From assembly GCA_022828125.1 (NCBI GenBank), contig JAJEJD010000012.1, forward strand, positions 193,309 through 257,308: a stretch of 64,000 bases of DNA, read 5' to 3'. Source of the DNA: a bacterium (lineage in GTDB: Bacteria; UBA8248). Below the pieces are notes generated by a model. The model was not told the DNA's origin. It did not search any database and saw only the letters and a list, made by a program, of their open reading frames with translations. Position numbers and translations under genes: made by a program. This document shows, in pieces, positions 1 through 64,000 of the stretch (its first letter is position 1; each line of letters begins with the position of its first letter).

Positions 1-904
1 CCGCCGCCGCCGCGAGATTTGTGCTGACGAACACGTTGCTCATCGTCACTGCATCGACTGAGCCCTTGACCACGAGCATCGAGCCGCCGTTGAACCCGAA
101 CCAGCCGAACCAGAGGATGAAGACGCCCAGGGTGACGAGCGGGACGTTTGAGGGCGGCGTCGACTTGACGCTTCCGTCCTCGCGGAACTTGCCGCGCCGT
201 GCGCCCACGACGATTACGCCCGCAAGCGCCGCCCATCCACCGGTCGAGTGCACGATGGTGGAACCGGCGAAATCACTGAAACCCAGCTCCGTGAGCCAGC
301 CTCCGCCCCACGTCCAGGCGCCCACCAGCGGGTAGACGATTCCGGTCAGGACGGCGATGAAGACGAAGAACGACCACAGCTTCACGCGCTCGGCGAGGGC
401 GCCCGAGACGATGGAGGCGGTGGTCGCCACGAACGTCATCTGGAAAAACCAGAAAGACATGCTGGCGTAGTCGGTCCCGAGCACGGTCTTCGTGGCCTTC
501 TCGTTCCCGGCCAGTATGGCGAATTCATCCGCCGAGGGTCTGAACAAGAGTTTGACCGAACCGATCCAGCCCCCGACGTCCACGAACATCAGGTTGTAAC
601 CGATGATGTAGAACATGATCCCGGCGATCCCGTAAAGACCGATGTTCTTGAGACAAATCACCGAGGCGTTCTTGGTGCGCACCGAACCCGATTCGAGCAT
701 CGTGAAGCCCGCGCACATCCACATGATGAGCACACCACAGATCAGCAAAAAGAAGGTGTTGAATATGAACTTATCGTTTGCGACCTGAGTCTCGACGGGC
801 ATGGCCGCCTCCGCTCCGCTCGCGGCGAAAACAAGAACAACGAAGGCGAGAAACGCTCCCCGGACGGCAGGCCATGGAAGAGAAATTCGATGACGGTTTT
901 TCAT
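1..904 (-). CDS. amt: ammonium transporter (Amt family), partial; C-terminus runs off the window start
   Basis: Reverse-strand translation from ATG (904..902) gives a signal peptide then FNTFFLLICGVLIMWMCAGFTMLESGSVRTKN...ILWFGWFGFNGGS, which are typical Amt/AmtB motifs. No stop codon before position 1. Not in the ORF track because it is open-ended. Confidence 0.85.
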   Translation of the reverse strand, partial: MKNRHRISLPWPAVRGAFLAFVVLVFAASGAEAAMPVETQVANDKFIFNTFFLLICGVLIMWMCAGFTMLESGSVRTKNASVICLKNIGLYGIAGIMFYIIGYNLMFVDVGGWIGSVKLLFRPSADEFAILAGNEKATKTVLGTDYASMSFWFFQMTFVATTASIVSGALAERVKLWSFFVFIAVLTGIVYPLVGAWTWGGGWLTELGFSDFAGSTIVHSTGGWAALAGVIVVGARRGKFREDGSVKSTPPSNVPLVTLGVFILWFGWFGFNGGSMLVVKGSVDAVTMSNVFVSTNLAAAA

Positions 905-1322
905 GAGCTCACTCCCATTCTTGTGAAAACCGGTTTAATTTCGCTTCGTTCCCGAAGAGATTCTGTTTGGCGAAAAGGTGTAGCGGGCGGAACAGAGGCG
1001 GATAAAACATGACGCGCCGTGTATTCATCGGGGCGAGGCGGAACGAGGATCACCATACACGCCTCCGGATAGGGCCGTCGATATGTGCCGCAATTGTATT
1101 GAAAACATATTAGTGCATGGGAAGGAAAAGATTCAAGAAATTTTTTTCACGAGGATGCTCGCGGGTTCGGCGCGACCCGGCTTCACCGCATCGATCAAAT
1201 CGCTCCCGCCGCCCCTGGTGTCCGGCTCCACAGCCGATGCCCGGGTGTGAGAAAACCCGCCCCCCCACGCATCGCTCGGAGCGAATACCCCGAAACCGGG
1301 CGGAGGCGCAGGAACTCGCCTT

Positions 1323-1439
1323 GAAAACCAACCCCCCCTTGTCAGGGGGGCAAGAAAAATCAAAACCCCCCTCAGCCCGGCGGGGGCGCATCGCCTTTTT
1401 ATACCCCCCTGACAAGGGGGGGTAGGGGGGGTTGGTTTT
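1323..1439. repeat. MITE-like palindromic element, family R1, copy 1 (left arm lacks the TACCCCCCC unit)
   Basis: Arms AAAACCAACCCCCCCTTGTCAGGGGGG and CCCCCCTGACAAGGGGGGGTAGGGGGGGTTGGTTTT. Internal ...GGGGGCGCATCGCCTTTTTATA hairpin with a T-tract. Confidence 0.8.
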
Positions 1440-1595
1440 ATGGGGTTCCCCTTTCAGGGTGGGTGCCTTTATCCCCTGAGGAGGGGGACTTTTTCAACAA
1501 GTCTCGATTCCCCGGAATTGGACGCCGTCCGGCGCTTCAGGCCGCATAAATAAGCGCCCGCCGGTCGGCGGGCGCTTATTGCTCGATGGCGAGAC

Positions 1596-2201
1596 TCAAG
1601 AAGGCAGGGGCACGTCTTTCCCGTAAATCTGCTCGGACTGCTCTTGCGTCACGGGGTTGCCCTCGGGATCGTGCAAGGGATAGGCCTTGAGTGTGCGCAT
1701 GAAGACCTGGAAACCATAGTGAATCGCCACCATCGCGCCGATCTCCATGATCTGGGCTTCTGAAAAGTGCTTCTTGCCCTCATCGTAGAATTCCTTGTCG
1801 AGTCTCGCGGCGTCCCGGTACATCCAGTAGGAATAGCGGAGCGCCCACTTCTCGGCTTCGGTGAACTGCGGGTCGTTCTCGAAATCTCCGCAGGCGGCCT
1901 CAATGCGTTCTTCCGTCAGGCCCTCTTTTTTCGCCTGCTCGGAGCGAAGGTTCGCAAAGTAGGTGTCCTGCGCGGTTCTGGCGAGCTGGATGCGGATCAT
2001 CTCCTTGAGCTTGTGGTCCACCCCGCCCATGGCGTGGGAGCGGTGCATGGCGTCGTGCAGGTTGGCGGCATAGCCGGGCGCATGGGCCATGATGCGCGAG
2101 AAAAGCGCATCGGGCGCCTGGGTTTCGGCGGTGCGCTCCATGACGCGCTTCCAGTTCTTCTCTTCAATTCCTTCGGGTTCGAGCGGCTCGATAATCGGCA
2201 T
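1596..2201 (-). CDS. carboxymuconolactone decarboxylase (CMD/AhpD-like) family protein, Cys-less at the CxxC position
   Basis: 201 aa ORF with the CMD-family HKLKEMIRIQL block. GGAGG RBS 6 nt upstream of the ATG. Paralogous to the gene immediately upstream. Confidence 0.75.
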   Translation of the reverse strand: MPIIEPLEPEGIEEKNWKRVMERTAETQAPDALFSRIMAHAPGYAANLHDAMHRSHAMGGVDHKLKEMIRIQLARTAQDTYFANLRSEQAKKEGLTEERIEAACGDFENDPQFTEAEKWALRYSYWMYRDAARLDKEFYDEGKKHFSEAQIMEIGAMVAIHYGFQVFMRTLKAYPLHDPEGNPVTQEQSEQIYGKDVPLPS

Positions 2202-2210
2202 GTTCTCCTC

Positions 2211-2873
2211 CTAGCTTCCGCCTGCCTGTTGCGCCTCACCCTCTTCGATCGCGCGAGCGAGCGGGCCGCTCAGGTGCGATACGGGGCAATCGCCGTAGAT
2301 GCGGCGCGATTCCTCCTGACTCACCAGCCGGCCGTCGGGGGTGAACATGGGGTAGAAATCGAGTGTTCTGAAAAAGGTGTGGTAGCCCACGTTGAAGCCG
2401 ATGAAAGAGCCGAGCTCAACAATTTCCTCATCCGAGTAGTGCTCGCGCAGCCTTGCGTAGAAGGCCTCGTCGATCTTCTCGGGCTCCGAATCCATGAGTT
2501 CACTGTATTCAAGCGCGAGTTTTTCGGCCTCGGTGAAAAGCTCGCTCTCGTGCCAGTTGTCGATGCCCTCGTCTATCATCTCTTCCGTCAAGCCTGCCTG
2601 CTTCGCCGAAGCAGAGCGCACGTTACCTCAGTAGTTGCAAAAGGCGCGGCGCGATAGCTGGACGCGGATGATCTCCTTGAGCTTGTGGTCGATGACGCCG
2701 GTGTTGAACACCGTGCCCCACGCGAGGTACATCGATTTCGCCAGATCCTCGTTGTGGCCCTGCATGGCGTGAAAGGCGGGGTCGGGCGCGCGGTGTTTTA
2801 ACGCCTTGTTGACGAACGGCGCCAGCTTCGTCTTCTTCAGATCCTCGATGTCGAGCATGGTGATGTTGGACAT
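2211..2873 (-). CDS. CMD/AhpD-like family protein with an in-frame TGA (2628..2630) in a C-N-Y-U motif; selenoprotein candidate (AhpD-like selenoprotein)
   Basis: ORFs 2628..2873 and 2211..2621 are in the same frame, separated only by TGA plus 2 codons. Joined product is ...HKLKEIIRVQLSRRAFCNY-U-GNVRSASAKQAGLTEEMI.... It aligns to the CMD consensus GCaYC, with Sec at the second Cys. The paralog 1596..2201 has DTYF at this position. Confidence 0.6.
2598..2614 (-). promoter_or_regulatory. hairpin (7 bp stem CUGCUUC/GAAGCAG) 13 nt 3' of the in-frame UGA; candidate bacterial SECIS
   Basis: mRNA reads UGAGGUAACGUGCGCUCUGCUUCGGCGAAGCAGGCAGG; perfect inverted repeat read directly from the sequence. 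Confidence 0.4.
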
Positions 2874-2922
2874 ATGAAATCTCCCTGAAAATGATGTGCG
2901 GGATAAATTGTCGGCTATCGCA

Positions 2923-4290
2923 TCAGGCTCCGCTCTCTGCCTGAACGCGGCGCAGGGCGGTGTCGAGAGCGGAGGCGGCGCGCTCGGCCTCTTCTTCGGT
3001 CAAGACCAGCGGCGGACTGATGGTGACGGTGTTCGAAGGACCTGCGGCGATACCTGCGTTCTTGCCGAAGATCACGCCTTGCTCCTTCGCGTAGGCCAGC
3101 ACCTTCGCCGTGGCCGCCGTGGATAGCGGCGCGCCGTCTTCCTCTATCAACTCCACGCCCCAGATGAGGCCCACGCCCCGCACGTCGCCCACGCAGGGGA
3201 TGTCGGAGAGTTTGCCCAAAAGCCCGCCGAGATATGCGCCCACCTTGGCGCCGCGCGCGGGCAACTCCTCGTCCATCATGATTTCGAGATTCTTGAGCGA
3301 CGCCGCGCAGGCGACGGGGTGTCCGCCGTAGGTGTTTATCTGCAGAAAGCCTGAGTCTCCTTCGGCGTTCAAGGCCTCGAATATCTCGTTCGTGGTCGCC
3401 GTCGCCCCGATGGGCAGATAAGCGCTGCTCAGCCCCTTGGCCATCGTCATGATGTCCGGCTCGATCTCGTACAGATCGGAGGCGAAGAGTTCTCCCGTGC
3501 GCCCGAAGCCGGTGATGACCTCATCCGCGATAAACAAAACGCCGTGGTTCCGGCACACCTCGCGCATGCGTTTCAAATAATCCGCGGGCGGTGGAATCAC
3601 CCCGCCGCCGCCGATGACGGGCTCAGCGATGAACGCCGCCACGGTCTCGGGGTCTTCGTAGCGGATGACCTCATCCAACTCGTCCGCGCACCGGCGGGCG
3701 AGTTCTTCCTCGGTGTCCGCGTTGCTTCGGTAGAAATAGGGCGCGCTCACGTGAATCACGCCCGGCAGAAGCGGCTCGAACATCGCGCGCCGGAGCGTCT
3801 GGCCGGTGAGGCTGGCGCCTCCGATGGTCGCCCCGTGATAGCCCTGGTGGCGGGCGATGATCTTGTATCGCCTCCCGCCGTTCAAGCGGCCATAGGCGCG
3901 GGCCAGCTTGATGGCCGTGTCCACGGCTTCTGAGCCCGAGTTCACGAACCAGACGCGCTCGACCCCTTCGGGCAGCAAGGACGCGAGCCGCTCGGCGAGC
4001 CTCGCCGCGGGGGGATTCACCTGCGTCAGTGGATAGTACGCCAACTCCAGCATCTGCTCGTAGGCCGCCTTGGCCACCTCGTCGCGCCCGTAGCCGATGT
4101 TCACGCACCAAAGCCCCGCCATGGCGTCGATGTATTCCTTGCCGGAGGCGTCCTGGATGGTCGAACCCCTGGCCTTGACCACGACGTCGAGGGGATTTTC
4201 CTCTATCCCGGAATGGTTCATGAGCGGATGCCAGACGTGTTCCTTGTCCATCGCCCGCAAGGATTCGGCTTCGGCTATGGCTGGATTCAT
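2923..4290 (-). CDS. class III (omega) aminotransferase, PLP-dependent
   Basis: Motifs GLWCVNIGYGRDEV, VNSGSEAVDTAIKLAR, ARHQGYHGATIGGASLTGQ. Start set at the internal Met with a GAGGGG RBS (ORF track starts 13 codons earlier, at 4329). Confidence 0.8.
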   Translation of the reverse strand: MNPAIAEAESLRAMDKEHVWHPLMNHSGIEENPLDVVVKARGSTIQDASGKEYIDAMAGLWCVNIGYGRDEVAKAAYEQMLELAYYPLTQVNPPAARLAERLASLLPEGVERVWFVNSGSEAVDTAIKLARAYGRLNGGRRYKIIARHQGYHGATIGGASLTGQTLRRAMFEPLLPGVIHVSAPYFYRSNADTEEELARRCADELDEVIRYEDPETVAAFIAEPVIGGGGVIPPPADYLKRMREVCRNHGVLFIADEVITGFGRTGELFASDLYEIEPDIMTMAKGLSSAYLPIGATATTNEIFEALNAEGDSGFLQINTYGGHPVACAASLKNLEIMMDEELPARGAKVGAYLGGLLGKLSDIPCVGDVRGVGLIWGVELIEEDGAPLSTAATAKVLAYAKEQGVIFGKNAGIAAGPSNTVTISPPLVLTEEEAERAASALDTALRRVQAESGA

Positions 4291-4384
4291 GAGGGTCCCC
4301 TCTCGGGTTTCAGCAATTCGGAATTCCATTGATCGATGCGAAAATCTTAATGCGCAAACGGGTGCGAATCAACCGCCGGGAGAA

Positions 4385-5371
4385 CTAGCCCGGCGTATAT
4401 TCGGGGCTTTCGCTCCTGATCCGAAAGGCCTGGCGCCCGACCCCCTCGATTTCGCCTTCTATCAAGTCGCCCTCCTGGAGATATTCCCCCCACGAGGCGG
4501 CGTTGCCGGCAGGAGAGCCGGTGCCGATGATGTCGCCCGTCCGAAGCGTGGCGATCCCCGATAGATACGATACCTGCTCGGCGACCCGCCAGACCATGTC
4601 GCCCGTGGTGGCGTCTTGTCTCAGTTCGCCGTTCACCCAGAGCTTGAGCCTCAAATCGTGGGGGTCGAGCCCCTCCTCGGGGAGCAGGATGTAGGGGCCG
4701 ATGGGAGCGAAGCCGTCCGGGGCCTTCATGGCGTACCAGTCGATGAACTTTCCCATGTTGAGCGTCGTGCGGTCGCTCATGTCGTTGAACAGGGTGTAAC
4801 CGCCCACGTGATCCATGGCTCTTTCCACCGGAATGTTCTTGCCGCCCTGTCCGATGAGCACGCCGAGTTCGAGTTCGTAGTCGAGCTTTTCCATCGAGGG
4901 ATAGACGGGCACGTCCTCATATGGGCCGCTCACGCACGTGGCGGGCTTCAGGAAACAGTAGAGCGGGAGCTCCTCCTTGAAATCATCCACTTCGGTGCGC
5001 GCCATCTCGGCGGCATGGGCCACATAGTTTCTCGCCATGCAGAACAGCGTGTCCGGCACGACGGGGGGAAGAATCTCGACTTCATCGGGTTCATAGACCA
5101 CCTGCATTCCGTCGAAGCGAGCCGGGTCCTTTTTGCTCCCGTGCGCTTCGAGTGCTTCGAGAGCCTCCTCGGCGAGAGGACGGTTCAGTTCCAGGTCCTC
5201 GATGAACTCCTCGCAATCATGGGGGATCTCGGCCTCGACGCGATCCATGGCCTCCGCCGCTGTTTCCTCATCGAGCGACAGGGCGTAGGCCAGTTTCAGA
5301 TCGGCGATTCTCTCCCTGAACAGGACGCCGATGCGCGCCTCGCCCGCCAGACTGAACGTACAGATTCGCAT
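4385..5371 (-). CDS. fumarylacetoacetate hydrolase (FAH) family protein
   Basis: 328 aa; FAH-family C-terminal fold pattern (GDIIGTGSPAG..., EGVG). GGAGG RBS before the ATG at 5371. Confidence 0.75.
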   Translation of the reverse strand: MRICTFSLAGEARIGVLFRERIADLKLAYALSLDEETAAEAMDRVEAEIPHDCEEFIEDLELNRPLAEEALEALEAHGSKKDPARFDGMQVVYEPDEVEILPPVVPDTLFCMARNYVAHAAEMARTEVDDFKEELPLYCFLKPATCVSGPYEDVPVYPSMEKLDYELELGVLIGQGGKNIPVERAMDHVGGYTLFNDMSDRTTLNMGKFIDWYAMKAPDGFAPIGPYILLPEEGLDPHDLRLKLWVNGELRQDATTGDMVWRVAEQVSYLSGIATLRTGDIIGTGSPAGNAASWGEYLQEGDLIEGEIEGVGRQAFRIRSESPEYTPG

Positions 5372-5510
5372 GAAGGTGAGCCTCCAGGTTTCAAGTCCGC
5401 GACAAGGGGAATCCTACCACAGGGGCGCGGGCGATGCCGCACCGCTCGTAATACAGCGTTCCAGGAAGACCAGCTAGGCTCGAAACGCCAAGACGCGTCC
5501 TGAAGCGATT

Positions 5511-6356
5511 TTATTCCGTTCTTCGGTGCCGGTTCAGAAAATCGAGAATCAGCCGCCGCGCCTTCTCGTTGCGAGAGAGGTTGTGCGCCCGGCCCTCGAA
5601 AAGGTGAAACGCCATGTTCACGCCCCGCGCCCTTGCCTTGCGCAGGCACGAATCGGCGGGCCTGCCTCGCCTCCAAGGGTCGTCTTTCGAATACAGCGCG
5701 AGTGCGGGCGTACCGATCGGCATCCGAACGCCTCGCCAGCATACGGAACCACTGATGACGTGGGCGCTGAACTCATCCCCTTCATAGGCGGCGACCGCGG
5801 TGCCGCCTTGGCTATGTCCCGCCAGGAAGAGGTTTTTCCGGTCCACCCACCGAATGCGCCGGACTCGATATTCCGCGTGATGAATCTCCTCCTGCCGCAT
5901 CCGGCTCACCCGCCGGTGCGGCGCTCCCTTTATGCCTCGGTGTCGGGAAGGATCGCAGGTCTCGGGCCGGTAGCGGCGGGCGAAGCTGTCGGGCGCGATG
6001 ACGGCGTATCCCGCCCGCGCCAGAAACCGCATATAGCGCAAGTTTCCCCGGCCCAGCCCGGTGCAGCCGTGCGCGAAAATGACGGTGGGGCGTTTTCTCT
6101 TGAGGCCCGCGAGTTTTTGCTGAATGAAACCGTCGCTCATCCTGCCTTCGATGAGCGCGTCTTCTGCCTCGAACATGACGTAAGCGGCGTCGAAGGTGCG
6201 CCTCGCCTCCTCAAACAGATCGAGCGTTTTGGGGTCGACCCCTCCGGCGCAGCCCGATAAGAGATAACAAACCAACATCAGGATGAAGATAGAATGCCGC
6301 GTGGATGAATAACCGACAGTTCCGCGCCTCATAAACCCCCTAGACCACACCCTCAT
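5511..6356 (-). CDS. alpha/beta hydrolase lipoprotein, dienelactone hydrolase-like
   Basis: Lipobox LLSGCAGG, nucleophile elbow GHSQGG, DLH-like length. Start may instead be the internal Met at about 6332. Confidence 0.6.
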   Translation of the reverse strand: MRVWSRGFMRRGTVGYSSTRHSIFILMLVCYLLSGCAGGVDPKTLDLFEEARRTFDAAYVMFEAEDALIEGRMSDGFIQQKLAGLKRKRPTVIFAHGCTGLGRGNLRYMRFLARAGYAVIAPDSFARRYRPETCDPSRHRGIKGAPHRRVSRMRQEEIHHAEYRVRRIRWVDRKNLFLAGHSQGGTAVAAYEGDEFSAHVISGSVCWRGVRMPIGTPALALYSKDDPWRRGRPADSCLRKARARGVNMAFHLFEGRAHNLSRNEKARRLILDFLNRHRRTE

Positions 6357-7572
6357 CTTCCAGCTCTTTCAACTCAGCATCCGATACGCCGAGCAGGCCG
6401 CCGAGGATCTCCGCGTTGTGCTGGCCCACGAGCGGGGCGGGCGTTTTGTAGTCACCCTTTATCTCGCTGAATTTGAAGGGAAAGCCCGGGGCTTTCGCGT
6501 TCTTGAGGGTTCCGAGGGTGGGATGTTCGATGTCGACTATCATCCCGCGCTCTCGCATGTGGGGCCAGGCGAGGATGTCCTCGATGGTGTTCACCGGCCC
6601 GCAGATGACGTCGTGCGCGCGCAGGGAGGAGACCGCTTCTTTCGCCTCGCGGCGCTTCGTCCATTCGGTGATGATGGCGTCGACCTCCGCGACTCTGCTC
6701 ACGCGCCGGCTCATGTCCTCGTAACGCTCATCGCCAATCAATTCGGGGCGCTCGATACCGCGCAGGATGTTGTGCCAATGCGCGTTGGTGCCCGAGGCGA
6801 TGATGACCCAACCGTCTTTCGTCTCATAGGCGTTGAACGGGGCGAGCCGCATGATGCGGTTGCCGATGCGCGGCGGGAGGCCCAGTTGTTCGTAAAAATC
6901 CATCGGCTCATCGAAGATCAGGGAGAAGATGCAGTCGATCATCGAAATGTCGACCTGCTGGCCCTCCCCGGTGCGCTCGCGGTGAAAGAGCGCCGTCATA
7001 ATGGCGCCGAAGGCGAACGTGCCGCCCACGCTGTCACCGAGCGCGGAGCCCGCCTTGGTGGGCGGGCCGTCGGGAAATCCCGTGAGGTTCATGAGGCCCG
7101 AGGCGGCCTGGGAGACGGCGTCGTAGCCCTTGAGGCCCGAATCCGGCCCCGTCTGGCCGTAACCCGTGATGGAGCAGTAGACCAGGGAGGGCTTTCTCGC
7201 ATGGAGCGTCTCGTAGTCAACTTTAAGCCTTTTCGTGACGCCGACGGAGAAATTCTCCACCAGGATGTCGGATTGATCCACGAGCCCGTAGAACATTTCG
7301 AGACCCCGGGGGTCCTTGATGTTCAGGGTGATCGCCTTTTTCGCGCGCGTGCGCTTCAAGTAGGCAATCCCCAGGTCCTCATCCGTCTGGGGATGGTAGG
7401 AGACGCCCTTCTCACCGATGTAGGGTGGCGAATAAGCCACCGGGTCGCCGGTGGCCGGATTGTCGACACGGATGACCTCGGCCCCCAGCCCCGCCAGAAA
7501 AAGCGTGGCCTGCGGACCCGAGAGAAACTGCGTCAGGTCGAGGACGCGGATGCCTTCTAATGGCTTCGTCAT
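6340..7572 (-). CDS. CoA transferase family III (CaiB/BaiF-type)
   Basis: MTKPLEGIRVLDLTQFLSGPQATLFLAGLGAEVIRVD... is the family III CoA-transferase N-terminal signature. Roughly 75% identical to the paralog at 46755..47987. Confidence 0.85.
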   Translation of the reverse strand: MTKPLEGIRVLDLTQFLSGPQATLFLAGLGAEVIRVDNPATGDPVAYSPPYIGEKGVSYHPQTDEDLGIAYLKRTRAKKAITLNIKDPRGLEMFYGLVDQSDILVENFSVGVTKRLKVDYETLHARKPSLVYCSITGYGQTGPDSGLKGYDAVSQAASGLMNLTGFPDGPPTKAGSALGDSVGGTFAFGAIMTALFHRERTGEGQQVDISMIDCIFSLIFDEPMDFYEQLGLPPRIGNRIMRLAPFNAYETKDGWVIIASGTNAHWHNILRGIERPELIGDERYEDMSRRVSRVAEVDAIITEWTKRREAKEAVSSLRAHDVICGPVNTIEDILAWPHMRERGMIVDIEHPTLGTLKNAKAPGFPFKFSEIKGDYKTPAPLVGQHNAEILGGLLGVSDAELKELEDEGVV

Positions 7573-7583
7573 GAAAAGCCGAG

Positions 7584-8126
7584 CTAGCCTTCGAGCAGAA
7601 TCTTCACCGCCTGGCGGGCCGCATCGCCCGCGCGCGCGGAGATTTCCTCATCCGAGAGCGTGCTCAGGGGGTGCTGGATAACCACGGGGTCGAGGTCGTT
7701 CATGCCCAAAGCCGCCCTTTGCACGTGGGCTTCGTGCAGGAAGACCTCGGTCACGACAACGGCGGTGGGCACCCCTTTTTCTTCCAGGGAGATCGCATCG
7801 TGCATACAGCACGAAGTGCAGGAGCCTCAGTCCCCGATCGCCGTCAGGACGACGTCGTTCTCCTCCGCGATCTGCGCGATCAACTCAGGCGCCGCGTTTT
7901 TGGAAAAACTCTCTTTCTTGTAGTAGCGCACCTCGGCGAAGGGGCCTTCCGCCTCCATCAGCGCCGTGGTTTTCTCGAGCAGCCTGCGCCCGTTCCACTT
8001 CGTGTTGTCCAGGACGCCGAGCTTGAGACCCTTCAAATCCCGGACGCGCTGCGCAGTGGGTTGGGCCGCTGCCTCGACCACTCCCCGGGGGTCGTAGACG
8101 ACCTGACCGGTGATGACGTCACTCAT
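7584..8126 (-). CDS. small protein with in-frame TGA (7827..7829) in a D-U-G-S-C-T-S-C-C motif; selenoprotein candidate (UGSC-type)
   Basis: ORFs 7827..8126 and 7584..7805 share one frame, with only TGA plus 7 codons between them. Joined product is about 181 aa: ...VVLTAIGD-U-GSCTSCCMHDAISLEEKGVPTAVVV.... UxxCxxC-like arrangement. Confidence 0.6.
7798..7814 (-). promoter_or_regulatory. hairpin (UCGUGC/GCACGA stem, UGUAU loop) 12 nt 3' of the in-frame UGA; candidate SECIS
   Basis: mRNA reads UGAGGCUCCUGCACUUCGUGCUGUAUGCACGAUG; inverted repeat seen directly. Confidence 0.35.
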
Positions 8127-8154
8127 GGTTTCCTCCAGTTTTCTCTTGCTAACG

Positions 8155-9249
8155 CTATAGCAGACAGGTGCCGTCCACGCAGACGGGGCCGCCTTCGAGC
8201 GCTCTTCCGTCGATTGCGCGCAGCACCGGGTTCGTCATGTGGCCCCAGCCGGGAATGAAGGCCGAGAAACGGCCCGCCTCCCCGCCCGCCACGAACAGGT
8301 GAATGTTCTCGGGAGACGGCACGATGGGGATTCTCTCATCCGGCTCGCGCCTGTACCACTTGGGGATGTTGCGGTTGTAAACTTTTCCGTAGCGGTGGTT
8401 GAACGAGATATCGGCGAACGTGTTCCTGGTGTGCATCCACAGGTAGCTCTTCACGTCGTTCCGCGTCCAGTTCTTTGCGCTGATGGTCGCCCCGTGCTCG
8501 GGGCTGATGACGACGGCGCACGAGCCGCTGCTCACCGAATTGTTGTGCGCGATCGTGCTCATCGCCGAGCAGATGCTGTCGAGGATGCCCTCGGGATCGT
8601 CCGAGATGTGGTTCGTCACGCTGTGGGGCGCCTCGGCCGCGATGGCGAAGACCGTGGAATCCTCGGGCGCGTAGCCCTGTTCCACGTGGTAGGGCGCCCA
8701 GGGGCTGGCCTCTTCGTTCTCCGCGATGCAGTAGGTGTATTTGGTGGGACAGCCCAGCGTGCTCTTGTCCAGATCGCCCGGCCACGCGCCGCCGGCGTTC
8801 AAGAGCATCATCCGCACCGCGCGGCCTATCGTCGCGTTGGCGCGGTTGCCCGAGCCGAACACGTTGCAGCCCGCGTTCATGCCGATCTCGTGCCGAACCG
8901 GCCCGTTCACCACGATGAGCGGGCACGCCATGTGTGTTGTGGCCTGCACGCCGTTCAGGTTGAAATGGGGGTCGCAAAGCGCCAGCATCGCCGCGCGGAC
9001 GACGGGCGCGTACTCCGCCTTGCAGCCCGCCATTACCATGTTGATCGCCAGAACCTCTCTCGTGAGGTTGCCCCAGCGAGGCGGCACGCGGCACTCGATG
9101 TAGTCTTTATCTCCGCCCAGGGCTGAGACGGCAGCGTCTATCTTCTCGGGCGTGGGCGGGACGACGGGAAGCCCGTCCGAGAAGCCCTGCTCGTAGTAGT
9201 ACTCCACCAAGTCGACTTCCTGATCCACCATCTGCGTCGTCTGCGACAT
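8155..9249 (-). CDS. conserved hypothetical protein (Cys-rich, 364 aa), first gene of the apparent operon
   Basis: Long ORF with GC-typical codon usage. The next gene follows 28 bp downstream. I do not recognise the family. Confidence 0.5.
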   Translation of the reverse strand: MSQTTQMVDQEVDLVEYYYEQGFSDGLPVVPPTPEKIDAAVSALGGDKDYIECRVPPRWGNLTREVLAINMVMAGCKAEYAPVVRAAMLALCDPHFNLNGVQATTHMACPLIVVNGPVRHEIGMNAGCNVFGSGNRANATIGRAVRMMLLNAGGAWPGDLDKSTLGCPTKYTYCIAENEEASPWAPYHVEQGYAPEDSTVFAIAAEAPHSVTNHISDDPEGILDSICSAMSTIAHNNSVSSGSCAVVISPEHGATISAKNWTRNDVKSYLWMHTRNTFADISFNHRYGKVYNRNIPKWYRREPDERIPIVPSPENIHLFVAGGEAGRFSAFIPGWGHMTNPVLRAIDGRALEGGPVCVDGTCLL

Positions 9250-9368
9250 GCCGAATCACTCCTGCTCGTTGAATCTCAAGAAAAAATCATCATAAACCGA
9301 ATCCCACAAAAAGAAAAAGACGGGATGGCGGAGAGGAGGAAATCGAAACGTCTTTGAAATCAGCTTTT

Positions 9369-9926
9369 CTAGGCGTCCGGAAAGAGCGTTTCCGCGTCCT
9401 TGAGCGCGCCTTCGGCCTGCTCGGGGGTAAGGCCCTTCACGCCTGAGAGATCGACGCCCCGGATGTCGGCGAGCTCCAGGTCGGCGTCGTCGATGAGCGC
9501 GTCCGTAAGGTTCACCCCCCCGAGTTTCGCCCGCTGAAGCGATGTCCCGCGCAGGTCGGCTCCGCTCAAGTCGGCGCCCGTCAAATCCGCGAACTTAAGA
9601 CCCGCCGACATCATGTTCGCCCCGGCCATGCGCGCGCCGGTGAGGTTCGTCCCCTCGAGGCTGGACTGGAACAGATCGGCCCCTTCGAGATTGGCGCCCG
9701 TCAAGTCCGCCCCGTCCAGGTTCGCCCATTGCGCGTTGGCGCCCGCGAGGCGCGCTTCGCGCAAATCCGCTTTAGTGAGATTCACCATGAAAAGGCTGAT
9801 GATTTCGAGATTCGCGCCTGCAAAGTCGGCGCGCTCTCCGCGCGCGCCCGAACTTTGCAGCCACTTTCCGTGGGCTTCGATTTTTTCGGCGAAAAGAGCC
9901 TCCTGCTCCACCTGGTCCGGCGCCAT
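9369..9926 (-). CDS. pentapeptide repeat protein
   Basis: Repeating A(D/N)LxG pentapeptides: ADLTGANLEGADLFQ, ADLTGADLSGADLRG. Confidence 0.8.
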   Translation of the reverse strand: MAPDQVEQEALFAEKIEAHGKWLQSSGARGERADFAGANLEIISLFMVNLTKADLREARLAGANAQWANLDGADLTGANLEGADLFQSSLEGTNLTGARMAGANMMSAGLKFADLTGADLSGADLRGTSLQRAKLGGVNLTDALIDDADLELADIRGVDLSGVKGLTPEQAEGALKDAETLFPDA

Positions 9927-10196
9927 GGGCAGGCCGAAGCCGCCGCCCCCCTGGGGAGGTCCGCCTCCTGAGGGAGGGTCGTCCTTTTGCGTGAACCAGC
10001 CGAAAATCTTCCTGAGGATGGCGCACCTCGCTTTCCGAATACCAAGGCCGTACGGTTCGATGAGTAATGAGGATAAAACCGGTTTTTTCTTGCCTCAAGC
10101 CCCAGCCTTTTGTCAAACAGGCGGCGGCTTCAGGCGCTCCATGAAAGTCGGGCCGGGCGGCTCATTCTCCCCGAAAAAGCGGTCGCCCATGAATTG

Positions 10197-11039
10197 CTAT
10201 TCCGGCGGCAGGGAGGCCAGAAACTCATGGCAGATGCGCGCGAATGCGTCGGGCCGCTCGATGAGCGCCACGTGGCCCGTGCCCTCCATGATGATGAGTT
10301 TGGAGCCCTCGATGCGCTCGTGGATCTCCTTCGCGTGGTGGGGGTCGACGATCAGGTCGCGATCCGAACAGGTGATGAGCGTGGGAACTCGTATCCGGTG
10401 AAGACGCTCGAGGGTGTCCCCCTCCAGACAGGCGCGCAGTTGCCCCTCCCAGCCCAGGTCGACGCCGGATTGCTCGGTAAGCCACCTTCTCTTCTGCTCC
10501 AGAAGCTCGGCGTTCGCGTCGTAGAATTCATGGGAATAAAGCCCGAGAAGACTCAGTTCCACGAGCGCTTCGCGCTCCCCGCGCGCGGCGAGATTCATGC
10601 GGGCGCGCTGAAAAGAACCCAGCCGCGGGCAGTTTCTCGCCCAGGTGTGGTGGAGCCCCAGGCTCACGACGCGCTCGGGGTGGCGAAGCGTGAGTTCGGT
10701 AGAGATGTGCCCCCCCATGGAAAAACCCATCACGTGGGCGCGCTCCACGCCCGCGGCGTCCAGAACGACTGCTGCGTCATCCGCCATGTCCGCGAGCGTA
10801 TACCCCGGCGCGGGCGCCGTGCTCCTGCCCACCCCCCGGTTGTCGATGACGACGCAGCGGTAGTCCGCGCTCAGCAAGGGAAGCTGCGCCGACCAGAAGG
10901 TGTGGTCATGCCCCGTTCCGCTCACCAGCAAAAGGGGGTGCCCCTCTCCCTGGGTGTCATAGAAAATCTCTACGCCTGATTCCAGCGTTACGAACGGCAT
11001 GGGAAGGTCCTCAAAAAAGCGGGCGGCGCGCGCCATCAC
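10197..11039 (-). CDS. alpha/beta hydrolase fold protein
   Basis: HPLLLVSGTGHD..., GFSMGG nucleophile elbow, C-terminal GTGH. Confidence 0.7.
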   Translation of the reverse strand: MMARAARFFEDLPMPFVTLESGVEIFYDTQGEGHPLLLVSGTGHDHTFWSAQLPLLSADYRCVVIDNRGVGRSTAPAPGYTLADMADDAAVVLDAAGVERAHVMGFSMGGHISTELTLRHPERVVSLGLHHTWARNCPRLGSFQRARMNLAARGEREALVELSLLGLYSHEFYDANAELLEQKRRWLTEQSGVDLGWEGQLRACLEGDTLERLHRIRVPTLITCSDRDLIVDPHHAKEIHERIEGSKLIIMEGTGHVALIERPDAFARICHEFLASLPPE

Positions 11040-11716
11040 ATCCTGGGTTCATCCTCGGGTCCCCAGAAGAACGGGTCGAGCAGCAAGCCCTCGCGCGGTA
11101 TCTGCGCGGCGGGCGTGAGCCCCTGTTTGAGTTTCAGGCGGTGAATCGTCCGCAAGTGCACGAGCGCCTCCCAATACATCTGCCGGAGCATCCCCGCCAG
11201 CGTGTAGGTGAACTTCGTCTCGTCTTCGGGGTCCTGCGCGAGACCCTCGTCGTGAAACGTGGAGACGTGCATCCAGAACCGGTATACCGGCAGGTCCGTA
11301 TCCCCCATCAGCAACTCTGGCTTGAAAATGCGGGTGATGGAAAGCGACTTCAACTCATCTTCCGTCTTTCCTTGGGCGGCGCGTTCGGCGAAATGAATCG
11401 CCTCGTCGAACTTGGGCAGCAAATCCTCCAATTTCCAGTATTTCTCCTCATCCAGCCTGCGGTCGTACTGATTGGGGGCCGCTTTCGTGAAATCCACCGG
11501 GTCTTCCGGCGGGTTCTCCGGCCAGAGCGTCTTGCCCCACATCTTCACCCACCAGAAGAAATAGGCGAGCGCCACGTGGCTTATATGCCGCCTGATGCTC
11601 CAGCGCGACCACTCTTCCGATGGGTCCTCCCAGTCGAGCTGGGCGTCGCTCAGCCCTTCCACTTCCCGGTGATACATCGCGCGCAACGCCTGAAAATCGG
11701 GGACTCCCTCGCTCAC
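11036..11716 (-). CDS. hypothetical protein, possibly DinB/YfiT-like
   Basis: 226 aa ORF whose stop overlaps the downstream start. Family assignment is weak. Confidence 0.4.
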   Translation of the reverse strand: MSEGVPDFQALRAMYHREVEGLSDAQLDWEDPSEEWSRWSIRRHISHVALAYFFWWVKMWGKTLWPENPPEDPVDFTKAAPNQYDRRLDEEKYWKLEDLLPKFDEAIHFAERAAQGKTEDELKSLSITRIFKPELLMGDTDLPVYRFWMHVSTFHDEGLAQDPEDETKFTYTLAGMLRQMYWEALVHLRTIHRLKLKQGLTPAAQIPREGLLLDPFFWGPEDEPRM

Positions 11717-11819
11717 GCCCGTCTCCTCCCGAATGAATGCTCTCTCATCATCAAACCACCCAACCTTCCTTCATCCACTGATAGTCGCCGAACGGGGCGA
11801 GAGGGGCAACGCCCGGGCG

Positions 11820-13367
11820 CTAGAGAATCCGCAAATCCACACCCGTCATCTCGGGAGGCGGGGAAACCCCCATCAACCCCAGCAGGGTGGGCGCCACGTC
11901 GCAAAGCGCGCCGCCTGATCTGAGCGGGCCGTCGAAACCGGGCGCCATGACGATGCAGGGCGTCTCGTTCAGCGTGTGTGCGGTGTGCGGGCAGTCGTTC
12001 TCCACGTCCCACATCGTCTCGCAATTTCCGTGATCCGCCGTCACCACCGCCGCCCCGCCCGCGCGCTCCAGCGCTTCGAGAATGCGCCCGAGACAGAGGT
12101 CCACGAAACCGGCGGCCCGCACGGCGGCGCTCTCGACACCCGTGTGTCCCACCATGTCCGGATTGGCGTAGTTGAGAATAATGGCGTCATTCTCACCCCG
12201 CTCGATGGCGTCCAGTACCACTTCCGTTACTCCTTCTGCGCTCATCTCGGGCTTTAGATCATAGGTGGCCACCTTGGGCGAAGGAACCATGCGCCGCCTC
12301 TCGCCGGGGGGCGGCTCCTCCTCCCCGCCGTTAAAGAAATACGTGACGTGCGGATATTTCTCCGTCTCGGCGACTCTGAGACACGTCCGCCTTGCATCGG
12401 CCAGCGCGTGGCAGAACAGACCCTCCATCTTCAATGGGGGAAACGCGACGGGAAGGGCGAAGCGATCGTCGTATTCCGTCATGCAGGCGTAATGGACCGA
12501 TGGCCCGCCCGAGACGTCGAAGCCGTCGAACCCGTCATCTGTGAAGGCGCTGGTGATCTGCCGCACCCTGTCCGCGCGGAAGTTCATGCAGATCACGGCG
12601 TCGCCGTCTCGAATCAACCCCACCGGACGCCCGTTGTCGGTGAGCACCACCGGCTCGATGAACTCATCCGTCACCCCCTGCGCATAGGAGGCCTCTATCG
12701 CCGCAGCAGCGCTCGGGGCATGGATGCCTTCTCCTGCCGTCATGGCCCTGTAGGCGCGCTCGGCCCTCTCCCACCGCCTGTCCCGGTCCATCGCGTAGTA
12801 GCGCCCGATGACGGTGGCGAGTTCGGCCCCCGCCTCGCGCCGCAGACTCTCCTCGTAACGACCCACGAAGTCCAGCCCCGAACGGGGAGGCGTATCCCTC
12901 CCGTCGGTGAAGGCGTGCGCGAAAATTCGCTCGACACCGGTTTTTCTCCCCAGCCGCGCCAGCGCCACCCCGTGATCCTGGAGGCTGTGTACGCCGCCGT
13001 CCGATACGAGGCCGATGACGTGCAGGGCGCCGCCATTTTCTTTGGCTTTTTGAATGCACTCCACAAACGGGGGGAGTTCGAAGAAATCACCCGCCTCAAT
13101 GGAGCGGTCGATGCGAACGATGTCCTGATCCACCACGCGGCCGGCGCCGAGGTTCAGATGCCCCACTTCGGAATTGCCCATCTGGCCGTCGGGAAGACCC
13201 ACGGCGCGCCCCGAGGTGACGAGACGGGTGTGGGGGCGGTGAGTGAGCAGGGCGTCCATGATCGGGGTATCGGCCAATGCGACGGCGTTATGCGCGCGCT
13301 CATCGGATAATCCCCATCCGTCCAGCACGATGAGCATGACGGGGCGAGGGTAGTTCAACGGCTTCAC
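11820..13367 (-). CDS. gpmI: 2,3-bisphosphoglycerate-independent phosphoglycerate mutase
   Basis: MLIVLDGWGLSD..., GNSEVGHLNLGAGRVV, C-terminal ADHGN are iPGM hallmarks; 515 aa. Confidence 0.9.
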   Translation of the reverse strand: MKPLNYPRPVMLIVLDGWGLSDERAHNAVALADTPIMDALLTHRPHTRLVTSGRAVGLPDGQMGNSEVGHLNLGAGRVVDQDIVRIDRSIEAGDFFELPPFVECIQKAKENGGALHVIGLVSDGGVHSLQDHGVALARLGRKTGVERIFAHAFTDGRDTPPRSGLDFVGRYEESLRREAGAELATVIGRYYAMDRDRRWERAERAYRAMTAGEGIHAPSAAAAIEASYAQGVTDEFIEPVVLTDNGRPVGLIRDGDAVICMNFRADRVRQITSAFTDDGFDGFDVSGGPSVHYACMTEYDDRFALPVAFPPLKMEGLFCHALADARRTCLRVAETEKYPHVTYFFNGGEEEPPPGERRRMVPSPKVATYDLKPEMSAEGVTEVVLDAIERGENDAIILNYANPDMVGHTGVESAAVRAAGFVDLCLGRILEALERAGGAAVVTADHGNCETMWDVENDCPHTAHTLNETPCIVMAPGFDGPLRSGGALCDVAPTLLGLMGVSPPPEMTGVDLRIL

Positions 13368-13402
13368 ACGACCTTTCCGGAAAAGCGGATATGCTTTTTC
13401 TG

Positions 13403-14332
13403 TTATCTGGAGTCGAAAACGCGGACGAATTGCAGCTTCTTCTTATCCCACCGCCAGAATTCCTCGATGGGAAAACGTTCGATTAGAATCTCGTTTTTAT
13501 CTTTCCCGCCCTTGAGATTGAAGACCCGCTCCTCGTATTTCCTGACCCCCTTGAGGATGAGGGTGGCCGGATTGCCCGGCCCGTTGAAGCGGAAACGAAC
13601 CTTGGCGCTCAGGTCTTCGCTTCTCTGGACAGCCCGGGTTCTCGCATCGTTCAGGTACGCCTTCGGCCATCTCAGTTCCTCTTGCAAGTGAGCGAACCAC
13701 ACCAGTTCGAAGCGGCGCTTTTGGGCCGGCTTGATGACCCGCACGGCGTCTGAATAGCGGTCGTTCGACTCCTCGCGGACGTTGACTATCAATTCGTGCG
13801 ATCCGTCCCCCGTCAAATCGGCGATCTGGTAGGTGATCTCCCGCCCCCGGCTCAAGTCGCTGTAGGAGGCGAGCGGCTTGCGGGCGCTCTTGTCGTCATC
13901 CATCAGGCAAAAGGAGATGTAGTGGTCCTTGGCGTGATCCGACTGGATGACCATGAGGGTTTCGAGGCGTTTGTCCGCGTCCATGTTGAGCGGGATAAAA
14001 TCCACCGTGAAGGCGTAATTCTTGAGATGATCGGAAGAGAGGTACCAGGGCCATTCGTTTTCAGGGAGCGGGCAGTTCGACAGAGCGTTGAGTTGCACGT
14101 TGGCGTCCGAGGAGAAAAATTTACGAACCAGCAGCCAATCCTGGGGCTTCTCCAGCCGCTTGAGATGGGAGACGAGACGGGAAACGCGTCTTTGCTCTAT
14201 CGCCTCGGGGGTCTCCGGCGCAGCCGCAGAGACCCCCATGCTCCAAGCCGAAGCAAGGAGCCACAATATCAAGGCCATCCCCATGAGGCCTCTCATCGCA
14301 TGCTCCTTATCGAGCGCTACCCTATGAAGCAA
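13403..14332 (-). CDS. hypothetical secreted protein (signal peptide)
   Basis: N-terminal hydrophobic signal MGMALILWLLASAWSMGVSAAAP; no recognisable domain. Confidence 0.45.
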   Translation of the reverse strand: MLHRVALDKEHAMRGLMGMALILWLLASAWSMGVSAAAPETPEAIEQRRVSRLVSHLKRLEKPQDWLLVRKFFSSDANVQLNALSNCPLPENEWPWYLSSDHLKNYAFTVDFIPLNMDADKRLETLMVIQSDHAKDHYISFCLMDDDKSARKPLASYSDLSRGREITYQIADLTGDGSHELIVNVREESNDRYSDAVRVIKPAQKRRFELVWFAHLQEELRWPKAYLNDARTRAVQRSEDLSAKVRFRFNGPGNPATLILKGVRKYEERVFNLKGGKDKNEILIERFPIEEFWRWDKKKLQFVRVFDSR

Positions 14333-14370
14333 TATCGACTCACCATTCTACACTAAAATGCAAATAATAC

Positions 14371-15333
14371 CTAGGGCCGGAGCAGCACCTTGATTATGCC
14401 CTTTTCGCGGGCTTTTTCAAATGCTTCGGGCGCGTTTCGCAGGGCGAAGCGGCCATGAATCATCGAGGACGTGCGAACCGCGTCCGTCTCGAGCGCCCGA
14501 ATCGCAGGCGCGAAAGGCCCGCAGCGCGAACCCAGGATTGTGATTTCATCCACCACGACGGAGGATAGATTCAGGCGAGCTTCGGAAGCCACCGTGCTTT
14601 TGAGCACCAGCACGCCTCGGGGCTTCGCCTTCGAGACGGCGAGGGAAAACCCCTCCGCAGCGCCCGTGGCCTCGATCACGACGGGCCACCCCTCCCCCCC
14701 GGAGCAGACGGCCTGCGCAGGATCGCTCCAGACGGGAATCTCCAAAGAGGCGAGCAGCGCCATTTTTTCCGGGTGGCGGCCCAGCAGACACACTCTCGCC
14801 CCGGCGGTGTGGAGCACTTGGGTCTGGAGCAAACCGAGCCTCCCGTCTCCAATCACCAAAACCTCGCGCTCCACGATTTCGGGAAACTGCTCGATCACCT
14901 CGAAACAGGCAGCCAGAGGCTCGCAAAAAACGGCCGCCTCATCTTCCACGGCGTCGGGAATGGGGTGTAAGTTCCGACTCGGCAGGCAGGTATATTCCGC
15001 AAAAGCGCCGGGGCGGTCGAGAATGCCCAGGACGCTTCTCTCGGGACAATGACGTTCCATACCACCTGCGCACCAGGGGCAATCCCCGCACCCGCAGTTA
15101 ATCTCGCCCACCACCCTGCGTCCCAAAAGCGGGTGCGCCTCCGGCCCCACCACCACGCCGACGAACTCATGGCCCAGCACGCCCCGGAAATTCATGTACC
15201 CGCGAATGAGCTCCAGGTCCGTGGCGCAAATGCCCGCAAGACTCACCCGGACGAGGGCTTCATCCGCGAGGGGCTCGGGGCGCGCTACCTCTTTCAAAGA
15301 GGGGCCGTTCTCCTCCAGCACGTAGGCAAGCAA
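14371..15333 (-). CDS. zinc-dependent alcohol dehydrogenase family (MDR) oxidoreductase
   Basis: GICATDLELIRG, GHEFVGVV, structural-zinc CGCGDCPWC, Rossmann VLVIGDGRLG. Confidence 0.8.
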   Translation of the reverse strand: MLAYVLEENGPSLKEVARPEPLADEALVRVSLAGICATDLELIRGYMNFRGVLGHEFVGVVVGPEAHPLLGRRVVGEINCGCGDCPWCAGGMERHCPERSVLGILDRPGAFAEYTCLPSRNLHPIPDAVEDEAAVFCEPLAACFEVIEQFPEIVEREVLVIGDGRLGLLQTQVLHTAGARVCLLGRHPEKMALLASLEIPVWSDPAQAVCSGGEGWPVVIEATGAAEGFSLAVSKAKPRGVLVLKSTVASEARLNLSSVVVDEITILGSRCGPFAPAIRALETDAVRTSSMIHGRFALRNAPEAFEKAREKGIIKVLLRP

Positions 15334-15404
15334 CCGGTGATCTCTTTTACGGGGTCCAGGGCGGCTCGGAGCGGTTCGGGATTTTCTCGGCGCGGCGCGG
15401 CAAT

Positions 15405-16139
15405 TTATTCGCGCGCTCTCAAGGCCTCCTTCACGCGGCCGACTCCCAGATGTTCGGCGATTACGTCCTCTCGCGCAAGGAGCTCTTCGCTCGTTCCCTC
15501 GAAGGCGACGAAACCGCGGCTCAGCACGTAGAAATAATCGCCCACCTCCAGCGCCAGGGAGAGGTTCTGTTCCACGAGGAGGATGGAGAGGCCGTGCGTG
15601 CGGGTCTTCATGATTCCGTCCCTGATGGAGCGGACGAGGCCGGGCGCGAGCCCTTCAGTCGGCTCATCGAGCAGAATCAGCCTTGGACGCGCCACCAGGG
15701 CGCGCGCGATCACGAGCATCTGCTGCTCACCGCCGCTCAGGCTCCCCGCCAGTTGTCTGGCGCGCTCTTCCAGGACAGGGAAAAACGCCAGCGCTTCGCT
15801 GACGCCGTTCGCGTCGGAGTGCGGGCTGGCCTGCGCCGCCACGCGGATGTTCTCCTCCACGCTCAAGGAACCAAAGGGCCGCCTGTCCTCGGGCACGTAG
15901 GCCACTCCCATGCGGGCGACCTGGTGAGCCGCCATCGTGTCGATACGCTGCTCCTCGAAGAGGATTTCGCCTGAAGTGGCGGACACGAGCCCTATGATGG
16001 ACTTGAGCGTCGTGCTCTTGCCCGCGCCGTTGCGCCCGATGAGGCAGACGATTTTGCCTGCGCCCACCTCGAGGTCTACGCCGTGGAGAACGTGGGCGCT
16101 CCCGTAATGGACGTGGAGTGAGGAGACTTTGAGCATCAA
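15405..16139 (-). CDS. livF: branched-chain amino acid ABC transporter ATP-binding protein LivF
   Basis: Walker A GRNGAGKST, LSGGEQQML, LLDEP. TTG start overlaps the livG stop. Confidence 0.85.
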   Translation of the reverse strand: MMLKVSSLHVHYGSAHVLHGVDLEVGAGKIVCLIGRNGAGKSTTLKSIIGLVSATSGEILFEEQRIDTMAAHQVARMGVAYVPEDRRPFGSLSVEENIRVAAQASPHSDANGVSEALAFFPVLEERARQLAGSLSGGEQQMLVIARALVARPRLILLDEPTEGLAPGLVRSIRDGIMKTRTHGLSILLVEQNLSLALEVGDYFYVLSRGFVAFEGTSEELLAREDVIAEHLGVGRVKEALRARE

Positions 16140-16895
16140 TCCTCCTCCACTTCGACGGCGCCCAGATAGGCGTCCTGCACCTGAGGGTCCTGGCTGATCT
16201 GCTCGGGCGGACCCTGGGCGATCACCCGGCCCTGCGTCATCACGGTGATTTTATCCGAAATCGAGAGAACCACCTCCGTGTCGTGCTCTACGAGGAGGAC
16301 GCTCGTGCGCTCCGCGATTTGCCTTACCAGGCGGGCGATGCGCTCGGTCTCCGTTCGGGACATGCCCGCCGTCGGTTCATCGAGCAACAGGACCTCGGGG
16401 TTGAGCGCAAGCCCGATCGCCACCTCGAGCACGCGCTTGTCCCCGTGTCCCAACTCCTCGGGCCGCAGGTGGGCCTTCTCGATCAGCCCGACCACCTCCA
16501 GCGATTCCTCCGCGTCCTCGCGGGCCTCGATGCAGGCGCTCGCCTTTCGGAAGAAATCGAAATTGTATCCCTCTCGGGAGCGCGCCGCGAGTTCGACGTT
16601 CTCGCGCGCGCTCAATTCGCCGAAGACCTGGGTGATCTGGAAGGTGCGGACAATCCCCGTCTTCACCAGCTTGTGGGAAGGCAGATGGGTGACGTCGCTC
16701 CCGTTCAACGACACCTTGCCGGCGTCGGGACGGAGGAATCCGGTGATGCAGTTGAACAGCGTCGTCTTGCCGGCGCCGTTCGGGCCGATGAGCGCGTGCA
16801 CCTGCCCGGCTTCGATGTCCAGGGACACGTCGTTCACGGCGTGCAGGGCGCCGAAGGACTTGTGGAGGCCTTCTACTACGAACGCGCCGGCCACA
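16136..16895 (-). CDS. livG: branched-chain amino acid ABC transporter ATP-binding protein LivG
   Basis: GPNGAGKTT, the LivG-specific insertion, LLLDEPTAGM. The ORF track extends it to 17440, but that part overlaps livM in another frame. Start taken at a GTG near 16895. Confidence 0.75.
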
Positions 16896-17880
16896 GCCGT
16901 CTCCAGATTCTCTCGGCGATGCCTGCGATTCCCGAGGGCATGAACAAGACGGCGAGCACGAAAGCGAGCCCGAAAGAAAACTGCCACGCCCGGTACATCG
17001 TCGTCACCTGATCGCGGATGAATATGAAGCCTATCGAGCCGATAATCGGGCCGAAAAGCGTTCCGATGCCGCCCAGAATCGTGATGGCCAGTATGTTGCC
17101 CGACTCGATCCAGTAGAGCGACATCGGGTTCGCGCCCGCCTTCAGGAAGACGAAGAGCGTTCCCGCCACGCCGCCCGTCATCCAGGAAAGGATGAGAATC
17201 ACCAGCTTGTGCCGCCTCACGTCGATGCCGATGGCCGCCGCCCTGTCCTCGTTCGCGCGAATCGCCAGCAGGGTTTTCCCGAAGGGAGACTCCACCACCC
17301 TCCTCAGAAGAAGATAGCAGACGATGAGCGTAGCCGCGGTGAGGAGGTAGAACTCCTCGCCGGGCTCCACCTCCCGGCCGAAGAGCGTGGGCAGCGGAAC
17401 GCCGATCAAGCCGTCCAGCCCGCCGGTGAACGAGCGCCACACGACGGATATCTGGAACAGGACCTGGCAGATGCAGAGCGTGAGAATGGCGAAGGCGATT
17501 CCCGAGAGGCGCGTCACCACCAGGCCGGTCAGAAACGCCACCGCGGCGGCGGCGGCGATGGCCACGATGGTCGAGAGGAAAAAATCCGCGGAAATGTTCA
17601 TGGCGAATATGCCCGCGGCATAAGTCGCGAAGCCGAAACTCGCCGCGTGGCCGAACGAGACGAGTCCCGTGTAGCCCACCAGCAAATCGAGGCTCATCGC
17701 CCAGATGCCGAAGATCAAAGCCTCGGTGAGCAGGGTGATGAAAAACGGGCTGGCGCCCAGAAACGGAACCGCCAGCACCAGGAGCGCGGAGCCGGCGAGC
17801 AGCACCCGCGTCGCCACTTCCCGCGAACGGGTCTTCGAGGCGTCTTCTACCAGGTTTTCCACCTCAGGCGATGCGGCCAC
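16876..17880 (-). CDS. livM: branched-chain amino acid ABC transporter permease LivM
   Basis: Polytopic hydrophobic protein with the LivM pattern (GYTGLVSFGHAA..., IRANEDRAAAIGI). Confidence 0.8.
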   Translation of the reverse strand: MAASPEVENLVEDASKTRSREVATRVLLAGSALLVLAVPFLGASPFFITLLTEALIFGIWAMSLDLLVGYTGLVSFGHAASFGFATYAAGIFAMNISADFFLSTIVAIAAAAAVAFLTGLVVTRLSGIAFAILTLCICQVLFQISVVWRSFTGGLDGLIGVPLPTLFGREVEPGEEFYLLTAATLIVCYLLLRRVVESPFGKTLLAIRANEDRAAAIGIDVRRHKLVILILSWMTGGVAGTLFVFLKAGANPMSLYWIESGNILAITILGGIGTLFGPIIGSIGFIFIRDQVTTMYRAWQFSFGLAFVLAVLFMPSGIAGIAERIWRRLWPARS

Positions 17881-18730
17881 GACCGAAAACCCCTCTGGGC
17901 CGAAGAACCATGATCGCGGCCACGACCAGGAACAAGACTGCGATGGCCCACTCCGCGATGTAGCCCCCGCCGATGGATTTCGCGAGCGCCACGATGAACG
18001 CCCCCACGGCCGTCCCGGGCAGATGGCCGAGACCGCCCAGGATCACCGCCAGGAACGAGTCGATGATGATGCCCATTCCCATCTCCGGCTCGACGGAAAA
18101 AATGGGAGCGCCCAGCGCGCCCGCGAACGCCGCGAACCCCGCAGCACCCCCGAAGATGCTCGTGAGCAGCCAGCGCGTGTTGATGCCGAGCGCCTCGGCC
18201 ATTTCGTTGTCATCCGTGATGGCGCGAATCTTGAGGCCCACCGCCGTGAACTGGATGAAGACGAAGACCAGCCCCGTCACCAGCAATGACAGCGCCGACG
18301 CAAAGAGCCTGTAGACGGGGAACTGATTGCCGAGGATGTCCACCGTGCCCTGGAAGATGACGGGTGGTTTGATGAGGGTGGTCTCGGTGCCCCAGAGATA
18401 CTCGATTGCGCCCGTGATCATGAAGGAAAGGCCAAACGTCACGAGCAGCGTGTAGATTTCATCCCGGTTCCGGATGGGGGCGATCGTCAGCCATTCCATC
18501 GCGATGGCCAGGGGCACCACCACCAGCGGGGCGAACACCATCGCCCCCCAGCCCAGCGAGGGCAGGAAGATGATGAAGAAATACCCCCCCAGGGCGTAAA
18601 GCACCCCGTGCGCGAAGTTGACGACTCGGCCCAAGCCGAACACCAGGCTCAGGCCGAGACTCGTCAACGCCAGGAACGATCCGTAGATGATCCCGTTCAG
18701 CGAATTGACGAACAAGAAATTCCAATCCAT
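17864..18730 (-). CDS. livH: branched-chain amino acid ABC transporter permease LivH
   Basis: GLSLVFGLGRVVNFAHG... LivH signature; 288 aa. Confidence 0.8.
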   Translation of the reverse strand: MDWNFLFVNSLNGIIYGSFLALTSLGLSLVFGLGRVVNFAHGVLYALGGYFFIIFLPSLGWGAMVFAPLVVVPLAIAMEWLTIAPIRNRDEIYTLLVTFGLSFMITGAIEYLWGTETTLIKPPVIFQGTVDILGNQFPVYRLFASALSLLVTGLVFVFIQFTAVGLKIRAITDDNEMAEALGINTRWLLTSIFGGAAGFAAFAGALGAPIFSVEPEMGMGIIIDSFLAVILGGLGHLPGTAVGAFIVALAKSIGGGYIAEWAIAVLFLVVAAIMVLRPRGVFGRGRIA

Positions 18731-18738
18731 TCCAACCG

Positions 18739-19995
18739 CTATTTCTTCAAATTACAGCCGAGCTTCTTCGCCGGCTCGAGCGTCTTGGACGCGGGAAGCG
18801 CATTGACCGACTGCGCATACATGGCGCCGTACTTCGGCTTCTTGAGCTTCTCGATCCGCCCGAGAATCAGCGCAACCTCCGCCATGCGTCCGTCTTTCTG
18901 GAAGCGCATTCTTCCCGCGGGAGCCTCCACATCGAGCTTCTCGAGCGCCGCGACAATGGCCTTCCCGTCCGTCGAGCCCGCCTTCTCGATGGCGTTGAAC
19001 AGAAGCTGGGCTGCCGTGCCCGCCTGGATGGCCTGCATCCCGGCTACGCGGCCGTGCATCTTGTAGTAGAGCTCGTTGAACTTCTTGGTCGTGGGTATCG
19101 TGTCTTCCAGGCGCCACGCGCTCCACGCGCCCGCCGAGACGATGTGGGTCGACAATTCGCCCAGCTTGGCGATGAGCCAGTCCGGCAGTCCGATGGGCGC
19201 CACGAGGGTCGCCTGCTTGGTCAGGCCGAACTCGTTGGCCTGCTGGATGAACTGCACGAGCGGCGTGCCCAGGGTGACGGGAATGACCACCGCCGTCGCG
19301 CCCGACGCGCGGACCTTCGCGATGAACGGCGCCCAGTCCGTCGTATCGAGCGGCGCGTACGCCTCGCCGACGTAATTCACGCCCTTGACGATCTTGACCG
19401 AGCGCGCCACCCGGCGGCTCCAGGGATAGTCGTGGCCCATCGTGAACCACTTCGCGGCCTTGAACTTCGGGGTATCGTTGATGAGCGAGTCCATCGCCAC
19501 AACGGCCATCTGGGGCGTGGGGTTCGTCTGGAACACCCAGTAGTTGCACTTCTCGCCCGTGATGACGGCCGAGCCGCTGTTCGAGGTGATGATGGGCACG
19601 CGCAGGCGATTCGCCACGGGCAGCAGCGCGAGCGCCTCCAGCGTGCTCGTTCCCAGAATCGCCGTAACCTGGTTTTTCTGGACGAGCTTGGTCGCCTTGG
19701 TGACCGCCACCTGCGCGTTCACCAGGCTGTCCTCGAGGATCAACTCGATGGAACGGCCCATGACGGGTCCGTGCATCTTCACGGCCGTCTGGATGCCCGT
19801 GGTGATCTCGTCACCGATCGGCTTGAGCTTCCCGCTCAGAAACGACAGCACCCCGATTTTGATGGGGTCTTTCTTCGCGGCGAAGGCGGGGGAACTGAAG
19901 GCGGCGACGAGCGCGAAAGACGCTACTATAAACATCACCGCCGGACGAGAAACGCTGAACCATCGCTTTCGGGTATCCGTCGATCTCGTTGCCAT
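18739..19995 (-). CDS. livK: branched-chain amino acid ABC transporter substrate-binding protein (LivK/LivJ family)
   Basis: Start at MATRST with a GGAGG RBS, signal peptide ...AFAAKKDPIKIGVLSFLSG. The ORF track extends upstream to 20445, which I reject. Confidence 0.8.
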   Translation of the reverse strand: MATRSTDTRKRWFSVSRPAVMFIVASFALVAAFSSPAFAAKKDPIKIGVLSFLSGKLKPIGDEITTGIQTAVKMHGPVMGRSIELILEDSLVNAQVAVTKATKLVQKNQVTAILGTSTLEALALLPVANRLRVPIITSNSGSAVITGEKCNYWVFQTNPTPQMAVVAMDSLINDTPKFKAAKWFTMGHDYPWSRRVARSVKIVKGVNYVGEAYAPLDTTDWAPFIAKVRASGATAVVIPVTLGTPLVQFIQQANEFGLTKQATLVAPIGLPDWLIAKLGELSTHIVSAGAWSAWRLEDTIPTTKKFNELYYKMHGRVAGMQAIQAGTAAQLLFNAIEKAGSTDGKAIVAALEKLDVEAPAGRMRFQKDGRMAEVALILGRIEKLKKPKYGAMYAQSVNALPASKTLEPAKKLGCNLKK

Positions 19996-20398
19996 TACAT
20001 GATCCTCCCTGGCTTCCGATTCCGTGGACTCAGAGTGCGGACGCAGGGGCCTACCCGTTTCCGCACGTACAAGAGAAGAAAGATTGAACCCTTCCCCCGG
20101 AATAATTCCGGTGCGGTTCACGTAAGCAACATGGCGAGATATATAGCCGTAATATACAGGATGGCCCCTGCATGCACAACAAGCAAAAAACGAGGCCCGG
20201 GACCGCCCGGTGCGCCTTGTCCTCCACACGGCGAGTCCGGGCGAGGATGCGCGAGCAGGAAAACGAGCGGGTGTAACGCTATGAATCAGGGGTCGTTTCG
20301 GCGTAATCTTCCCGAACCGACGAAACGCGCCCGCCGAAAACGGGTATGACGCCTGAAACGGATTCCGGCCAGAAGCATTTGCCAGGGAGAAATTCGAG

Positions 20399-21247
20399 TT
20401 GCTTCCAAGGTTCATCATATTCGCGCTTTTCGCGCTGTTCCTCATCGGCGTGGCGGACTACGTGTACGGGCGCGCGGTCAGAAACAAGATTTTGCCGGGC
20501 ACGATCACGGCCTCGCAGTCGAGCATCGTCGTTCCCGTCACGTGGATCTGGGCGTATTACGAGGGCAGCTACGTCTGGACGCCTCCCGCCTTTCTGGGCA
20601 TCGGCGCCGCTTTTTTTACATTCATCGGCTTCTGGAGCTTCATGAGAAGCGTGGAACTCGGAGAGACGAGCGCCAGCACGCCCATCTACCGGATGAGTTT
20701 CGTCGTCACCGCCATGCTCGCCGTCTGGTTTCTGAGTGAATCCATCACGCTCCCCAAAATCGCAGGCCTCATCCTCACCGGCTGCGCCATTTTCCTGTTC
20801 TCGGATTTTCACCGCGGGAGTTTCTCTGCCGACAAGCTCGCCTCCGTCCTGTGGGCCGTCGTGGCGATGGTGGCCGTCGGCCTCGTTAATTTCATCTACA
20901 AGCTCGGCGTCTCCGGCGGGGTGGCGCCGATCATGTTTTTGCACAGCCAGGCGGTTTTCTTCATCACCACCGCGTACATCTACTCGTTCGCCGTGCAGGG
21001 GGGGCCGCAATTCTCGAAAAAAGGCTGGGCGCACGGACTCGCGACCGCCGTCTGCTTCATATTCGGGAACACCTCGCTGCTGGCCGCGTTCAGGGAGGGT
21101 GAGGCCACCATCGTCTCGCCGATCGTGCAGTTGAGCTTCATCGTGACCACAATCCTGGCCACCTGGCGGCTGTCCGAAAAGATGACGGCGAGAAAGCTTC
21201 TGGGGCTGGCCGCCGCGGTGGGAACCATCGTCGCCTTCACGCAGTAA
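20399..21247 (+). CDS. EamA/DMT family transporter
   Basis: 10-helix hydrophobic protein with a duplicated EamA-like halves pattern. Confidence 0.6.
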   Translation: MLPRFIIFALFALFLIGVADYVYGRAVRNKILPGTITASQSSIVVPVTWIWAYYEGSYVWTPPAFLGIGAAFFTFIGFWSFMRSVELGETSASTPIYRMSFVVTAMLAVWFLSESITLPKIAGLILTGCAIFLFSDFHRGSFSADKLASVLWAVVAMVAVGLVNFIYKLGVSGGVAPIMFLHSQAVFFITTAYIYSFAVQGGPQFSKKGWAHGLATAVCFIFGNTSLLAAFREGEATIVSPIVQLSFIVTTILATWRLSEKMTARKLLGLAAAVGTIVAFTQ

Positions 21248-21295
21248 CGCGGGCAGCCGGCGGTTCCATTACCCGGGCGGGGGATGCGGGGGAGT

Positions 21296-22888
21296 TCAGG
21301 GAGAAGCCGCGGAGGATACCGCTTCGGCGCTTCGCATCAGTCGCTGCGCATCGAGCGCCGCCCGGCGAAGCGCTGCCACGTTCGCGCTCCCGGCGTCCTT
21401 CAAGACGGCCACCGCCAGCTCGAGGACGGTGTCTTTTTTCTTTTCCTCCGTCTTATCCTCTTTCTTGTAGAGCGAAGACTTCATCTCTCGCCTTCGCTCG
21501 CGGATCTCCTTTTTGGTGGCCGGCTGAGGCCCCGCCTCGATGTCGGGCTTGATGCCCTTCTCGTGAATCAGGCGGCCGAGCGGGGTGTAGTATTTCGCCG
21601 TCGTCAGCCGGACCGCCGCCTCGCCCCTCGTGGGGATGATGGCCTGAACGGAGCCCTTGCCGAAGCTGGTCCTGCCGATGATGAGGGCGCGATCCAAGTC
21701 CTGCAGGGCGCCGGCCACGATTTCGGAAGCGCTCGCGCTGCCCTTGTTGATCAGCACGACCAGGGGCCTGTCCACCCATACGCCGCTGCCGCGAGAGCGG
21801 AAATACACCGTCTCGCTGCGCCTCCGTCCCCGGGTGAAGACGACCATGCTGCCATCGGGCAGGAAGCGTTCGGAGACCTGGACGGACTGGCGGAGAAAAC
21901 CACCCGGGTTGTCGCGCAGGTCGAGTACGATCCCCCGCACCTTCTTGCGAATCAAATCGTTGAGGCCCACGTCCAGTTCCTGCGTCGTGCGGCCATGAAA
22001 CGCCGTTACCCGCAGATAGCCGATCCCGCCCTCTTTCACCTCCGTCTTCACGCTTTTAATGCTGATGATCGCGCGGCGCAGCGTCACGTTGCGGGGCTCG
22101 GGCCAACTCGCGCGCGAGATCAGCAAATCCACCGTCTGGCCCGCGGGCCCTCTCATGCGTCGCACGACTTCTGAGAGCGGCATGTCCGCCGTGGGCGCGT
22201 CGTCGATTTTCAGAATCACGTCCTCGGACTTGAGTCCCGCCCGATGCGCGGGCGTGTCATCGATGGGCGATATGATGGTGAGCTTCTTCTCCCGCACCGT
22301 GATGATGACGCCCACCCCGCCGTAGCGGCCCGTATGCTCCACCCGCATTTGCCTGTAGGCCTCGGGCGTGACGAACGTGCTGAACGGATCCAGGGAACGC
22401 AGCATGGAAGAGAGCGCGGCGTACATGACTTCCAATCCGCCCTTCTTTTTCTTCTCCGAATCCCCGGCGTTCTCCACCGCGAACCGATAGGCGCGCTCGA
22501 ACCCGCCCAGCCCGCCGACGGTGTCTCCCCGGAGGCGAACGAGCAACTCCTTCTCCCCCGCCTTGAGGAGAACCTCGTCTCCCGCCTTCTCCTCGAAATC
22601 GAAGCGCCCCTCGCCCGCGCTTTTCTTGAGGCCCTCCAGGCCCGCGACGTACATTTTCCGGAAATCGGGGGTGCGCGCGTAGCTATGATCCACCTTCTCC
22701 ATGACCTCATACAGCAGGGCGATGGCCTCTTCCTGATCGCCGGAGAGCGAAAAGACGAGGCTCGCGGAGAGCACCGCCGCTGAAAGTATGAGGCATATCG
22801 TGAGATGCTTCGCGCGCCGTACGCCCGGTGCGCGCGAGCGGAGAAGACGGAAAAAGCGGATGCGCCTAATCGACATGGGCCGTTCCAA
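21296..22888 (-). CDS. ctpA: S41 family C-terminal processing peptidase with PDZ domain
   Basis: PDZ region (GLKSEDVILKIDD), S41 catalytic region VVLINKGSASASEIVAGALQD...GRTSFGKGSVQ. Confidence 0.8.
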   Translation of the reverse strand: MERPMSIRRIRFFRLLRSRAPGVRRAKHLTICLILSAAVLSASLVFSLSGDQEEAIALLYEVMEKVDHSYARTPDFRKMYVAGLEGLKKSAGEGRFDFEEKAGDEVLLKAGEKELLVRLRGDTVGGLGGFERAYRFAVENAGDSEKKKKGGLEVMYAALSSMLRSLDPFSTFVTPEAYRQMRVEHTGRYGGVGVIITVREKKLTIISPIDDTPAHRAGLKSEDVILKIDDAPTADMPLSEVVRRMRGPAGQTVDLLISRASWPEPRNVTLRRAIISIKSVKTEVKEGGIGYLRVTAFHGRTTQELDVGLNDLIRKKVRGIVLDLRDNPGGFLRQSVQVSERFLPDGSMVVFTRGRRRSETVYFRSRGSGVWVDRPLVVLINKGSASASEIVAGALQDLDRALIIGRTSFGKGSVQAIIPTRGEAAVRLTTAKYYTPLGRLIHEKGIKPDIEAGPQPATKKEIRERRREMKSSLYKKEDKTEEKKKDTVLELAVAVLKDAGSANVAALRRAALDAQRLMRSAEAVSSAASP

Positions 22889-22973
22889 TCGTTAGGGTTG
22901 ATCGGGTGGCGTCACAGCAAGAACATCATAGCATAGCCGGGCGGAATGCACCGCCCCGGCACTTTTTCGAGAA

Positions 22974-23681
22974 ATGCCGGTTCCAGAGAGGGATTCTGCG
23001 ATGATCTCCATCGTCGTGCCCGTACTGAACGAAGCGCCGCGTCTGCCCGCCATGTTCGAGATGCTCGGCGCCCAGCCGGGAGAGAAGCAGGTAATCCTCG
23101 CCGACGGGGGCAGCGCGGACGACACCCAAGCCGTGGCGGACGGGCGCGCCCTGATCGTCGAGTCCGAGCCCGGCCGCGCGCGCCAGATGAACGCGGGCGC
23201 CGCTTTGGCGGAAGGCGAGACGATCCTGTTTCTTCACTGCGACACGGAACTGCCGCCTGGAGCCTTAAGGGAGATCGCAGACGTCATGCGCGGGGGCGAC
23301 GTGGCGGGCGGGGGCTTTCTCCACAGCTTCGACCGCGAGGACCGCTTCAGCCGCTTCATCAGCTTCAGCGCCAACGCGCGCGCGAAAATCGCGAAACGCT
23401 TCCTGGGCGACCAGTGCATCTTCATCCGGCGCGAGGCCTTCGAGCGCATGGGTGGCTACGCCGACATGCCCCTGTTCGAGGACTGGGACCTGAGCAGGCG
23501 CATGCGAGCGTTCGGGCGGGTGGCCGTCATCGAGACGCCCGTCGTCACGAGCGGGCGGCGCATCGACGTCTGGGGCAAGCCCAAGTGCCTCATCATCTGG
23601 TGGGGGCTGAGCATCCTCTTCGCGCTGGGGGTATCGGCGGAGCGCCTCGCCCGGTATTACGCCCACGTGCGCGACGCGTGA
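22974..23681 (+). CDS. glycosyltransferase family 2 protein
   Basis: ISIVVPVLNEA...ILADGGSAD GT2 N-terminal motif; 235 aa. Confidence 0.7.
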   Translation: MPVPERDSAMISIVVPVLNEAPRLPAMFEMLGAQPGEKQVILADGGSADDTQAVADGRALIVESEPGRARQMNAGAALAEGETILFLHCDTELPPGALREIADVMRGGDVAGGGFLHSFDREDRFSRFISFSANARAKIAKRFLGDQCIFIRREAFERMGGYADMPLFEDWDLSRRMRAFGRVAVIETPVVTSGRRIDVWGKPKCLIIWWGLSILFALGVSAERLARYYAHVRDA

Positions 23682-23824
23682 CGCGCATTTTCACCCGCGG
23701 CCTCCTTGCGTCCCACTGCCCAGGGGATGATATATTGCGCCTGAAATCATCATCCATTCGCAGATAGCGATTCGAAAATCTCATCCGCAGGGATCAGAGC
23801 GCGGATGAGCGCGGGAGGCGAGGA

Positions 23825-25891
23825 ATGCGATTCGCGGTCGATACGGGCGGGACCTTCACCGACCTGGTGCTCGAGGACAACCGGGGCCGCCTCCACATGT
23901 TCAAGGCCCCCACGACGCCCCAGGACCCGGTGGAGGGCATTCTCGCGGCGATAGAGTCGGCAGCCGTTGCGCTCTCGACGAGCACCGAAGAACTCCTCGC
24001 CCAGGGCGAGCTCTTCATCCACGGCACCACCCACGCCACGAACGCCATCGTGACGGGGAACACCGCGAAGACCGCCTTCCTCACCACGAAGGGCCACCCC
24101 GACATCCTCGTGCTGCGCGAGGGCGGGCGCATGGAGCCGTTCAACTTCCTGGTGCCCTTCCCCAAACCCTACATCCCGCGCGCGCTCACCTACGAGGTGC
24201 CCGAGCGCATCGGCGCCGACGGCAGCGTCTATGAGCCGCTCGATGAGGCGGGCGTCATCAATATCATCGAGGAGCTCAAAGAAAAAGAAGTGGAGGCGGT
24301 GGCCGTCTCTCTCCTGTGGTCCACCGTGAACCCTCAGCATGAAATCGGCGTGGGACGCCTGCTCAAAAAACACTTGAAGGGCGTGCCATACACCTTATCT
24401 CATGTCCTCAACCCGATTCTCCGCGAATACCGCCGGGCGTCTTCCACCTGCATCGACGCATCGCTCAAGCCCCTGATGTCGCGCTACATCGGCGGTTTGC
24501 AGGAGCGGCTGGCCGCGGCGGGCTTCGCCGGAAGGCTCCTGATGCTGACTTCCAAGGGCGGCGTGATGGACGCGGGCGAACTCGCCGAAGCGCCCATCCA
24601 CTCGGTGGGTTCGGGGCCTTCGATGGCGCCCATCGCGGGCAGGCACTTCTCCCGCGCCGACGCCAGGGCCGCGACGGCGATAGTGGCCGACACCGGCGGC
24701 ACCACCTACGACGTGAGCCTCGTGCGCCGGGGCGAGATACCCATGTCGCCCGAAACCTGGCTCGGCCAGCGTTACCGGGGCCACATACTGGGCTTCCCCT
24801 CGGTCGACGTGAAGAGCATCGGCGCGGGCGGCGGCAGCATCGCCTGGGTGGATGAGGGCGGACTCCTGCACGTCGGCCCCCAGAGCGCGGGCGCGGAGCC
24901 GGGGCCGGCCTGCTACGGCCGGGGCGGAACGCGCCCCACCTTGACGGACGCATCTTTGGTGCTCGGCCACATCGACCCGGACTATTTCCTGGGCGGCGCG
25001 ATGACGCTCAACACTTCCGAAGCCGAGAAGGCCATCTCGAAAAACGTGGCCGAACCGCTGGGGCTATCTCTTCAGGAGGCGGCCTCGGCCATTTTGAGAC
25101 TGGCGACGGAGAACATGGTGGGCGCGATCGAGGAGATCACCATCCACCAGGGCATCGACCCCAGGGGCGCGGTGCTCATCGGCGGCGGCGGTGCTGCGGG
25201 CTTGAACTCGGTCGCCATCGCCAAGCGCCTGGGCTGCCAGGGCCTCGTGATTCCGGAAGTCGGCGCGGCGCTATCGGCCGCGGGCGCGATGATGAGCGAC
25301 CTGCACGCCGATTACCGCTCGATGTTCTTCACCATCACGGACCGGTTCGACTTCAAGGGCGCGAACGCGACCCTGAGAACGCTCGGCGACAGGTGCCGCG
25401 CGTTCATCAAAGGCCCCGGCAAGGGGGCGGTGGAGAGCGCAACGGAGTTCTACGTCGAGGCGCGCTACAAGCACCAGATCTGGGAGATCGACCTGGGGCT
25501 GCCCATCAACCGCTTCCGCTCGAAAAAAGACGTGGAGCGCACGCGGGCGGCGTTCGACGAAGTGCACGAGGAGGTGTTCGCCTTCCGCGATCCCTCATCC
25601 GAGGTCGAATTCGTCGGCTGGCGCGCCGTGGCGCGGTGCAAACTGAGAAAGGGCCGCTTCGGCAGGCTCGTCCGCGAGGCGATCCACGAGACGACGCTGC
25701 CCAAGCGGCGCGAAGCCTACTTCGCGGGCAAGGGACTCGTGAACGCCCGCGTGGCGGCGTTCGATTCCATGAAGCCGGGCGAGGCGATGCGAGGCCCCGC
25801 CATCATCGAATCGCCGTTCACGACGGTGGTCATCGACCCCGGCGCAAAGGCCGAGCGCACGAGAAGCGGCAGTCTGTTCATTACGCTCTAG
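23825..25891 (+). CDS. hyuA: hydantoinase/oxoprolinase A family protein
   Basis: MRFAVDTGGTFTDLVL start and the ADTGGTTYDVSLV second ATP-binding motif; 688 aa. Confidence 0.85.
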   Translation: MRFAVDTGGTFTDLVLEDNRGRLHMFKAPTTPQDPVEGILAAIESAAVALSTSTEELLAQGELFIHGTTHATNAIVTGNTAKTAFLTTKGHPDILVLREGGRMEPFNFLVPFPKPYIPRALTYEVPERIGADGSVYEPLDEAGVINIIEELKEKEVEAVAVSLLWSTVNPQHEIGVGRLLKKHLKGVPYTLSHVLNPILREYRRASSTCIDASLKPLMSRYIGGLQERLAAAGFAGRLLMLTSKGGVMDAGELAEAPIHSVGSGPSMAPIAGRHFSRADARAATAIVADTGGTTYDVSLVRRGEIPMSPETWLGQRYRGHILGFPSVDVKSIGAGGGSIAWVDEGGLLHVGPQSAGAEPGPACYGRGGTRPTLTDASLVLGHIDPDYFLGGAMTLNTSEAEKAISKNVAEPLGLSLQEAASAILRLATENMVGAIEEITIHQGIDPRGAVLIGGGGAAGLNSVAIAKRLGCQGLVIPEVGAALSAAGAMMSDLHADYRSMFFTITDRFDFKGANATLRTLGDRCRAFIKGPGKGAVESATEFYVEARYKHQIWEIDLGLPINRFRSKKDVERTRAAFDEVHEEVFAFRDPSSEVEFVGWRAVARCKLRKGRFGRLVREAIHETTLPKRREAYFAGKGLVNARVAAFDSMKPGEAMRGPAIIESPFTTVVIDPGAKAERTRSGSLFITL

Positions 25892-25900
25892 GAGCAGGAT

Positions 25901-27703
25901 ATGGCGAGAGCAGCAACGAGACGCGCGAAGCGAAAGACGAAACTCGATCCCATCACACTGGCCGTGCTGCACAAGCGCTTCGACGCCGTGACGACCAAGA
26001 TGGCGAACACGCTCCTGCGCACGGGCCGCTCGGGCGTGCTGAACCTCGCGCGCGATTTCTCGACCTCCGTGGTGACGCGCGAGTGCGAACTGCTGACGGG
26101 CGCGGAATCACTGCCCATCCACCACCTCAGCGGCGCGGACCTGATGGCCCGCTCGATGATGGACCTACACCCCGACCTCAAGCGCGGCGACGCCTATCTG
26201 CACAACTCGCCCTACCACGGCTGCTCGCACCCGGCGGACCACACCATCCTCGTGCCCGTCATCGACAAGCGGGGCGAGCACCAGTTCACCGTGTGGGTGA
26301 AGGCCCACCAGGCGGATTGCGGGTGCAGCCAGCCCACCACCTACATGGGCCACGCGCGCGATGTCTATGAAGAGGGCGCGCTCATCTTCCCGCCCACCAA
26401 GGTGCAGACGAACTACGAGGACAACGAGGACTTCATCAACTTCTGCCGGATGCGCATCCGCGTGCCCGAGCAGTGGTACGGCGACTATCTCGCGATGATT
26501 GGTGCTGCGCGCATCGGCGAGCGCGAGGTGCTCGCCATGGGCGATGAATACGGCTGGGAGACGCTGCACGATTTCTCGAAGGAGTGGTTCGACTACAGCG
26601 AGAAGCTCATGGTCTCCGCCATCAAAAAACTCCCCACGGGCGAGGCCACCGCCCACAGCACGCACGACCCCGTGCCCGGCACGCCCGAGGAGGGCATCCC
26701 CATCACCGCGCACGTGCGGATCGACAACAAAAAGGCCACCATCGAGGTGGACTTGCGCGACAACCCCGACGCCATGCCCTGCGGCCTGAACCTGAGCGAG
26801 GCCTGCGCACGCACCGGCGCGATGATCGGCGTGTTCAACAGCATCGACGACATCGTGCCCACGAACGCGGGCAGCTTCCGCCGGATCAACGTGCTCATCC
26901 GCGACGGCTCGGTCGCGGGCGGCGGCAAGCACCCCACTTCGATGTCCGTGGCCACCACCAACCTCGCCGACCGCGTGACGAACCCGGTGCAGCGCGCGTT
27001 CTCGAAGATTCAGGACGGCATCGGCCTGGCGGAATGCGGGCCGATTTTCCCGGCGTCGATGGGCGTCATCTCGGGCTTCGACCCCAGGAACGACAACGAG
27101 CCCTTCGTGAACCACCTCTTTTTAATGGTTACCGGCGGCGCGGGCGCGGGCAAGACCGACGCCTGGCTCACCATCCTGCACGCGGGCAACGCCGGCATGT
27201 GCTTCGTGGACAGCATCGAACTGGACGAACTCCACTTCCCCATCTACATCAAGACGCGCAGGCTCATGCCCGACACCGAGGGCGCGGGCCGGACGATAGG
27301 CGCGCCTTCGGGCTATTGCGAATACGGCCCCGTGGGAGGCGGCGATCTCGAGGTCGTCTACGTGTCCGACGGCGCGATAAACGCTTCGAAAGGCACGCTC
27401 GGCGGGCTGAACGGGGCGGCTTGCAAGAATTTCCTCATGCGCGAGGACGGCTCTCTGGAGGATCTCCCCGCCTGTGCTGACATCATCTTAAAGCCCGGCG
27501 AGAACGTGGCGTCCTACTGTACGGGCGGGGGCGGCTACGGCCCGCCGCACGAGCGGCCCGTCGAGAAGGTGCGCGAGGACGTGGAGGAGAAGTGGATCAC
27601 CAAAGAGCGCGCCTGGAAGGTCTACGGCGTCGCGGTCGACGACGCGGGCCAGGTGGATGCGGCCAGAACCAGGCGGAAACGGAACCGGTTGAGTAACAAG
27701 TAG
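25901..27703 (+). CDS. hyuB: hydantoinase B/oxoprolinase family protein
   Basis: 600 aa; the HyuB-type DPITLAVLHKRFDAVTTKMANTLLRTGRSGVLNLARDFSTSV block. Adjacent to hyuA with a 9 bp gap. Confidence 0.85.
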   Translation: MARAATRRAKRKTKLDPITLAVLHKRFDAVTTKMANTLLRTGRSGVLNLARDFSTSVVTRECELLTGAESLPIHHLSGADLMARSMMDLHPDLKRGDAYLHNSPYHGCSHPADHTILVPVIDKRGEHQFTVWVKAHQADCGCSQPTTYMGHARDVYEEGALIFPPTKVQTNYEDNEDFINFCRMRIRVPEQWYGDYLAMIGAARIGEREVLAMGDEYGWETLHDFSKEWFDYSEKLMVSAIKKLPTGEATAHSTHDPVPGTPEEGIPITAHVRIDNKKATIEVDLRDNPDAMPCGLNLSEACARTGAMIGVFNSIDDIVPTNAGSFRRINVLIRDGSVAGGGKHPTSMSVATTNLADRVTNPVQRAFSKIQDGIGLAECGPIFPASMGVISGFDPRNDNEPFVNHLFLMVTGGAGAGKTDAWLTILHAGNAGMCFVDSIELDELHFPIYIKTRRLMPDTEGAGRTIGAPSGYCEYGPVGGGDLEVVYVSDGAINASKGTLGGLNGAACKNFLMREDGSLEDLPACADIILKPGENVASYCTGGGGYGPPHERPVEKVREDVEEKWITKERAWKVYGVAVDDAGQVDAARTRRKRNRLSNK

Positions 27704-27740
27704 AGAAATTCGATTGACATAACAGGGGCGGTTCACGAAC

Positions 27741-27862
27741 TGTGGGGCGACCACAGGGGTCGCCCCTACGAATTCCTGTAATATCACCGTAGGGGCGGAC
27801 CCGTGTGTCCGCCCGCTTTTCGTGCGTGATCGTCATTCCGGCGAAGGCCGGAATGACGATAC
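27741..27862. repeat. cluster of palindromic repeat units (R3 GTAGGGG-type x2, plus R2 GATCGTCATTCCGGCgaagGCCGGAATGACGAT)
   Basis: tgtggggcgaccacaggggtcgcccctac; gtaggggcggacccgtgtgtccgcccgc; gatcgtcattccggcgaaggccggaatgacgat. Confidence 0.8.
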
Positions 27863-27934
27863 TCAGCGCAAGGAATGGTATACGTGCGTCCCCTTCGTGC
27901 GCGCTCCTCTTCCACCTCGCGCCACCTGAAACCT

Positions 27935-27962
27935 TTGCGTGAATACCAAATTTTGGTATAAT
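27935..27962 (+). promoter_or_regulatory. sigma70-type promoter: -35 TTGCGT, 16 bp spacer, -10 TATAAT
   Basis: ttgcgtgaataccaaattttggtataat, followed by a GGAGG RBS and the parD ATG at 27984. Confidence 0.6.
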
Positions 27963-27983
27963 GGGCGCGAAGGAGGAATAACC

Positions 27984-28220
27984 ATGCCGAGAAATACGTC
28001 GGTTTCGCTCGGAGAGCACTTCGTGGGTTTCATCGACGAACGGGTCGCGTCGGGCCGCTACAACTCGGCGAGCGACGTGGTGCGCGCCGGACTGCGCCTG
28101 CTCGAAGAACACGAAGCCAGGGTGGAAGCCCTGCGCGAGGCGCTCATCGAAGGCGAGGAGTCCGGCCGGGCGACACCGTTTGATTTCGACGCGTTCATCG
28201 CCAGCAAGAAATCCACCTGA
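27984..28220 (+). CDS. parD: type II antitoxin, ParD/CopG ribbon-helix-helix family; no cognate toxin adjacent
   Basis: MPRNTSVSLGEHFVGFIDERVASGRYNSASDVVRAGLRLLEEHEARVEALREAL is a classic ParD sequence. Downstream is a repeat-filled intergenic region rather than parE. Confidence 0.75.
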   Translation: MPRNTSVSLGEHFVGFIDERVASGRYNSASDVVRAGLRLLEEHEARVEALREALIEGEESGRATPFDFDAFIASKKST

Positions 28221-28455
28221 ATGAGGTAGTCACATCTTCATTGTAGGGGACGCATACATGCGTCCCTTCGCCTTTGGCCGCCCAACCCACGGGGCGCATA
28301 TATACGCCCCCTGCAAGTGCTCACCGGAACCATGTCCACCCCTTCCCCATCACACCAAAGGGCGGTATCATGCCCGCAAAAATCGAGACGCAATCTTTTA
28401 CCGGGGACTTTTCGCTTTCGGGGCGATCCGGGAGCGCCGCAGGGAGGAAACATCC

Positions 28456-29199
28456 ATGAAGCTAAAGGACAAGGTCGCCATCGTCACGGGCGGCTCGCAG
28501 GGAATCGGCGAGGCCATCTGCCGCCGCTTCGCGGAAGAGGGCGCCAAGGTCGCGGTCGTGAACCGCACGGCGGAAACGGGAGAGGCGCTCGCCGCCGAGA
28601 TCGGCGATGCGGCCAAAGCGTTTCCGTGCGACGTATCGAAGAAGTCGGCGGTGGACGCCATGGTGGCCGACGTGGTGAACGCGTTCGGCACGGTGGACAT
28701 CCTCGTCGGCAACCACGGCATCATGATCAACAAGGAACTCGAGGCCTATTCCGAGCAGGAGTGGGACGACATCATCGACATTAATCTCAAGGGCAACTTC
28801 CTGCTGTCGCAGGCCATCGTGCCCATCATGAAAGAGAAGAGCTACGGGAAGATCATCTTCATGGCCTCCATCGCCGCGACGCACGCCTTCCCGAACGCGG
28901 TGCCCTACTGCGCGAGCAAGGGCGGGGTCTACATGATCACGCGCGCGCTGGCGGCGGAGATATCGAAGTGCGGCATCAACGTGAACTGCATCTCGCCGGG
29001 CAACACGGCCACGCCGCTGAACCAGCACTTACAGGACGACCCCGAGTTCGTGAAGCTCATGGCGAGCTACACGCCCACGGGCCGGGCCTACATCACGACG
29101 GCGGAGATGGCGGGCGCTGCGGTGTTCCTGGCGTCTGACGACGCGAGCGCGGTGCACGGCCTCGATCTCATCGTCGACGACGGCTGGTGCGCGATCTGA
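28456..29199 (+). CDS. SDR family oxidoreductase
   Basis: VAIVTGGSQGIGEA, NHGI, YCASKGG Tyr/Lys catalytic motif. AGGGAGG RBS. The ORF track start at 28258 is rejected. Confidence 0.85.
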   Translation: MKLKDKVAIVTGGSQGIGEAICRRFAEEGAKVAVVNRTAETGEALAAEIGDAAKAFPCDVSKKSAVDAMVADVVNAFGTVDILVGNHGIMINKELEAYSEQEWDDIIDINLKGNFLLSQAIVPIMKEKSYGKIIFMASIAATHAFPNAVPYCASKGGVYMITRALAAEISKCGINVNCISPGNTATPLNQHLQDDPEFVKLMASYTPTGRAYITTAEMAGAAVFLASDDASAVHGLDLIVDDGWCAI

Positions 29200-29219
29200 T
29201 CGCGGGCTGAAAAACCGAT

Positions 29220-30116
29220 ATGCCAGGCGCGCTCAAGTCCATCACGACTCCCGCGCTCGAAATCGGCTATCTGGAGGCGGGCGATGAAACCGCGCCGCCC
29301 GTGGTTCTCGTCCACGGCTTTCCCGACGATGCACGGACTTGGGATCGTGTCGTCCCGATTCTCAACGACGCAGGCTTCAGGACGCTTTGCCCCTACGTGC
29401 GCGGCTACGGCCCGACGCGGTTCCTGGACCCCGCGACGCCCAGAAGCGCGCAATATACGGCCATCGCTTCCGACATCACCGCCTTCGCCGACGCGCTGGA
29501 ACTCGAGCGCTTCACCTTGGTGGGCCACGACTGGGGTGCGCGGGCTTCTTATTGCATAGCCGCCATGCGGCCTGCGCGGCTGGACGCCTTGATCGTCAGC
29601 CCCGCGGGCTACGGCACGGGACGCCCTCAGCAGCGGATGTCCGTCGATCAGGTGCGCGCGTACTGGTACCAGTGGTTTTTCTGCACCGAGCGCGGCCGCG
29701 ATGCGCTAAGAGAGGACGCCGCGGGTTTTTGCCGCGAACTCTGGCGTGTATGGTCCCCAGGCTGGGATTTCTCGGACGCGGAATATGAAGCCACCGCGCG
29801 GTCATTCCTGAACCCCGACTTCGTGGATATCGTCATGCACTCCTACCGCTACCGGTGGGGGTATGAAGAGCCGGACCCCGAGTTCCAAGACGCGGAGAGC
29901 TTCATGGCGGGCCTGCCGGACATCTCCGTGCCGACAGTTATCGTGCAAGGCGCTGAGGACGGCGCCTCGCGTCCCGAGAGTTCCGAGGGCAAGGAGCGGC
30001 ATTTCACGGGCGGCTACCATAGGATTCTCGTGGAGGGCGCGGGCCACTTCGCCCAGCGCGAGAAGCCCGAAGCCTTCGCCGCCGCGATCCTCGAAATGGC
30101 GAAAAAGGATGGATAG
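29220..30116 (+). CDS. alpha/beta hydrolase (epoxide hydrolase-like)
   Basis: VVLVHGFPDDARTW, GHDWGA nucleophile motif. Confidence 0.75.
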   Translation: MPGALKSITTPALEIGYLEAGDETAPPVVLVHGFPDDARTWDRVVPILNDAGFRTLCPYVRGYGPTRFLDPATPRSAQYTAIASDITAFADALELERFTLVGHDWGARASYCIAAMRPARLDALIVSPAGYGTGRPQQRMSVDQVRAYWYQWFFCTERGRDALREDAAGFCRELWRVWSPGWDFSDAEYEATARSFLNPDFVDIVMHSYRYRWGYEEPDPEFQDAESFMAGLPDISVPTVIVQGAEDGASRPESSEGKERHFTGGYHRILVEGAGHFAQREKPEAFAAAILEMAKKDG

Positions 30117-30119
30117 CGC

Positions 30120-31001
30120 GTGTCTTATACCTGCTATGTGAACGGCGAATACGTCGCCGCGGAAGAGGCCAAAGTCTCCGCCTTCGACCACGGGTTTCTC
30201 TACGGAGACGGCCTGTTCGAGTCCATGACGGTAACGAACCGGCGGATATTCAAGTTCTCGGAACACCTCGACCGCATGGAACGCTCCGCGCGCGCGCTCA
30301 AGCTCGAACTGCCCGAGACGCGCGAGCGAATCGCCGGGATCGTCAAGGAATGCGTCCGAAGATCCCAAGTGGACGACGTGTACCTCCGCGTCGTGGTCTC
30401 GCGGGGGGCGGGCTATCCCCTGCTCGACCCGAGAGTAACGGATAAGGCGACGCTCGCCGTGCTCCTGCACGACCCCGCCCCGCCCGCCGAGACGGGTTCG
30501 AGCTACAAGGCGAAAGGAGCGGGCCTTCGGCTCAAGACGGCGGGCGTCCGCAAGGTGCCTTCCGAATCGTTCGAGGCGCGCGTGAAATCGCTCAACTATC
30601 TCAACAACGTGATGGCGAGGATCGAAGCCGTGGAATCGGGTTTCGATGAGGCGGTTCTCTTGGATACCCGCGGTTTCGTGGCGGAAGCGCCGGGGGAGAA
30701 CGTCTTCATCGTGAAGGACGGCGCGCTCAAGACGCCGAAAGCCCATAACGTCCTCGACGGCATTACGCGGAAGGTCGTGCTCGAAATCGCGGAGCGCGAG
30801 GGGATTCCGGCGGAAGAGGCCGACTTGACACTCTACGACCTCTACACGGCGGATGAGTGCTTTCTCACCTCTTCTTTCAGCCGGGTGCACGCCGTGGCCG
30901 AGGTGGACGGGCGCCCGATTCCCGCCCCCGGCCCCGTCACGCAAAGGCTGCGCGCCGATATCCTGGAGATGGAAAGAACGCAGGGCGAGCCGATAGACTG
31001 A
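30120..31001 (+). CDS. class IV aminotransferase (branched-chain/D-amino acid aminotransferase fold)
   Basis: GTG start. FDHGFLYGDGLFE and the EAPGENVFIV pattern typical of fold-type IV PLP enzymes. Confidence 0.75.
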   Translation: MSYTCYVNGEYVAAEEAKVSAFDHGFLYGDGLFESMTVTNRRIFKFSEHLDRMERSARALKLELPETRERIAGIVKECVRRSQVDDVYLRVVVSRGAGYPLLDPRVTDKATLAVLLHDPAPPAETGSSYKAKGAGLRLKTAGVRKVPSESFEARVKSLNYLNNVMARIEAVESGFDEAVLLDTRGFVAEAPGENVFIVKDGALKTPKAHNVLDGITRKVVLEIAEREGIPAEEADLTLYDLYTADECFLTSSFSRVHAVAEVDGRPIPAPGPVTQRLRADILEMERTQGEPID

Positions 31002-31043
31002 CCGGCGCGAGCCGGGTTGTAACAATCAAGGAGAAAACTGAAA

Positions 31044-31379
31044 GTGGCGACGATGGAGGATTTCGACAGGCTGGACATCCGCCTGGGGCGCGTGGTCGAG
31101 GCGGCGGATTTCCCCGAGGCGAGGAAACCGGCTTATAAGCTCTGGATCGATTTCGGCGAGGAACTGGGGGTCAAGAAATCCTCCGCCCAGCTCACGGCGC
31201 TTTATTCCAAGGAAGAACTCCAGGGAAAACTCGTTCTCGCCGTGGTGAACTTCCCGCCGAGGCAGATCGGGCCCTTCATGTCCGAAGTCCTCACCCTCGG
31301 CGTGCCCGATGAGCGGGGCGAGGTGGTGCTCATCGCGCCGGATGATAGAGGTGCGGTGTTGGGCGGGCGGTTGTTTTAG
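31044..31379 (+). CDS. csaA: tRNA-binding protein, CsaA/YgjH family
   Basis: FDRLDIRLGRVVEA...KLWIDFGEE...KLVLAVVNFPPRQIGPFMSEVLTLG matches the CsaA/Myf domain pattern. Confidence 0.7.
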   Translation: MATMEDFDRLDIRLGRVVEAADFPEARKPAYKLWIDFGEELGVKKSSAQLTALYSKEELQGKLVLAVVNFPPRQIGPFMSEVLTLGVPDERGEVVLIAPDDRGAVLGGRLF

Positions 31380-31514
31380 GTCGGAGCGGGGCGAAGAGGG
31401 AGGTTTCGCCGTAGGGGCGGACCCGTGTGTCCGCCCGCATGTTGTTTTGATGGTGAACCCGTTTGTAGGGGTCGCATATGGGGTTGTAGAAAAAGCCTCC
31501 CTCCTCAGGGGATA

Positions 31515-31707
31515 AAGGCAACCCCCCCTACCCCCCCTTGTCAGGGGGGTAAGAAAAAGCAAAACCCCTTCCACCCGGCGGCGGGCAAGGAAAAGCAAAA
31601 TCCTCTCGGCCCGGCGGCGGGCGTCGTCTTTTTTTCATATCCCGTACTTGCCGGGGGGTCGGTCTTTTTTACCCCCCTGTTAAGGGGGGGTAGGGGGGGT
31701 TGCTTTT
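31515..31707. repeat. MITE-like element family R1, copy 2 (longer, with internal duplication)
   Basis: AAAGGCAACCCCCCCTACCCCCCCTTGTCAGGGGGG ... ACCCCCCTGTTAAGGGGGGGTAGGGGGGGTTGCTTTT. Confidence 0.8.
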
Positions 31708-31739
31708 CATGCAGGTAAGAGAGCAATCCAACTGAGTCC

Positions 31740-31767
31740 GTAGGGGCGGTTCGCGAACCGCCCCTAC
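31740..31767. repeat. perfect 28 bp palindrome GTAGGGGCGGTTCGCGAACCGCCCCTAC (family R3, GTAGGGG...CCCCTAC)
   Basis: Read directly. Related 28-mers GTAGGGGCGGACCCGTGTGTCCGCCCGC occur identically at 27789..27816 and 31411..31438. Confidence 0.85.
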
Positions 31768-31800
31768 AATTTCGTCCGCGCCGGAACCGAGACGGAACGC

Positions 31801-32694
31801 TTACGTCAAATCGGGCCGTTCGTCGTCCTGGTAGTGGGCCAGCCCCTTGGGGGCCGTGCCGTTGTTGCGCAGGACGTGCATGGGCGCGGGCGTGAGCGGC
31901 TTCCACTGGGTCTCTTCGGGGGGTTCGGGCCACTCGTGGGATAGATGCTTATAGGCGTTCGGTCCCCCGGCCGCTTCCAGATGCGCGCACACGTCGTCGC
32001 ACACCGCGCGCTGGCCAATTCTATCGCCCACGTCTCCGAGCATGCGCCCGAAGGGATACTGGATGAAGACCGCCCTCGGCACGCAGACCCTCTCCGACAC
32101 CTCGGGCTGGTTGCATATCGAGACGGTGGCGATTCCCAACTCTTCCAGTCTTCTCTGCAGCAGGCTCACGGACCGCATGCAGAGCGGTCAGACGGGGATG
32201 AGAAACGCCGCGTCCACGTCCTCGGCGTGCATCTTCTCGGCCATCAGGGGAGCCGTCTTCTTCAGCAGGGGATGGAAGTTGGGCGTGTAGCCCATCGTGG
32301 AGTAGAGGGTGTCGGCGAGCGCGCCGATCTTCCCCTCGCGCTCGTAGTCCAGGAAGATATCCACCGGGAACGAGACGTTCCTGTCCCGTTCCAGGTACTC
32401 GGTGTTGATGTGCAGGTGCGAGTATTCGCAGTCATCCTGCGCGGCCGTTTTCGGAATCTCGCGGTGGGTGGGGTCGCCCCAGTGCGGCTCGCGCCACTCG
32501 CGCTCGTAGTCGAATGAAACGTCTCCCTTCATGAAGATGCCCGCCGTGGAGACGAGGGTGACCTTGCATTCAGAGAGCGGCTTCGGCAGCGGCGTCCACG
32601 GCGTTTTGGCCGGATCGGCGGGCCGCATGGCGTCGATGCGCGTCCTGCTGCCGGGGTAATAAACGTATCCGTCTACTTCCGTGATCGGTGGCAT
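31801..32694 (-). CDS. protein with in-frame TGA (32188..32190) in a V-U-P-L-C motif; selenoprotein candidate, family unassigned
   Basis: ORFs 32188..32694 and 31801..32178 are in frame, with only TGA plus 3 codons (P-L-C) between them. Joined product is about 297 aa: ...AEDVDAAFLIPV-U-PLCMRSVSLLQRRLEELGIATV.... Confidence 0.5.
32153..32184 (-). promoter_or_regulatory. hairpin (7 bp stem CUCUGCA/UGCAGAG, GGUCC-containing loop) starting 3 nt 3' of the in-frame UGA; candidate SECIS
   Basis: mRNA reads UGACCGCUCUGCAUGCGGUCCGUGAGCCUGCUGCAGAG; inverted repeat read directly. Confidence 0.35.
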
Positions 32695-32715
32695 GAAGGG
32701 TTTGCTCCTTTGGGA

Positions 32716-33627
32716 TCAATAATTCGTATATAAAACGCATAAAAGCTGGTTCGCCAGTTCCGCGTTCCCCTCGACTTCGAGGCGGCCCGCGTCCTCCATG
32801 GCGCCGCGCTTCGCGCGCCCGTAGAGCAGGAGAAAGTGCGCCTCGCCGTCCGCGGTGATTATGGCGTCGTGCGCGCCGGACGTGTGGGCGGATTCCTCCG
32901 CCTTCTCGCCGGCGACGGTGATCGTCCACTCCCGGTCCGGCGTCTTCGAGCGGAACAGAAAGCGCCCGTCGAAGGGCGGGTTCTCGCGGACGCCGAAAAG
33001 ACGGCTCTGGCTCGCGGGGAGGAAGCTCATGACGCCCTCCAGGGCGTCTTCGGAGACGCCTGCCTCCGCGTCTTCCCCGTACCGGATGTCCCAGTCGTGC
33101 GCCACGAGTTCGACGAGGCGCAGCCCGATCCAGGCGTCGAGCCGCGTCAGCCCCCGGGGGTGAAAGCCGAGCTTGGCGATGTCGTCCGCCGTGACCTCCG
33201 CGAGCGTGTCGTTCACCCCGGCGGCCGAGGCGTCGAACGCGTCCATCATCTCATCGCGGGGCAGGGCCATGAGTTCATCGCCCCTGGCGGCGCGGATGGC
33301 GAAAAACTCCTTCACGTTGCTCCCGTAGGGGGGTTCGGGCGGCAGGCCCTCCAGGGCGCGGCGAATCGAGTTCGTGTAAAAATCCGCCCCCGTCGCCAGA
33401 TGGGAGACGGCGTGCTGCGCCTGCCAGCCGGGGCAGAACGTCTCCACCTCCCAGCGCGCGTCCGAAAAGCCGCGCCAGTAGGCCGAGAGACGCTCGGATT
33501 CGGATTTCACCAGGGCGACTCGGGAAAGTTGTTCTTCGGGACTCACGTGGACGCACCTCCGTCTCGCTGGATCGCGATATGTCTTTGAAGAAGAATTCCC
33601 CGCCCCATGAACGGGGAGAGACTTCAA
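32716..33627 (-). CDS. maleylpyruvate isomerase N-terminal domain (DinB_2/MDMPI-like) protein
   Basis: 303 aa ORF with weak similarity to the MDMPI_N-type helical bundle. Start uncertain (a GTG near 33555 is possible). Confidence 0.4.
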   Translation of the reverse strand: MKSLPVHGAGNSSSKTYRDPARRRCVHVSPEEQLSRVALVKSESERLSAYWRGFSDARWEVETFCPGWQAQHAVSHLATGADFYTNSIRRALEGLPPEPPYGSNVKEFFAIRAARGDELMALPRDEMMDAFDASAAGVNDTLAEVTADDIAKLGFHPRGLTRLDAWIGLRLVELVAHDWDIRYGEDAEAGVSEDALEGVMSFLPASQSRLFGVRENPPFDGRFLFRSKTPDREWTITVAGEKAEESAHTSGAHDAIITADGEAHFLLLYGRAKRGAMEDAGRLEVEGNAELANQLLCVLYTNY

Positions 33628-33760
33628 GTATCACGAAACCAGGGGCCGCTGGCAAGGGCCGCAAGCTGGCGGGGGGAGGGGGAGTTCTGCTAGGTTATGG
33701 CCTCGGTGCGAGGAGGCGGAATCTCTCATAAGCGCTCCTCTTTTCAGGAGACGGAAACCC

Positions 33761-35086
33761 ATGTCGCCACTGATGGTAGTCGCAGACGCCGGGGGCAACC
33801 TGTTCGAACACCCCGAGTTCGAGATGGTGGGCGCGCTCGGGGCCGAACCCGTGGCGCCCGAATCCTCTGAACTCTCGCCCCTCCCGGCGGGGAGCAAGTT
33901 CTTCACCATCCCCGACAGCGTTCCCGTCGGCGGCGACCCGGAAGAAGACGCGCTCGTGAGCGTGGAGGAAGCGAACTGGGGCGACGGCCCGGTTCTCCTG
34001 CAGGCCGCCTGCACGTTCCCCGCACCCGGCTGGATGCGCACCCTGCTCCCCTTCGCCGAGAGAACCCCCGGTGCGCCCGTCCTCCCCCTTTGGGCCTACA
34101 CGGCGCTCGGCTTCGATGAAGAGAGCGGCGAGTTCGTCTGCGCCGCCGTGCAGGTCGACGACTGCCCGCGCTGGGAACCCGAGCAGTACGACGACACGGG
34201 CCTCCCCGGACGAATCGAGCGGATGCGCGACGCCCACCCCGAAAACCGGATGATCCCCCACCTCGCGCGCTGCGCGCGGGAGTTCCACTGCTTTGCGGCG
34301 AAAAACTTCTTCGCGCGACGCTGGGAGATGGGCCTGCCCATCGCGCCGCTCTGCAACGCGGACTGCCGGGGGTGCATATCGCTCCAGACCGACGACCTCT
34401 TCCCGGCGAGCCACCGGCGCATCGAGATCGTCCCGACGCCGGAGGAGCTTTGCGAGATCGCCCTCCCCCATCTCGATGGCGCCGAGATGGCCGTCGCGAG
34501 CTTCGGCCAGGGCTGCGAGGGGGAGCCCTTGCTTCAGGCGGGCGTCATCGAGCGCGCCTGCCGACTCATCCGCGAGCGGACGGAGCGCGGCACCCTCCAC
34601 CTCAACACGAACGGCAGCCGCCCCGAATGGATGGACAGGCTGGCGGCGGCGGGTCTCGAAAGCATCCGGATCAGCACGAACAGCGCGACGCCCGAGTGGC
34701 ACGGCGCCTACTACCGGCCCGAGACGTATGATTTCTCCGACATGGAAGACTGCGTGAAGGCTGCCGTGGACGCAGGGCTGTATACGCAGATCAACTACCT
34801 GGTCTTCCCCGGCGTCACGGATTTAGAAGCCGAGGTCGAGGCGGCCCTCGCCTTCGCGGCGCGCACGGGCCTGCACGTAATCCAGATGAAGAACCTCTGC
34901 ATCGACCCCGCGCTCTACCTCGATACCCTGCCCGACATAGGCGACATGGGCGAGGCGATGGGCATGGCGCGTATGCTGGAGGTCTACCGCGAAGAACTGC
35001 CCGACGTGGCCATCCGCTATTTCAACCGCCCAAAAGAGGAATGGCACATCGACCCCAAGGGCTCGAAGGCCGGGGCCGCGCGATGA
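33761..35086 (+). CDS. radical SAM domain protein (CxxxCxxC = CNADCRGC), function unknown
   Basis: 441 aa with a single C-x3-C-x2-C cluster at about residue 195. Stop overlaps the rimO start by 4 bp. Confidence 0.6.
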   Translation: MSPLMVVADAGGNLFEHPEFEMVGALGAEPVAPESSELSPLPAGSKFFTIPDSVPVGGDPEEDALVSVEEANWGDGPVLLQAACTFPAPGWMRTLLPFAERTPGAPVLPLWAYTALGFDEESGEFVCAAVQVDDCPRWEPEQYDDTGLPGRIERMRDAHPENRMIPHLARCAREFHCFAAKNFFARRWEMGLPIAPLCNADCRGCISLQTDDLFPASHRRIEIVPTPEELCEIALPHLDGAEMAVASFGQGCEGEPLLQAGVIERACRLIRERTERGTLHLNTNGSRPEWMDRLAAAGLESIRISTNSATPEWHGAYYRPETYDFSDMEDCVKAAVDAGLYTQINYLVFPGVTDLEAEVEAALAFAARTGLHVIQMKNLCIDPALYLDTLPDIGDMGEAMGMARMLEVYREELPDVAIRYFNRPKEEWHIDPKGSKAGAAR

Positions 35087-36513
35087 GCGAGAACCTCCTG
35101 CAGATCCAGCCCATCTCCGAGATGCCCCTCGTGCGGCGGGACTCAGCCCCCCCTCTGGCGCCCGAAGCGCCCACCGCCGCGCTCATATCGCTCGGCTGCG
35201 CCAAGAACACGGTGGATTCCGAGATCATGCTCGCCGCTCTCGCGGGGGCCGGATACCGCCTCGTGAGCGACGCCGAGGACGCCCAGGTCGCCATCGTCAA
35301 CACGTGCGGCTTCATCGAGGACGCGAAGCGCGAATCCATCGATACGATTCTGGAAGTCGCCCAGCTCAAGGAGGCGGGCGACCTCGAAACCCTGGTCGTG
35401 GCGGGCTGTCTGGCCGAGCGCTACCGTGGGGAACTCGCACAGGGCCTGCCCGAGGTGGACCTGTTCATCGGAACGCGCGAGTACGACCAATTGCCCGCGC
35501 TCCTGAGCGGGGAGCGTGGCGGCGCGCGCGAGGCGTTCTCGGACACCCTGATGGACTACGGCAGGAGGCTGCCGCGCATCCTTGCCGAACCGGGGCCGAG
35601 CGCGTATCTCAAAGTCGCCGAGGGCTGCTCGCGGCCCTGCACCTTCTGCGTGATCCCCAGGTTCCGGGGGAGATTCCGCTCGCGCCCGCTCGACCTGGTG
35701 GTGGAAGAAGCGGGTGCGCTCGCCGAGGCGGGCGTACGCGAGGTGAACCTGCTCGCGCAGGAGATCACGAGCTACGGCGTCGACCTGGGACTCGGCTTCT
35801 CCCTCGCAAAATTGTTAGCGGAATTGAACGAGGTGGACGGCCTCGACTGGATCCGCGTGCTCTACAACTACCCGCGCGGGGTGACGGACGAGCTGCTCGA
35901 CGCCTACCGCGAATTGCCGAAGGTGTGCGAGTACATCGACATGCCGCTCCAGCACGTCGCCACGCCCGTGCTCGACGCCATGCGGCGCGGCATCGATGAA
36001 GAAGGAACGCGCGAACTCGTAGCGCGCATCAAGGAAAAAGTGCCCGGCTGCGCGCTCAGGACCACCATGCTCGTCGGCTTCCCGGGAGAGACGGATGCGG
36101 ATTTCGAACGCCTGCTCGACTTCGTCGAGGAGACGCGCTTCGCGCGGCTGGGCGGCTTCGTCTTCTCGCCCGAGGACCGCTCCATCGCGGCCAGGCTGCC
36201 CGATCAGGTGCCCGCCGAACTCGCGCGCGAGCGCATGGCGCGCCTGCTCGCGCTCCAGGAACGCATCATGGCCGAAGACAACGAAGCGCTCATCGGCCAG
36301 GAGACGCAGGTGCTCGTCGAGGGTCTCACGGGAGAGGGCCTGCTGCGCGGGCGTACGCGGCTCCAGGCCCCGGAAGTGGACGGCGAGGTCTTCCTGCACG
36401 AGACGGAGGCCGAGCCGGGTGAGATCATCGCGTGTGAGATCATCGGCACGGACGGCGTGGACCTCGTGGCGCGCGGCGTCGAGGCGGACGTAAGCACAGC
36501 ACCTGGGAGATGA
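35083..36513 (+). CDS. rimO: ribosomal protein S12 methylthiotransferase RimO
   Basis: MTTase N-domain (LISLGCAKNTVDSE), radical SAM CSRPCTFC, C-terminal TRAM domain (LLRGRTRLQAPEVDGEVFL). Confidence 0.8.
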   Translation: MSENLLQIQPISEMPLVRRDSAPPLAPEAPTAALISLGCAKNTVDSEIMLAALAGAGYRLVSDAEDAQVAIVNTCGFIEDAKRESIDTILEVAQLKEAGDLETLVVAGCLAERYRGELAQGLPEVDLFIGTREYDQLPALLSGERGGAREAFSDTLMDYGRRLPRILAEPGPSAYLKVAEGCSRPCTFCVIPRFRGRFRSRPLDLVVEEAGALAEAGVREVNLLAQEITSYGVDLGLGFSLAKLLAELNEVDGLDWIRVLYNYPRGVTDELLDAYRELPKVCEYIDMPLQHVATPVLDAMRRGIDEEGTRELVARIKEKVPGCALRTTMLVGFPGETDADFERLLDFVEETRFARLGGFVFSPEDRSIAARLPDQVPAELARERMARLLALQERIMAEDNEALIGQETQVLVEGLTGEGLLRGRTRLQAPEVDGEVFLHETEAEPGEIIACEIIGTDGVDLVARGVEADVSTAPGR

Positions 36514-36516
36514 GAG

Positions 36517-37341
36517 ATGAATGAAACATCCGGGTACGACCCCGAAGCCTTCAGGGAATTCGAGCGCACCGGCTGGAACGGCGCGGCGGGCGAATACGCC
36601 GATCTGTTCGGCGTCATCACCGCGCAGGCGGTCGGGTTGTTGCTCGACGCGGTGGACGCGCGCTTCGGGACGCGCCTGCTCGACCTCGCCTGCGGGACGG
36701 GCGTCGTCTCCGCGGGGGCGCTCATGCGCGGCTGCACGGTGGTGGGGGCGGATTTCGCCGACGACATGCTGGCCGAGGCCGCGCGCCGCTGGCCGGGGGC
36801 GGAGTTCCGGCACTGCGACGCGGAGGACATGCCCTTCGAAGACGAACGCTTCGACGCCGTGGCGAGCAACTTCGGCTTCCTGCACTTCCCTTACCCCGAG
36901 GTCGCACTGGCCGAGACGGCGCGGGTGCTCAAGTCCGGCGGAAAGCTCGCCTTCACCGCCTGGACGCACGACGCGGGGCACCGGTCGCTCATGGCGCGGG
37001 CCATCCAGGACCACGGCGACCCGGACGTCCCCCTCGTGGCCGGTCCGCCGGAGCCCTTCCTGGAAGACGACGAGAAATGCGCGCGCGTGATGGGGGCGGC
37101 GGGCTTCACCGCGCCCGCTATCGCTGACATCACCCTTTATATGGAAGCGGAGGAGCCGGCCCGGCTCATCGAGGTGTTCGAGAAGTCCACCGTGCGTACG
37201 GCCTCTCGCCTCGCCTCCCAGACGGCGGAAGCCAGAGAGAAGATACGCGAAGCGTTGGTCGGGATGCTGCGCGAGTACGAGAGCGACGGAACCATCGCGG
37301 TGCCCATGCAGGCGAGGCTCATCTCGGCGGAGAAGAAGTAG
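36517..37341 (+). CDS. class I SAM-dependent methyltransferase
   Basis: LLDLACGTGVVS motif I and the downstream LKSGGKLAF. Confidence 0.75.
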   Translation: MNETSGYDPEAFREFERTGWNGAAGEYADLFGVITAQAVGLLLDAVDARFGTRLLDLACGTGVVSAGALMRGCTVVGADFADDMLAEAARRWPGAEFRHCDAEDMPFEDERFDAVASNFGFLHFPYPEVALAETARVLKSGGKLAFTAWTHDAGHRSLMARAIQDHGDPDVPLVAGPPEPFLEDDEKCARVMGAAGFTAPAIADITLYMEAEEPARLIEVFEKSTVRTASRLASQTAEAREKIREALVGMLREYESDGTIAVPMQARLISAEKK

Positions 37342-37522
37342 GGAGGGGCCGCCCTCGGTATACGCGTGAGTTCAGGATCGTCATTCCGGCGATTCGGCAG
37401 GGGTAATGGTAGGGACAACCCTCCGTGGTTGTCCTTTGCGGGATAGTTGCCGTCAGGACAGGCACGGAGGCCTGTCCCTACGGGGCGTCCCTCGATACGG
37501 CCCTCGCCGACTTCTCTCGTCG

Positions 37523-37648
37523 AAAGGCACCCCCCCCTACCCCCCCTTGTCAGGGGGGTATAAAAAGGCGATGCGCCCCCGCCGGGTTGAGGGGGTTTTG
37601 ATTTTTCTTACCCCCCTGACAAGGGGGGGTAGGGGGGGTTGATTTTCA
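37523..37648. repeat. MITE-like element family R1, copy 3 (core inverted relative to copies 1, 5 and 6)
   Basis: Same roughly 36 bp TIRs. Its core TATAAAAAGGCGATGCGCCCCCGCCGGG is the reverse complement of the copy 1 and copy 5 core. Confidence 0.8.
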
Positions 37649-37721
37649 AGCGGAGAGGGGCGTCCCCTCTACCCCATGAAAAGGGGGCTTTTTCAATTAT
37701 CCCTACCTCGTCGGAATCGAC

Positions 37722-40076
37722 CTACCAGCGCAGCGAGCCGCGAAGCGCCAGGCCGTGGTCGACGTCATCCACACCTTCGCGGCGCTCGCCCTCCAGGCTC
37801 ATGCTCAAGCGTTCGCCGAGACGGAATCGCCCGCCCGCGCGGTAGCTCTGCGCCGCCTCCGAGACCGACACCCCGCCATAAGGGGTGAGGAGACCGCCCA
37901 TGCCGTCCAGACCGTAGCCCACCTCCGCGTCCAAGCGCGCGCCCGGTTCGAATTCCCCGCTTCCAGTCAGGCCGGCAGCGCTGCGCCCGCTCCAGAGCTG
38001 CTCCGGTCCGCCCGCCGGGGCGCCCCAGGACGAACCCAGCCGCATGGACAAGCCGCGTCCCCCCTCGCCCGGAGCGAGGCGCAACGAGCCGCTCACGCCC
38101 CATTCCTCATAATCGCTGTCCGCATGTGCGAGCAGCCCCCGGGCGCTCACCTGTACCGTGAAGCCCGAACCCGCGTAGCGCAGCCCGCCGCCGACCTCGA
38201 CGCCGCCTCCCGTCTCGGCGTCGCCGCCGTCGTAGCGCAGACCCACCTCGATGGAGGGCGTCAGGCTCGCGCCCGAGGCGAACCCGAACTCACGCGAGGC
38301 TTCGAGCGCGAGGCGCAGGCGGCTCGTCTCCGCCTCTACCTCCGCGAAACTTTCCGTCTCATCGGAACTCGTCCACGTCATCAGCGCATCCGAGCGAAGC
38401 GCGAGTTCGAAATCTCCCTTGCTCACGGCGGGCAGCAGCACGCCGCGCGCGCCCAGCGACGCCATGTTCATCTCGATGTCGGCTTGGGCGGCGCTACTTC
38501 CCGCCGTGGTGAGCGTCAACTCGCCGCGCCCGTGGCCGAGCACTCCCCAGGCCGAGAGGCGCTCGCTGAAACGATAGCGCGCATAGGGATAGGCGCCGGT
38601 GAGCGTGCTCTCCAGATCGCCGCCGCAGCCCGAAGCGCAGCTTCCGCCGATGCGGAACTCACCCTCGCCCGCGCTACGCGAGAGCGCCACGCCGGCCAGC
38701 CACCGCTCGCGTTCGAAATCGAAGCCCAGCGTCGCGGTGGTGACATCGCCGTCGAGCGCGAGCGCGCCCTCTTTGGCGTCGAAACCCGAACGCGCGGCGC
38801 CTCCCCAGAACGACCAGCCCCCGCCGGCGTCCGCGCCTTCCGCGGAGGCCAGGTGAAAGGAACTCGCGAGCAGCAACTCGCTCATCGACATCTCGCGCCC
38901 GGCGAAAACCTCCCCGCTCCGCTCATCGAGAGAACCCTCCGCGAGGCGCGCGGCGGAATCCCCATCCGCCAAAGGGAGGGGGGAGCCTGCCAAATCGATA
39001 TCCTGACCGCCGAGCGTGAGTCGAGTGCCCGGCGCTCCGCGCATCCTGTCGCCGATGGCCCCGGTGACGTGCTCCGCCGCCGCCCGCCCGAAGCGCGCGA
39101 GCCACGCCTCCTGCGGCGCGGGCGCGTCATCCGCCGTGAGCAGGTTCGTCTCCGTCACCGTCCCCGTGTTCATCCACTCGACGATGGCCCCCACCGTCTT
39201 GCGCTCCTTGCCCAGGAAACCGTGCGCTGTCTGCGCCTGGCAAACACTGGGGCTTATCTGCGAATGCCCTCCGCTCACGGAGACGAACTCCTTGCGCGGG
39301 CTGTTCGTGATCGCGTTGAATGTAGTCTGCGCATCTGAAAACTGCGTACCGGGGCACAAGTCGTCCGTGTGATGCACCATCAGGACGGGGCCTCTGATTG
39401 CGCTTGCATAAGACACTATCGACCCCGCGCTTGCGGTGAGAACGTAGCCCGCGACTCCCGGATGCGTGATCACGGAGGCCAGATATGCGACGGACGTCGA
39501 GCCGTTGCTCGTGCCGATGAGGTACACCTCGCGCGCGCCCTCGCTCACCAGAAAATCCACGGCAGCGCGCACGTCCGCATGATGCTGACTCGACCACCTG
39601 AATGAAAATTCCATGCCTTCGCTCCTGTCCGAAGGAGCGTCGATGATGGCCGTGACGAAGCCCGCCTCGGCGAAGAGTGCTGAGCTTCTCACCAGAAAAT
39701 TGCCGCTAAGCCTGTGGTCCCTCTCCCGCGTAATCGGCGTTCCCGCGCCGCCCATGAAGAGGATGACGGCCTTGTTCCCTGCATTCCTCGCCCTGGCGAG
39801 CAGAAGACGCTGCCGCACGCCCTGCCGCGTGGGAAGACGCACGTCCTCCCAAGGGAGCGAGGCGACGTTGCCGACGCCTCTGGGGTGGGGCAGTACGTTG
39901 ATCGGTTTCCGTACGATTGCCGGGGTCAGCGGCCGGCCCGGCATGGTGGCGGGCGGGGCGCCCACGGTCGGGCCGCCGCCCCCACCGCCTCCGCAGCCCG
40001 CCGGCCCCAGCGCCAGAAGCGCCGCCAGCGTGAAAGCGGACAGTTTGTTCGTGGACGTGTCTTTGCGGAAAAACAC
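37722..40076 (-). CDS. autotransporter outer-membrane protein with alpha/beta hydrolase (esterase-like) passenger; lipoprotein-type signal
   Basis: LAALLALGPAGCGG signal, a passenger with an a/b-hydrolase pattern, a Gly/Ala-rich C-terminal beta-barrel ending ...LRGSLRW. Confidence 0.65.
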   Translation of the reverse strand: MFFRKDTSTNKLSAFTLAALLALGPAGCGGGGGGGPTVGAPPATMPGRPLTPAIVRKPINVLPHPRGVGNVASLPWEDVRLPTRQGVRQRLLLARARNAGNKAVILFMGGAGTPITRERDHRLSGNFLVRSSALFAEAGFVTAIIDAPSDRSEGMEFSFRWSSQHHADVRAAVDFLVSEGAREVYLIGTSNGSTSVAYLASVITHPGVAGYVLTASAGSIVSYASAIRGPVLMVHHTDDLCPGTQFSDAQTTFNAITNSPRKEFVSVSGGHSQISPSVCQAQTAHGFLGKERKTVGAIVEWMNTGTVTETNLLTADDAPAPQEAWLARFGRAAAEHVTGAIGDRMRGAPGTRLTLGGQDIDLAGSPLPLADGDSAARLAEGSLDERSGEVFAGREMSMSELLLASSFHLASAEGADAGGGWSFWGGAARSGFDAKEGALALDGDVTTATLGFDFERERWLAGVALSRSAGEGEFRIGGSCASGCGGDLESTLTGAYPYARYRFSERLSAWGVLGHGRGELTLTTAGSSAAQADIEMNMASLGARGVLLPAVSKGDFELALRSDALMTWTSSDETESFAEVEAETSRLRLALEASREFGFASGASLTPSIEVGLRYDGGDAETGGGVEVGGGLRYAGSGFTVQVSARGLLAHADSDYEEWGVSGSLRLAPGEGGRGLSMRLGSSWGAPAGGPEQLWSGRSAAGLTGSGEFEPGARLDAEVGYGLDGMGGLLTPYGGVSVSEAAQSYRAGGRFRLGERLSMSLEGERREGVDDVDHGLALRGSLRW

Positions 40077-40202
40077 AGGTCAAGTCCTCCTCGTCGGAAC
40101 ATCGCAAAACCAAACGAATGATGAGCTTCGCGTCATATGGCAGGGACAGGTTGCGGCCTGTCCCTACAGGGATTGTTGAAAAAATGTCCCTTGCCAGGGG
40201 AC

Positions 40203-40347
40203 AAAGGCAACCCCCCCTACCCCCCCTTGTCAGGGGGGTCTTTTTGTTGCTCCCCCTGTCGGGGGACCTTTTTCTTTTTACCACCCCCACCGTCAGAGCA
40301 TTGCTTTTTCATACCCCCCTGACAAGGGGGGGTAGGGGGGGTTGGTT
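40203..40347. repeat. MITE-like element family R1, copy 4 (divergent core)
   Basis: AAAGGCAACCCCCCCTACCCCCCCTTGTCAGGGGGG ... CCCCCCTGACAAGGGGGGGTAGGGGGGGTTGGTTTT. Confidence 0.8.
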
Positions 40348-40559
40348 TTCAAGGCGAGGAGGCGGACAAGGGCAGGACAGCCCCGAGGAAGGGCCGCCCC
40401 TACGCAGGACGATATGGTTTCGTGGCAGGAACGATCTCCTTTCGAGGTCATTCCCGCCCTGCTCGATTAACCCTCCAGGGGACAGGTCGCGACCTGTCCC
40501 TACAAAATCATCATCCTCCCCGCTCGGAACAATTCCCCCCTCTTCGGGGTTGTTGCAAA

Positions 40560-40848
40560 CCCGTGCTTGGATGATGCGGGAGGATTCGGTTCGGCCTCGA
40601 ACCCTCCCCCCGTTTTGCGTGGCCTGCCTCTCCGCCTCACCCTGAGCAGCGGCCCCTCGACTTCGCTCGGGACAGGCTCCGCCGTTGCCCGACGCCCCTC
40701 ACCCTGAGTAGCGGCAAAGCCGCGTATCGAAGGGGCCTGTCCTGAGCCTGTCGAAGGGCGAAATTCGCGCCCGCCGGAGAAATGCGCCCCCATCCTTCGA
40801 TACGGCGCTTGCGCGCCTACTCAGGATGAGGAATTGGCGCGCCTCACC
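40560..40848. repeat. repeat-rich intergenic segment with CTCACCCTGAG(C/T)AGCGG direct and inverted copies and a GACAGGCTC / GAGCCTGTC inverted pair
   Basis: cctcaccctgagcagcgg (40637), cctcaccctgagtagcgg (40698), ctactcaggatgagg (40819), gcctcaccctacctg (40841). Confidence 0.6.
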
Positions 40849-41446
40849 CTACCTGAACGGCATGATGGAGCCGGTGCGCTTCATGGGTTTTTCCATCCGC
40901 CATAGCTGTCTCTCGAGCGCATCTTCGGAGCACGTCCCGAGGGCCAGGGAGCGCGCCATGTGGCGGCTCGGCAGCCTGCGCCCGCCCCGCGTGAGGCGGG
41001 AGGGTTCCGCGCCGATGGTGAGGCATTTATCGGGATGCGCCTTCAGGCTCAAGCGGTAGTTCTCGAAACGCCAGTTCTGAAGGGCCGAGCCGTCGCATTT
41101 TTTGAGCAGGAGCTTCGCGCCGTCTTTGGCGGAAGCAGCGGCGACACACAGGCCGTATTCGGGCATCCGGAGCTGGCCCTTCCCCACGGCGGCGGGGTCG
41201 AATTGCTCGTCCAGGTTCCAGATGCCCTCCTTGCAGGTGTGCACGAGAAGGGCGGCCGTGGTTCTCACGCGGTCGCGGTGTCCCGGAATGTCGATGCAGT
41301 GAAACCTCGGCTCATCGAGCGGATAAAACGCCTTGATGAAGACGACTTCTTTCTCCATGCCCTGCGCATGAAGTGCCAAGAACGCGAGCGCTGCAAAAAC
41401 CGCCAGACATGCCGCGGCCGCACACCGAGCGATACGCCGAATCATC
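40849..41446 (-). CDS. secreted ricin-B lectin (beta-trefoil) domain protein
   Basis: Signal peptide, QxW repeats (QNWRF, QLWRM), conserved Cys pairs. Confidence 0.55.
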
Positions 41447-41844
41447 TTTGCCCTCCTTATGAGAGGCGGGAGGCGGCACCCTTCCATTCCATGATAGTTT
41501 CCCCGATGCTTTCATGCGGGGGGAGCGGTGTCAATGAGGGGTCGAACCCGACCGATGAGGGAGGGTTCGCCGACCGGGGAGGGAGGGGCTGCCGACCGAT
41601 GCAGGGCTGTTGAAAAAGCCCCCTTCTCAGACGGGTAGAAGCGATGCCCCCGACGAGGTTTTTTCGACAACCCCCTCAAGTGGGGAGTGAAATACGACCC
41701 CGCAATTCCCCGCATTTGCCGCCGGGGGACTTTCGCGTCGATGGGATATGCTGGAGAGGCCGTCCGTCGGCCTTCGGTTTTTCAGGCGGCGGAAGGGGCG
41801 TTGCCCGCAGGAATCGGAGGGCCGCCCGGACGAGACGCGGAAGG

Positions 41845-41940
41845 GGCAAAATGCAAATAATAATTCCCGAAAAATTCGATAAATATCGATAAATTCACGG
41901 GGTTTTTCGGTAAATTTCCGGCAATTTTTTAGAGGGGATA
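41845..41940. promoter_or_regulatory. AT-rich island (unusual in this GC-rich window) with a direct repeat TCGATAAAT-at-TCGATAAAT and flanking CCCGAAAAA/TTTTTCGG inverted arms, about 250 bp upstream of the QueG-like tandem genes
   Basis: gcaaataataattcccgaaaaattcgataaatatcgataaattcacggggtttttcggtaaatttccggcaatttttt. Confidence 0.35.
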
Positions 41941-42197
41941 TGACGCTTTTGCAGTGCGGCGCAGGAGCATTCTGCCATGACCCGCCGCGCCCGCGATGAC
42001 CGCAAATGCGGGGAAATGCGCATTCCGCGCAAAAGGGCACCGAACGGCCCATATGATGCGATTTTGCCTCATCGCGGCGTTGTGCTAGATTCAATCCATC
42101 CTCTCGAATGAAAACTCAGGCGTCAGGCGAATGCCGCGAGAGGACGAGCAGTTCCAGGTCAACGCACGGATCCGACAACGGAAACCCGAGGTTACAC

Positions 42198-43100
42198 GTG
42201 GACCGAACCGAGGCCCGAAAACCCATTGATAATCAAGAGGTAAAGCGCACAGCCCGCGAGCTGGGCGCCGACCTCGCGGGGGTCGCATCGGCGGAGGATT
42301 TCGCGGAAGCGCAGCCGGGCTGCCGCCCCAGGGACTTGTTCAACATGGCGAACAGCGTCGTCGTGGTCGCCAAGCGCGTCCCCTTCGCCGCGGCCACGCC
42401 CTATCCCAGCATCGGCGCGATGGAGTTCGGTGAATACATCCCCGAGAATTTCCTGAACGAAGCCTGCTATCGCCTCTCGCTGTTTCTCGAAGATATGGGC
42501 TGGCTCTCGGGCGCCACCCCGTGCGGGCGCGACATCACGAGCTTCCGCGTGGAAGAAGAAGGCGCCGAACCCAGGGTCTTCCTCCAGGGCTCCTTCGACT
42601 TGCGGCTCGCGGCGGTCAAGGCCGGTCTCGGGCATATCGGCGCCAATAACTGCCTGATAACGCAGGAGTACGGCTCTCGCGTCCGCCTGGGCGCGGTGTT
42701 CACCGAGGCGAAGCTCGAACCCGACCCGCCCAACCAGGTCGGCGCGATCCCCGAGTTCTGCCATGAGTGCGGCTTTCGCTGCGTGAAGGCCTGCCCCGCG
42801 AACGCGCTGCCCGGCGACGGCACGGTGGATCACTACCGCTGCATGGTCATCCGGCCGGACCTGGTCGCGCCGGAAAAAGCCCTGGCCCACTTCAAGAAAC
42901 TCTTCCGGGGCAAGCCCATGATCATGGCGGCCAAGGGCCTCTCCTACACCGACAGCCCGCCGCATCCATGCAGCACCTGCATCGCGCTCTGCCCGATGGA
43001 TCAGGGCCGCGATTTCGCGCATAAACCCTTTCACCGCGAATCCTGGACCGATGAAGACGCGCTCAAGGTCATCGATCCGGCCCTGCTGGAGAATCCCTGA
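42198..43100 (+). CDS. QueG-like (epoxyqueuosine reductase family) 4Fe-4S protein, paralog 1
   Basis: GANNCLITQEYGSRVRLGAVFTEAKLEPDPP block plus Cys cluster CHECGFRCVKACP. GTG start aligned to the paralog. Confidence 0.5.
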   Translation: MDRTEARKPIDNQEVKRTARELGADLAGVASAEDFAEAQPGCRPRDLFNMANSVVVVAKRVPFAAATPYPSIGAMEFGEYIPENFLNEACYRLSLFLEDMGWLSGATPCGRDITSFRVEEEGAEPRVFLQGSFDLRLAAVKAGLGHIGANNCLITQEYGSRVRLGAVFTEAKLEPDPPNQVGAIPEFCHECGFRCVKACPANALPGDGTVDHYRCMVIRPDLVAPEKALAHFKKLFRGKPMIMAAKGLSYTDSPPHPCSTCIALCPMDQGRDFAHKPFHRESWTDEDALKVIDPALLENP

Positions 43101-43101
43101 A

Positions 43102-43971
43102 ATGGATAACGGCAAAGGCGCCGGAATTACCTCAGGCGACGTCAAGGCGCAGGCCCGTGAATTCGGCGCGGACCTCGTCAACATTTCCTCGTGCGAGGGC
43201 TACGAGAAAGCGCTCCCCGGCTGCAAGCCCCATGACCTGGTGAAGGACGCCAGGAGCGTCGTCGTCTTCGCGCGCCGGATGCCCTTCGGCAACGCGACGC
43301 CCCGACCCTCGGTGGGTTATCTGGAATTCGGCTATTACGGGCACGAGGCCTGGATCAACAAGCTCTCATACCGCCTGGCGCTCTGGTTGGAGGACGAGGG
43401 ACACATGGCGCTGCCCACGCCTGCCGGACGGGACATCCCCTCGCTCCGCATCCTTCGAGAAGGCGCGGAACCGGAAGTCTTCATGCAGGGTTCTTTCGAT
43501 CTCAGGCTCGCCGCGGTGAACGCGGGCATGGGCGAGATCGGCGTGAACAACAACCTCATCACCGCCGAATACGGCTCGCGTCTGAGACTCGGAGCGGTCG
43601 TCACGACGGCCGCGCTCGAAGCGGACCCGCCCCAAAAATACGGCGTGGTTCCCGATTTCTGCGTGGAGTGCGGCTACAAGTGCATCAAGCCCTGCCCGGC
43701 GGGTGCGCTGCCCGGAGACGGCGCGGTGGATCACTACAAGTGCATGGTGATGTATCCCCAGAAAGTTTCATCGGAAAAAGCCGTCGACGTCTTCAAGACG
43801 CGCTACGGCTACCCCGAACTCCAGCTCGCCGGACGAATGATGGCCTTCACCGAGAACGCGCCGCACATCTGCGCGACCTGCATCACCCTGTGCCCCATGG
43901 ACGAAGCGCGCCGCGTCAAGGAGAAGGCGAACGGCGGCGGGGGCGGTCAACCACTTCCAGTCGTGCCATAA
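43102..43971 (+). CDS. QueG-like 4Fe-4S protein, paralog 2 (tandem)
   Basis: Roughly 55-60% identical to the preceding gene (GVNNNLITAEYGSRLRLGAVVTTAALEADPP; CVECGYKCIKPCP). Confidence 0.5.
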   Translation: MDNGKGAGITSGDVKAQAREFGADLVNISSCEGYEKALPGCKPHDLVKDARSVVVFARRMPFGNATPRPSVGYLEFGYYGHEAWINKLSYRLALWLEDEGHMALPTPAGRDIPSLRILREGAEPEVFMQGSFDLRLAAVNAGMGEIGVNNNLITAEYGSRLRLGAVVTTAALEADPPQKYGVVPDFCVECGYKCIKPCPAGALPGDGAVDHYKCMVMYPQKVSSEKAVDVFKTRYGYPELQLAGRMMAFTENAPHICATCITLCPMDEARRVKEKANGGGGGQPLPVVP

Positions 43972-44083
43972 CGAAACGGAAAAAAATTGCAGTCGAACGG
44001 GAATGACATATAGGACAGTGCGGCGGTATTCCGGGCTCTGGTTTCGAATGGGAGCGATGTAATTACTTTCCCTTTGAGAGGGT

Positions 44084-44160
44084 TGTTGTAGGGGTCGCAC
44101 ATATGCGACCCGACTGGTTTGCGGCATGTGGGCCGCATATATGCGGCCCCTACACACAAA
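44084..44160. repeat. nested palindromes GTAGGGGTCGCACATATGCGACCC ... GGGCCGCATATATGCGGCCCCTAC (R3 type)
   Basis: Two adjacent 20 bp palindromes bounded by GTAGGGG / CCCCTAC. Confidence 0.8.
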
Positions 44161-44236
44161 TAACTTTTCCCTCTCCGGCTTTTTCAACAGCCCCTATGGG
44201 GCTTGTTGAAAAACCCCCTTGAAAGGGAAATCCCAT

Positions 44237-44360
44237 AAAGGCAACCCCCCCTACCCCCCCTTGTCAGGGGGGCAAGAAAAAGCAACCCCCCCTCAGCCCG
44301 GCGGGGGCGCATCGCCTTTTTATACCCCCCTGACAAGGGGGGGTAGGGGGGGTTGGTTTT
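44237..44360. repeat. MITE-like element family R1, copy 5
   Basis: Near-identical to copy 1, including the core CAAGAAAAAGCAACCCCCCCTCAGCCCGGCGGGGGCGCATCGCCTTTTTATA. Confidence 0.85.
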
Positions 44361-44459
44361 CCACGAGGGAGGTCGGGAGTTCGCGCGAACCCGAAGCAAG
44401 TCTCCGGAACCGCATCCTGACGCCGGGTCCGTGGACGGGTCCGCTGCGCGGGCCTGCTC

Positions 44460-45545
44460 CTACTGCCTCGTGGCGACGAAGCCGCCCTTGATTCTGGGCG
44501 CCTCGAACACCCCACCGACCGTGTTCGGGCTCGTCCCCGTAGTGCCCTGGTGGCGGAAAGCGCCGTTGATCTTGCGGCCCCCGGCCGTCGAGCTGAAGGC
44601 GCCGCTCGAATCGATCGACAGGCCGGACCAGGTCTGGTCCGGGTACGTCGAGGGGACTGCGGCGCCCGACTCGATTTTCACAGCCCGGGAGGACTTCAGG
44701 TTCGTGAGAGAAACGCCCGCGCTTCTGGTCGGGAGATTGACGGTGACGCTGGCGTCGCCGCCGATCTCGAAGCCTCTGGTCACCCACTGGGCAGGGTCGT
44801 TCTCGAAGGCGATCACCTTGCCCGTCCAGGTCGCGCTCCCCGTCCCGGTGGGCTGCACGCCGGCGCCGGGCGCCTGAAGGTGCGCCTCGACCAGGAAGAA
44901 ATCGTTGGTGATATCATGGCCGCTCTCCTCAAGTATTTTCTTAAGCTGCACGGAAAACAGCCGCTTCCCGGTCTCTTGCGGCACCCGGGCGCGGATATGG
45001 ACCTTCATGTCGCCGGCGGCGCCGGGCGGATAGGTCATCCACAGGTCGTCGACGTTCATACTGTAAAAAACGAACTCGTCACCGTCGGAGTTCGCGTCCG
45101 TGTACTTGAGGTTCCAATATCGGGTTCCGCCTTTTCTTATCCGCGCCTGAATGTCCGGCCGGAGGCTCATGGGGGGGTTGAAAGAGTTCAGGTTGATCGT
45201 TTTCGCCGTCGCACCGGCGGGAAAGCCGGGGGGAGTGCCGGTACCGACCGAAGTCGATTTGGCCGTCACACGCGGTGTCCGCGGCGCGACCTGCAGCTGC
45301 GAGACCTGCAGCTGCGAGACCCTCGGGAAGACCGGCGGCAGGGCGGGCGCCGGCTGGGGCGTGGCGGCAGGCCGTGCCTCGAGCGCGGCGGCAGGCTGCG
45401 GAGCGGGCCGGCTCATCACGGGTTGCGGGAGACTGAGTCCCCCGCCCCCTCCCCCGCAGGCGGTGAGAAACAACGCCAGCAGCGCGACGGAAGCGAAGCC
45501 CCCCGCCGGCGACGGTCTGTGGAACAGGGTATCCAGCGTTTTCAT
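44460..45545 (-). CDS. hypothetical lipoprotein with a low-complexity Pro/Ala-rich linker
   Basis: Lipobox LFLTACGGGG. Internal 15 bp tandem duplication gives SQLQVSQLQV. Confidence 0.5.
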   Translation of the reverse strand: MKTLDTLFHRPSPAGGFASVALLALFLTACGGGGGGLSLPQPVMSRPAPQPAAALEARPAATPQPAPALPPVFPRVSQLQVSQLQVAPRTPRVTAKSTSVGTGTPPGFPAGATAKTINLNSFNPPMSLRPDIQARIRKGGTRYWNLKYTDANSDGDEFVFYSMNVDDLWMTYPPGAAGDMKVHIRARVPQETGKRLFSVQLKKILEESGHDITNDFFLVEAHLQAPGAGVQPTGTGSATWTGKVIAFENDPAQWVTRGFEIGGDASVTVNLPTRSAGVSLTNLKSSRAVKIESGAAVPSTYPDQTWSGLSIDSSGAFSSTAGGRKINGAFRHQGTTGTSPNTVGGVFEAPRIKGGFVATRQ

Positions 45546-45889
45546 TTCAAGGTGCTCCCCATGGTGAATGGAAAATGAATGCGGCAGAAGACGGAAAAAC
45601 CCGCAGGCGCGGGCGCTTCAAGTACAACGGATGAGGGATAACGACAGGCGGAAGACGGCCCCGCCGGAGGGCGGGGACCCGGACCCGATCGGAAGCGGCG
45701 CTCCCGGTGGCGGCCGGCGCGGTCCACGGCGTCAGCCGGGCGGACGCGATGCTCGGCTCGAATCAGTTTCAGGTGCGCCCTTGCTTTCAAGTCGTACTTG
45801 CCCCCGTATGAAGGACTCCGCACCGGCGCCGTCGCCGGGCGGTATTACGGGGTCATGGCCAGATGTATTGGAAGGCCGTATGTAGGGTT

Positions 45890-45995
45890 ATGCCTCGTGG
45901 GTAGTATATTTTCATCTGTAGCATATACTATGGAAACAGTATGCATCATTGATCCTGAAATGTATATACCCTGTCGGGGAGCTTTTTTGTTTTTT
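45890..45995. promoter_or_regulatory. AT-rich island with an inverted repeat GTAGTATAT-N13-ATATACTAT and a downstream G/C hairpin plus T-run (ccctgtcggggagcttttttgtttttt)
   Basis: Lies upstream of the minus-strand lipoprotein gene. It is the only other strongly AT-rich patch in the window. Confidence 0.3.
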
Positions 45996-46253
45996 GCGTG
46001 TTTTTTCGGCGCCGGGAAGGGCGGTTTCGACGCCGGGGCGTCCGGATCGGCCCAGGGAGGCGTATCGGGAGCTTGTCTTAAGCCTGTCGAGGGGGACGCG
46101 GGAAAACAGCTTTCCCGCCCCCGCTCGCCGTGAACCCTCCTTCCCTGAGGTTGTTGAAAAACCCCTGCTTTCGTCATTCTGCGTATAGAGCCAACCGGGG
46201 AAAGAGGAGACAACATTTCCCCCTTGAAGAGTGCCAACCAAACACTCCCCCCT

Positions 46254-46590
46254 TGAGGAGGCTGTTGAAAAAGTCACCCTTGGTCGGAATTGACCACCGC
46301 CGTCATTCCGGCGAAAGCCGGAATCCATTTTGACTTTTCACCGGGCGGGGCGATCACGACCTTTTTGTCGCGCGGCGCCGGGATGCGGAACCCAGAGAAT
46401 TCGCCTTTCGTTTTTGTGTTCGATTCCGATCCTCCCCGACCGGGCGTAAAGACGTCCGAACGAAGAGGCGAAAAGGCAAAGGCGAAAATGGATTCCGGCT
46501 TTCGCCGGAATGACGGCCAAAACCCGAAACCGGGCGGAGGCGCAGGTGTCACTTCCTCCTCGATGGACTTTTTCAACAAGCCCCCTCAAG
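46254..46590. repeat. composite mosaic repeat region: GTTGAAAAAG hairpin module, an inverted pair of 32 bp TCATTCCGGCGAAAGCCGGAATCC arms (46299..46331 and 46485..46518), and a GGCCAAAACCCGAAACCGGGCGGAGGCGCAGG module
   Basis: The modules recur in other intergenic regions (52136..52215, 61855..62000, 1240..1320, 50755..50790). Confidence 0.75.
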
Positions 46591-46754
46591 GGGGAAGTGA
46601 ATTCCCTCTCTCATGAATTGCGCCCGATCCTCAAGGGAGAGTGAAAAAACCCCAAGCATGAAGGGGTGATTCTGGAAAGGGATTTATGAATTGACCGGCA
46701 AGAAAAACTCGTCAACTTGAGTATATAATTCCCTTTCTTTCTCTGGAGCCTCTC

Positions 46755-47987
46755 ATGCCGAAACCGCTGGAAGGATACCGGGTGCTGGACTTGACCCAGT
46801 TCTACTCGGGGCCCTGGACGACGCTCCTGCTCGCCGGTCTGGGGGCGGAAGTCATCAAGGTGAACCACCCGGCCACGGGCGACGTGGTGGCCATGGGGCC
46901 TCCCTACGCCGGTCCCGAGGGCGTGTCCTTCCACAAGCAAACCGAGGACGATCTGGGAATCGCCTACTTGAAGAGAACCAGAGACAAGAAATCCCTGACG
47001 CTCAATCTCAAGGAGCCGCGCGGGCTGGAGCTGTTCTACCGCCTGGTGGATGAGGCCGACGTGCTCGTCGAGAACTTCTCGGTGGGCGTAACGAAAAGGC
47101 TCAAGATCGACTACGAGACGCTCGAGAAGCGCAACCCCCGGCTCGTCTACTGCTCCATCACCGGCTACGGGCAGAGCGGCCCCGATGCGCGGCTCAAGGG
47201 CTACGACGCCGTCACCCAGGCGGTCTCTGGGCTCATGAACCTGACCGGCTTCCCGGACGGCCCCCCTACCAAGGCGGGTTCCGCCATCGCGGACAGCATC
47301 GGGGGCACCTTCGCCTACGGCGCCATCACCACCGCGCTCTTACACCGCGAGCGAACGGGCGAGGGCCAGTGGGTGGACGTCTCCATGGTGGACTGCCTCC
47401 TGTCGCTCGTGTTCGATGAGCCGATGGACTGCTACGAGGCGCTGGGGCTGCCCGACAGGCTGGGGAACCGCATCATGCGCCTATCGCCTTTCAACGCATA
47501 TCCCGCGAAGGACGGCTGGCTGGTGATCGGCTCGGGCACGGATGAGCACTGGAACAACATCCTGCGCGCCGTGGGACGCGGGGAACTGGTGGGCGACCCG
47601 CGTTATGCGGACCTGAGCGGCCGCATCACGCACAACGACGAGGTGGACGCCGTCATCACGCAGTGGACGGAAAAGCACACCGTGGAAGAGGCGCTCTCAG
47701 CGCTTCGCCGTTTCGACGTCATCTGCGGACCAGTCCACACCATCCGGGACATCCTCGCCTGGCCGCATCTCAAGGCGCGGAACATGATCGAAGACCTCCC
47801 CCACCCCGCGCTGGGAAATCTCAGCGAAGTCAAGACGGCCGCCTTCCCGCTCAAATTCAGCAAAACCCCCGGCGGCTACGACGCCCCCGCGCCGCTGAGC
47901 GGCCAGCACAACGAGGAGATTCTCGGCGACCTGCTCGGCCTCGCGAAAGAGGAGATCGACCGGCTCAAGGAAGACGGCGTTATCTGA
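46755..47987 (+). CDS. CoA transferase family III (CaiB/BaiF-type), paralog of 6340..7572
   Basis: MPKPLEGYRVLDLTQFYSGPWTTLLLAGLGAEVIKV...; 410 aa, the same length as the paralog. Confidence 0.85.
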   Translation: MPKPLEGYRVLDLTQFYSGPWTTLLLAGLGAEVIKVNHPATGDVVAMGPPYAGPEGVSFHKQTEDDLGIAYLKRTRDKKSLTLNLKEPRGLELFYRLVDEADVLVENFSVGVTKRLKIDYETLEKRNPRLVYCSITGYGQSGPDARLKGYDAVTQAVSGLMNLTGFPDGPPTKAGSAIADSIGGTFAYGAITTALLHRERTGEGQWVDVSMVDCLLSLVFDEPMDCYEALGLPDRLGNRIMRLSPFNAYPAKDGWLVIGSGTDEHWNNILRAVGRGELVGDPRYADLSGRITHNDEVDAVITQWTEKHTVEEALSALRRFDVICGPVHTIRDILAWPHLKARNMIEDLPHPALGNLSEVKTAAFPLKFSKTPGGYDAPAPLSGQHNEEILGDLLGLAKEEIDRLKEDGVI

Positions 47988-48224
47988 AGCGACGCCCCCG
48001 AAACCCATGGGCGATGAAATTCGAAACAATTTCTTGTTCATCAATCCCGACAGGGAAGGAAGAATTCCCTCTCTCTTGAGGGAGTTTTTCAACAACTCCA
48101 TGATCGACAAGCTATTACTCGAACGCGGGCGCAGATTACCACCCGGAACGCGAATGGTCCGGTCTTGCAAGACTTGCAAAGCATACGGCCTTGCCCTATA
48201 TTCATTCCCAAAAGGGGATGAATT

Positions 48225-48815
48225 ATGCCTATCACGGCCGATTTGACGATTCGAGAAACCGCCGCCCTCTCGGGAGTGCCTCGGACGACGATTGAAAAAA
48301 CCGTGGAAGCCCGCGTCTTGCGGCCCCTCGCCGGCCCGGTCCGTCTCCGTGGTGGCACGACGCGCTATCTCCCAATCCGCGCCGTAGTCTATTTCCACGC
48401 CCTGAAGGCAGCCAACCTTACGGACCTCCCTTTGCGCCATAAGCGGGCGATTTGGACGAATATGATTCGGATCGAGCCCATGCAACTCGAGACAATCGAA
48501 TTTACGCCCGGCGCGACGCTCGATCTCGATCGCCTAGCGGCGGACGCTCTGTGTAAGGCTGAACGATACCGAAAAGCCCGAGATCGATACATCACATCAG
48601 ATGAGAATATCCTCGGCGGCACACCGGTTATCGCCGGGACACGGTTGACGGTTTACGCGATTCTTGGGCGGCTGCAGGACGGAGACAGCGTCGATGATCT
48701 CGTAGAGGACTATCCTGAAATCCCGCGCGAAGCGTTCGAGGCCGCCGAGATATACGCCAAAACTCATCCTCTTCGAGGACGCCCGTCCGGCAGACCCTGG
48801 CGAAACGTGGCCTGA
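48225..48815 (+). CDS. DUF433 domain protein (putative antitoxin-like partner)
   Basis: C-terminal ILGGTPVIAGTRLTVYAILGRLQDGDSVDDLVEDYPEI is the DUF433 signature. Confidence 0.6.
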   Translation: MPITADLTIRETAALSGVPRTTIEKTVEARVLRPLAGPVRLRGGTTRYLPIRAVVYFHALKAANLTDLPLRHKRAIWTNMIRIEPMQLETIEFTPGATLDLDRLAADALCKAERYRKARDRYITSDENILGGTPVIAGTRLTVYAILGRLQDGDSVDDLVEDYPEIPREAFEAAEIYAKTHPLRGRPSGRPWRNVA

Positions 48816-48832
48816 GCGGCGGTTGTAGCCGG

Positions 48833-49222
48833 GTGATGCGGATGTTTCTTGATGAGTGTCTGTCCCCCAGAATTGCCCAAACCCTGAATGCCGAGGGGGA
48901 TCATGTTGCTCTTCATCCGCGCGATTTCGGTGGGCTGGGTGCGTCGGATCACCACGTATTGGCCAGATGTATCGAGCAGGACCTCGTACTCGTGACGGCC
49001 AACGCGCGCGATTTCCGCGCCCTTGCCGCCGCACGGGACGTGCATCCCGGCCTCGTCATCTTGCCGAGTGTGGGCCGAGAACGTTCGGAGGCGCTGCTGC
49101 GTGGCGCAATCGCTTTCTTGTCCCAACACGGCGACCCGATGGACGTCATAGTCAACCATGTTCTCGAAGTATCGGCAGAGGCGGAGATGACGCTCTCGAT
49201 GTTGCCGACGCAAGAGCAGTGA
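48833..49222 (+). CDS. DUF5615 (PIN-like) domain protein (putative toxin-like partner)
   Basis: MFLDECLSPRIAQTL...VLVTANARDF matches the DUF5615/Mut7-C-like pattern. Starts 18 bp after the DUF433 gene. Confidence 0.55.
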   Translation: MMRMFLDECLSPRIAQTLNAEGDHVALHPRDFGGLGASDHHVLARCIEQDLVLVTANARDFRALAAARDVHPGLVILPSVGRERSEALLRGAIAFLSQHGDPMDVIVNHVLEVSAEAEMTLSMLPTQEQ

Positions 49223-49322
49223 GCGTTCGACAACGCCTCCGCCATACACTTCAATTTGAAGAAGGGGGGTCAAACCCTGCCGGTTTAGTCGAAATCACAC
49301 CCACGAATGGAGAATCACTCGA

Positions 49323-50501
49323 CTACAATGGTTCCTCCGCCTCGGGTTTCCAGTCCGGCGCTTCGCCGAAGGCGGCGGCGACCAGGGAGCGGGCGCGGAT
49401 TCCCGGGGGATTCCCCTCCGGCTGGAAGTTGGTGCAGTAGCCGAAGGCCATGTTCCGCTCGCGGTCACAGAACGTGAACGCCCCGCCGGAGCCGCCGTGG
49501 CCGAAGGCCTTCATGTTGGGTCCCATCGGCGAGTTGGGCGGGCAGTTGTGCATGAAACCGAGACCCATCCGCCGGGGCGCGCCTGTCATCGCGCAAAACC
49601 CCTCCCACTGAACCTTGGAGAGCCGCTCCACCGTTTCGGGCCGGAGCAGGCGGACGCCGCCGATTTCGCCATTATTGGCCAGCATCGCGTACACCCGCGC
49701 GATGCCGCGGGCGTTCCCGTGACCGCCCGAGGAGGGGTTCTCGCCCACGCGGTTCTCGCGGCAGTTCACCAGATCGACCCCTATCGGCCGGCTCCCCCAC
49801 GCCCTGTGCAGCATCGTGCCGGGCTTTTCTCCCAACTCCCAGAATTTGTTCTCGGGATTGCGGTGCACGGGCGCGACACGCGCGAGTTCTTCCTCGTTCA
49901 GCCCGACGTTGTAGTCCGCGCCGAGCGGGCCCGTAATCTCCTCGCGGATGAAGTCGCGGATCCGCTTGCCGCTCACCCGGCGGACGATCTCGCCGTGGAT
50001 GAACCCGAAGTTGATGGAATTGTAGGCGCCCTTCGAACCCGCGGGCCAGGCGGGTTCCTGGGCTGCGATGGCGGCCACCTGAGCCGGGTAGTCGAAAAAA
50101 TCTCCCGGCTTGGCCGCGTCGCAGAAGATGACGCCGCACTGATGGGAGATGGTGTGCCGGACGAGTATGTTTTCCTTGCCCTTCTGGGCGAACTCCGGCC
50201 AGTACCGCGCCACGGGCTCCTCCAGCGAAACCAGCCCCCGGTCCACGAGCATGTGGACGGAGAGCGCGCTCATGCTCTTGGCGATGGAACTCATGAGCAC
50301 GATGGTATCTTCCGTCCAGGGCTGCGTGCGGGCTTCGTCGCGGTGGCCTCCCCAGAGGTCCACGACTTTCTCGCCGTCCCTGTACACGCAGACGGCGGCC
50401 CCTAACTCGCTCCGGCTCGCGAAGTTCTCCCGGAACGTCTCTTCCACAGTCGAGTAATCGCTGTGGCAATGCCCTTCCACCTGAATATCGGCAATACTCA
50501 T
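49323..50501 (-). CDS. beta-lactamase-related serine hydrolase (class C/EstB-like)
   Basis: SIAKS (SxxK) motif, YxN-region equivalent, about 390 aa. Confidence 0.7.
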   Translation of the reverse strand: MSIADIQVEGHCHSDYSTVEETFRENFASRSELGAAVCVYRDGEKVVDLWGGHRDEARTQPWTEDTIVLMSSIAKSMSALSVHMLVDRGLVSLEEPVARYWPEFAQKGKENILVRHTISHQCGVIFCDAAKPGDFFDYPAQVAAIAAQEPAWPAGSKGAYNSINFGFIHGEIVRRVSGKRIRDFIREEITGPLGADYNVGLNEEELARVAPVHRNPENKFWELGEKPGTMLHRAWGSRPIGVDLVNCRENRVGENPSSGGHGNARGIARVYAMLANNGEIGGVRLLRPETVERLSKVQWEGFCAMTGAPRRMGLGFMHNCPPNSPMGPNMKAFGHGGSGGAFTFCDRERNMAFGYCTNFQPEGNPPGIRARSLVAAAFGEAPDWKPEAEEPL

Positions 50502-50805
50502 CTTTTCCCTGCGAGTTGAAGAAAATCAAATTTTCCATGTGTGCTTGACGTTTGAAGCACCCGGCTTCCCTTACCGCCTCACCTGATGAATCCATCGCCA
50601 TACGGATTCAGAAGCCGTCACCGATATGTTCATATTTGTCTTGGTAGCGGTGTAAGACTATTACGAATTCATCCAGCAAAACAAATGGAGAATGCAGGTA
50701 TATTGATCTGGAAACAGCCGATTTTCCGGGAATGGAAATAACCGACGGAACCGCCCACTGGGGGGCTGTTGAAAAAGTCCTGTCCGACCATCGAGATTGT
50801 TCGCC

Positions 50806-50904
50806 GTAGCAGGGACAGGCCTTTGCGCCTGTCCGAGGCCTCCGTGCCTGTCCTGCTCTTCGTGGTTGTCCTTCGTCAGGACAGGCACGGAGGCCTGTCC
50901 CTAC
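50806..50904. repeat. long inverted repeat of family R4 (GTAGGGACAGGCC...GGCCTGTCCCTAC)
   Basis: The right arm CAGGACAGGCACGGAGGCCTGTCCCTAC (50877..50904) is identical to 37444..37471. The left arm is its reverse complement with a 17 bp insertion. Smaller R4 units lie at 40138..40170, 40468..40500 and 62017..62050. Confidence 0.8.
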
Positions 50905-50982
50905 AAAACCATCACGTCTGCGCCGCGTGAACCTCCTTGCCGACGAGACCGCCCTCTGACGCCGGCTTTCACCCCCGAAGGA

Positions 50983-51861
50983 CTATTGCATATCCTTCCC
51001 TTCGTATACCTCGATGACGCGGCTGGCGTCGTCCTTTCCCCAGCCGGCGGCCTCGGCCCGCTCGAACATCTTGCGCGCCGCGGGAACGACGGCGAGTTCG
51101 ACACCGTGTTCCTCGGCAAGCTTGATCGCGAGGCCCATGTCCTTCACGAATATTTCCACCGCCCCGCGTGGGGCGAAATCCCGCTCGAACATTCTGGGGG
51201 CGGTCTGTGAGAGCATGGAACCCTGCACGGAACCCTTCGAGAGGCAATGCTCCATGATCTCATGCGAGAGCCCCGCGCGCTCGCCCACCACGATCAACTC
51301 GGCGAACAGCGCCGTGCACGAGTTGACGAAAAGGTTGGTCACGACTTTCATGGTGGCCCCGGTTCCGCTCGGGCCCGTGTGGGCCGCATCCGCCGCCAGC
51401 GGATCGAGAATCGGCTTTACCCGCTCGAAGACTTCTTTCCTGCCGCCCACCATGAAGGAAATGGTTCGCGTATCGACCCGGTTGTGGGAACCCGATATCG
51501 GCGCATCCAGCATCTCGACCCCCTCGGCGGCGAGCCGCTCAGCCAGGCCGGCCTGAAAGGAGGGCTCCATGGTGCTCATTTCGACGTGAATGAGGCCCTT
51601 CTTTCCGGCAGCGACGATGCCTTTCGGTCCGAACGTGTTCTCCTCGATGTGCTCGGGTTTCAAGAGAATGCTGAACGTGATGTCGCTTTGCTCGGCTACC
51701 TCCTTCGCCGAAGCAGCGGGGCGCCCGCCTTCCTCCTCCAGCATCTTCATCCGCGCGGGGTCGATGTCGTAGCCGACGATCTCGTGGCCGTCCGCCATCA
51801 TCTGCCGCGAGAGCGGGAGTCCCATCTTTCCCAGTCCGATCATTCCCAGCTTTTCACCCAT
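50983..51861 (-). CDS. NAD(P)-dependent oxidoreductase, 3-hydroxyisobutyrate/tartronate-semialdehyde reductase family
   Basis: MIGLGKMG dinucleotide motif, the catalytic Lys region GSGATMKVVTN. Confidence 0.8.
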   Translation of the reverse strand: MGEKLGMIGLGKMGLPLSRQMMADGHEIVGYDIDPARMKMLEEEGGRPAASAKEVAEQSDITFSILLKPEHIEENTFGPKGIVAAGKKGLIHVEMSTMEPSFQAGLAERLAAEGVEMLDAPISGSHNRVDTRTISFMVGGRKEVFERVKPILDPLAADAAHTGPSGTGATMKVVTNLFVNSCTALFAELIVVGERAGLSHEIMEHCLSKGSVQGSMLSQTAPRMFERDFAPRGAVEIFVKDMGLAIKLAEEHGVELAVVPAARKMFERAEAAGWGKDDASRVIEVYEGKDMQ

Positions 51862-52221
51862 GATTTTCTCCTGTACTCAAAAAATCAGTGTCTTTCGATT
51901 ATCGGAAATTTGCGCGGCGACCGAGGACGCGCCGGCAAATCACCGGAGAACGAATTCAATCCACCATCAGCTTGCCCGGAGCCTCGAACACGGGCTCAGG
52001 GGCGGCGGGCATGCGGTTGACGCGGGCGCCAACCGCCTGTCTGAAGGCGTGGGCGACTACAGCGGCTGCGATCCTGACGCTTCGGGCATATCGTTGATGA
52101 GACTGCCACAGCCGGGCGAGCGCCCCCATCTTTCCCGCCTATTGGGGCTGTTGAAAAAGTCATCCCTGGTCGCAATGACGGCCAAAACCCGAACCCGGGC
52201 GGAGGCGCAAGCTGTCTCCTT

Positions 52222-52341
52222 GAAAACCAACCCCCCTACCCCCCTTGTCAGGGGGCAAGAAAAAGCAAAACCCTCTCGGCTCGGAGGGGGCGCATCGCCT
52301 TTTTATACCCCCCTGACAAGGGGGGGTAGGGGGGGTTGCCT
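52222..52341. repeat. MITE-like element family R1, copy 6
   Basis: GAAAACCAACCCCCCTACCCCCCTTGTCAGGGGG ... CCCCCCTGACAAGGGGGGGTAGGGGGGGTTGCCTTT, then ATCCCCTG. Confidence 0.8.
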
Positions 52342-52377
52342 TTATCCCCTGACAAAACGGGCTTTTTCAACAGCCCC

Positions 52378-53907
52378 CTATTCGGCGTCGGCTCCGCCGG
52401 TGATCCCGAGCCTCGCCGCCCGGAACATCGCGGCCATGCTGTAGACCGCCGTGATGAGGGAGAGCACGAGAATGGTCGCCGTGATGGGGCTGGAGAGGAG
52501 CGCCCACATGTCCCCGCCCGAGATCGTGAGCGCGCGGCTCAGGTTGATCTCGATAATCGGCCCCATGATGAACGCGAGCACGATGGGCACGACGGGAATG
52601 TTAATCTTCTCGAAGAAGTAGGCGAGTGCGCCCAGGATGAGCACCATGACGACGTGGGCCGTGTAGTTCGCGTACACGTAGCTGCCGACGACGATGAGGA
52701 TCAGGACGAACGGCCCCAGGATGCGGCGGGGCACCTTGGCGACCAGGCTGAAGGCGCGGGTGCCGACGAGTCCCGTGCAAAGGAGCATGAGGTTGATCAC
52801 GAAAAGGCCGATGAACACCGTCATCACGAACGTCCCGTTGTCCCGGAAGAGCAGCGGCCCGGGAACCAGTCCCTTGCTGATCAGCACGCCCAGCAGAATG
52901 GCCGCGCCGCCCGAACCCGGGATGCCGAGCGAGAGCGAGGGCACGAGCGTGCCTGCGACCAGGGCGTTGTTCGAACACTCGGGCGCGGCGACGCCCTCGA
53001 TGATGCCCGTGCCGAACTCCTCCGAGCGCTTCGACCACCGCCTCTCCTCGCTGTAGGCCAGCATGCCGGCGATGGAGCCGCCCGCTCCAGGAACCGCGCC
53101 GACACCCGTTCCGATCAGGCTCGCGCGAATCCATGTGGGGATGAGCCTGCGGACTTCCCACCGCTGAATCCGGTTGCGCTCATCGGCGGCGCCCTGGGCG
53201 GCGGTTTCCTTGCTCTCGATAGTGCGCCGGTGCTCCACCAGGAGGTTGAACGCCTCGGGCCCGGCCAGGAAGGCGATGATGACGACGACCAGCGGGATGC
53301 CGTCCATCAGATACCCCTGGTCAAAGGTGAACCGCAGTCCGCCGAAGCCCGAACTCCCGACCGTCGCCAGCAACAGCCCGATGCCCGTGGCGAGGAAACC
53401 GCGTGCGGCGTCTTTTCCGAAGAAGCTCGCCACGATCGACAGGCCGAACACGCCGACCGCGAATAATTCGCCCGGCCCGAACATCAGGGCGACGTTGCCG
53501 AGCGAGGTGCCTGCGATGATGAAGATCAGCGTGCTCGTGACGCCGCCGATGACGCCCGAGTAGAGGGAGATGCGCAGCGCCTTTCGCGCGAGACCGTTGC
53601 GGGTCATGGTGTAGCCGTCGAGCACGGTGACGGCGGACGCACCCGTCCCCGGCGTGCGGATCAGGATGGCCGGAATGGAGCTTCCGTATTCGACCCCCGA
53701 ATAGACGGCGAGGAAGAACATGGTCGCGTGCTCCACGGGCATCGTGAAGGTCAGGGGAAAAAGGAGGGCCAGCGCCTGGGAACTGCCGAAACCCGGCATG
53801 GCGCCCATGAGGACGCCGATGGCGACGCCCCCCAGCATGATCGCGAGAATGGCGGGCGAAGCGAGTTGGCCGGTCGCTGCGAATATGTGCCCGAGAGTTC
53901 CTTCCAT
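52378..53907 (-). CDS. tctA: tripartite tricarboxylate transporter permease TctA
   Basis: 509 aa polytopic protein with the TctA duplicated-domain pattern (GAMPGFGSSQALALL...). Confidence 0.8.
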   Translation of the reverse strand: MEGTLGHIFAATGQLASPAILAIMLGGVAIGVLMGAMPGFGSSQALALLFPLTFTMPVEHATMFFLAVYSGVEYGSSIPAILIRTPGTGASAVTVLDGYTMTRNGLARKALRISLYSGVIGGVTSTLIFIIAGTSLGNVALMFGPGELFAVGVFGLSIVASFFGKDAARGFLATGIGLLLATVGSSGFGGLRFTFDQGYLMDGIPLVVVIIAFLAGPEAFNLLVEHRRTIESKETAAQGAADERNRIQRWEVRRLIPTWIRASLIGTGVGAVPGAGGSIAGMLAYSEERRWSKRSEEFGTGIIEGVAAPECSNNALVAGTLVPSLSLGIPGSGGAAILLGVLISKGLVPGPLLFRDNGTFVMTVFIGLFVINLMLLCTGLVGTRAFSLVAKVPRRILGPFVLILIVVGSYVYANYTAHVVMVLILGALAYFFEKINIPVVPIVLAFIMGPIIEINLSRALTISGGDMWALLSSPITATILVLSLITAVYSMAAMFRAARLGITGGADAE

Positions 53908-53936
53908 CTATCACTGCCCTTCCATCGATTACGGCC

Positions 53937-54485
53937 CTAGAGGATATAGACCGGCAGGAATTTAAGCGGTAAGGGGATCTTCAGCATCGGCACCAGTCCC
54001 AGATACAGGATGATCATCGTCACAAAAGACAACGCGAATCCCAGCAACAGCGCGCCGCGCGGCGCCGATTCCACCCGCATGCGCGGGACCAGCAGGCACA
54101 TCATGAGCACGATGGTCATGATCTCGAACCCTATCGGCTCGAGCAGTACCGCGTAGAGGTAAACGAAAACGACGATGGAGGCGAACTCCAGCCAATGCCC
54201 CCGGAGGTAGGGCTCCTCGCCGCCCGCGGCTTGCGCCTCCGGGGGCAGGAAAAACCCGCGTCCCAGGACGATCACCGCCCAGATAATCGAGAAACCCAGG
54301 GCCAGGCGGGGGAAAAAGGCGTCGCCCGGATACCCCGGCTCGTAGGGAGGCTGCATCGCATAGGTTTCGTAGTACAGAAACGCGAGTCCCCCCAGGATGA
54401 GGGCGGTGGTGGTCAACACCGCCGCCCTCATCGGAACCTTCAACTCATAGGGAGACGCGGCGCTCTTTTCTTTTTCTTCCGTCAT
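53937..54485 (-). CDS. tctB: tripartite tricarboxylate transporter TctB family protein
   Basis: Small 4-TM hydrophobic protein between tctC and tctA. Confidence 0.65.
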   Translation of the reverse strand: MTEEKEKSAASPYELKVPMRAAVLTTTALILGGLAFLYYETYAMQPPYEPGYPGDAFFPRLALGFSIIWAVIVLGRGFFLPPEAQAAGGEEPYLRGHWLEFASIVVFVYLYAVLLEPIGFEIMTIVLMMCLLVPRMRVESAPRGALLLGFALSFVTMIILYLGLVPMLKIPLPLKFLPVYIL

Positions 54486-54534
54486 GTCCGCGCCTTAATG
54501 ACGGCGGAACCTGCCGCCGTCCGCTCAAATCCAG

Positions 54535-55536
54535 CTACTTCTTGATGATATTGTGATCGATCATGAATTGTTTCACGACCGCCTGGTTCTTCGCCATGTC
54601 CTTGTTGAGCCACTCCGAGCCCGTCTTGACGTCCAGGACGATGTGCGTCCCCTTGGCGAGATAGTCCTTGTAGTCGGGCGAGCTGGTCACCTTGTACACG
54701 GCGTCTTCCAGTATTTTCATGACTTCCGGAGGCGTGCCCCGCTTGACCATGAGGCCCTGCCAGTGGAGCGGGAGGTCGTATTTGAGGCCGACTTCCACCG
54801 CGCTCCGGACGTTTTTCCAGATCGGGTCGTGCGAGAGGCGCTTGTGGGTCTGCGATACGAGCGGGCAGATGGTTCCCGCCTCGATGTGCGGCCGCCACGT
54901 GCGCGGCGAGGCCTGCCCGCTGGGAAGATGGCCGCCGAGTACGTCCTTCACCACGTTGCCGTCGCCCCGGTAGAAGATTGTCTTGACTTTGTCCCCGATG
55001 CCTGCGGCCTTTAAGAACGCGAGCTGATGACGGTGGTGGGTGGAGCCTCTCTTGTTGGAGCCCATCGACAGTTTGCCGGGGTTCTTCTTGGCGTAGGCGA
55101 CGAGATCCTCGAACGTCTTGATGCCGTACTTGTTGTTGCACTTCACCGCGACGCCGTAGACGTGCTTCTCGACCTGAGCCAGCGTCTGGAAGTCGTCGTA
55201 CGACCGCCTGTAGTGCGGCAGGTGGAAATACCCGTAGAAGCTCGCGCTGATGTGCATGATGATGTGCCCGTCGGCGGGCTTGCCCGAGACGTAGAGAACC
55301 GGCTCGTGCTGCGAGCCTCCGCTCTTGAAGGTCACCCGCATGGGAACGCCGAGCACTTTTGGAAACTCCTGGGCGAGAAGCTGGCACCAGACCGCCACGC
55401 TGGAGCCGGGCGAGGTGGTGCACACCAGTTCCATCGGCTTCGAGGGGAACTTCTTGGCTGCGAGAGCCGGAGCGGTCCACAAAACAAGAACGGCTACGAG
55501 AACAAGGATGCGTTTGAAGCTCGACATGGTATTCAC
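54535..55536 (-). CDS. tctC: tripartite tricarboxylate transporter substrate-binding protein TctC (Bug family)
   Basis: Signal peptide ...LWTAPALAAKKFPSKPMELVC and Bug-family length. Confidence 0.75.
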   Translation of the reverse strand: MNTMSSFKRILVLVAVLVLWTAPALAAKKFPSKPMELVCTTSPGSSVAVWCQLLAQEFPKVLGVPMRVTFKSGGSQHEPVLYVSGKPADGHIIMHISASFYGYFHLPHYRRSYDDFQTLAQVEKHVYGVAVKCNNKYGIKTFEDLVAYAKKNPGKLSMGSNKRGSTHHRHQLAFLKAAGIGDKVKTIFYRGDGNVVKDVLGGHLPSGQASPRTWRPHIEAGTICPLVSQTHKRLSHDPIWKNVRSAVEVGLKYDLPLHWQGLMVKRGTPPEVMKILEDAVYKVTSSPDYKDYLAKGTHIVLDVKTGSEWLNKDMAKNQAVVKQFMIDHNIIKK

Positions 55537-55851
55537 TCCTTCAAGGGGTGGGTATGAACGGGGCAGGTAACGACCCCCACTTCTCAGGGTGATAGGTATG
55601 ATTCACGATACCATTTCTCGGTAAAATTCACAAATAGGCGTTTTCGGACCGCCGTTTCGCATGCGTCGGAGCGCTTCGCCACCGGAACGAACTCCATGTC
55701 GAAGCGCGCAGCGAATGGCCTGTTCGGGGTGCAAAAGTCCTTCGAATCCTGTCTAATGTCGACATCATGAAAATCCCGAAGCGCGAAGGACCCCGAAGAG
55801 CCTGAGAGGAATTGCGGCTTTCCGCTAAAGAACAACCGGAGGCATTCATCC

Positions 55852-56742
55852 ATGACCGACAGCAGCGTCTTGTCCTACAGCGGCGTCACGGACTTGGGCG
55901 GCGGCAAAGCCTATGGCCTCCACAACGTCTTCGAGCTCGACGGGCGGATCAGCGCCTATCCCCTGAGCGCCAGGGGGTTCGCTCCGTCCAACTGCTACCT
56001 CCTTTGCGAGGAGGACGGCGCGATTCTGCTCGACACGGGCTATGGCGGGCACAGGGATTCCCTCTTCGGGCAGATAGGCTCCATCATCACGCCCGACACC
56101 CCGCTGTCGATCTACCCGCTCAGGCTGAACGAGTTCATGTCCGTGGGGAATGCGGCCGCCCTCGCCAGGGAGTTCAACGTCGTGGAGTGCTTCGCCCGGC
56201 GGCCCGACATGGATTTCTGGCTCGATTTCGACGTGGAGGAATTCGGCCCCAAGAGCGAGGAAGATCAGATATTCCCGACGACCGTCCTCGGAAACGAGCT
56301 CGAATGCACCGTTGGGGGCAACGAGAGTCGGGTTATCCGCGGCATCAACGCGCCCATCCGCCTCATCACCACCATGTGGATCTACGACGAGGCCACCCGC
56401 ACCCTGTTCTCCTCCGATATGTTCAGCCATGTGTGGGGGGACAACCCCGAAGGCCCCTGGGCGGTGGCGGACGAGTCGGTGACGACCACCGCATTCGTGC
56501 GCTCGTTTTTGCTGAACACGCGCTACTGGTGGCTCGAGGGCGTAGAGACCGGAATGATGCGCAAGGGCATCGCCGACGTCTTCGAGAGCTACGACATCGA
56601 GAACATCGCCCCCGGTTACGGCGCCATCCTCCTCGGGCGCGAACAAGTCGAACGCCAGTTCTCGGTGTTAGATGACGTTCTGCGCGATCTGGATCGCTCC
56701 GTCGCCGAGCCGCGCTACGTTCCCCGCAACATGGAAAGGTGA
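55852..56742 (+). CDS. MBL-fold (ODP/flavodiiron-type beta-lactamase-like) protein, paralog 1
   Basis: 296 aa. The pattern SNCYLLCEEDGAILLDTGYGG resembles the beta-lactamase-like domain of diiron proteins. Weak assignment. Confidence 0.4.
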   Translation: MTDSSVLSYSGVTDLGGGKAYGLHNVFELDGRISAYPLSARGFAPSNCYLLCEEDGAILLDTGYGGHRDSLFGQIGSIITPDTPLSIYPLRLNEFMSVGNAAALAREFNVVECFARRPDMDFWLDFDVEEFGPKSEEDQIFPTTVLGNELECTVGGNESRVIRGINAPIRLITTMWIYDEATRTLFSSDMFSHVWGDNPEGPWAVADESVTTTAFVRSFLLNTRYWWLEGVETGMMRKGIADVFESYDIENIAPGYGAILLGREQVERQFSVLDDVLRDLDRSVAEPRYVPRNMER

Positions 56743-57518
56743 TCATGGACCCGAACAACAATCCGCTTCCGCGCGAAATCGCTCCCGGCATCCTCTGGCT
56801 CGGCATCTGCCACGAACAGCACCACAAGGGAAAGATCTACCACAGCTACAATGCGGCCTTTCTCCTCATCGGAAAAGAGGGCGCGATGCTGGTCGAGACG
56901 GGCCACCAGGGGGATTACCCGGTCATTTCCCGCCAGATTCGCGAAATCCTGGACGAACGCGGCTCGGCGCTCAAATATCTCTTCCTCTCGCACCAGGAAA
57001 CGCCCCATTCGGGCGGGCTTGGCCGGCTGCTCGAAGACTACCCCGAGATGACGGTCCACTGCGACGTGAGCGACTACCATCTCTCCTACCCCGAGCACGC
57101 CCACAGGCTGAGGCGCATGGAAGTCGGCGACACAGTCGACTTAGGCGACAGGCAGTTCATTGCCGTCGAACCCGTCATCCGCGACCTGAGAACATCGCTC
57201 TGGGGGTTCGACACCGGCGCGCGCGCCCTCTTCCCGGGAGACGGGTTCGCCTACAGCCACTACCACTGGGACGGCCACTGCGGACAAATCGCGGAAGAGG
57301 CCACCTCGCTCGATCTGGCGGATGTCCTGGGCGTGTTCGCGGAGCGCGCGCTGTTCTGGACGCGGTTCGCCGACATGAACATTTATTCGGATCGCCTGGA
57401 AGAACTGATCGAAGAGCTTGACGTCGCCGTGGTCGCGCCTGCCCACGGTCTTCCGATTCTGGATCTGGCGGTCACCATGCCCAAGGTGCGCGAAGGTCTC
57501 ATTGCCGGAAATCTTTGA
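56739..57518 (+). CDS. MBL-fold (ODP-like) protein, paralog 2
   Basis: AFLLIGKEGAMLVETGHQGD...LFLSHQETPHSGG. Overlaps the upstream stop (ATGA). Confidence 0.4.
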   Translation: MIMDPNNNPLPREIAPGILWLGICHEQHHKGKIYHSYNAAFLLIGKEGAMLVETGHQGDYPVISRQIREILDERGSALKYLFLSHQETPHSGGLGRLLEDYPEMTVHCDVSDYHLSYPEHAHRLRRMEVGDTVDLGDRQFIAVEPVIRDLRTSLWGFDTGARALFPGDGFAYSHYHWDGHCGQIAEEATSLDLADVLGVFAERALFWTRFADMNIYSDRLEELIEELDVAVVAPAHGLPILDLAVTMPKVREGLIAGNL

Positions 57519-57527
57519 GGAGGGCCG

Positions 57528-58721
57528 ATGGACTTTTCCCTGACCGACGAACAAAAAGCGCTCCAGAAACTCGCGCGCGATTACGTCGAGCGGCACGTGC
57601 GCCCCATCGCCGCGGAGTACGACAAGAACCCGGATCCCCTCGACTGCATCCCCTACGACGTCGTCGAGGAAGGCTCGAAGTTAGGCTTGCGCACGCTGGC
57701 GCTGTCCGATGAGCGCGGCGGCGGGGCCGACATGCTCACTCTCTCCATCGTCGGCGAGGAGCTCGGCGCCGGCGATCTCGGCGTGGCCGCCACCTTCGAT
57801 CAGACATGGAAGTTCACCCCCATCCTCGAGCACTGGACGAACGACGAGCAAAAAGAGCGCTTCCTCCCGGCGTTCGTCTCGGACCACCGCTATCACCTGG
57901 CGACGTGCATGACGGAACCGGACGCAGGCACCGATCACGTGCTCCCCTACCCCGCTCCCGGCGCGGGCGTGCAGATGCGCGCAGATCGCGACGGGGACGT
58001 CTACCGCCTGAGCGGCGTCAAGAGCTTCATCAGCAACGGCGGGACGGCCAGGCTCTACATCGTCTACACGCGCACCGACAAGACGCAAGGGGGCTTGAAG
58101 GGCATGACGCCGTTCCTCGTTCCGGCGGACACGCCGGGCCTGAACGTCGGCCGTGTCCACGACAAGATGGGCAGAAGGCTTCTCAGCAACGCCACCCTCG
58201 TCTTCGAGAACGCGGAAGTCCCCGCCGTCAACCGGCTGGGAGAGGAAGAGGGCCAGGCCGAGGCGCTTCGCACGAGCCGCATCGCCCGGGGAAGGGGCGG
58301 CTACGGGGCGACCGTGCTGGGCGCGGGCCGGGCCGCCTTCGAGGAGGCCGTGCGCTATTCACAAGAAAGGGTGCAGGGCGGGAAACCCATAGGCCAACAT
58401 CAGGCCGTCGCCCAGATGATCGGGGAGATGTACACGAGGATCGAGACGGCGCGCTCGGTTCTCTGGCGCACCTCGTGGGCTGTGGATCACGCCGAGGAAT
58501 ACGATCCCAAAATGTCGTGGCTCACCAAGGTGGTCTGCTCGGAGGCCGCGTATGAGGTCTGCCGTCTCGCACTGGAAGTGCACGGCGGACTCGGCTATAT
58601 GCGCGAGTGCCCCGTCGAGAAATACCTGCGCGACGTCATCTCGTTTCTCCACGGCGCAGGCAACAACCACATCTACCGGATCAAGATAAGCTCGAGGATC
58701 ACCGGCCTGCCGGCCGAATAA
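57528..58721 (+). CDS. acyl-CoA dehydrogenase family protein
   Basis: LATCMTEPDAGTD, plus the C-terminal ...RDVISFLHGAGNNHIYRI ACAD pattern; 397 aa. Confidence 0.8.
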   Translation: MDFSLTDEQKALQKLARDYVERHVRPIAAEYDKNPDPLDCIPYDVVEEGSKLGLRTLALSDERGGGADMLTLSIVGEELGAGDLGVAATFDQTWKFTPILEHWTNDEQKERFLPAFVSDHRYHLATCMTEPDAGTDHVLPYPAPGAGVQMRADRDGDVYRLSGVKSFISNGGTARLYIVYTRTDKTQGGLKGMTPFLVPADTPGLNVGRVHDKMGRRLLSNATLVFENAEVPAVNRLGEEEGQAEALRTSRIARGRGGYGATVLGAGRAAFEEAVRYSQERVQGGKPIGQHQAVAQMIGEMYTRIETARSVLWRTSWAVDHAEEYDPKMSWLTKVVCSEAAYEVCRLALEVHGGLGYMRECPVEKYLRDVISFLHGAGNNHIYRIKISSRITGLPAE

Positions 58722-58783
58722 CGCCTCGATGAACGTCTCAGAGCGAGACGGACTTCGCCAAAGTCTTTTCCAGGCCGCCCGGG

Positions 58784-59176
58784 TCAGGCCTGTATGAGTT
58801 CGATGGGCATTTCCTCGGGGCCCTCGATGAAGGCGGCGAACTTGCCGCTCACGTGGACGGGCATCTCCTGGATAATTGTCACCCCATTGGCGCGCATATC
58901 CTCCAGTAATCCTGGCAGGTCATCCACTACGAAGCAGAAGTGATGGATTCCGTACCCCTTGGGGCGGGGGCCGTCCGCTTCCGTGAGTCCGTCCGAGGGC
59001 CGGGGGGTGCGCACGCTGAGCGTCCCTTCCCCCACCCGGAGGACGAGGTTGCGCGCCCCGGCCGGAAACTGCTCGGCCACTATCTCACTCCCGAAGAAGC
59101 GTTCGAACCAATCGGCTACCCCGTCGGGATCCCTGCTGATCATATGGACATGATGAAATGCGCCGACAATCGCCAT
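58784..59176 (-). CDS. VOC family (glyoxalase/bleomycin-resistance fold) protein
   Basis: FHHVHMISRDPD...GIHHFCFVVDDL paired beta-alpha-beta-beta-beta pattern. Confidence 0.65.
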   Translation of the reverse strand: MAIVGAFHHVHMISRDPDGVADWFERFFGSEIVAEQFPAGARNLVLRVGEGTLSVRTPRPSDGLTEADGPRPKGYGIHHFCFVVDDLPGLLEDMRANGVTIIQEMPVHVSGKFAAFIEGPEEMPIELIQA

Positions 59177-59518
59177 TTTCTTGATTTCTCCTCTGCGCCA
59201 AAGTCAACACCGTATATTCAGCCGCACTCCCCTCCCTGCCACCTTTCAAACCGCGCACTGCGCAAAAACCCGACCGAACCTTCAAGCCTGCAATCGGAGG
59301 GGAATCGCCATCCTGTGTGTATTTCACCATATGCAGGGTAAGGAGAATCGATTACGGGAGCAAGGTGACGAAAGACCTGAATTCAAAATAGAATCATCAA
59401 TTCGCCGAGTGCGAGTCCGAGACCAGGGAACACGCCGCTTGAACGGCTCCCCCGCCCCGGCTTTACATTGCGGCGTATGAGCCCGGCTATCGACTTTACT
59501 TCCTGAAGGAGACCGAGA

Positions 59519-59944
59519 ATGCCGAAACAGATCGAATGTGTGGACTGGCCCGACAGGCTCGACGTCTGGACGCCCTACTCGATGGCCATCAAGGCGAGCG
59601 GGGGGACGACCGTCTATTTCGCGGGCGTCACGGCCGCGCCGCCCTATCACCACCACCCCCACCGGCCAGAGGAGTTCGACACGCTGCCGGACGATCTGCC
59701 CACCCAGACGCGCATGGCCCTCGAGAACTTGAAGAAAAGCCTCGATGCCGTGGGCGGGGCGTTCAGCGACATCGTCTTCTTCCAGTTCTTCTCGACGACG
59801 ATGGAGGGCGCCGAGGAGGCGGGGGCCATCCGTAAGGAGTATTTCGGCGACCATCGGACCGCCTCCACCACGCTTCAGGTCGTGCGCCTCGCCACCGACC
59901 CCAGGTGCCTAGTGGAGGTCAACGCGATAGCGGTCGTGGATTGA
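59519..59944 (+). CDS. RidA/YjgF family protein
   Basis: 141 aa; VYFAGVTA...RTASTTLQVVRLATDPRCLVEVNAIAV has the RidA C-terminal signature. Confidence 0.65.
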   Translation: MPKQIECVDWPDRLDVWTPYSMAIKASGGTTVYFAGVTAAPPYHHHPHRPEEFDTLPDDLPTQTRMALENLKKSLDAVGGAFSDIVFFQFFSTTMEGAEEAGAIRKEYFGDHRTASTTLQVVRLATDPRCLVEVNAIAVVD

Positions 59945-60096
59945 GGAGGACCCTCGGCCATTTTCCGGGGCGCGGCGCGAGCATATGATCGCCATTTTTT
60001 CATTGCCCGCTCCCGCCGCTCTCGGCTATCATCCCGTCTGGTCAAACGAGGACATACGAGGACGACTCGAGGCGCACCTACCCTTCACCCCGGGGA

Positions 60097-60978
60097 ATGG
60101 AGCGTCATACCCAACCCAGAGGAGCCACGGCGGTGGACATCATCAACGAAGTCGGCGCAACCGCATTTTTCGTATCCTCCATCCGCGCCATGGAGAAGAA
60201 GCAGGAACACAAGCTGTTCGACGACCCTTACGCGGCGTGGTTCGTGAACGAGGAAATCGAGGGAAAGGTGCAAGAGCAGATAGAAGTTTTTCCGCCCTCG
60301 AGGGAGCTGGTGCGTTTTCGGGTTTGCGTCATGAGCGAGGTCGTCGAGCGCGCCATCGCGGACGGCGTGAAGCAGATCGTCTCGCTCGGCGCGGGCTTCG
60401 ACATGCGCGCCCACATCTATCAGACCGAGGGCGTCCGGTTCTGCGACGTCGACCAGCCTGCGGTCCTGCAGTTCAAGAACAAGGTGCTCGAAGCAGGCGG
60501 CGTCACGCCCTGCGCCGGGATCGAGTGCAATTACCTGGAAGTCGACCTGCCCCGGGAACTCCGCCAGGCGGGTTTCGACCTCGAAGCGCCCATCCTGTTC
60601 ATATGGGAAGGCAACACCATGTACCTCCCGCTCACACTTATCCATGACTTCCTCGATAAAATGCGCACGCAGGTTCCCAACATGACCATCGCTTTCGATT
60701 ATCTCTCCGAAAAGGTGATCAACCGCACCTCGGGTGATGAGAGAATCAGCGAATTCACGGACCTTTTTGAAAGCAACTTCGGGGTGAAATGGGTGACGGG
60801 CTTCGACGACCTCTCCGTTCTGACGGAAAAACACGGCCTCGAAGTAGTGAAATCTGAAAGCCTCCTGGAAGTCGGCGAGCGGCGCGCACCGGAATCCGCA
60901 GCGGCCATCGAGGAGTTTATGGACGTCACGGCCGACCTGTTGAAACTCTACTCCTACTGCGTCCTCAAGGCGGCCTGA
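60097..60978 (+). CDS. class I SAM-dependent methyltransferase (LCM/Ppm1-like O-methyltransferase family), paralog 1
   Basis: DDPYAAWFV..., IVSLGAGFDMRA, PILFIWEGNTMYLP are typical of LCM-family methyltransferases. Confidence 0.7.
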   Translation: MERHTQPRGATAVDIINEVGATAFFVSSIRAMEKKQEHKLFDDPYAAWFVNEEIEGKVQEQIEVFPPSRELVRFRVCVMSEVVERAIADGVKQIVSLGAGFDMRAHIYQTEGVRFCDVDQPAVLQFKNKVLEAGGVTPCAGIECNYLEVDLPRELRQAGFDLEAPILFIWEGNTMYLPLTLIHDFLDKMRTQVPNMTIAFDYLSEKVINRTSGDERISEFTDLFESNFGVKWVTGFDDLSVLTEKHGLEVVKSESLLEVGERRAPESAAAIEEFMDVTADLLKLYSYCVLKAA

Positions 60979-60983
60979 GTTCC

Positions 60984-61826
60984 ATGGACATCAACGAAAT
61001 CGGCGCGACCGCGTTCGTCATTTCCTGCATGCGGGCGATGGAAAAAGACCAGGAGCACAAGCTGTTCGACGACCCCTACGCGGCGTGGTTCGTCAACGAG
61101 GCGATAGAGGAGAAGGTCCAGGAACTGATACGCGTTTTCCCGCCCTCGGTGGAACTGGTTCGTTTCCGGGTTCGGGTCATGAGCGAGGTCGTCGAGCGCG
61201 GCATCGAGGACGGCGTGAAGCAGATCGTCTCTTTGGGCGCGGGCTTCGACATGCGCGCCCATATCTATCAGACCGAAGGCGTGAGGTTCTGCGATGTCGA
61301 TCAACCGGCGGTGGTCGAATTCAAGAACAAGGTGCTCGAAACCCACGGCGTCACGCCCTGCCCCGGAATCGAGTGCAACTACCTGGAAGTCGACCTCCCG
61401 GGAAAACTCGCCGAGGCGGGCTTCGACCTCGAAGCCCCCATCCTGTTCATATGGGAAGGCAACACCATGTACCTGCCGCTCGACCTGATTCATGATTTCC
61501 TGAGTCGATTGCGCGCGCGCATTCCGCGCCTGGCCATCGCCTTCGATTATTACTCCGAAAAGATCATCAACCGCACGTCCGGCGATGAGAGGATCACCGA
61601 AATCACGGATATGTTCGAAAGCAACTTCGGGGTGAAATGGGTGACGGGTTTCGACGACCTCTCCGTGTTCCAGGAAAAACACGGCCTCGAAGCAATCGAA
61701 TCCGAAAGCCTCATGGAGTTCGGCGAGCGCCACGCGCCGCAGTCCGTGGCGGCTGTCAAAGAGTATATGGGCCAGGCGGCCGACCTGTTGAAACTGTATT
61801 CCTACTGCGTGCTCAAGGCGTCGTGA
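60984..61826 (+). CDS. class I SAM-dependent methyltransferase (LCM-like), paralog 2 (tandem duplicate)
   Basis: About 75-80% amino acid identity to the upstream gene, with runs above 90% nucleotide identity (for example 60390..60445 versus 61230..61285). Confidence 0.7.
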   Translation: MDINEIGATAFVISCMRAMEKDQEHKLFDDPYAAWFVNEAIEEKVQELIRVFPPSVELVRFRVRVMSEVVERGIEDGVKQIVSLGAGFDMRAHIYQTEGVRFCDVDQPAVVEFKNKVLETHGVTPCPGIECNYLEVDLPGKLAEAGFDLEAPILFIWEGNTMYLPLDLIHDFLSRLRARIPRLAIAFDYYSEKIINRTSGDERITEITDMFESNFGVKWVTGFDDLSVFQEKHGLEAIESESLMEFGERHAPQSVAAVKEYMGQAADLLKLYSYCVLKAS

Positions 61827-62101
61827 ACTTTACGTCCACCCCGGCGGCGCTTCTAAAAAGCTTGGACTTAGAAATCACTCCCCTCTTGAGGGGGTTGTTG
61901 AAAAACCCCATCGCAGAGGAAGTGACGCCTCCGCCTCCGCCCGGTTTCGGGTCTTGGCCGTCATTCCGGCCGAGGATGACTTTTTCAACAGCCCCTTGAG
62001 AGGGAAAAGGCCACACGAGAAAAAGCAGGGACAGGTCGCGACCTGTCCCTGCCAGAAACGCAAAATTCGACGATATCTAAAACAAGCTTACCGCCAGATT
62101 C

Positions 62102-62479
62102 CTACAGCGTAATAACCAGATCAGGCGCGGCGGGAGCGAGCGCGGCGTAGAGTTGCGGGAAGCAGCCTGCGCCCACGCCGGCCACCAGGCCCTTCGCCTT
62201 GACGTCGCCCGATCCGCACTGCTCGAACGTGCCCTCGGCGAGGTTGCGCCGCACGGCGCACTGATCGCAGACCATGAGGAGGATGTTCTGCTCCGCGGCG
62301 ACCTTGGCCAGGCGCTCGCCCACCTCGTCGCCCTCGCGCAGGCAGAACAGGTTGTCGTCGAAGAAAAACATGCCGACGACGTTCACCCCGTGGTTGCCGG
62401 CTTCTAGTTGCGGCAGGATCATGGTGCCCAGCTTGTAGGTCGCCGACATGTCGGTGGCGAAAACGTATGCGATGTTCAT
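62102..62479 (-). CDS. DsrE/DsrF-like family protein
   Basis: 125 aa; NIAYVF...LLMVCDQCAVRR pattern. Confidence 0.5.
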   Translation of the reverse strand: MNIAYVFATDMSATYKLGTMILPQLEAGNHGVNVVGMFFFDDNLFCLREGDEVGERLAKVAAEQNILLMVCDQCAVRRNLAEGTFEQCGSGDVKAKGLVAGVGAGCFPQLYAALAPAAPDLVITL

Positions 62480-62610
62480 CCTTCAGGTTCCTCCTCGCGT
62501 GCGTCTCTCGACTGGCGGATAATGACCTTGCTGCCCCTGTTATTCCGATCAATCTTTATTTATTTTTCACTTGGAAGCGGGTGCGAGCCTCTCACCTCAG
62601 GCATCCGGCG

Positions 62611-63438
62611 TCAACGCCACCTTCTTATCCAGAGGAGTTTCCTGAACGAGAGTGTATCCACCGCGCGCGCGGGTTCGACCCGCTCGACTTGCCCCTCCTT
62701 CACGGTGAAGAAAAACAGCTTTTTGTAGATACAGCCGGAGGGGCAGTCCCCCCACGCCTTGCGGATGACGACATGCCAGACGCCGCCCGTTTTCGCCGCC
62801 TCGATGTCGGAGCCGTCGCCCAGGTGCGCATCGGACTCCGCGTATTCGACTCCCGCTATCTTCCGGTATGCCCTCCGCCCCGCCCCGACGTTTGCGCGCT
62901 CGCTCAGGTGCATGACGAGGACGCCGGTGTGGCGGTATGGCCGCACGGCCTTTAACCCGAGCTTCGCGTTCAAGGCGTCGAACGCCGCATTGCCGGTGCG
63001 CAGCGCCACGGGTTCGTTCTTGTCTTGAAGGAGGTCTGCGACCGCGCGGAACAACCCGGGTTTCACGCCCAGGAGAAGCACCCCCGGCAGATGGGCCGCA
63101 CGGGCGGATATTTTCGCCACTTCGGGGTGCGCGTATCTCAGCCGCTTGAGCATATCCTCGATTTCACGGGCAAGTTCGCGCCGCCGTTTCTCATCGAGGA
63201 GCAACGCGTCGCTCTCTCTCGCCAGGATGCGGTGAGCCAGAAGGGCGGCCTCGGATACCTCGGGAGGATTCGGGGATTCGGCGCGCACGACCATCGGAGC
63301 CGCATCCGCCACCCAGGCTTGCGTGCTCAGCGAAACACCGGAGACCGCCAGCAGAAAGCAAATCGATGCGAAGCAAACCCGCATCGTCATGAATGGATTG
63401 TCACAACGCATTTTGTGATGAAACAGACGCCAACTCAT
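62611..63438 (-). CDS. hypothetical secreted protein
   Basis: Signal peptide MTMRVCFASICFLLAVSG; no recognisable domain. Confidence 0.4.
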   Translation of the reverse strand: MSWRLFHHKMRCDNPFMTMRVCFASICFLLAVSGVSLSTQAWVADAAPMVVRAESPNPPEVSEAALLAHRILARESDALLLDEKRRRELAREIEDMLKRLRYAHPEVAKISARAAHLPGVLLLGVKPGLFRAVADLLQDKNEPVALRTGNAAFDALNAKLGLKAVRPYRHTGVLVMHLSERANVGAGRRAYRKIAGVEYAESDAHLGDGSDIEAAKTGGVWHVVIRKAWGDCPSGCIYKKLFFFTVKEGQVERVEPARAVDTLSFRKLLWIRRWR

Positions 63439-63482
63439 CTTGTCGAGTCTCCATTATGGGTTTCGCCGTCCATGTATTTCCC

Positions 63483-64000
63483 TCATCCTGCCGCGCGGAG
63501 GCGCGGGCCGAGCCACAGCCCCCACGCCGCCAGAACGAGCAGCCCCGTGAACGCGAGCGCCCACGCGGCCCCGCCTGTGGGAAACAGAATGACGGCCACG
63601 GCGACGGCTCCGTAGAGCGCGCGTTCGGGCAGGCACAGGGGACGCTTGAGGTATCCGCTGAGCGCGACCGCCCAGGCGCCCGTCGCGCAGAACAACGAAA
63701 CACACGCCAGGGCGACCCACCCAAAACCGCCCTGCCCCAGCAGCCTCGGGTCGAACGCGAAGGCGAAGGGTATCAGGAACGAAACGAGGCTCAGGCGAAA
63801 GGCGATGAGGCTCGTCTCCATCGAGCCTGCGCCCGAGATTCCCGCCGCAGTGAACGACGCCAGCGCCACCGGCGGCGTGACCATCGAGAGTACGCAGTAG
63901 TACATCACGAAGAAATGCGCCGGCAACTCGGCGATGCCTAAATCCTTTAACGCCGGCGCGAAGAGGATCGCCCCGATGATGTAGGCGGCGACCGTCGGCA
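63483..64000 (-). CDS. TRAP transporter permease (fused DctQM/TAXI-type), partial; N-terminus beyond the window end
   Basis: The reading frame stays open to position 64000. ...AYIIGAILFAPALKDLGIAELPAHFFVMYYCVLSMVTPPVALASF is the TRAP large-permease C-terminal pattern. Confidence 0.6.
   Translation of the reverse strand, partial: PTVAAYIIGAILFAPALKDLGIAELPAHFFVMYYCVLSMVTPPVALASFTAAGISGAGSMETSLIAFRLSLVSFLIPFAFAFDPRLLGQGGFGWVALACVSLFCATGAWAVALSGYLKRPLCLPERALYGAVAVAVILFPTGGAAWALAFTGLLVLAAWGLWLGPRLRAAG

What the first reader, a model, noticed from the sequence alone, without database searches (positions are those of the whole stretch)
27741..62050. Several further families of intergenic palindromic repeats forming mosaic (BIME-like) arrays
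- R3 is GTAGGGG(N)CCCCTAC-type. It includes identical 28-mers at 27789..27816 and 31411..31438, a perfect 28 bp palindrome at 31740..31767, and nested palindromes at 44084..44160 and 28240..28320.
- R4 is GTAGGGACAGG...CCTGTCCCTAC, at 37444..37471, 40138..40170, 40468..40500, 50806..50904 and 62017..62050.
- R2 is TCATTCCGGCGAA(A/G)GCCGGAATGA, at 27828..27860, 46299..46331 and 46485..46518, with partials at 37374, 52172 and 61950.
- A shared module GGCCAAAACCCGAAACCGGGCGGAGGCGCAGG occurs at 1288, 46508 and 52180, and inverted at 61915.
- Nearly every intergenic gap longer than 150 bp in the second half of the window is built from combinations of these modules.
Basis: seen in the sequence. Interest (0 to 1): 0.6.

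Follow-up and report, generated by a model that had tools for sequence, protein, structure and literature searches.

The report
GTAG- and CGTC-tagged REP repeat arrays
The intergenic palindromes are real and belong to two already described kinds of bacterial "REP" hairpin repeats (GTAG-tagged, linked to a RAYT transposase, and CGTC-tagged), here found in an uncultured Nitrospinota-like lineage, so they are new members of a known kind, not a new system.

Summary
All cited repeats exist (a few coordinates are slightly off), lie outside genes and are far above chance. About half of the units form inverted doublets with the tags outside (REPIN-like), most often with a 21-23 nt spacer. R2 is a CGTC-tagged REP: CGTC, the 8-bp stem ATTCCGGC, a 4-nt loop and a CCA tail, often in inverted dimers. 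In 697 kb from related MAGs these motifs are 16-70 times denser in non-coding DNA, and the order of modules is not fixed, so the arrays are true mosaics. The claim about "nearly every gap >150 bp" is overstated: 7 of 14 gaps carry these families, and the divergent promoter gaps checked have none. No RAYT gene is in the window or in the 697 kb from related MAGs. However, REP-anchored metagenome loci yielded six RAYT-like ORFs carrying R3/R4-type REPs, one in a contig syntenic with relatives of the window's genome. Best reading: non-autonomous REP/REPIN elements spread by a RAYT acting in trans, plus CGTC REPs with no known transposase. They are BIME-like in layout only. Novelty: new member of a known kind.

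The parts
27745..27814 (.). Two GTAG-tagged REPs with the tags facing inward (tail-tail), 19 nt apart. One is at 27745-27769 on the - strand (GTAGGGGCGACCCCTGTGGTCGCCCC). The other is at 27789-27814 on the + strand (R3a, GTAG+GGGCGGAC+CCGTGT+GTCCGCCC).
   Evidence: DNA fold -9.9 kcal/mol, z -3.8; the only Rfam sub-threshold hit here is a spurious miRNA-hairpin match
27831..27858 (.). R2: a symmetric CGTC-tagged REP, CGTC ATTCCGGC GAAG GCCGGAAT GACG.
   Evidence: I16; -15.1 kcal/mol, z -8.7
28243..28314 (.). GTAG REP doublet with the tags outside (REPIN-like). R3b is at 28243-28266 on the + strand (GTAGGGGACGCATACATGCGTCCC). A degenerate partner is at 28291-28314 on the - strand, with tag GCAG.
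   Evidence: 3 related copies in the loci
31411..31436 (+). R3a GTAG REP, identical to the unit at 27789-27814.
31465..31489 (+). Truncated R3b-type GTAG unit (GTAGGGGTCGCATATGGGGTTGTAG).
31740..31767 (.). Doubly tagged symmetric GTAG REP (GTAGGGGCGGTTCGCGAACCGCCCCTAC).
   Evidence: I15; -13.9 kcal/mol; the same 28-mer occurs in IMG/VR contigs
37379..37390 (+). R2 left arm only (CGTCATTCCGGC), a truncated CGTC REP.
37409..37481 (.). GTAG REP doublet with the tags outside. R4v is at 37409-37434 on the + strand (stem GGACAACC). R4a is at 37456-37481 on the - strand (stem GGACAGGC). Both have the loop CTCCGT. The whole doublet folds as one long hairpin.
   Evidence: -28 kcal/mol, z -9.2; the same doublet occurs in 39-40% GC contigs
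40140..40167 (.). R4 palindrome, GCAGGGACAGGTTGCGGCCTGTCCCTAC.
40372..40403 (-). Degenerate R3-type GTAG unit (reverse complement GTAGGGGCGGCCCTTCCTCGGGGCTGTCCTGCCC).
40478..40503 (-). R4b unit, GTAGGGACAGGTCGCGACCTGTCCCC on the - strand.
   Evidence: (I14)
44088..44153 (.). GTAG REP doublet with the tags outside (R3b type), with units at 44088-44111 (+) and 44130-44153 (-) and an 18-nt spacer.
   Evidence: -21.9 kcal/mol, z -4.9
46301..46515 (.). Long head-to-head dimer of CGTC REPs (R2), with the CGTC tags outside. The 46301-46331 unit shows the full format CGTC+ATTCCGGC+GAAA+GCCGGAAT+CCA. The roughly 155-nt interior is conserved. The dimer is part of a repeated unit of about 346 nt (46249-46594).
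   Evidence: (L104 90% over 337 nt)
46523..46544 (+). The 'shared module' CCCGAAACCGGGCGGAGGCGCA. Other copies are at 1289-1310 and 52188-52209 on the + strand and 61930-61951 on the - strand.
   Evidence: (D9, D15, D20)
50806..50904 (.). Cluster of R4 units, with a perfect 20-nt inverted repeat at 50836-50855 / 50877-50896. The orthologous site in the closest MAG holds a single doubly tagged R4.
   Evidence: I4; -34.7 kcal/mol, z -8.0
61959..61970 (+). R2 left arm followed by a degenerate remainder.
62025..62052 (.). R4b perfect palindrome with degenerate tags (GCAGGGACAGGTCGCGACCTGTCCCTGC).
   Evidence: I6; -13.9 kcal/mol, z -6.5

Best explanation
R3 and R4 are GTAG-tagged REPs, that is, repetitive extragenic palindromes. 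Each unit is an unpaired 5' GTAG followed by an 8-9 bp G+C-rich hairpin. Units occur singly, as inverted doublets with the tags outside (REPIN-type), as doubly tagged symmetric palindromes and in clusters. R2 is a CGTC-tagged REP of the CGTC-1 format.

Inferred mechanism:
- On single-stranded DNA the GTAG hairpins are recognised and cut by a HUH/Y1 transposase of the RAYT family, which is encoded once elsewhere in the genome.
- This enzyme copies the doublets in trans into intergenic DNA, preferentially next to existing hairpins.
- Local duplication, slippage and recombination between modules then build and reshuffle the mosaic arrays.
- The CGTC elements spread by an unknown enzyme.
- Once in place, the hairpins probably act on 3' ends of transcripts. 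This last step was not tested.

Shown here: anatomy, tags, covariation, copy number, extragenic bias, doublet organisation, turnover between orthologous sites, and physical linkage of the same REP types to RAYT-like genes in related and unrelated contigs.

Inferred only: that a RAYT is present in this particular genome and that it is what moves these copies.
For: - **Tags.** Among perfect hairpins (stem of at least 7 bp) in non-coding DNA of 93 related loci, GTAG precedes 131 and CGTC 45 of 1562. About 6 would be expected per tetranucleotide. In the window GTAG precedes 8 of 162.
- **Stem covariation.** 33 distinct units were chosen without looking at the 3' arm. They are 94.7% paired against 80.8% in shuffles, and 5 of 8 pairs show changes on both sides. 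No shuffle or slid register reached the observed values.
- **Extragenic bias.** Motif density is 16-70 times higher in non-coding than in coding DNA.
- **Position between genes.** GTAG units per kb: 1.55 in convergent, 1.08 in unidirectional and 0.70 in divergent gaps. CGTC units follow the same order.
- **Doublets.** 43 pairs have the tags outside, against 9 with tags inside and 8 tandem. The commonest spacer is 21-23 nt. Doublets fold as long hairpins.
- **CGTC format.** 70 full units have an 8-bp stem beginning with AT. Nearly all loops are 4 nt. The tail is CCA in 50 of 70. There are 29 long head-to-head dimers. This matches the description in PMC3733652.
- **Turnover.** Orthologous gaps between genes about 90% identical carry different module sets.
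- **RAYT link.**
  - Six of 120 loci anchored on the R4a REP encode RAYT-like ORFs.
  - The four ORFs scanned pass the Pfam cut-off for PF01797.
  - Their best NCBIfam match is NF047646, REP-associated tyrosine transposase.
  - JGI names homologues RayT.
  - All six carry R3a, R3b or R4a REPs in or next to the gene.
  - One of them, L308, is syntenic at 95% with L102 and at 88-89% with L101. L101 belongs to the MAG closest to the window.
- **Assembly breaks.** Short-read contigs of the same organism end inside the arrays.
Against: - No RAYT or TIRYT homologue is in the window or in 697 kb of related MAG loci. This was tested with tblastn, phmmer, a motif search, 24 published RAYT/TIRYT queries and a profile HMM.
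- None of the RAYT homologues that I traced comes from the window's own sample. Presence in this genome is therefore unproven.
- No clean cut-and-paste insertion of a single GTAG doublet with an intact empty site was found. The differences seen are replacements, expansions and tandem duplications.
- The related loci were all anchored on another repeat (R1), so densities there are biased towards repeat-rich gaps.
- Gene calls in the loci are heuristic.
- No transposase is known for CGTC REPs, and none turned up here.
Confidence: 0.78

Rival explanations
1. The hairpins are primarily transcription terminators or 3'-end mRNA stabilisers. On this view they are kept by selection at gene ends and are not mobile elements.
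For: - Units are densest between convergent genes and least dense in divergent promoter gaps.
- In phage contigs the R4b palindrome sits right after convergent stop codons.
- The hairpins are stable.
- Terminator-like sites are enriched in 36-53 kb, 32 against 15.6 +/- 4.3 expected.
Against: - None of the terminator-like hits is an R2, R3 or R4 unit. They are R1 and T modules, and R2-R4 lack a T tail on either strand.
- Near-identical 26-28-mers at many unrelated loci and in hosts of 30-70% GC are not expected for independently evolved terminators.
- Linkage to RAYT genes and the inverted-doublet organisation point to a mobile origin.
- The two views are not exclusive. A role at 3' ends may be secondary.
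Confidence: 0.12
2. The arrays are conventional MITEs, that is, deletion derivatives of DDE insertion sequences with terminal inverted repeats and target-site duplications. The palindromes would then be their ends.
For: - The R2 long dimers (132-240 nt) look like terminal inverted repeats around a conserved interior and occur in both orientations.
- Many arrays are bounded by inverted copies of CTGTTGAAAAAG.
- An extra segment of about 440 nt in L060 relative to L049 is bounded by direct copies of GACTTTTTCAACAACCCC.
Against: - No consistent short target-site duplication was seen.
- No DDE transposase lies near any copy.
- The units are 24-28 nt single hairpins with a conserved unpaired tetranucleotide, which is the REP signature and not a MITE end.
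- The 18-nt direct repeat is itself a repeat module, so recombination explains it equally well.
Confidence: 0.07
3. The repeats are chance palindromes of a G+C-rich genome or assembly artefacts.
For: - The genome is 62-64% G+C.
- Short-read assemblies break at these sites.
Against: - The shuffle tests exclude chance.
- The same arrays are present in independent ENA and Logan assemblies.
- The same families occur in MAGs that include complete chromosomes.
Confidence: 0.01

Closest known systems
GTAG-tagged REPs and REPINs mobilised by RAYTs (Di Nocera et al. 2013, PMC3733652; Bertels and Rainey REPIN concept, PMC3337134; RAYT groups, PMC5581495)
   Same: - An unpaired 5' GTAG followed by a 6-13 bp stem.
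- Sub-families that differ by complementary stem changes.
- Degenerate tags such as GCAG.
- Mostly head-to-head doublets.
- Extragenic position, favouring convergent and unidirectional gaps.
- Several families coexisting in one genome.
- The same REP types found at RAYT-like genes.
   Different: - The host is an uncultured lineage deposited as Nitrospinota, Nitrospinaceae or simply 'bacterium', not Proteobacteria.
- Many units are doubly tagged perfect palindromes (GTAG...CTAC).
- The REP sequences are nearly invariant across contigs of 30-70% GC.
- In the linked RAYT clade a REP copy lies in frame inside the transposase gene just after the HUH motif, rather than only flanking it.
- I could not match the stems to one of the 24 published GTAG families, because the figure with the consensus sequences is not held.
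CGTC-tagged REPs, family CGTC-1 (Di Nocera et al. 2013; includes Neisseria dRS3 and Rickettsia RPE-6)
   Same: - CGTC tag.
- 8-bp stem starting with AT.
- 4-nt loop.
- CCA tail.
- Head-to-head dimers.
- No associated transposase.
- Interleaving with other repeat families in mosaic intergenic regions, as in Neisseria.
   Different: - The stem here is ATTCCGGC.
- Dimers have long spacers of 132-240 nt with a conserved interior, whereas the paper gives 20-100 bp for most REP dimers (stated in its GTAG section).
- The exact format is also found in 62 IMG/VR stretches of 38-71% GC.
E. coli BIMEs (bacterial interspersed mosaic elements)
   Same: Intergenic arrays are built from REPs in alternating orientation combined with other short conserved modules.
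   Different: BIMEs are defined by E. coli Y and Z REP types and a fixed set of linker motifs, and some bind IHF or gyrase (from my own knowledge of the BIME literature). None of these motifs was looked for here. Here the order of modules is not fixed and the partner modules (R1, T, Mod) are lineage-specific.

Membership tests
GTAG-tagged REP / REPIN | Short (20-40 bp) stem-loop with an unpaired GTAG (or degenerate GYRG) at one end | tested here: met
   13 intergenic units in the window. GTAG is the second commonest tetranucleotide before hairpins in the related loci, at 131 of 1562.
GTAG-tagged REP / REPIN | Sub-families with complementary stem changes, so that the structure is conserved and not the sequence | tested here: met
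   5 of 8 pairs have changes on both sides. 94.7% of cells are paired against 80.8% in shuffles.
GTAG-tagged REP / REPIN | High copy number and overwhelmingly extragenic location | tested here: met
   194 non-coding against 22 coding units in 761 kb. Motif density is 16-70 times higher outside genes. The sample is biased and no whole genome was read.
GTAG-tagged REP / REPIN | Inverted doublets separated by a short spacer | tested here: met
   43 tag-outside pairs (commonest spacer 21-23 nt) against 9 tag-inside and 8 tandem. Window examples: 37409-37481 and 44088-44153.
GTAG-tagged REP / REPIN | A RAYT gene in the same genome, flanked by the cognate REP | tested here: inconclusive
   None was found in the window or in 697 kb of related MAG loci. 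One is present, with an R3b REP 76 nt upstream and one inside the gene, in L308/L316. L308 is syntenic with L101 (88-89%) and L102 (95%), and L101 belongs to the MAG closest to the window. The source genome itself was not searchable.
GTAG-tagged REP / REPIN | Cleavage and mobilisation of the REP by the RAYT | not testable with these tools
   This needs biochemistry or population data.
CGTC-tagged REP (CGTC-1) | CGTC tag, 8-bp stem starting with AT, 4-nt loop | tested here: met
   70 full units have the stem ATTCCGGC. The main loops are GAAA, GCAT, GAAT and GTAT, as described in PMC3733652.
CGTC-tagged REP (CGTC-1) | Short unpaired 3' tail, mostly CCA | tested here: met
   The tail is CCA in 50 of 70 units. 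In 14 more the tail is GACG, which makes the unit a symmetric palindrome.
CGTC-tagged REP (CGTC-1) | Predominantly head-to-head dimers, with no linked transposase | tested here: met
   29 long dimers with CGTC outside. No transposase lies next to any copy.
E. coli-type BIME | Y/Z REP types alternating with the defined linker motifs; IHF or gyrase binding | not tested
   Only the general mosaic layout is shared. The E. coli motifs were not looked for, and protein binding cannot be tested here.
MITE | Terminal inverted repeats plus a target-site duplication of fixed length, and a parent insertion sequence | tested here: inconclusive
   Structures like terminal inverted repeats exist (R2 long dimers, T module). 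No consistent duplication and no parent element were seen.
Intrinsic (Rho-independent) terminator | G+C-rich hairpin followed by a T run | tested here: not met
   No R2, R3 or R4 unit is among the 32 terminator-like sites. Those are R1 and T modules.
Known structured RNA (Rfam) | Match to a curated covariance model | tested here: not met
   No hit at gathering score. The only sub-threshold hit is a spurious miRNA-hairpin match.

The most novel reading that the evidence does not exclude
The GTAG REPs seen here (R3a, R3b, R4a, R4v) belong to a cosmopolitan REPIN-RAYT system with two unusual properties.

- Its 26-nt REP sequence stays almost unchanged in hosts from about 30% to 70% G+C, where it forms G+C-rich islands in A+T-rich genomes.
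- Its transposase gene carries an in-frame copy of its own REP just after the catalytic HUH motif.

This would imply repeated horizontal spread, or very strong recognition constraints. It would also allow self-targeting or autoregulation of the RAYT by its own substrate. I found neither property described in the papers I read for Proteobacterial REPIN-RAYT systems, which are described there as mostly vertically inherited.
Probability: 0.3. Interest if true: 0.6.

Novelty: new member of a known kind. Interest (0 to 1): 0.35.

Why it matters
- It extends REP and REPIN biology to an uncultured, apparently REP-rich lineage outside the Proteobacteria, in which GTAG and CGTC super-families and at least two other repeat types share the same intergenic arrays.
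- These arrays fragment short-read assemblies of this organism. They also create spurious ORFs, so recognising them improves assembly and annotation of such MAGs.
- The side observations are testable leads on how RAYTs and their REPs co-evolve. These are the near-invariant REP sequence across very different hosts and the REP copy inside the RAYT reading frame.

Tried and rejected
- **Rfam.** Gathering and E-value modes gave nothing relevant. There are no tRNA genes.
- **CRISPR.** Rejected, because the copies are not regularly spaced. No cas genes appear among the Pfam-annotated genes of the parts of the window covered.
- **Integron attC sites.** Rejected, because the flanking genes are ordinary metabolic genes on both strands, with no integrase among those annotated.
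- **Terminators.** Rejected as the identity of R2-R4.
- **RAYT in the window or related MAG loci.** Five approaches were all negative. IMG/VR loci were also negative.
- **RAYT in the window's own sample.** I traced five close RAYT homologues, and all come from other samples.
- **Literature search for the repeat sequences themselves.** No relevant paper was found.
- **Assignment to a numbered GTAG family.** Not possible, because the figure with the consensus sequences is not held.
- **Clean empty-site against filled-site pair for one GTAG doublet.** Only replacements, expansions and tandem duplications were found.
- **Chance in the first viral scan.** By my own rough estimate, which depends on a guessed size for the IMG/VR collection, some single hits of the 18-base R4 pattern could be chance. 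Only recurrent exact variants were used as evidence.

Full report
**Source and setting**

The window is a 62-64% G+C stretch of ordinary metabolic genes. It has no tRNA genes and no Rfam family at gathering score. Exact protein look-ups place it in metagenome assemblies ERZ23491425 and ERZ23491403 (KELL22-1) and in Logan assemblies of SRR16351694 and SRR16351695. Two short-read contigs of the same organism (L002, L007) end inside the repeat arrays. That is a first sign that the arrays are repeated genome-wide.

**Check of the observation**

- The two 28-mers are identical, and 31740-31767 is a perfect palindrome.
- The 'nested palindromes' are pairs of inverted hairpins.
- Corrections:
  - The R4 site given as 37444-37471 is a doublet at 37409-37481.
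  - The 32-nt module is complete only near 46515.
  - Three R2 'partials' are single arms or a remnant.
- Dinucleotide-preserving shuffles exclude chance:
  - GTAGGGACAGG gave 8 hits against 0.62 expected.
  - CGTCATTCCGGC gave 6 against 1.0.
  - A tag-plus-hairpin pattern gave 4 against 0.02.
- All hits fall in non-coding gaps.
- The claim that nearly every gap over 150 bp in the second half is built from these modules is too strong. By my tally from the gene calls and the motif map:
  - 7 of 14 such gaps contain R2, R3, R4 or the module;
  - 2 more contain only a different module (T);
  - the divergent promoter gaps 33547-33760, 55528-55851 and 59177-59518 contain none.

**Anatomy**

I asked which tetranucleotide precedes each maximal perfect hairpin with a stem of at least 7 bp. 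In the window the top tags are:

- CTAC, 10 hairpins (this belongs to another family, R1, outside this finding);
- GTAG, 8 hairpins.

CGTC precedes two hairpins, the two arms of the R2 dimer at 46301-46515.

R3 and R4 both read GTAG followed by an 8-9 bp stem.

- An 8-bp stem with a 6-nt loop of the form CNNNGT. Stems seen: GGGCGGAC, GGACAGGC, GGACAACC, GGGCGGCC.
- A 9-bp stem around an AT or AC centre. Stems seen: GGGNCGCAT, GTCGGACAT.
- Symmetric, doubly tagged palindromes around TCGCGA.

R2 reads CGTC ATTCCGGC GAAA/GAAG GCCGGAAT, followed by CCA or, in the symmetric form, GACG. All units are stable as single-stranded DNA, and doublets fold into long hairpins.

**Census in related genomes**

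My one genome scan used the core of the R1 family as a neutral anchor. They come from MAGs deposited as Nitrospinota, Nitrospinaceae or simply 'bacterium', including complete chromosomes. Locus L074, from MAG JAJDYR01, is syntenic with window 43.6-52.0 kb at 92-96% identity.

- Every array of the window has multiple matches in these loci.
- Among non-coding hairpins there, GTAG precedes 131 and CGTC 45 of 1562. About 6 would be expected per tag.
- Motif densities are 16-70 times higher in non-coding than in coding DNA.
- Tagged units allowing one stem mismatch: 194 non-coding against 22 coding.
- Of 177 merged units:
  - 43 pairs have the tags outside, with a commonest spacer of 21-23 nt;
  - 9 pairs have the tags inside;
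  - 8 pairs are tandem;
  - 16 units are symmetric.
- GTAG units per kb: 1.55 in convergent, 1.08 in unidirectional and 0.70 in divergent gaps. CGTC units follow the same order.
- Units of the 6-nt-loop format were selected without regard to the 3' arm. They gave 33 distinct sequences that are 94.7% paired (80.8% in shuffles). Five of eight pairs changed on both sides, and no slid register came close.
- Of 70 full CGTC units, nearly all have 4-nt loops and 50 have a CCA tail. 29 long dimers carry CGTC on the outside.

Caveats: the loci are anchored on a repeat, so they over-sample repeat-rich gaps, and the gene calls are heuristic.

**Mosaic, not fixed order**

- Labelling all modules shows many different combinations and orientations. 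Only the internal pairs are constant (R1 with R1, R2 with R2, R4 with R4).
- The 'shared module' is rare, with 11 sites in 697 kb.
- That module resembles the stretch between an R3a 3' arm and an R2 arm, at 75% identity over 40 nt (D20).
- Orthologous gaps between genes about 90% identical carry different module sets in different genomes.
- Where the window has the 99-nt R4 cluster at 50806-50904, the closest MAG has a single doubly tagged R4.
- L060 has an extra segment of about 440 nt relative to L049. It holds an R4b unit, an R2 long dimer and a T module, and it is bounded by direct copies of an 18-nt module.
- Smaller differences are tandem duplications of half-hairpins.

So the arrays turn over fast. 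I did not find a clean single-doublet insertion next to an intact empty site.

**Comparison with the literature**

Di Nocera et al. (PMC3733652) define two REP super-families by exactly these tags.

- *GTAG REPs:* 6-13 bp stems, complementary stem variants, degenerate tags and mostly head-to-head dimers. They lie mainly between convergent and unidirectional genes and are linked to RAYT genes.
- *CGTC REPs:* 8-9 bp stems starting with AT, 4-5 nt loops, CCA tails and head-to-head dimers. No transposase is known for them. In Neisseria they occur in mosaic regions mixed with other repeats.

R3 and R4 fit the first description, and R2 fits the CGTC-1 format feature by feature.

**The RAYT question**

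- The window and the 93 related loci contain no RAYT. I tested this in several ways:
  - E. coli RayT by tblastn and phmmer;
  - a search for genes bracketed by REPs;
  - a HUH-Tyr motif search;
  - 24 RAYT and TIRYT sequences from the paper's supplement, used singly and as a profile.
- I then used the one metagenome scan on the R4a unit (GTAGGGACAGGCCNCNGTGCCTGTCC).
- The same profile found six RAYT-like ORFs there.
  - The four ORFs scanned pass the Pfam cut-off for Y1_Tnp.
  - Their best NCBIfam model is the REP-associated tyrosine transposase, at 57-66 bits against a cut-off of 80 and well above the IS200 model.
  - Of 3469 homologues with E of 1e-10 or better, many are named RayT by JGI.
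- All six carry a GTAG REP of the R3a, R3b or R4a type inside the reading frame, just after the HUH strand.
- L308 also has an R3b REP 76 nt upstream of its start codon.
- L308 is syntenic at 95% with L102 and at 88-89% with L101. L101 belongs to the MAG closest to the window.
- In L308 the RAYT cassette occupies a gap that holds other modules in those two genomes.
- Close homologues sit in different housekeeping contexts. None comes from the window's own sample.

So the REP types of the window are RAYT-linked, and a RAYT exists in the lineage. Its presence in this particular genome remains an inference.

**Alternatives**

- *Terminators.* R2-R4 are not intrinsic terminators. None is among the 32 terminator-like sites in 36-53 kb, which are R1 and T modules. 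A role at transcript 3' ends remains possible but was not tested.
- *MITEs.* A MITE reading is weakly suggested by the R2 long dimers and the inverted T modules. It lacks target duplications and a parent element.
- *Chance or artefact.* Both are excluded.

**Breadth**

- The exact R2 format occurs in 62 IMG/VR stretches of 38-71% G+C.
- The symmetric R3 format occurs in 11 stretches.
- The exact R4b 28-mer occurs in several phage contigs of 44-58% G+C. These encode tail, terminase and Rha genes, and a near-identical copy lies in a 40% G+C contig that encodes a Mu-type portal.
- R4a units occur unchanged as G+C-rich islands in contigs of 30-40% G+C. In L198 and L253 they even form the same R4a/R4v doublet as window 37409-37481.

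**Verdict**

The finding is real and correctly sensed as a mosaic of palindromic repeat families. It belongs to known kinds: GTAG-tagged REP/REPIN elements and CGTC-tagged REPs. It is BIME-like in layout only. It is a new member of a known kind and of moderate interest. Two side observations are worth following up: the REP copy inside the RAYT gene, and the near-invariance of the REP sequence across very different hosts.

Noticed in passing
L308 3886-4515; also L257, L242, L305, L307, L286, L316, L317: RAYT-like genes of this clade carry an in-frame copy of a GTAG REP 10-20 residues after the HUH motif (for example RDAYMRPL, encoded by GGGACGCATATATGCGTCCCCTAC). REP-derived 6-mers occur in 22 of the 120 closest homologues, down to 61% identity, so the insert is old.
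   Followed up: partly
L198, L253 and other loci among L196-L315: The 26-nt R4a REP occurs unchanged as a G+C-rich island in contigs of 30-40% G+C. It even forms the same R4a/R4v doublet as window 37409-37481. This suggests horizontal spread or very strong sequence constraint.
   Followed up: partly
L013, L015, L016, L023 (exact); L017, L022 (one base different); IMG/VR contigs: The 28-mer GTAGGGACAGGTCGCGACCTGTCCCTAC lies in phage-like contigs of 40-58% G+C that encode a tail hub, a terminase, a Mu-type portal and Rha. In several of them it sits directly after convergent stop codons.
   Followed up: partly
window 1313-1455, 31512-31723, 37513-37662, 40201-40365, 44235-44376, 52218-52359: The R1 family (CCCCCCTGACAAGGGGGGGTAGGGGGGG in inverted pairs) is the most abundant repeat. 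Its hairpin is followed, not preceded, by GTAG. GGGGGGGTAGGGGGGG could form a G-quadruplex. It is probably the subject of another finding.
   Followed up: partly
window 44177-44229, 46236-46275, 46563-46595, 48066-48098, 50762-50782, 52143-52160, 52359-52378, 61871-61909, 61975-62006: The T module is a short CCCCC-TTGA-GGGGG hairpin joined to CTGTTGAAAAAG (or its complement CTTTTTCAACAG). It often bounds the arrays in inverted orientation and scores as terminator-like on one strand.
   Followed up: partly
window 40600-40840 and 41862-42020: Two further repeated segments. The first is a G+C-rich segment with motifs CACCCTGAG...TCGAAGGG...CTCAGGATGAGG, matched up to 15 times in the related loci. 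The second is an A+T-rich segment upstream of the gene at 42108, matched up to 14 times.
   Followed up: no
window 27984-28220; L049 2006-2299; L060 3317-3610: Small regulatory genes are bracketed by GTAG REPs. One is a ParD-like antitoxin with no adjacent toxin gene. The others are small ORFs of about 98 residues that I did not annotate.
   Followed up: no
window 60133-60978 and 60984-61826: Tandem paralogous genes with the LCM methyltransferase domain (PF04072), 84% identical over 300 nt.
   Followed up: no
L002 (end near window 46470) and L007 (end near window 1470): Short-read contigs of the same organism end inside the repeat arrays, so these repeats fragment assemblies of this lineage.
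   Followed up: yes
L308 3737-3845 and 4563-4668: The RAYT cassette is followed by a roughly 107-nt diverged direct copy (about 85% identity) of its left flank, which includes the start of the neighbouring gene. The origin of this duplication is unexplained.
   Followed up: no

Follow-up and report, generated by a model that had tools for sequence, protein, structure and literature searches.

A recurrent intergenic hairpin motif as the probable terminal inverted repeat of IS1182-family insertion sequences and their non-autonomous derivatives

The window, meaning the whole 64-kb stretch of DNA analysed here, is at least 83% coding, and carries in 10 of its intergenic gaps 16 copies of a short motif with the consensus GGGG(C/T)TGTTGAAAAA(G/C)YC. 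An earlier note on this DNA had reported about 16 recurrences in both orientations, in or next to repeat arrays, and this description holds, with both orientations represented; all 16 copies are intergenic. The copy number is far above chance. The sequence GTTGAAAAAG occurs exactly nine times where 0.07 occurrences are expected, which bears out the view of a non-random, recurrent recognition sequence, and the 20-mer form with up to three mismatches gives 10 sites against none expected. When one mismatch is allowed, TGTTGAAAAA is found at 18 sites, 16 of which have G/C arms; the matches at 17736 and 42336 are intragenic and armless and were discarded as chance. Positions listed previously are correct to a few bases, except that "48038" is truly the site at 48080-48099. 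Two sites were missing from that list (31480-31499 and 41655-41674). A longer module said to be shared by three sites gives no ungapped match at up to three mismatches; with 1-nt indels permitted, it is common to three sites (46260, 52146 and 61967-61993 on the - strand), and the site at 50762, named earlier as a member, is not among them.

Four inverted pairs of the motif bound non-coding DNA of 72, 105, 234 and ~328 bp (Table 1). These four related MITE copies consist of palindromic repeat DNA without coding capacity. By count, the members of a pair agree at roughly 13-17 of their first 18 positions. Perfect 5-bp direct repeats flank two of the four elements, TTGAG at the 105-bp and CTATT at the 234-bp element, and a clean 5-bp duplication is absent at the other two pairs and at all solo ends in the window. 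The back-to-back pair at 44175..44218 represents either two elements whose ends abut or something like a junction. The 178-bp block that begins at 50762 is missing in sibling strains. A ~20-bp imperfect direct repeat stands on either side of it (50742-50761 and 50940-50961), and a two-ended MITE in another locus (L182) shares homology with its left part. Next to the solo end at 48080-48099, an adjacent palindrome plus TTTTTCAACA is terminator-like on the + strand.

Table 1. Motif copies in the 64-kb window, with the elements that they bound or adjoin.
Feature	Position	Strand	Description
TIR GAGACTTGTTGAAAAAGTCCCC	1484..1505	-	right end of a composite copy (about 1272-1505) like 52144-52377; left TIR lost
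Degenerate TIR GGGGTTGTAGAAAAAGCCTC	31480..31499	+	adjoins B element 31512-31723
Degenerate TIR GGGATTGTTGAAAAAATGTCCC	40169..40190	+	adjoins B element 40201-40365
72-bp mini-element	41603..41674		left-type TIR AGGGCTGTTGAAAAAGCCCC 41603-41622(+), right-type TIR GGGGTTGTCGAAAAAACCTC 41655-41674(-)
72-bp mini-element, flanks			no clear direct repeat; right flank is half of palindrome CACTCCCCACTTGAGGGGG
Two outward-facing TIRs, back to back	44175-44194, 44198-44218	-, +	3 bp (TAT) between
Solo TIR GAGGTTGTTGAAAAACCCCT	46147..46166	+	
~328-bp element	46258..46585		TIRs 46258-46277(+), 46564-46585(-); 105-bp unit (61891-61995) interrupted by nested insert
~328-bp element, nested insert	about 46291-46511		~220 bp; carries inverted pair GTCATTCCGGCGAAAGCCGGAATCCA; CGGAAT on flanks
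~328-bp element, flanks			no direct repeat; inverted copies of CCCCCTTGA
Solo TIR GGAGTTGTTGAAAAACTCCC	48080..48099	-	97 nt past 3' end of CoA-transferase gene
Single TIR GGGGCTGTTGAAAAAGTCCT	50762..50781	+	edge of 178-bp block 50762-50939 with REP-like palindromes
234-bp composite MITE	52144..52377		TIRs 52144-52163(+), 52358-52377(-), matching at 17/18 positions
234-bp MITE, direct repeats CTATT	52139-52143, 52378-52382		second repeat overlaps TctA stop codon
234-bp MITE, cargo	52218-52359		copy of "B" inverted-repeat element
105-bp MITE, basal unit	61891..61995		right-type TIR GGGGTTGTTGAAAAACCCC 61891-61910(+), left-type TIR GGGGCTGTTGAAAAAGTCAT 61976-61995(-)
105-bp MITE, direct repeats TTGAG	61886-61890, 61996-62000		seated in palindrome loop CCCTC-TTGAG-AGGG

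The motif may resemble the inverted repeat of IS903, a likeness on which the conclusion does not rest. It is present well beyond this contig: more than 117 stretches of GTDB genomes, spread over many phyla, contain its 18-mer, often at a distance of ~40-140 nt from the end of a contig. Eight full-length elements of 1.5-1.8 kb with one ORF each were recovered (L038, L061, L064, L076, L032, L089, L119 and L090), the first five of which were located in related MAGs, outside the window's genome. In full-length elements the motif flanks a single DDE transposase gene; the ends of L038 and of the seven further copies are of the GGGGCTGTTGAAAAAG type in inverted orientation, and the transposase starts ~30-80 nt from the motif in the loci inspected (e.g., L038, L061 and L032). 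The ORF of L038 encodes 485 aa and passes the cutoff of 270 bits for the IS1182 family transposase model of NCBIfam (NF033551) with 356.6 bits, with further matches to Pfam DUF772, DDE_Tnp_1_6 and DDE_Tnp_1, and tblastn placed IS1182-type transposase coding sequence in 11 of the fetched loci. The left end of the L038 IS is of type CT..AG and the right end of type TT..AA, and both types recur, one at each end, in the 105-bp and 72-bp elements. Direct repeats of 5 bp also lie at full-length elements (TTGAG, TTGAG, TTAAC, ACGGA and CGGGG); the TTGAG and CTATT duplications of the window have the same length as those of seven full-length ISs.

The same ends are found on elements that PGAP annotates as IS1182-family. 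The element on Sinorhizobium medicae pSymB (CP140907; "IS1182 family transposase") has GGGGCTGTTGAAGAAG at both ends and the direct repeat TACGT, and that of Bradyrhizobium (CP092842) ends in GGGGTCGTTGAAAAAG and ...GAAGAAG, with the direct repeat CGCGT. Within the window, tblastn with the L038 transposase returned nothing at E<=1; thus, its motif copies are non-autonomous derivatives and not ISs. It is highly likely that the motif is the TIR of IS1182-family ISs, and that the window copies are the ends of non-autonomous derivatives (four MITEs and single or decayed ends). Points against this are the missing clean duplications at two pairs and at the solo ends, the 4-bp direct repeats of published family members, and the failure to find the internal MITE sequence elsewhere in the JGI metagenome collection. 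The hairpin motif is part of ordinary mobile DNA and no novel regulatory or RNA element. Furthermore, a protein very probably binds it, a possibility that the earlier note had raised, but that note was wrong about the type of protein and about what the hairpin does.

Mobility of the 234-bp element is documented by empty and filled sites. Five contigs from samples other than that of the window's contig (L164, L165, L169, L170 and L171) have the same TctA protein as the window, without any difference, but lack the element and read ...GCCGAATAGGCGGGGAAGATGG..., with AATAG present once. The window's contig (L168) and one other (L167) read ...GCCGAATAG, the 234-bp element, AATAGGCGGGAAAGATGG..., with AATAG on both sides. 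Filled and empty sites differ by 239 bp (234 + 5). The contrast between them is the decisive evidence that the motif copies belong to mobile elements, and the 234-bp element is also absent from more distant relatives (TctA identity 95-96%). For the 105-bp element (61891), no exact empty site was found among the relative L065, loci L160-L162 and the loci with an identical 125-aa neighbour. L065 (flanks at 85% nucleotide identity) and L160-L162 hold other repeat content at this position, and the gap measures 136 to 409 bp across loci with the identical 125-aa neighbour. The MITE core GCCTCCGCCCGGTTTCGGG gave 36 matches in the JGI metagenome collection, all unrelated (terminators or coding regions).

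By analogy with the family, a DDE transposase encoded in a full-length copy at another genomic location would bind both TIRs, excise or copy the element, and insert it by a 5-bp staggered cut, which would leave the 5-bp direct repeats seen in the window. The small internal palindrome (GGGCT...AGCCC) belongs to the TIR consensus of the clade and is not a hairpin selected in its own right. Statistics show that the elements insert preferentially into the loops of short G/C-run palindromes: 32% of copies have a C-run 3-6 nt beyond the TIR, compared with 2.2% of random positions. Moreover, the same small palindrome was hit by independent insertions in different strains. These targets are C-run/loop/G-run hairpins and not classical REPs, and some belong to other MITE-like repeats. 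Due to this preference, the elements come to lie within other intergenic repeats, and mosaic clusters of repeats are built up. We lean towards the wider reading that an IS1182 clade and its MITEs are actively transposing in wild populations of an uncultured, Nitrospinota-labelled lineage, with a built-in preference for C-run/G-run palindrome loops, nesting, repeat cargo and hypervariable intergenic "landing pads". A survey of palindrome-targeting ISs covers the IS3, IS110, IS4, IS256 and IS5 families and mentions neither IS1182 nor palindrome-loop targeting by it (PMC1525189).

Under another explanation, the motif functions per se as an RNA or DNA hairpin (a terminator, mRNA-stabilising stem-loop or structured RNA tag) and its link with transposons is secondary; we consider this very unlikely. 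The folding potential claimed for the motif is real: a stem of 4-6 bp, with some G-U pairs, can form around a 7-8 nt A-rich loop at 16/16 sites, with predicted hairpin energies of -2.9 to -9.9 kcal/mol (RNA parameters; 16 sites). Since every copy can fold in this way, the hairpin may have a secondary role. A C at position 19 in 62% of 130 copies, which lengthens the palindrome, also speaks for a functional hairpin. However, positions 5/16 of the stem are mostly non-Watson-Crick in copies outside the search-pattern selection (T-G 26 and C-C 18, against T-A 6 and C-G 13), so compensatory change does not maintain the stem, and the inner arm is wholly missing in rhizobial members of the family. 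The motif is mixed in orientation relative to neighbouring genes, with several copies upstream of genes. No Rfam family matched the whole window at gathering thresholds, and a search of 40000-62500 at E<=1 gave spurious sub-threshold matches only. The structured RNA tag suggested earlier was abandoned on these three grounds, namely the stem, the orientation and Rfam. Three sites just 3' of genes are terminator-like, 52376-52359(-) directly past the TctA stop, 48069-48084(+) and 44229-44214(-), but the T-run after the stem is usually missing. An intrinsic terminator was rejected, given that just these three of the 16 sites qualify, two of them via a neighbouring palindrome, and that orientation is mixed. 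A promoter with TTGAAA as the -35 box was also rejected, as promoter-like sites overlap none of the motif copies. The window is free of tRNA and tmRNA genes.

Still less probable is a REP-like hairpin that a RAYT (Y1/HUH) transposase recognises in single-stranded form and disseminates, even though the motif is intergenic, lies in both orientations, is often paired in inverted orientation and has the potential for a small G/C stem. By definition, a REP has the conserved tetranucleotide GTAG at its 5' end and, after it, an imperfect palindrome of 30-40 nt (PMC3333891), whereas the motif has no 5' GTAG and a stem of only 4-6 bp. Another family in the window, with 13 copies of GTAGGG and a stem of 8-11 bp, fits a REP far better. 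The motif stands at the ends of elements with a gene for a DDE transposase of the IS1182 family, and the 5-bp target duplications are the signature of staggered cutting by DDE enzymes; Y1/HUH elements are not known to make such a duplication. The RAYT-like target of the earlier note is thus set aside, for want of the GTAG head and in view of the tie to a DDE IS1182-family transposase. The least credible explanation is that of a palindromic transcription-factor operator controlling neighbouring metabolic genes. The motif is intergenic, has a palindromic part and is found at several sites between divergent genes, as an operator might be. Yet the 18-mer occurs in many phyla beside unrelated genes and at IS ends, and the genes around it share no functional theme. 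In the window the motif also delimits non-coding cassettes whose presence varies between strains that are otherwise identical, and by this insertion polymorphism an operator is already contradicted.

Recognition of the motif as an IS1182-type transposon end has consequences for annotation, where this label should be used and not that of an RNA tag, a RAYT target or a candidate riboswitch, and ORFs called across these repeats are to be treated as spurious. The elements are polymorphic between strains with an identical flanking protein and can therefore be used as strain markers. The same polymorphism points to ongoing transposition in an uncultured lineage. The preference for G/C palindrome loops offers a simple account of how mosaic intergenic repeat clusters build up.

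The closest likeness is to the IS1182-family ISs of S. medicae pSymB (CP140907), the Bradyrhizobium sp. 62B plasmid (CP092842) and Paracoccus (ISPse1; PMC3281130), with which the motif shares inverted ends of the form GGGG(C/T)(T/C)GTTGAA(A/G)AAG and a short target duplication; the cognate full-length elements of related MAGs likewise encode one DUF772+DDE transposase above the NCBIfam cutoff. Unlike these ISs, the window copies have no transposase and measure 72-328 bp instead of 1.5 kb. The TIR of this clade has an inner CCC arm, in contrast to the rhizobial members, and the duplications are 5 bp and not 4 bp as in ISPse1 (PMC3281130). Direct repeats are 4 bp in the published IS1182-family examples (PMC3281130, PMC11578231), compared with 5 bp here. 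IS1182-derived MITEs are already known, and the window elements are a further example of the kind. MITEPye1 of Paracoccus yeei is derived from this family and has 18-bp TIRs and short direct repeats (PMC11578231); like it, the window elements are small, non-coding and intergenic, with ~18-bp IS1182-like TIRs, short direct repeats and presumed mobilisation in trans. They differ from MITEPye1 in host phylum (MAGs labelled Nitrospinota), in internal sequence, in having direct repeats of 5 rather than 4 bp, and in being nested and mosaic with other repeat families as cargo; for a window element, empty/filled polymorphism among natural strains is also documented. With REP/BIME sequences they share abundance as short intergenic repeats, frequent inverted pairs, mosaic clusters and hairpin potential, but differ from the REP/BIME and RAYT (TnpA-REP) system in having no GTAG head, a DDE in place of a Y1 transposase, and target duplications. 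Their preference for inserting at the centres or loops of short, G/C-rich palindromes resembles that of palindrome-targeting ISs such as IS1397, ISKpn1, ISPpu9 and others (PMC1525189).

The exact sequence GTTGAAAAAG occurs nine times in the window against 0.07 expected, the 20-mer GGGGCTGTTGAAAAAGCCCC (up to three mismatches) ten times against 0 expected, and the relaxed core TGTTGAAAAA (up to one mismatch) at 18 sites. Two of these 18, at 17736 and 42336, are intragenic and lack G/C arms, and were discarded as chance matches. G/C arms are present at the remaining 16, which occur in both orientations, all of them within 10 intergenic gaps, although at least 83% of the window is coding by a codon-position GC gene model. 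The motif is genuine, with an abundance far beyond chance. An earlier note had described it as a recurring hairpin at about 16 sites in both orientations, which agrees with this count; the random distribution without positional bias that it had held out as counter-evidence is not seen. Its coordinates were right within a few bases, except that 48038 should read 48080-48099 and that 31480 and 41655 were overlooked. A longer module reported at three sites is found at 46260, 52146 and 61967-61993 (minus strand), only with 1-nt indels, and is absent at 50762.

The window's contig is metagenome-derived (ENA ERZ23491403, scaffold_592), and close relatives of its organism carry the label Nitrospinota/Nitrospinae. 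When GGGGCTGTTGAAAAAGYC was scanned against one genome per GTDB species, the matches listed comprised more than 117 stretches, including Nitrospinota, Bacteroidales, Planctomycetota, Hydrogenedentota, Syntrophales and Rickettsiaceae, so the motif is not confined to this contig, a restriction that would have counted against it. Many of these listed matches stand about 40-140 nt from contig ends, and groups of them have downstream sequence in common but diverge upstream, which is the behaviour of a repeated mobile element's end. DUF772/DDE transposase coding sequence was found by tblastn in 11 of the fetched loci, the gene starting about 30-80 nt from the motif in those inspected (e.g., L038, L061, L032). 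In L038, the best-characterised case, a single ORF of 485 aa matches NCBIfam NF033551 'IS1182 family transposase' (356.6 bits, cutoff 270) and Pfam DUF772, DDE_Tnp_1_6 and DDE_Tnp_1, and the element ends in GGGGCTGTTGAAAAAGTCCCC (left) and GGGGTTGTTGAATAACCCC (right, as reverse complement). Eight full-length elements of 1.5-1.8 kb carry the motif in inverted orientation at both ends, most with 5-bp flank repeats (TTGAG, TTGAG, TTAAC, ACGGA, CGGGG). PGAP-annotated IS1182-family elements of cultured bacteria have the same ends: GGGGCTGTTGAAGAAG at both ends in Sinorhizobium medicae pSymB (direct repeat TACGT), and GGGGTCGTTGAAAAAG and ...GAAGAAG on a Bradyrhizobium plasmid (direct repeat CGCGT). 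Thus, the motif is the terminal inverted repeat (TIR) of the IS1182 family.

No IS1182-type transposase was found within the 64-kb window, and its motif copies are therefore miniature, transposase-less elements (MITEs) and solo ends. The copies are not free-standing; four inverted pairs enclose short non-coding cassettes, two of them with perfect 5-bp direct repeats (table). The 105-bp and 72-bp elements each combine a left-subtype (CT...AG) and a right-subtype (TT...AA) end, as in the L038 element. Alignment of the related copies shows that the 105-bp element is the basal unit; the 328-bp element is this unit plus a nested insert of about 220 bp, the 234-bp element is its left half plus a B-element copy and a different right arm, and in a fourth copy, at about 1272-1505, the left end has been lost. 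The nested insert (46291-46511) has the inverted pair GTCATTCCGGCGAAAGCCGGAATCCA at 46302-46327 and 46489-46514, with CGGAAT on both sides, and probably represents another type of MITE. The two back-to-back ends resemble the junction at which the ends of an IS circle abut, or a pair of neighbouring insertions.

Repeat features of the window (coordinates relative to the window)
Feature	Position	Size	Details
TIR-bounded element	61891-61995	105 bp	TTGAG direct repeats, perfect 5 bp, at 61886-61890 and 61996-62000
TIR-bounded element	52144-52377	234 bp	CTATT direct repeats, perfect 5 bp, at 52139-52143 and 52378-52382
TIR-bounded element	46258-46585	~328 bp	inverted TIR pair
TIR-bounded element	41603-41674	72 bp	inverted TIR pair
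Single or degenerate ends	1484-1505, 31480, 40169, 46147, 48080, 50762		
Two back-to-back ends	44175-44218		tail to tail, CAACAGCCCC-TAT-GGGGCTTGTTG, 3-bp spacer
Decayed TIR remnant, missed by 1-mismatch search	37682-37700 (- strand)		GGGATAATTGAAAAAGCCCC
Decayed TIR remnant, missed by 1-mismatch search	40541-40558		GGGGTTGTTGCAAACCCG
Decayed TIR remnant, missed by 1-mismatch search	44081-44089		GGGTTGTTG, cut off by REP-like repeat
B element (six copies)	1313-1455, 31512-31723, 37521-37662, 40201-40365, 44235-44376, 52218-52359	~140-210 bp	arms CCTTGAAAACCAACCCCCCCTACCCCCCCTTGTCAGGGGGG and complement
REP-like repeats (n=13)	27744-27814, 28243-28266, 31411-31436, 31740-31767, 37409-37481, 40142-40167, 40479-40503, 44088-44153, 50879-50904, 62028-62053	24-26 nt each	GTAGGG family

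B elements, a separate inverted-repeat family, usually adjoin an IS1182-type TIR, one copy being cargo of the 234-bp MITE, and are also present in related MAG loci (e.g., L004, L069, L084). Another widespread repeat with inverted copies (40630-40840, ...CTCACCCTGAGTAGCGGC...GCCGCGTATCGAAGG...) is found beside the TIR at numerous related loci (L007, L018, L036, L043, L058, L068).

Contigs from several samples that encode a TctA protein identical in sequence to that of the window were retrieved and aligned, and they fall into two alleles. Five contigs (L164, which is GCA_022820345.1, L165, L169, L170, L171) have ...GACGCCGAATAGGCGGGGAAGATGG... immediately after the stop codon, whereas in L168, which is the window's own contig, and in L167 the sequence is ...GACGCCGAATAG[234-bp element]AATAGGCGGGAAAGATGG..., the second CTATT copy overlapping the stop codon. 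The gap lengths differ by 239 bp (234 + 5) and the flanks are otherwise near-identical, a textbook empty/filled pair with 5-bp target duplication. The composite element, B cargo included, thus moved as one TIR-defined unit; it is also missing from more distant relatives (TctA identity 95-96%). At the 105-bp element, the distance separating a highly conserved 125-aa gene from an LCM methyltransferase gene is 136-409 bp depending on the strain, and the small palindrome in which this element is inserted is occupied in L182 by a different TIR-bounded element. The strain gaps corresponding to 61827-62101 (L175-L184, 1579-1990) hold differing repeat cassettes, and the LCM-family genes (60097-61826) are tandem paralogues, 84% identical in nucleotide sequence across 300 nt. 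The 'solo' TIR at 50762 forms one border of a block of 178 bp (50762-50939), made up of one TIR and REP-like palindromes, which the sibling strains L164 and L165 lack. An imperfect direct repeat of about 20 bp, CCGACGGAACCGCCCACTGG and CCGACGAGACCGCCCTCTGACG, flanks this block (50742-50961), much longer than the 5-bp duplications at other elements. Elsewhere, DUF433 and DUF5615/PIN-like genes (48225-49222), between CoA-transferase and beta-lactamase-family genes, look like a putative toxin-antitoxin pair; in the relatives L159 and L160 the TctA-to-CoA-transferase region is rearranged, with just two small ORFs without family match.

In high-GC loci, 32% of the outer flanks show a run of at least four C that stops 3-6 nt short of the TIR, against 2.2% at random positions. 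The 5-mers that most frequently adjoin the TIR (TTGAG, TTGTC, GACAA) form the loops of two palindromes that recur, CACTCCCCCTTGAGGGGGAGTG and CCCCCCCTTGTCAGGGGGG; the full-length ISs of L061 and L064 are inserted in the former and that of L076 in the latter. On these statistical and partly inferred grounds the elements favour palindrome loops, which accounts for the earlier observation that the motif is embedded in or next to repeat arrays. In loci of Planctomycetota and relatives (L111, L086, L039, L019, L057, L070) a longer hairpin carries the motif in its loop (e.g., GGTGACAGTGGGGCTGTTGAAAAAGTCCCACTGTCACC in L111), with the recurring outer flank GG(G/T)GACAG(T/C), reflecting either a longer TIR in that clade or a specific targeted palindrome.

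The motif had also been described as a hairpin on a G/C stem that could be a structured RNA tag or a protein-binding target, for example a RAYT-like or regulatory one. A stem of 4-6 bp can be folded in all 16 copies, and C at position 19, in 62% of 130 copies, extends the palindrome. However, among copies not chosen by the search pattern positions 5/16 are mostly non-Watson-Crick (T-G 26 and C-C 18 against T-A 6 and C-G 13), the inner arm is absent from the rhizobial members of the family and Rfam gave no match for the motif, which together argue against a selected hairpin and an RNA tag. What looks like stem covariation among the window's copies (CT..AG against TT..AA) was dismissed, as the two forms are simply the left-end and right-end variants found in the parent IS. 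At three copies, terminator-like sites arise directly past gene ends, where an incidental terminator effect is possible. As for REP/RAYT repeats, these are defined by GTAG plus an imperfect palindrome (PMC3333891), which the motif lacks and a separate family in the window has: in its 13 members GTAGGG precedes a perfect 8-11 bp stem, and inverted pairs are common. These repeats, rather than the motif, are plausible candidate RAYT targets.

The window elements are well explained as IS1182-type MITEs, a class known before this analysis. ISPse1, an IS1182-family member of 1653 bp, combines 16-bp inverted repeats with a direct repeat of 4 bp (PMC3281130), and MITEPye1 is an intergenic, IS1182-derived MITE with 18-bp TIRs and 4-bp direct repeats (PMC11578231). 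REP-targeting is known for the families IS3, IS110, IS4, IS256 and IS5 in a survey that makes no mention of IS1182 (PMC1525189). What stands out here is the naturally occurring insertion polymorphism that the two alleles document, together with the targeting of palindrome loops. Furthermore, the window elements differ from the published cases in the lineage of their host, in their internal sequence, in having duplications of 5 bp and in their architecture, which is nested and mosaic.
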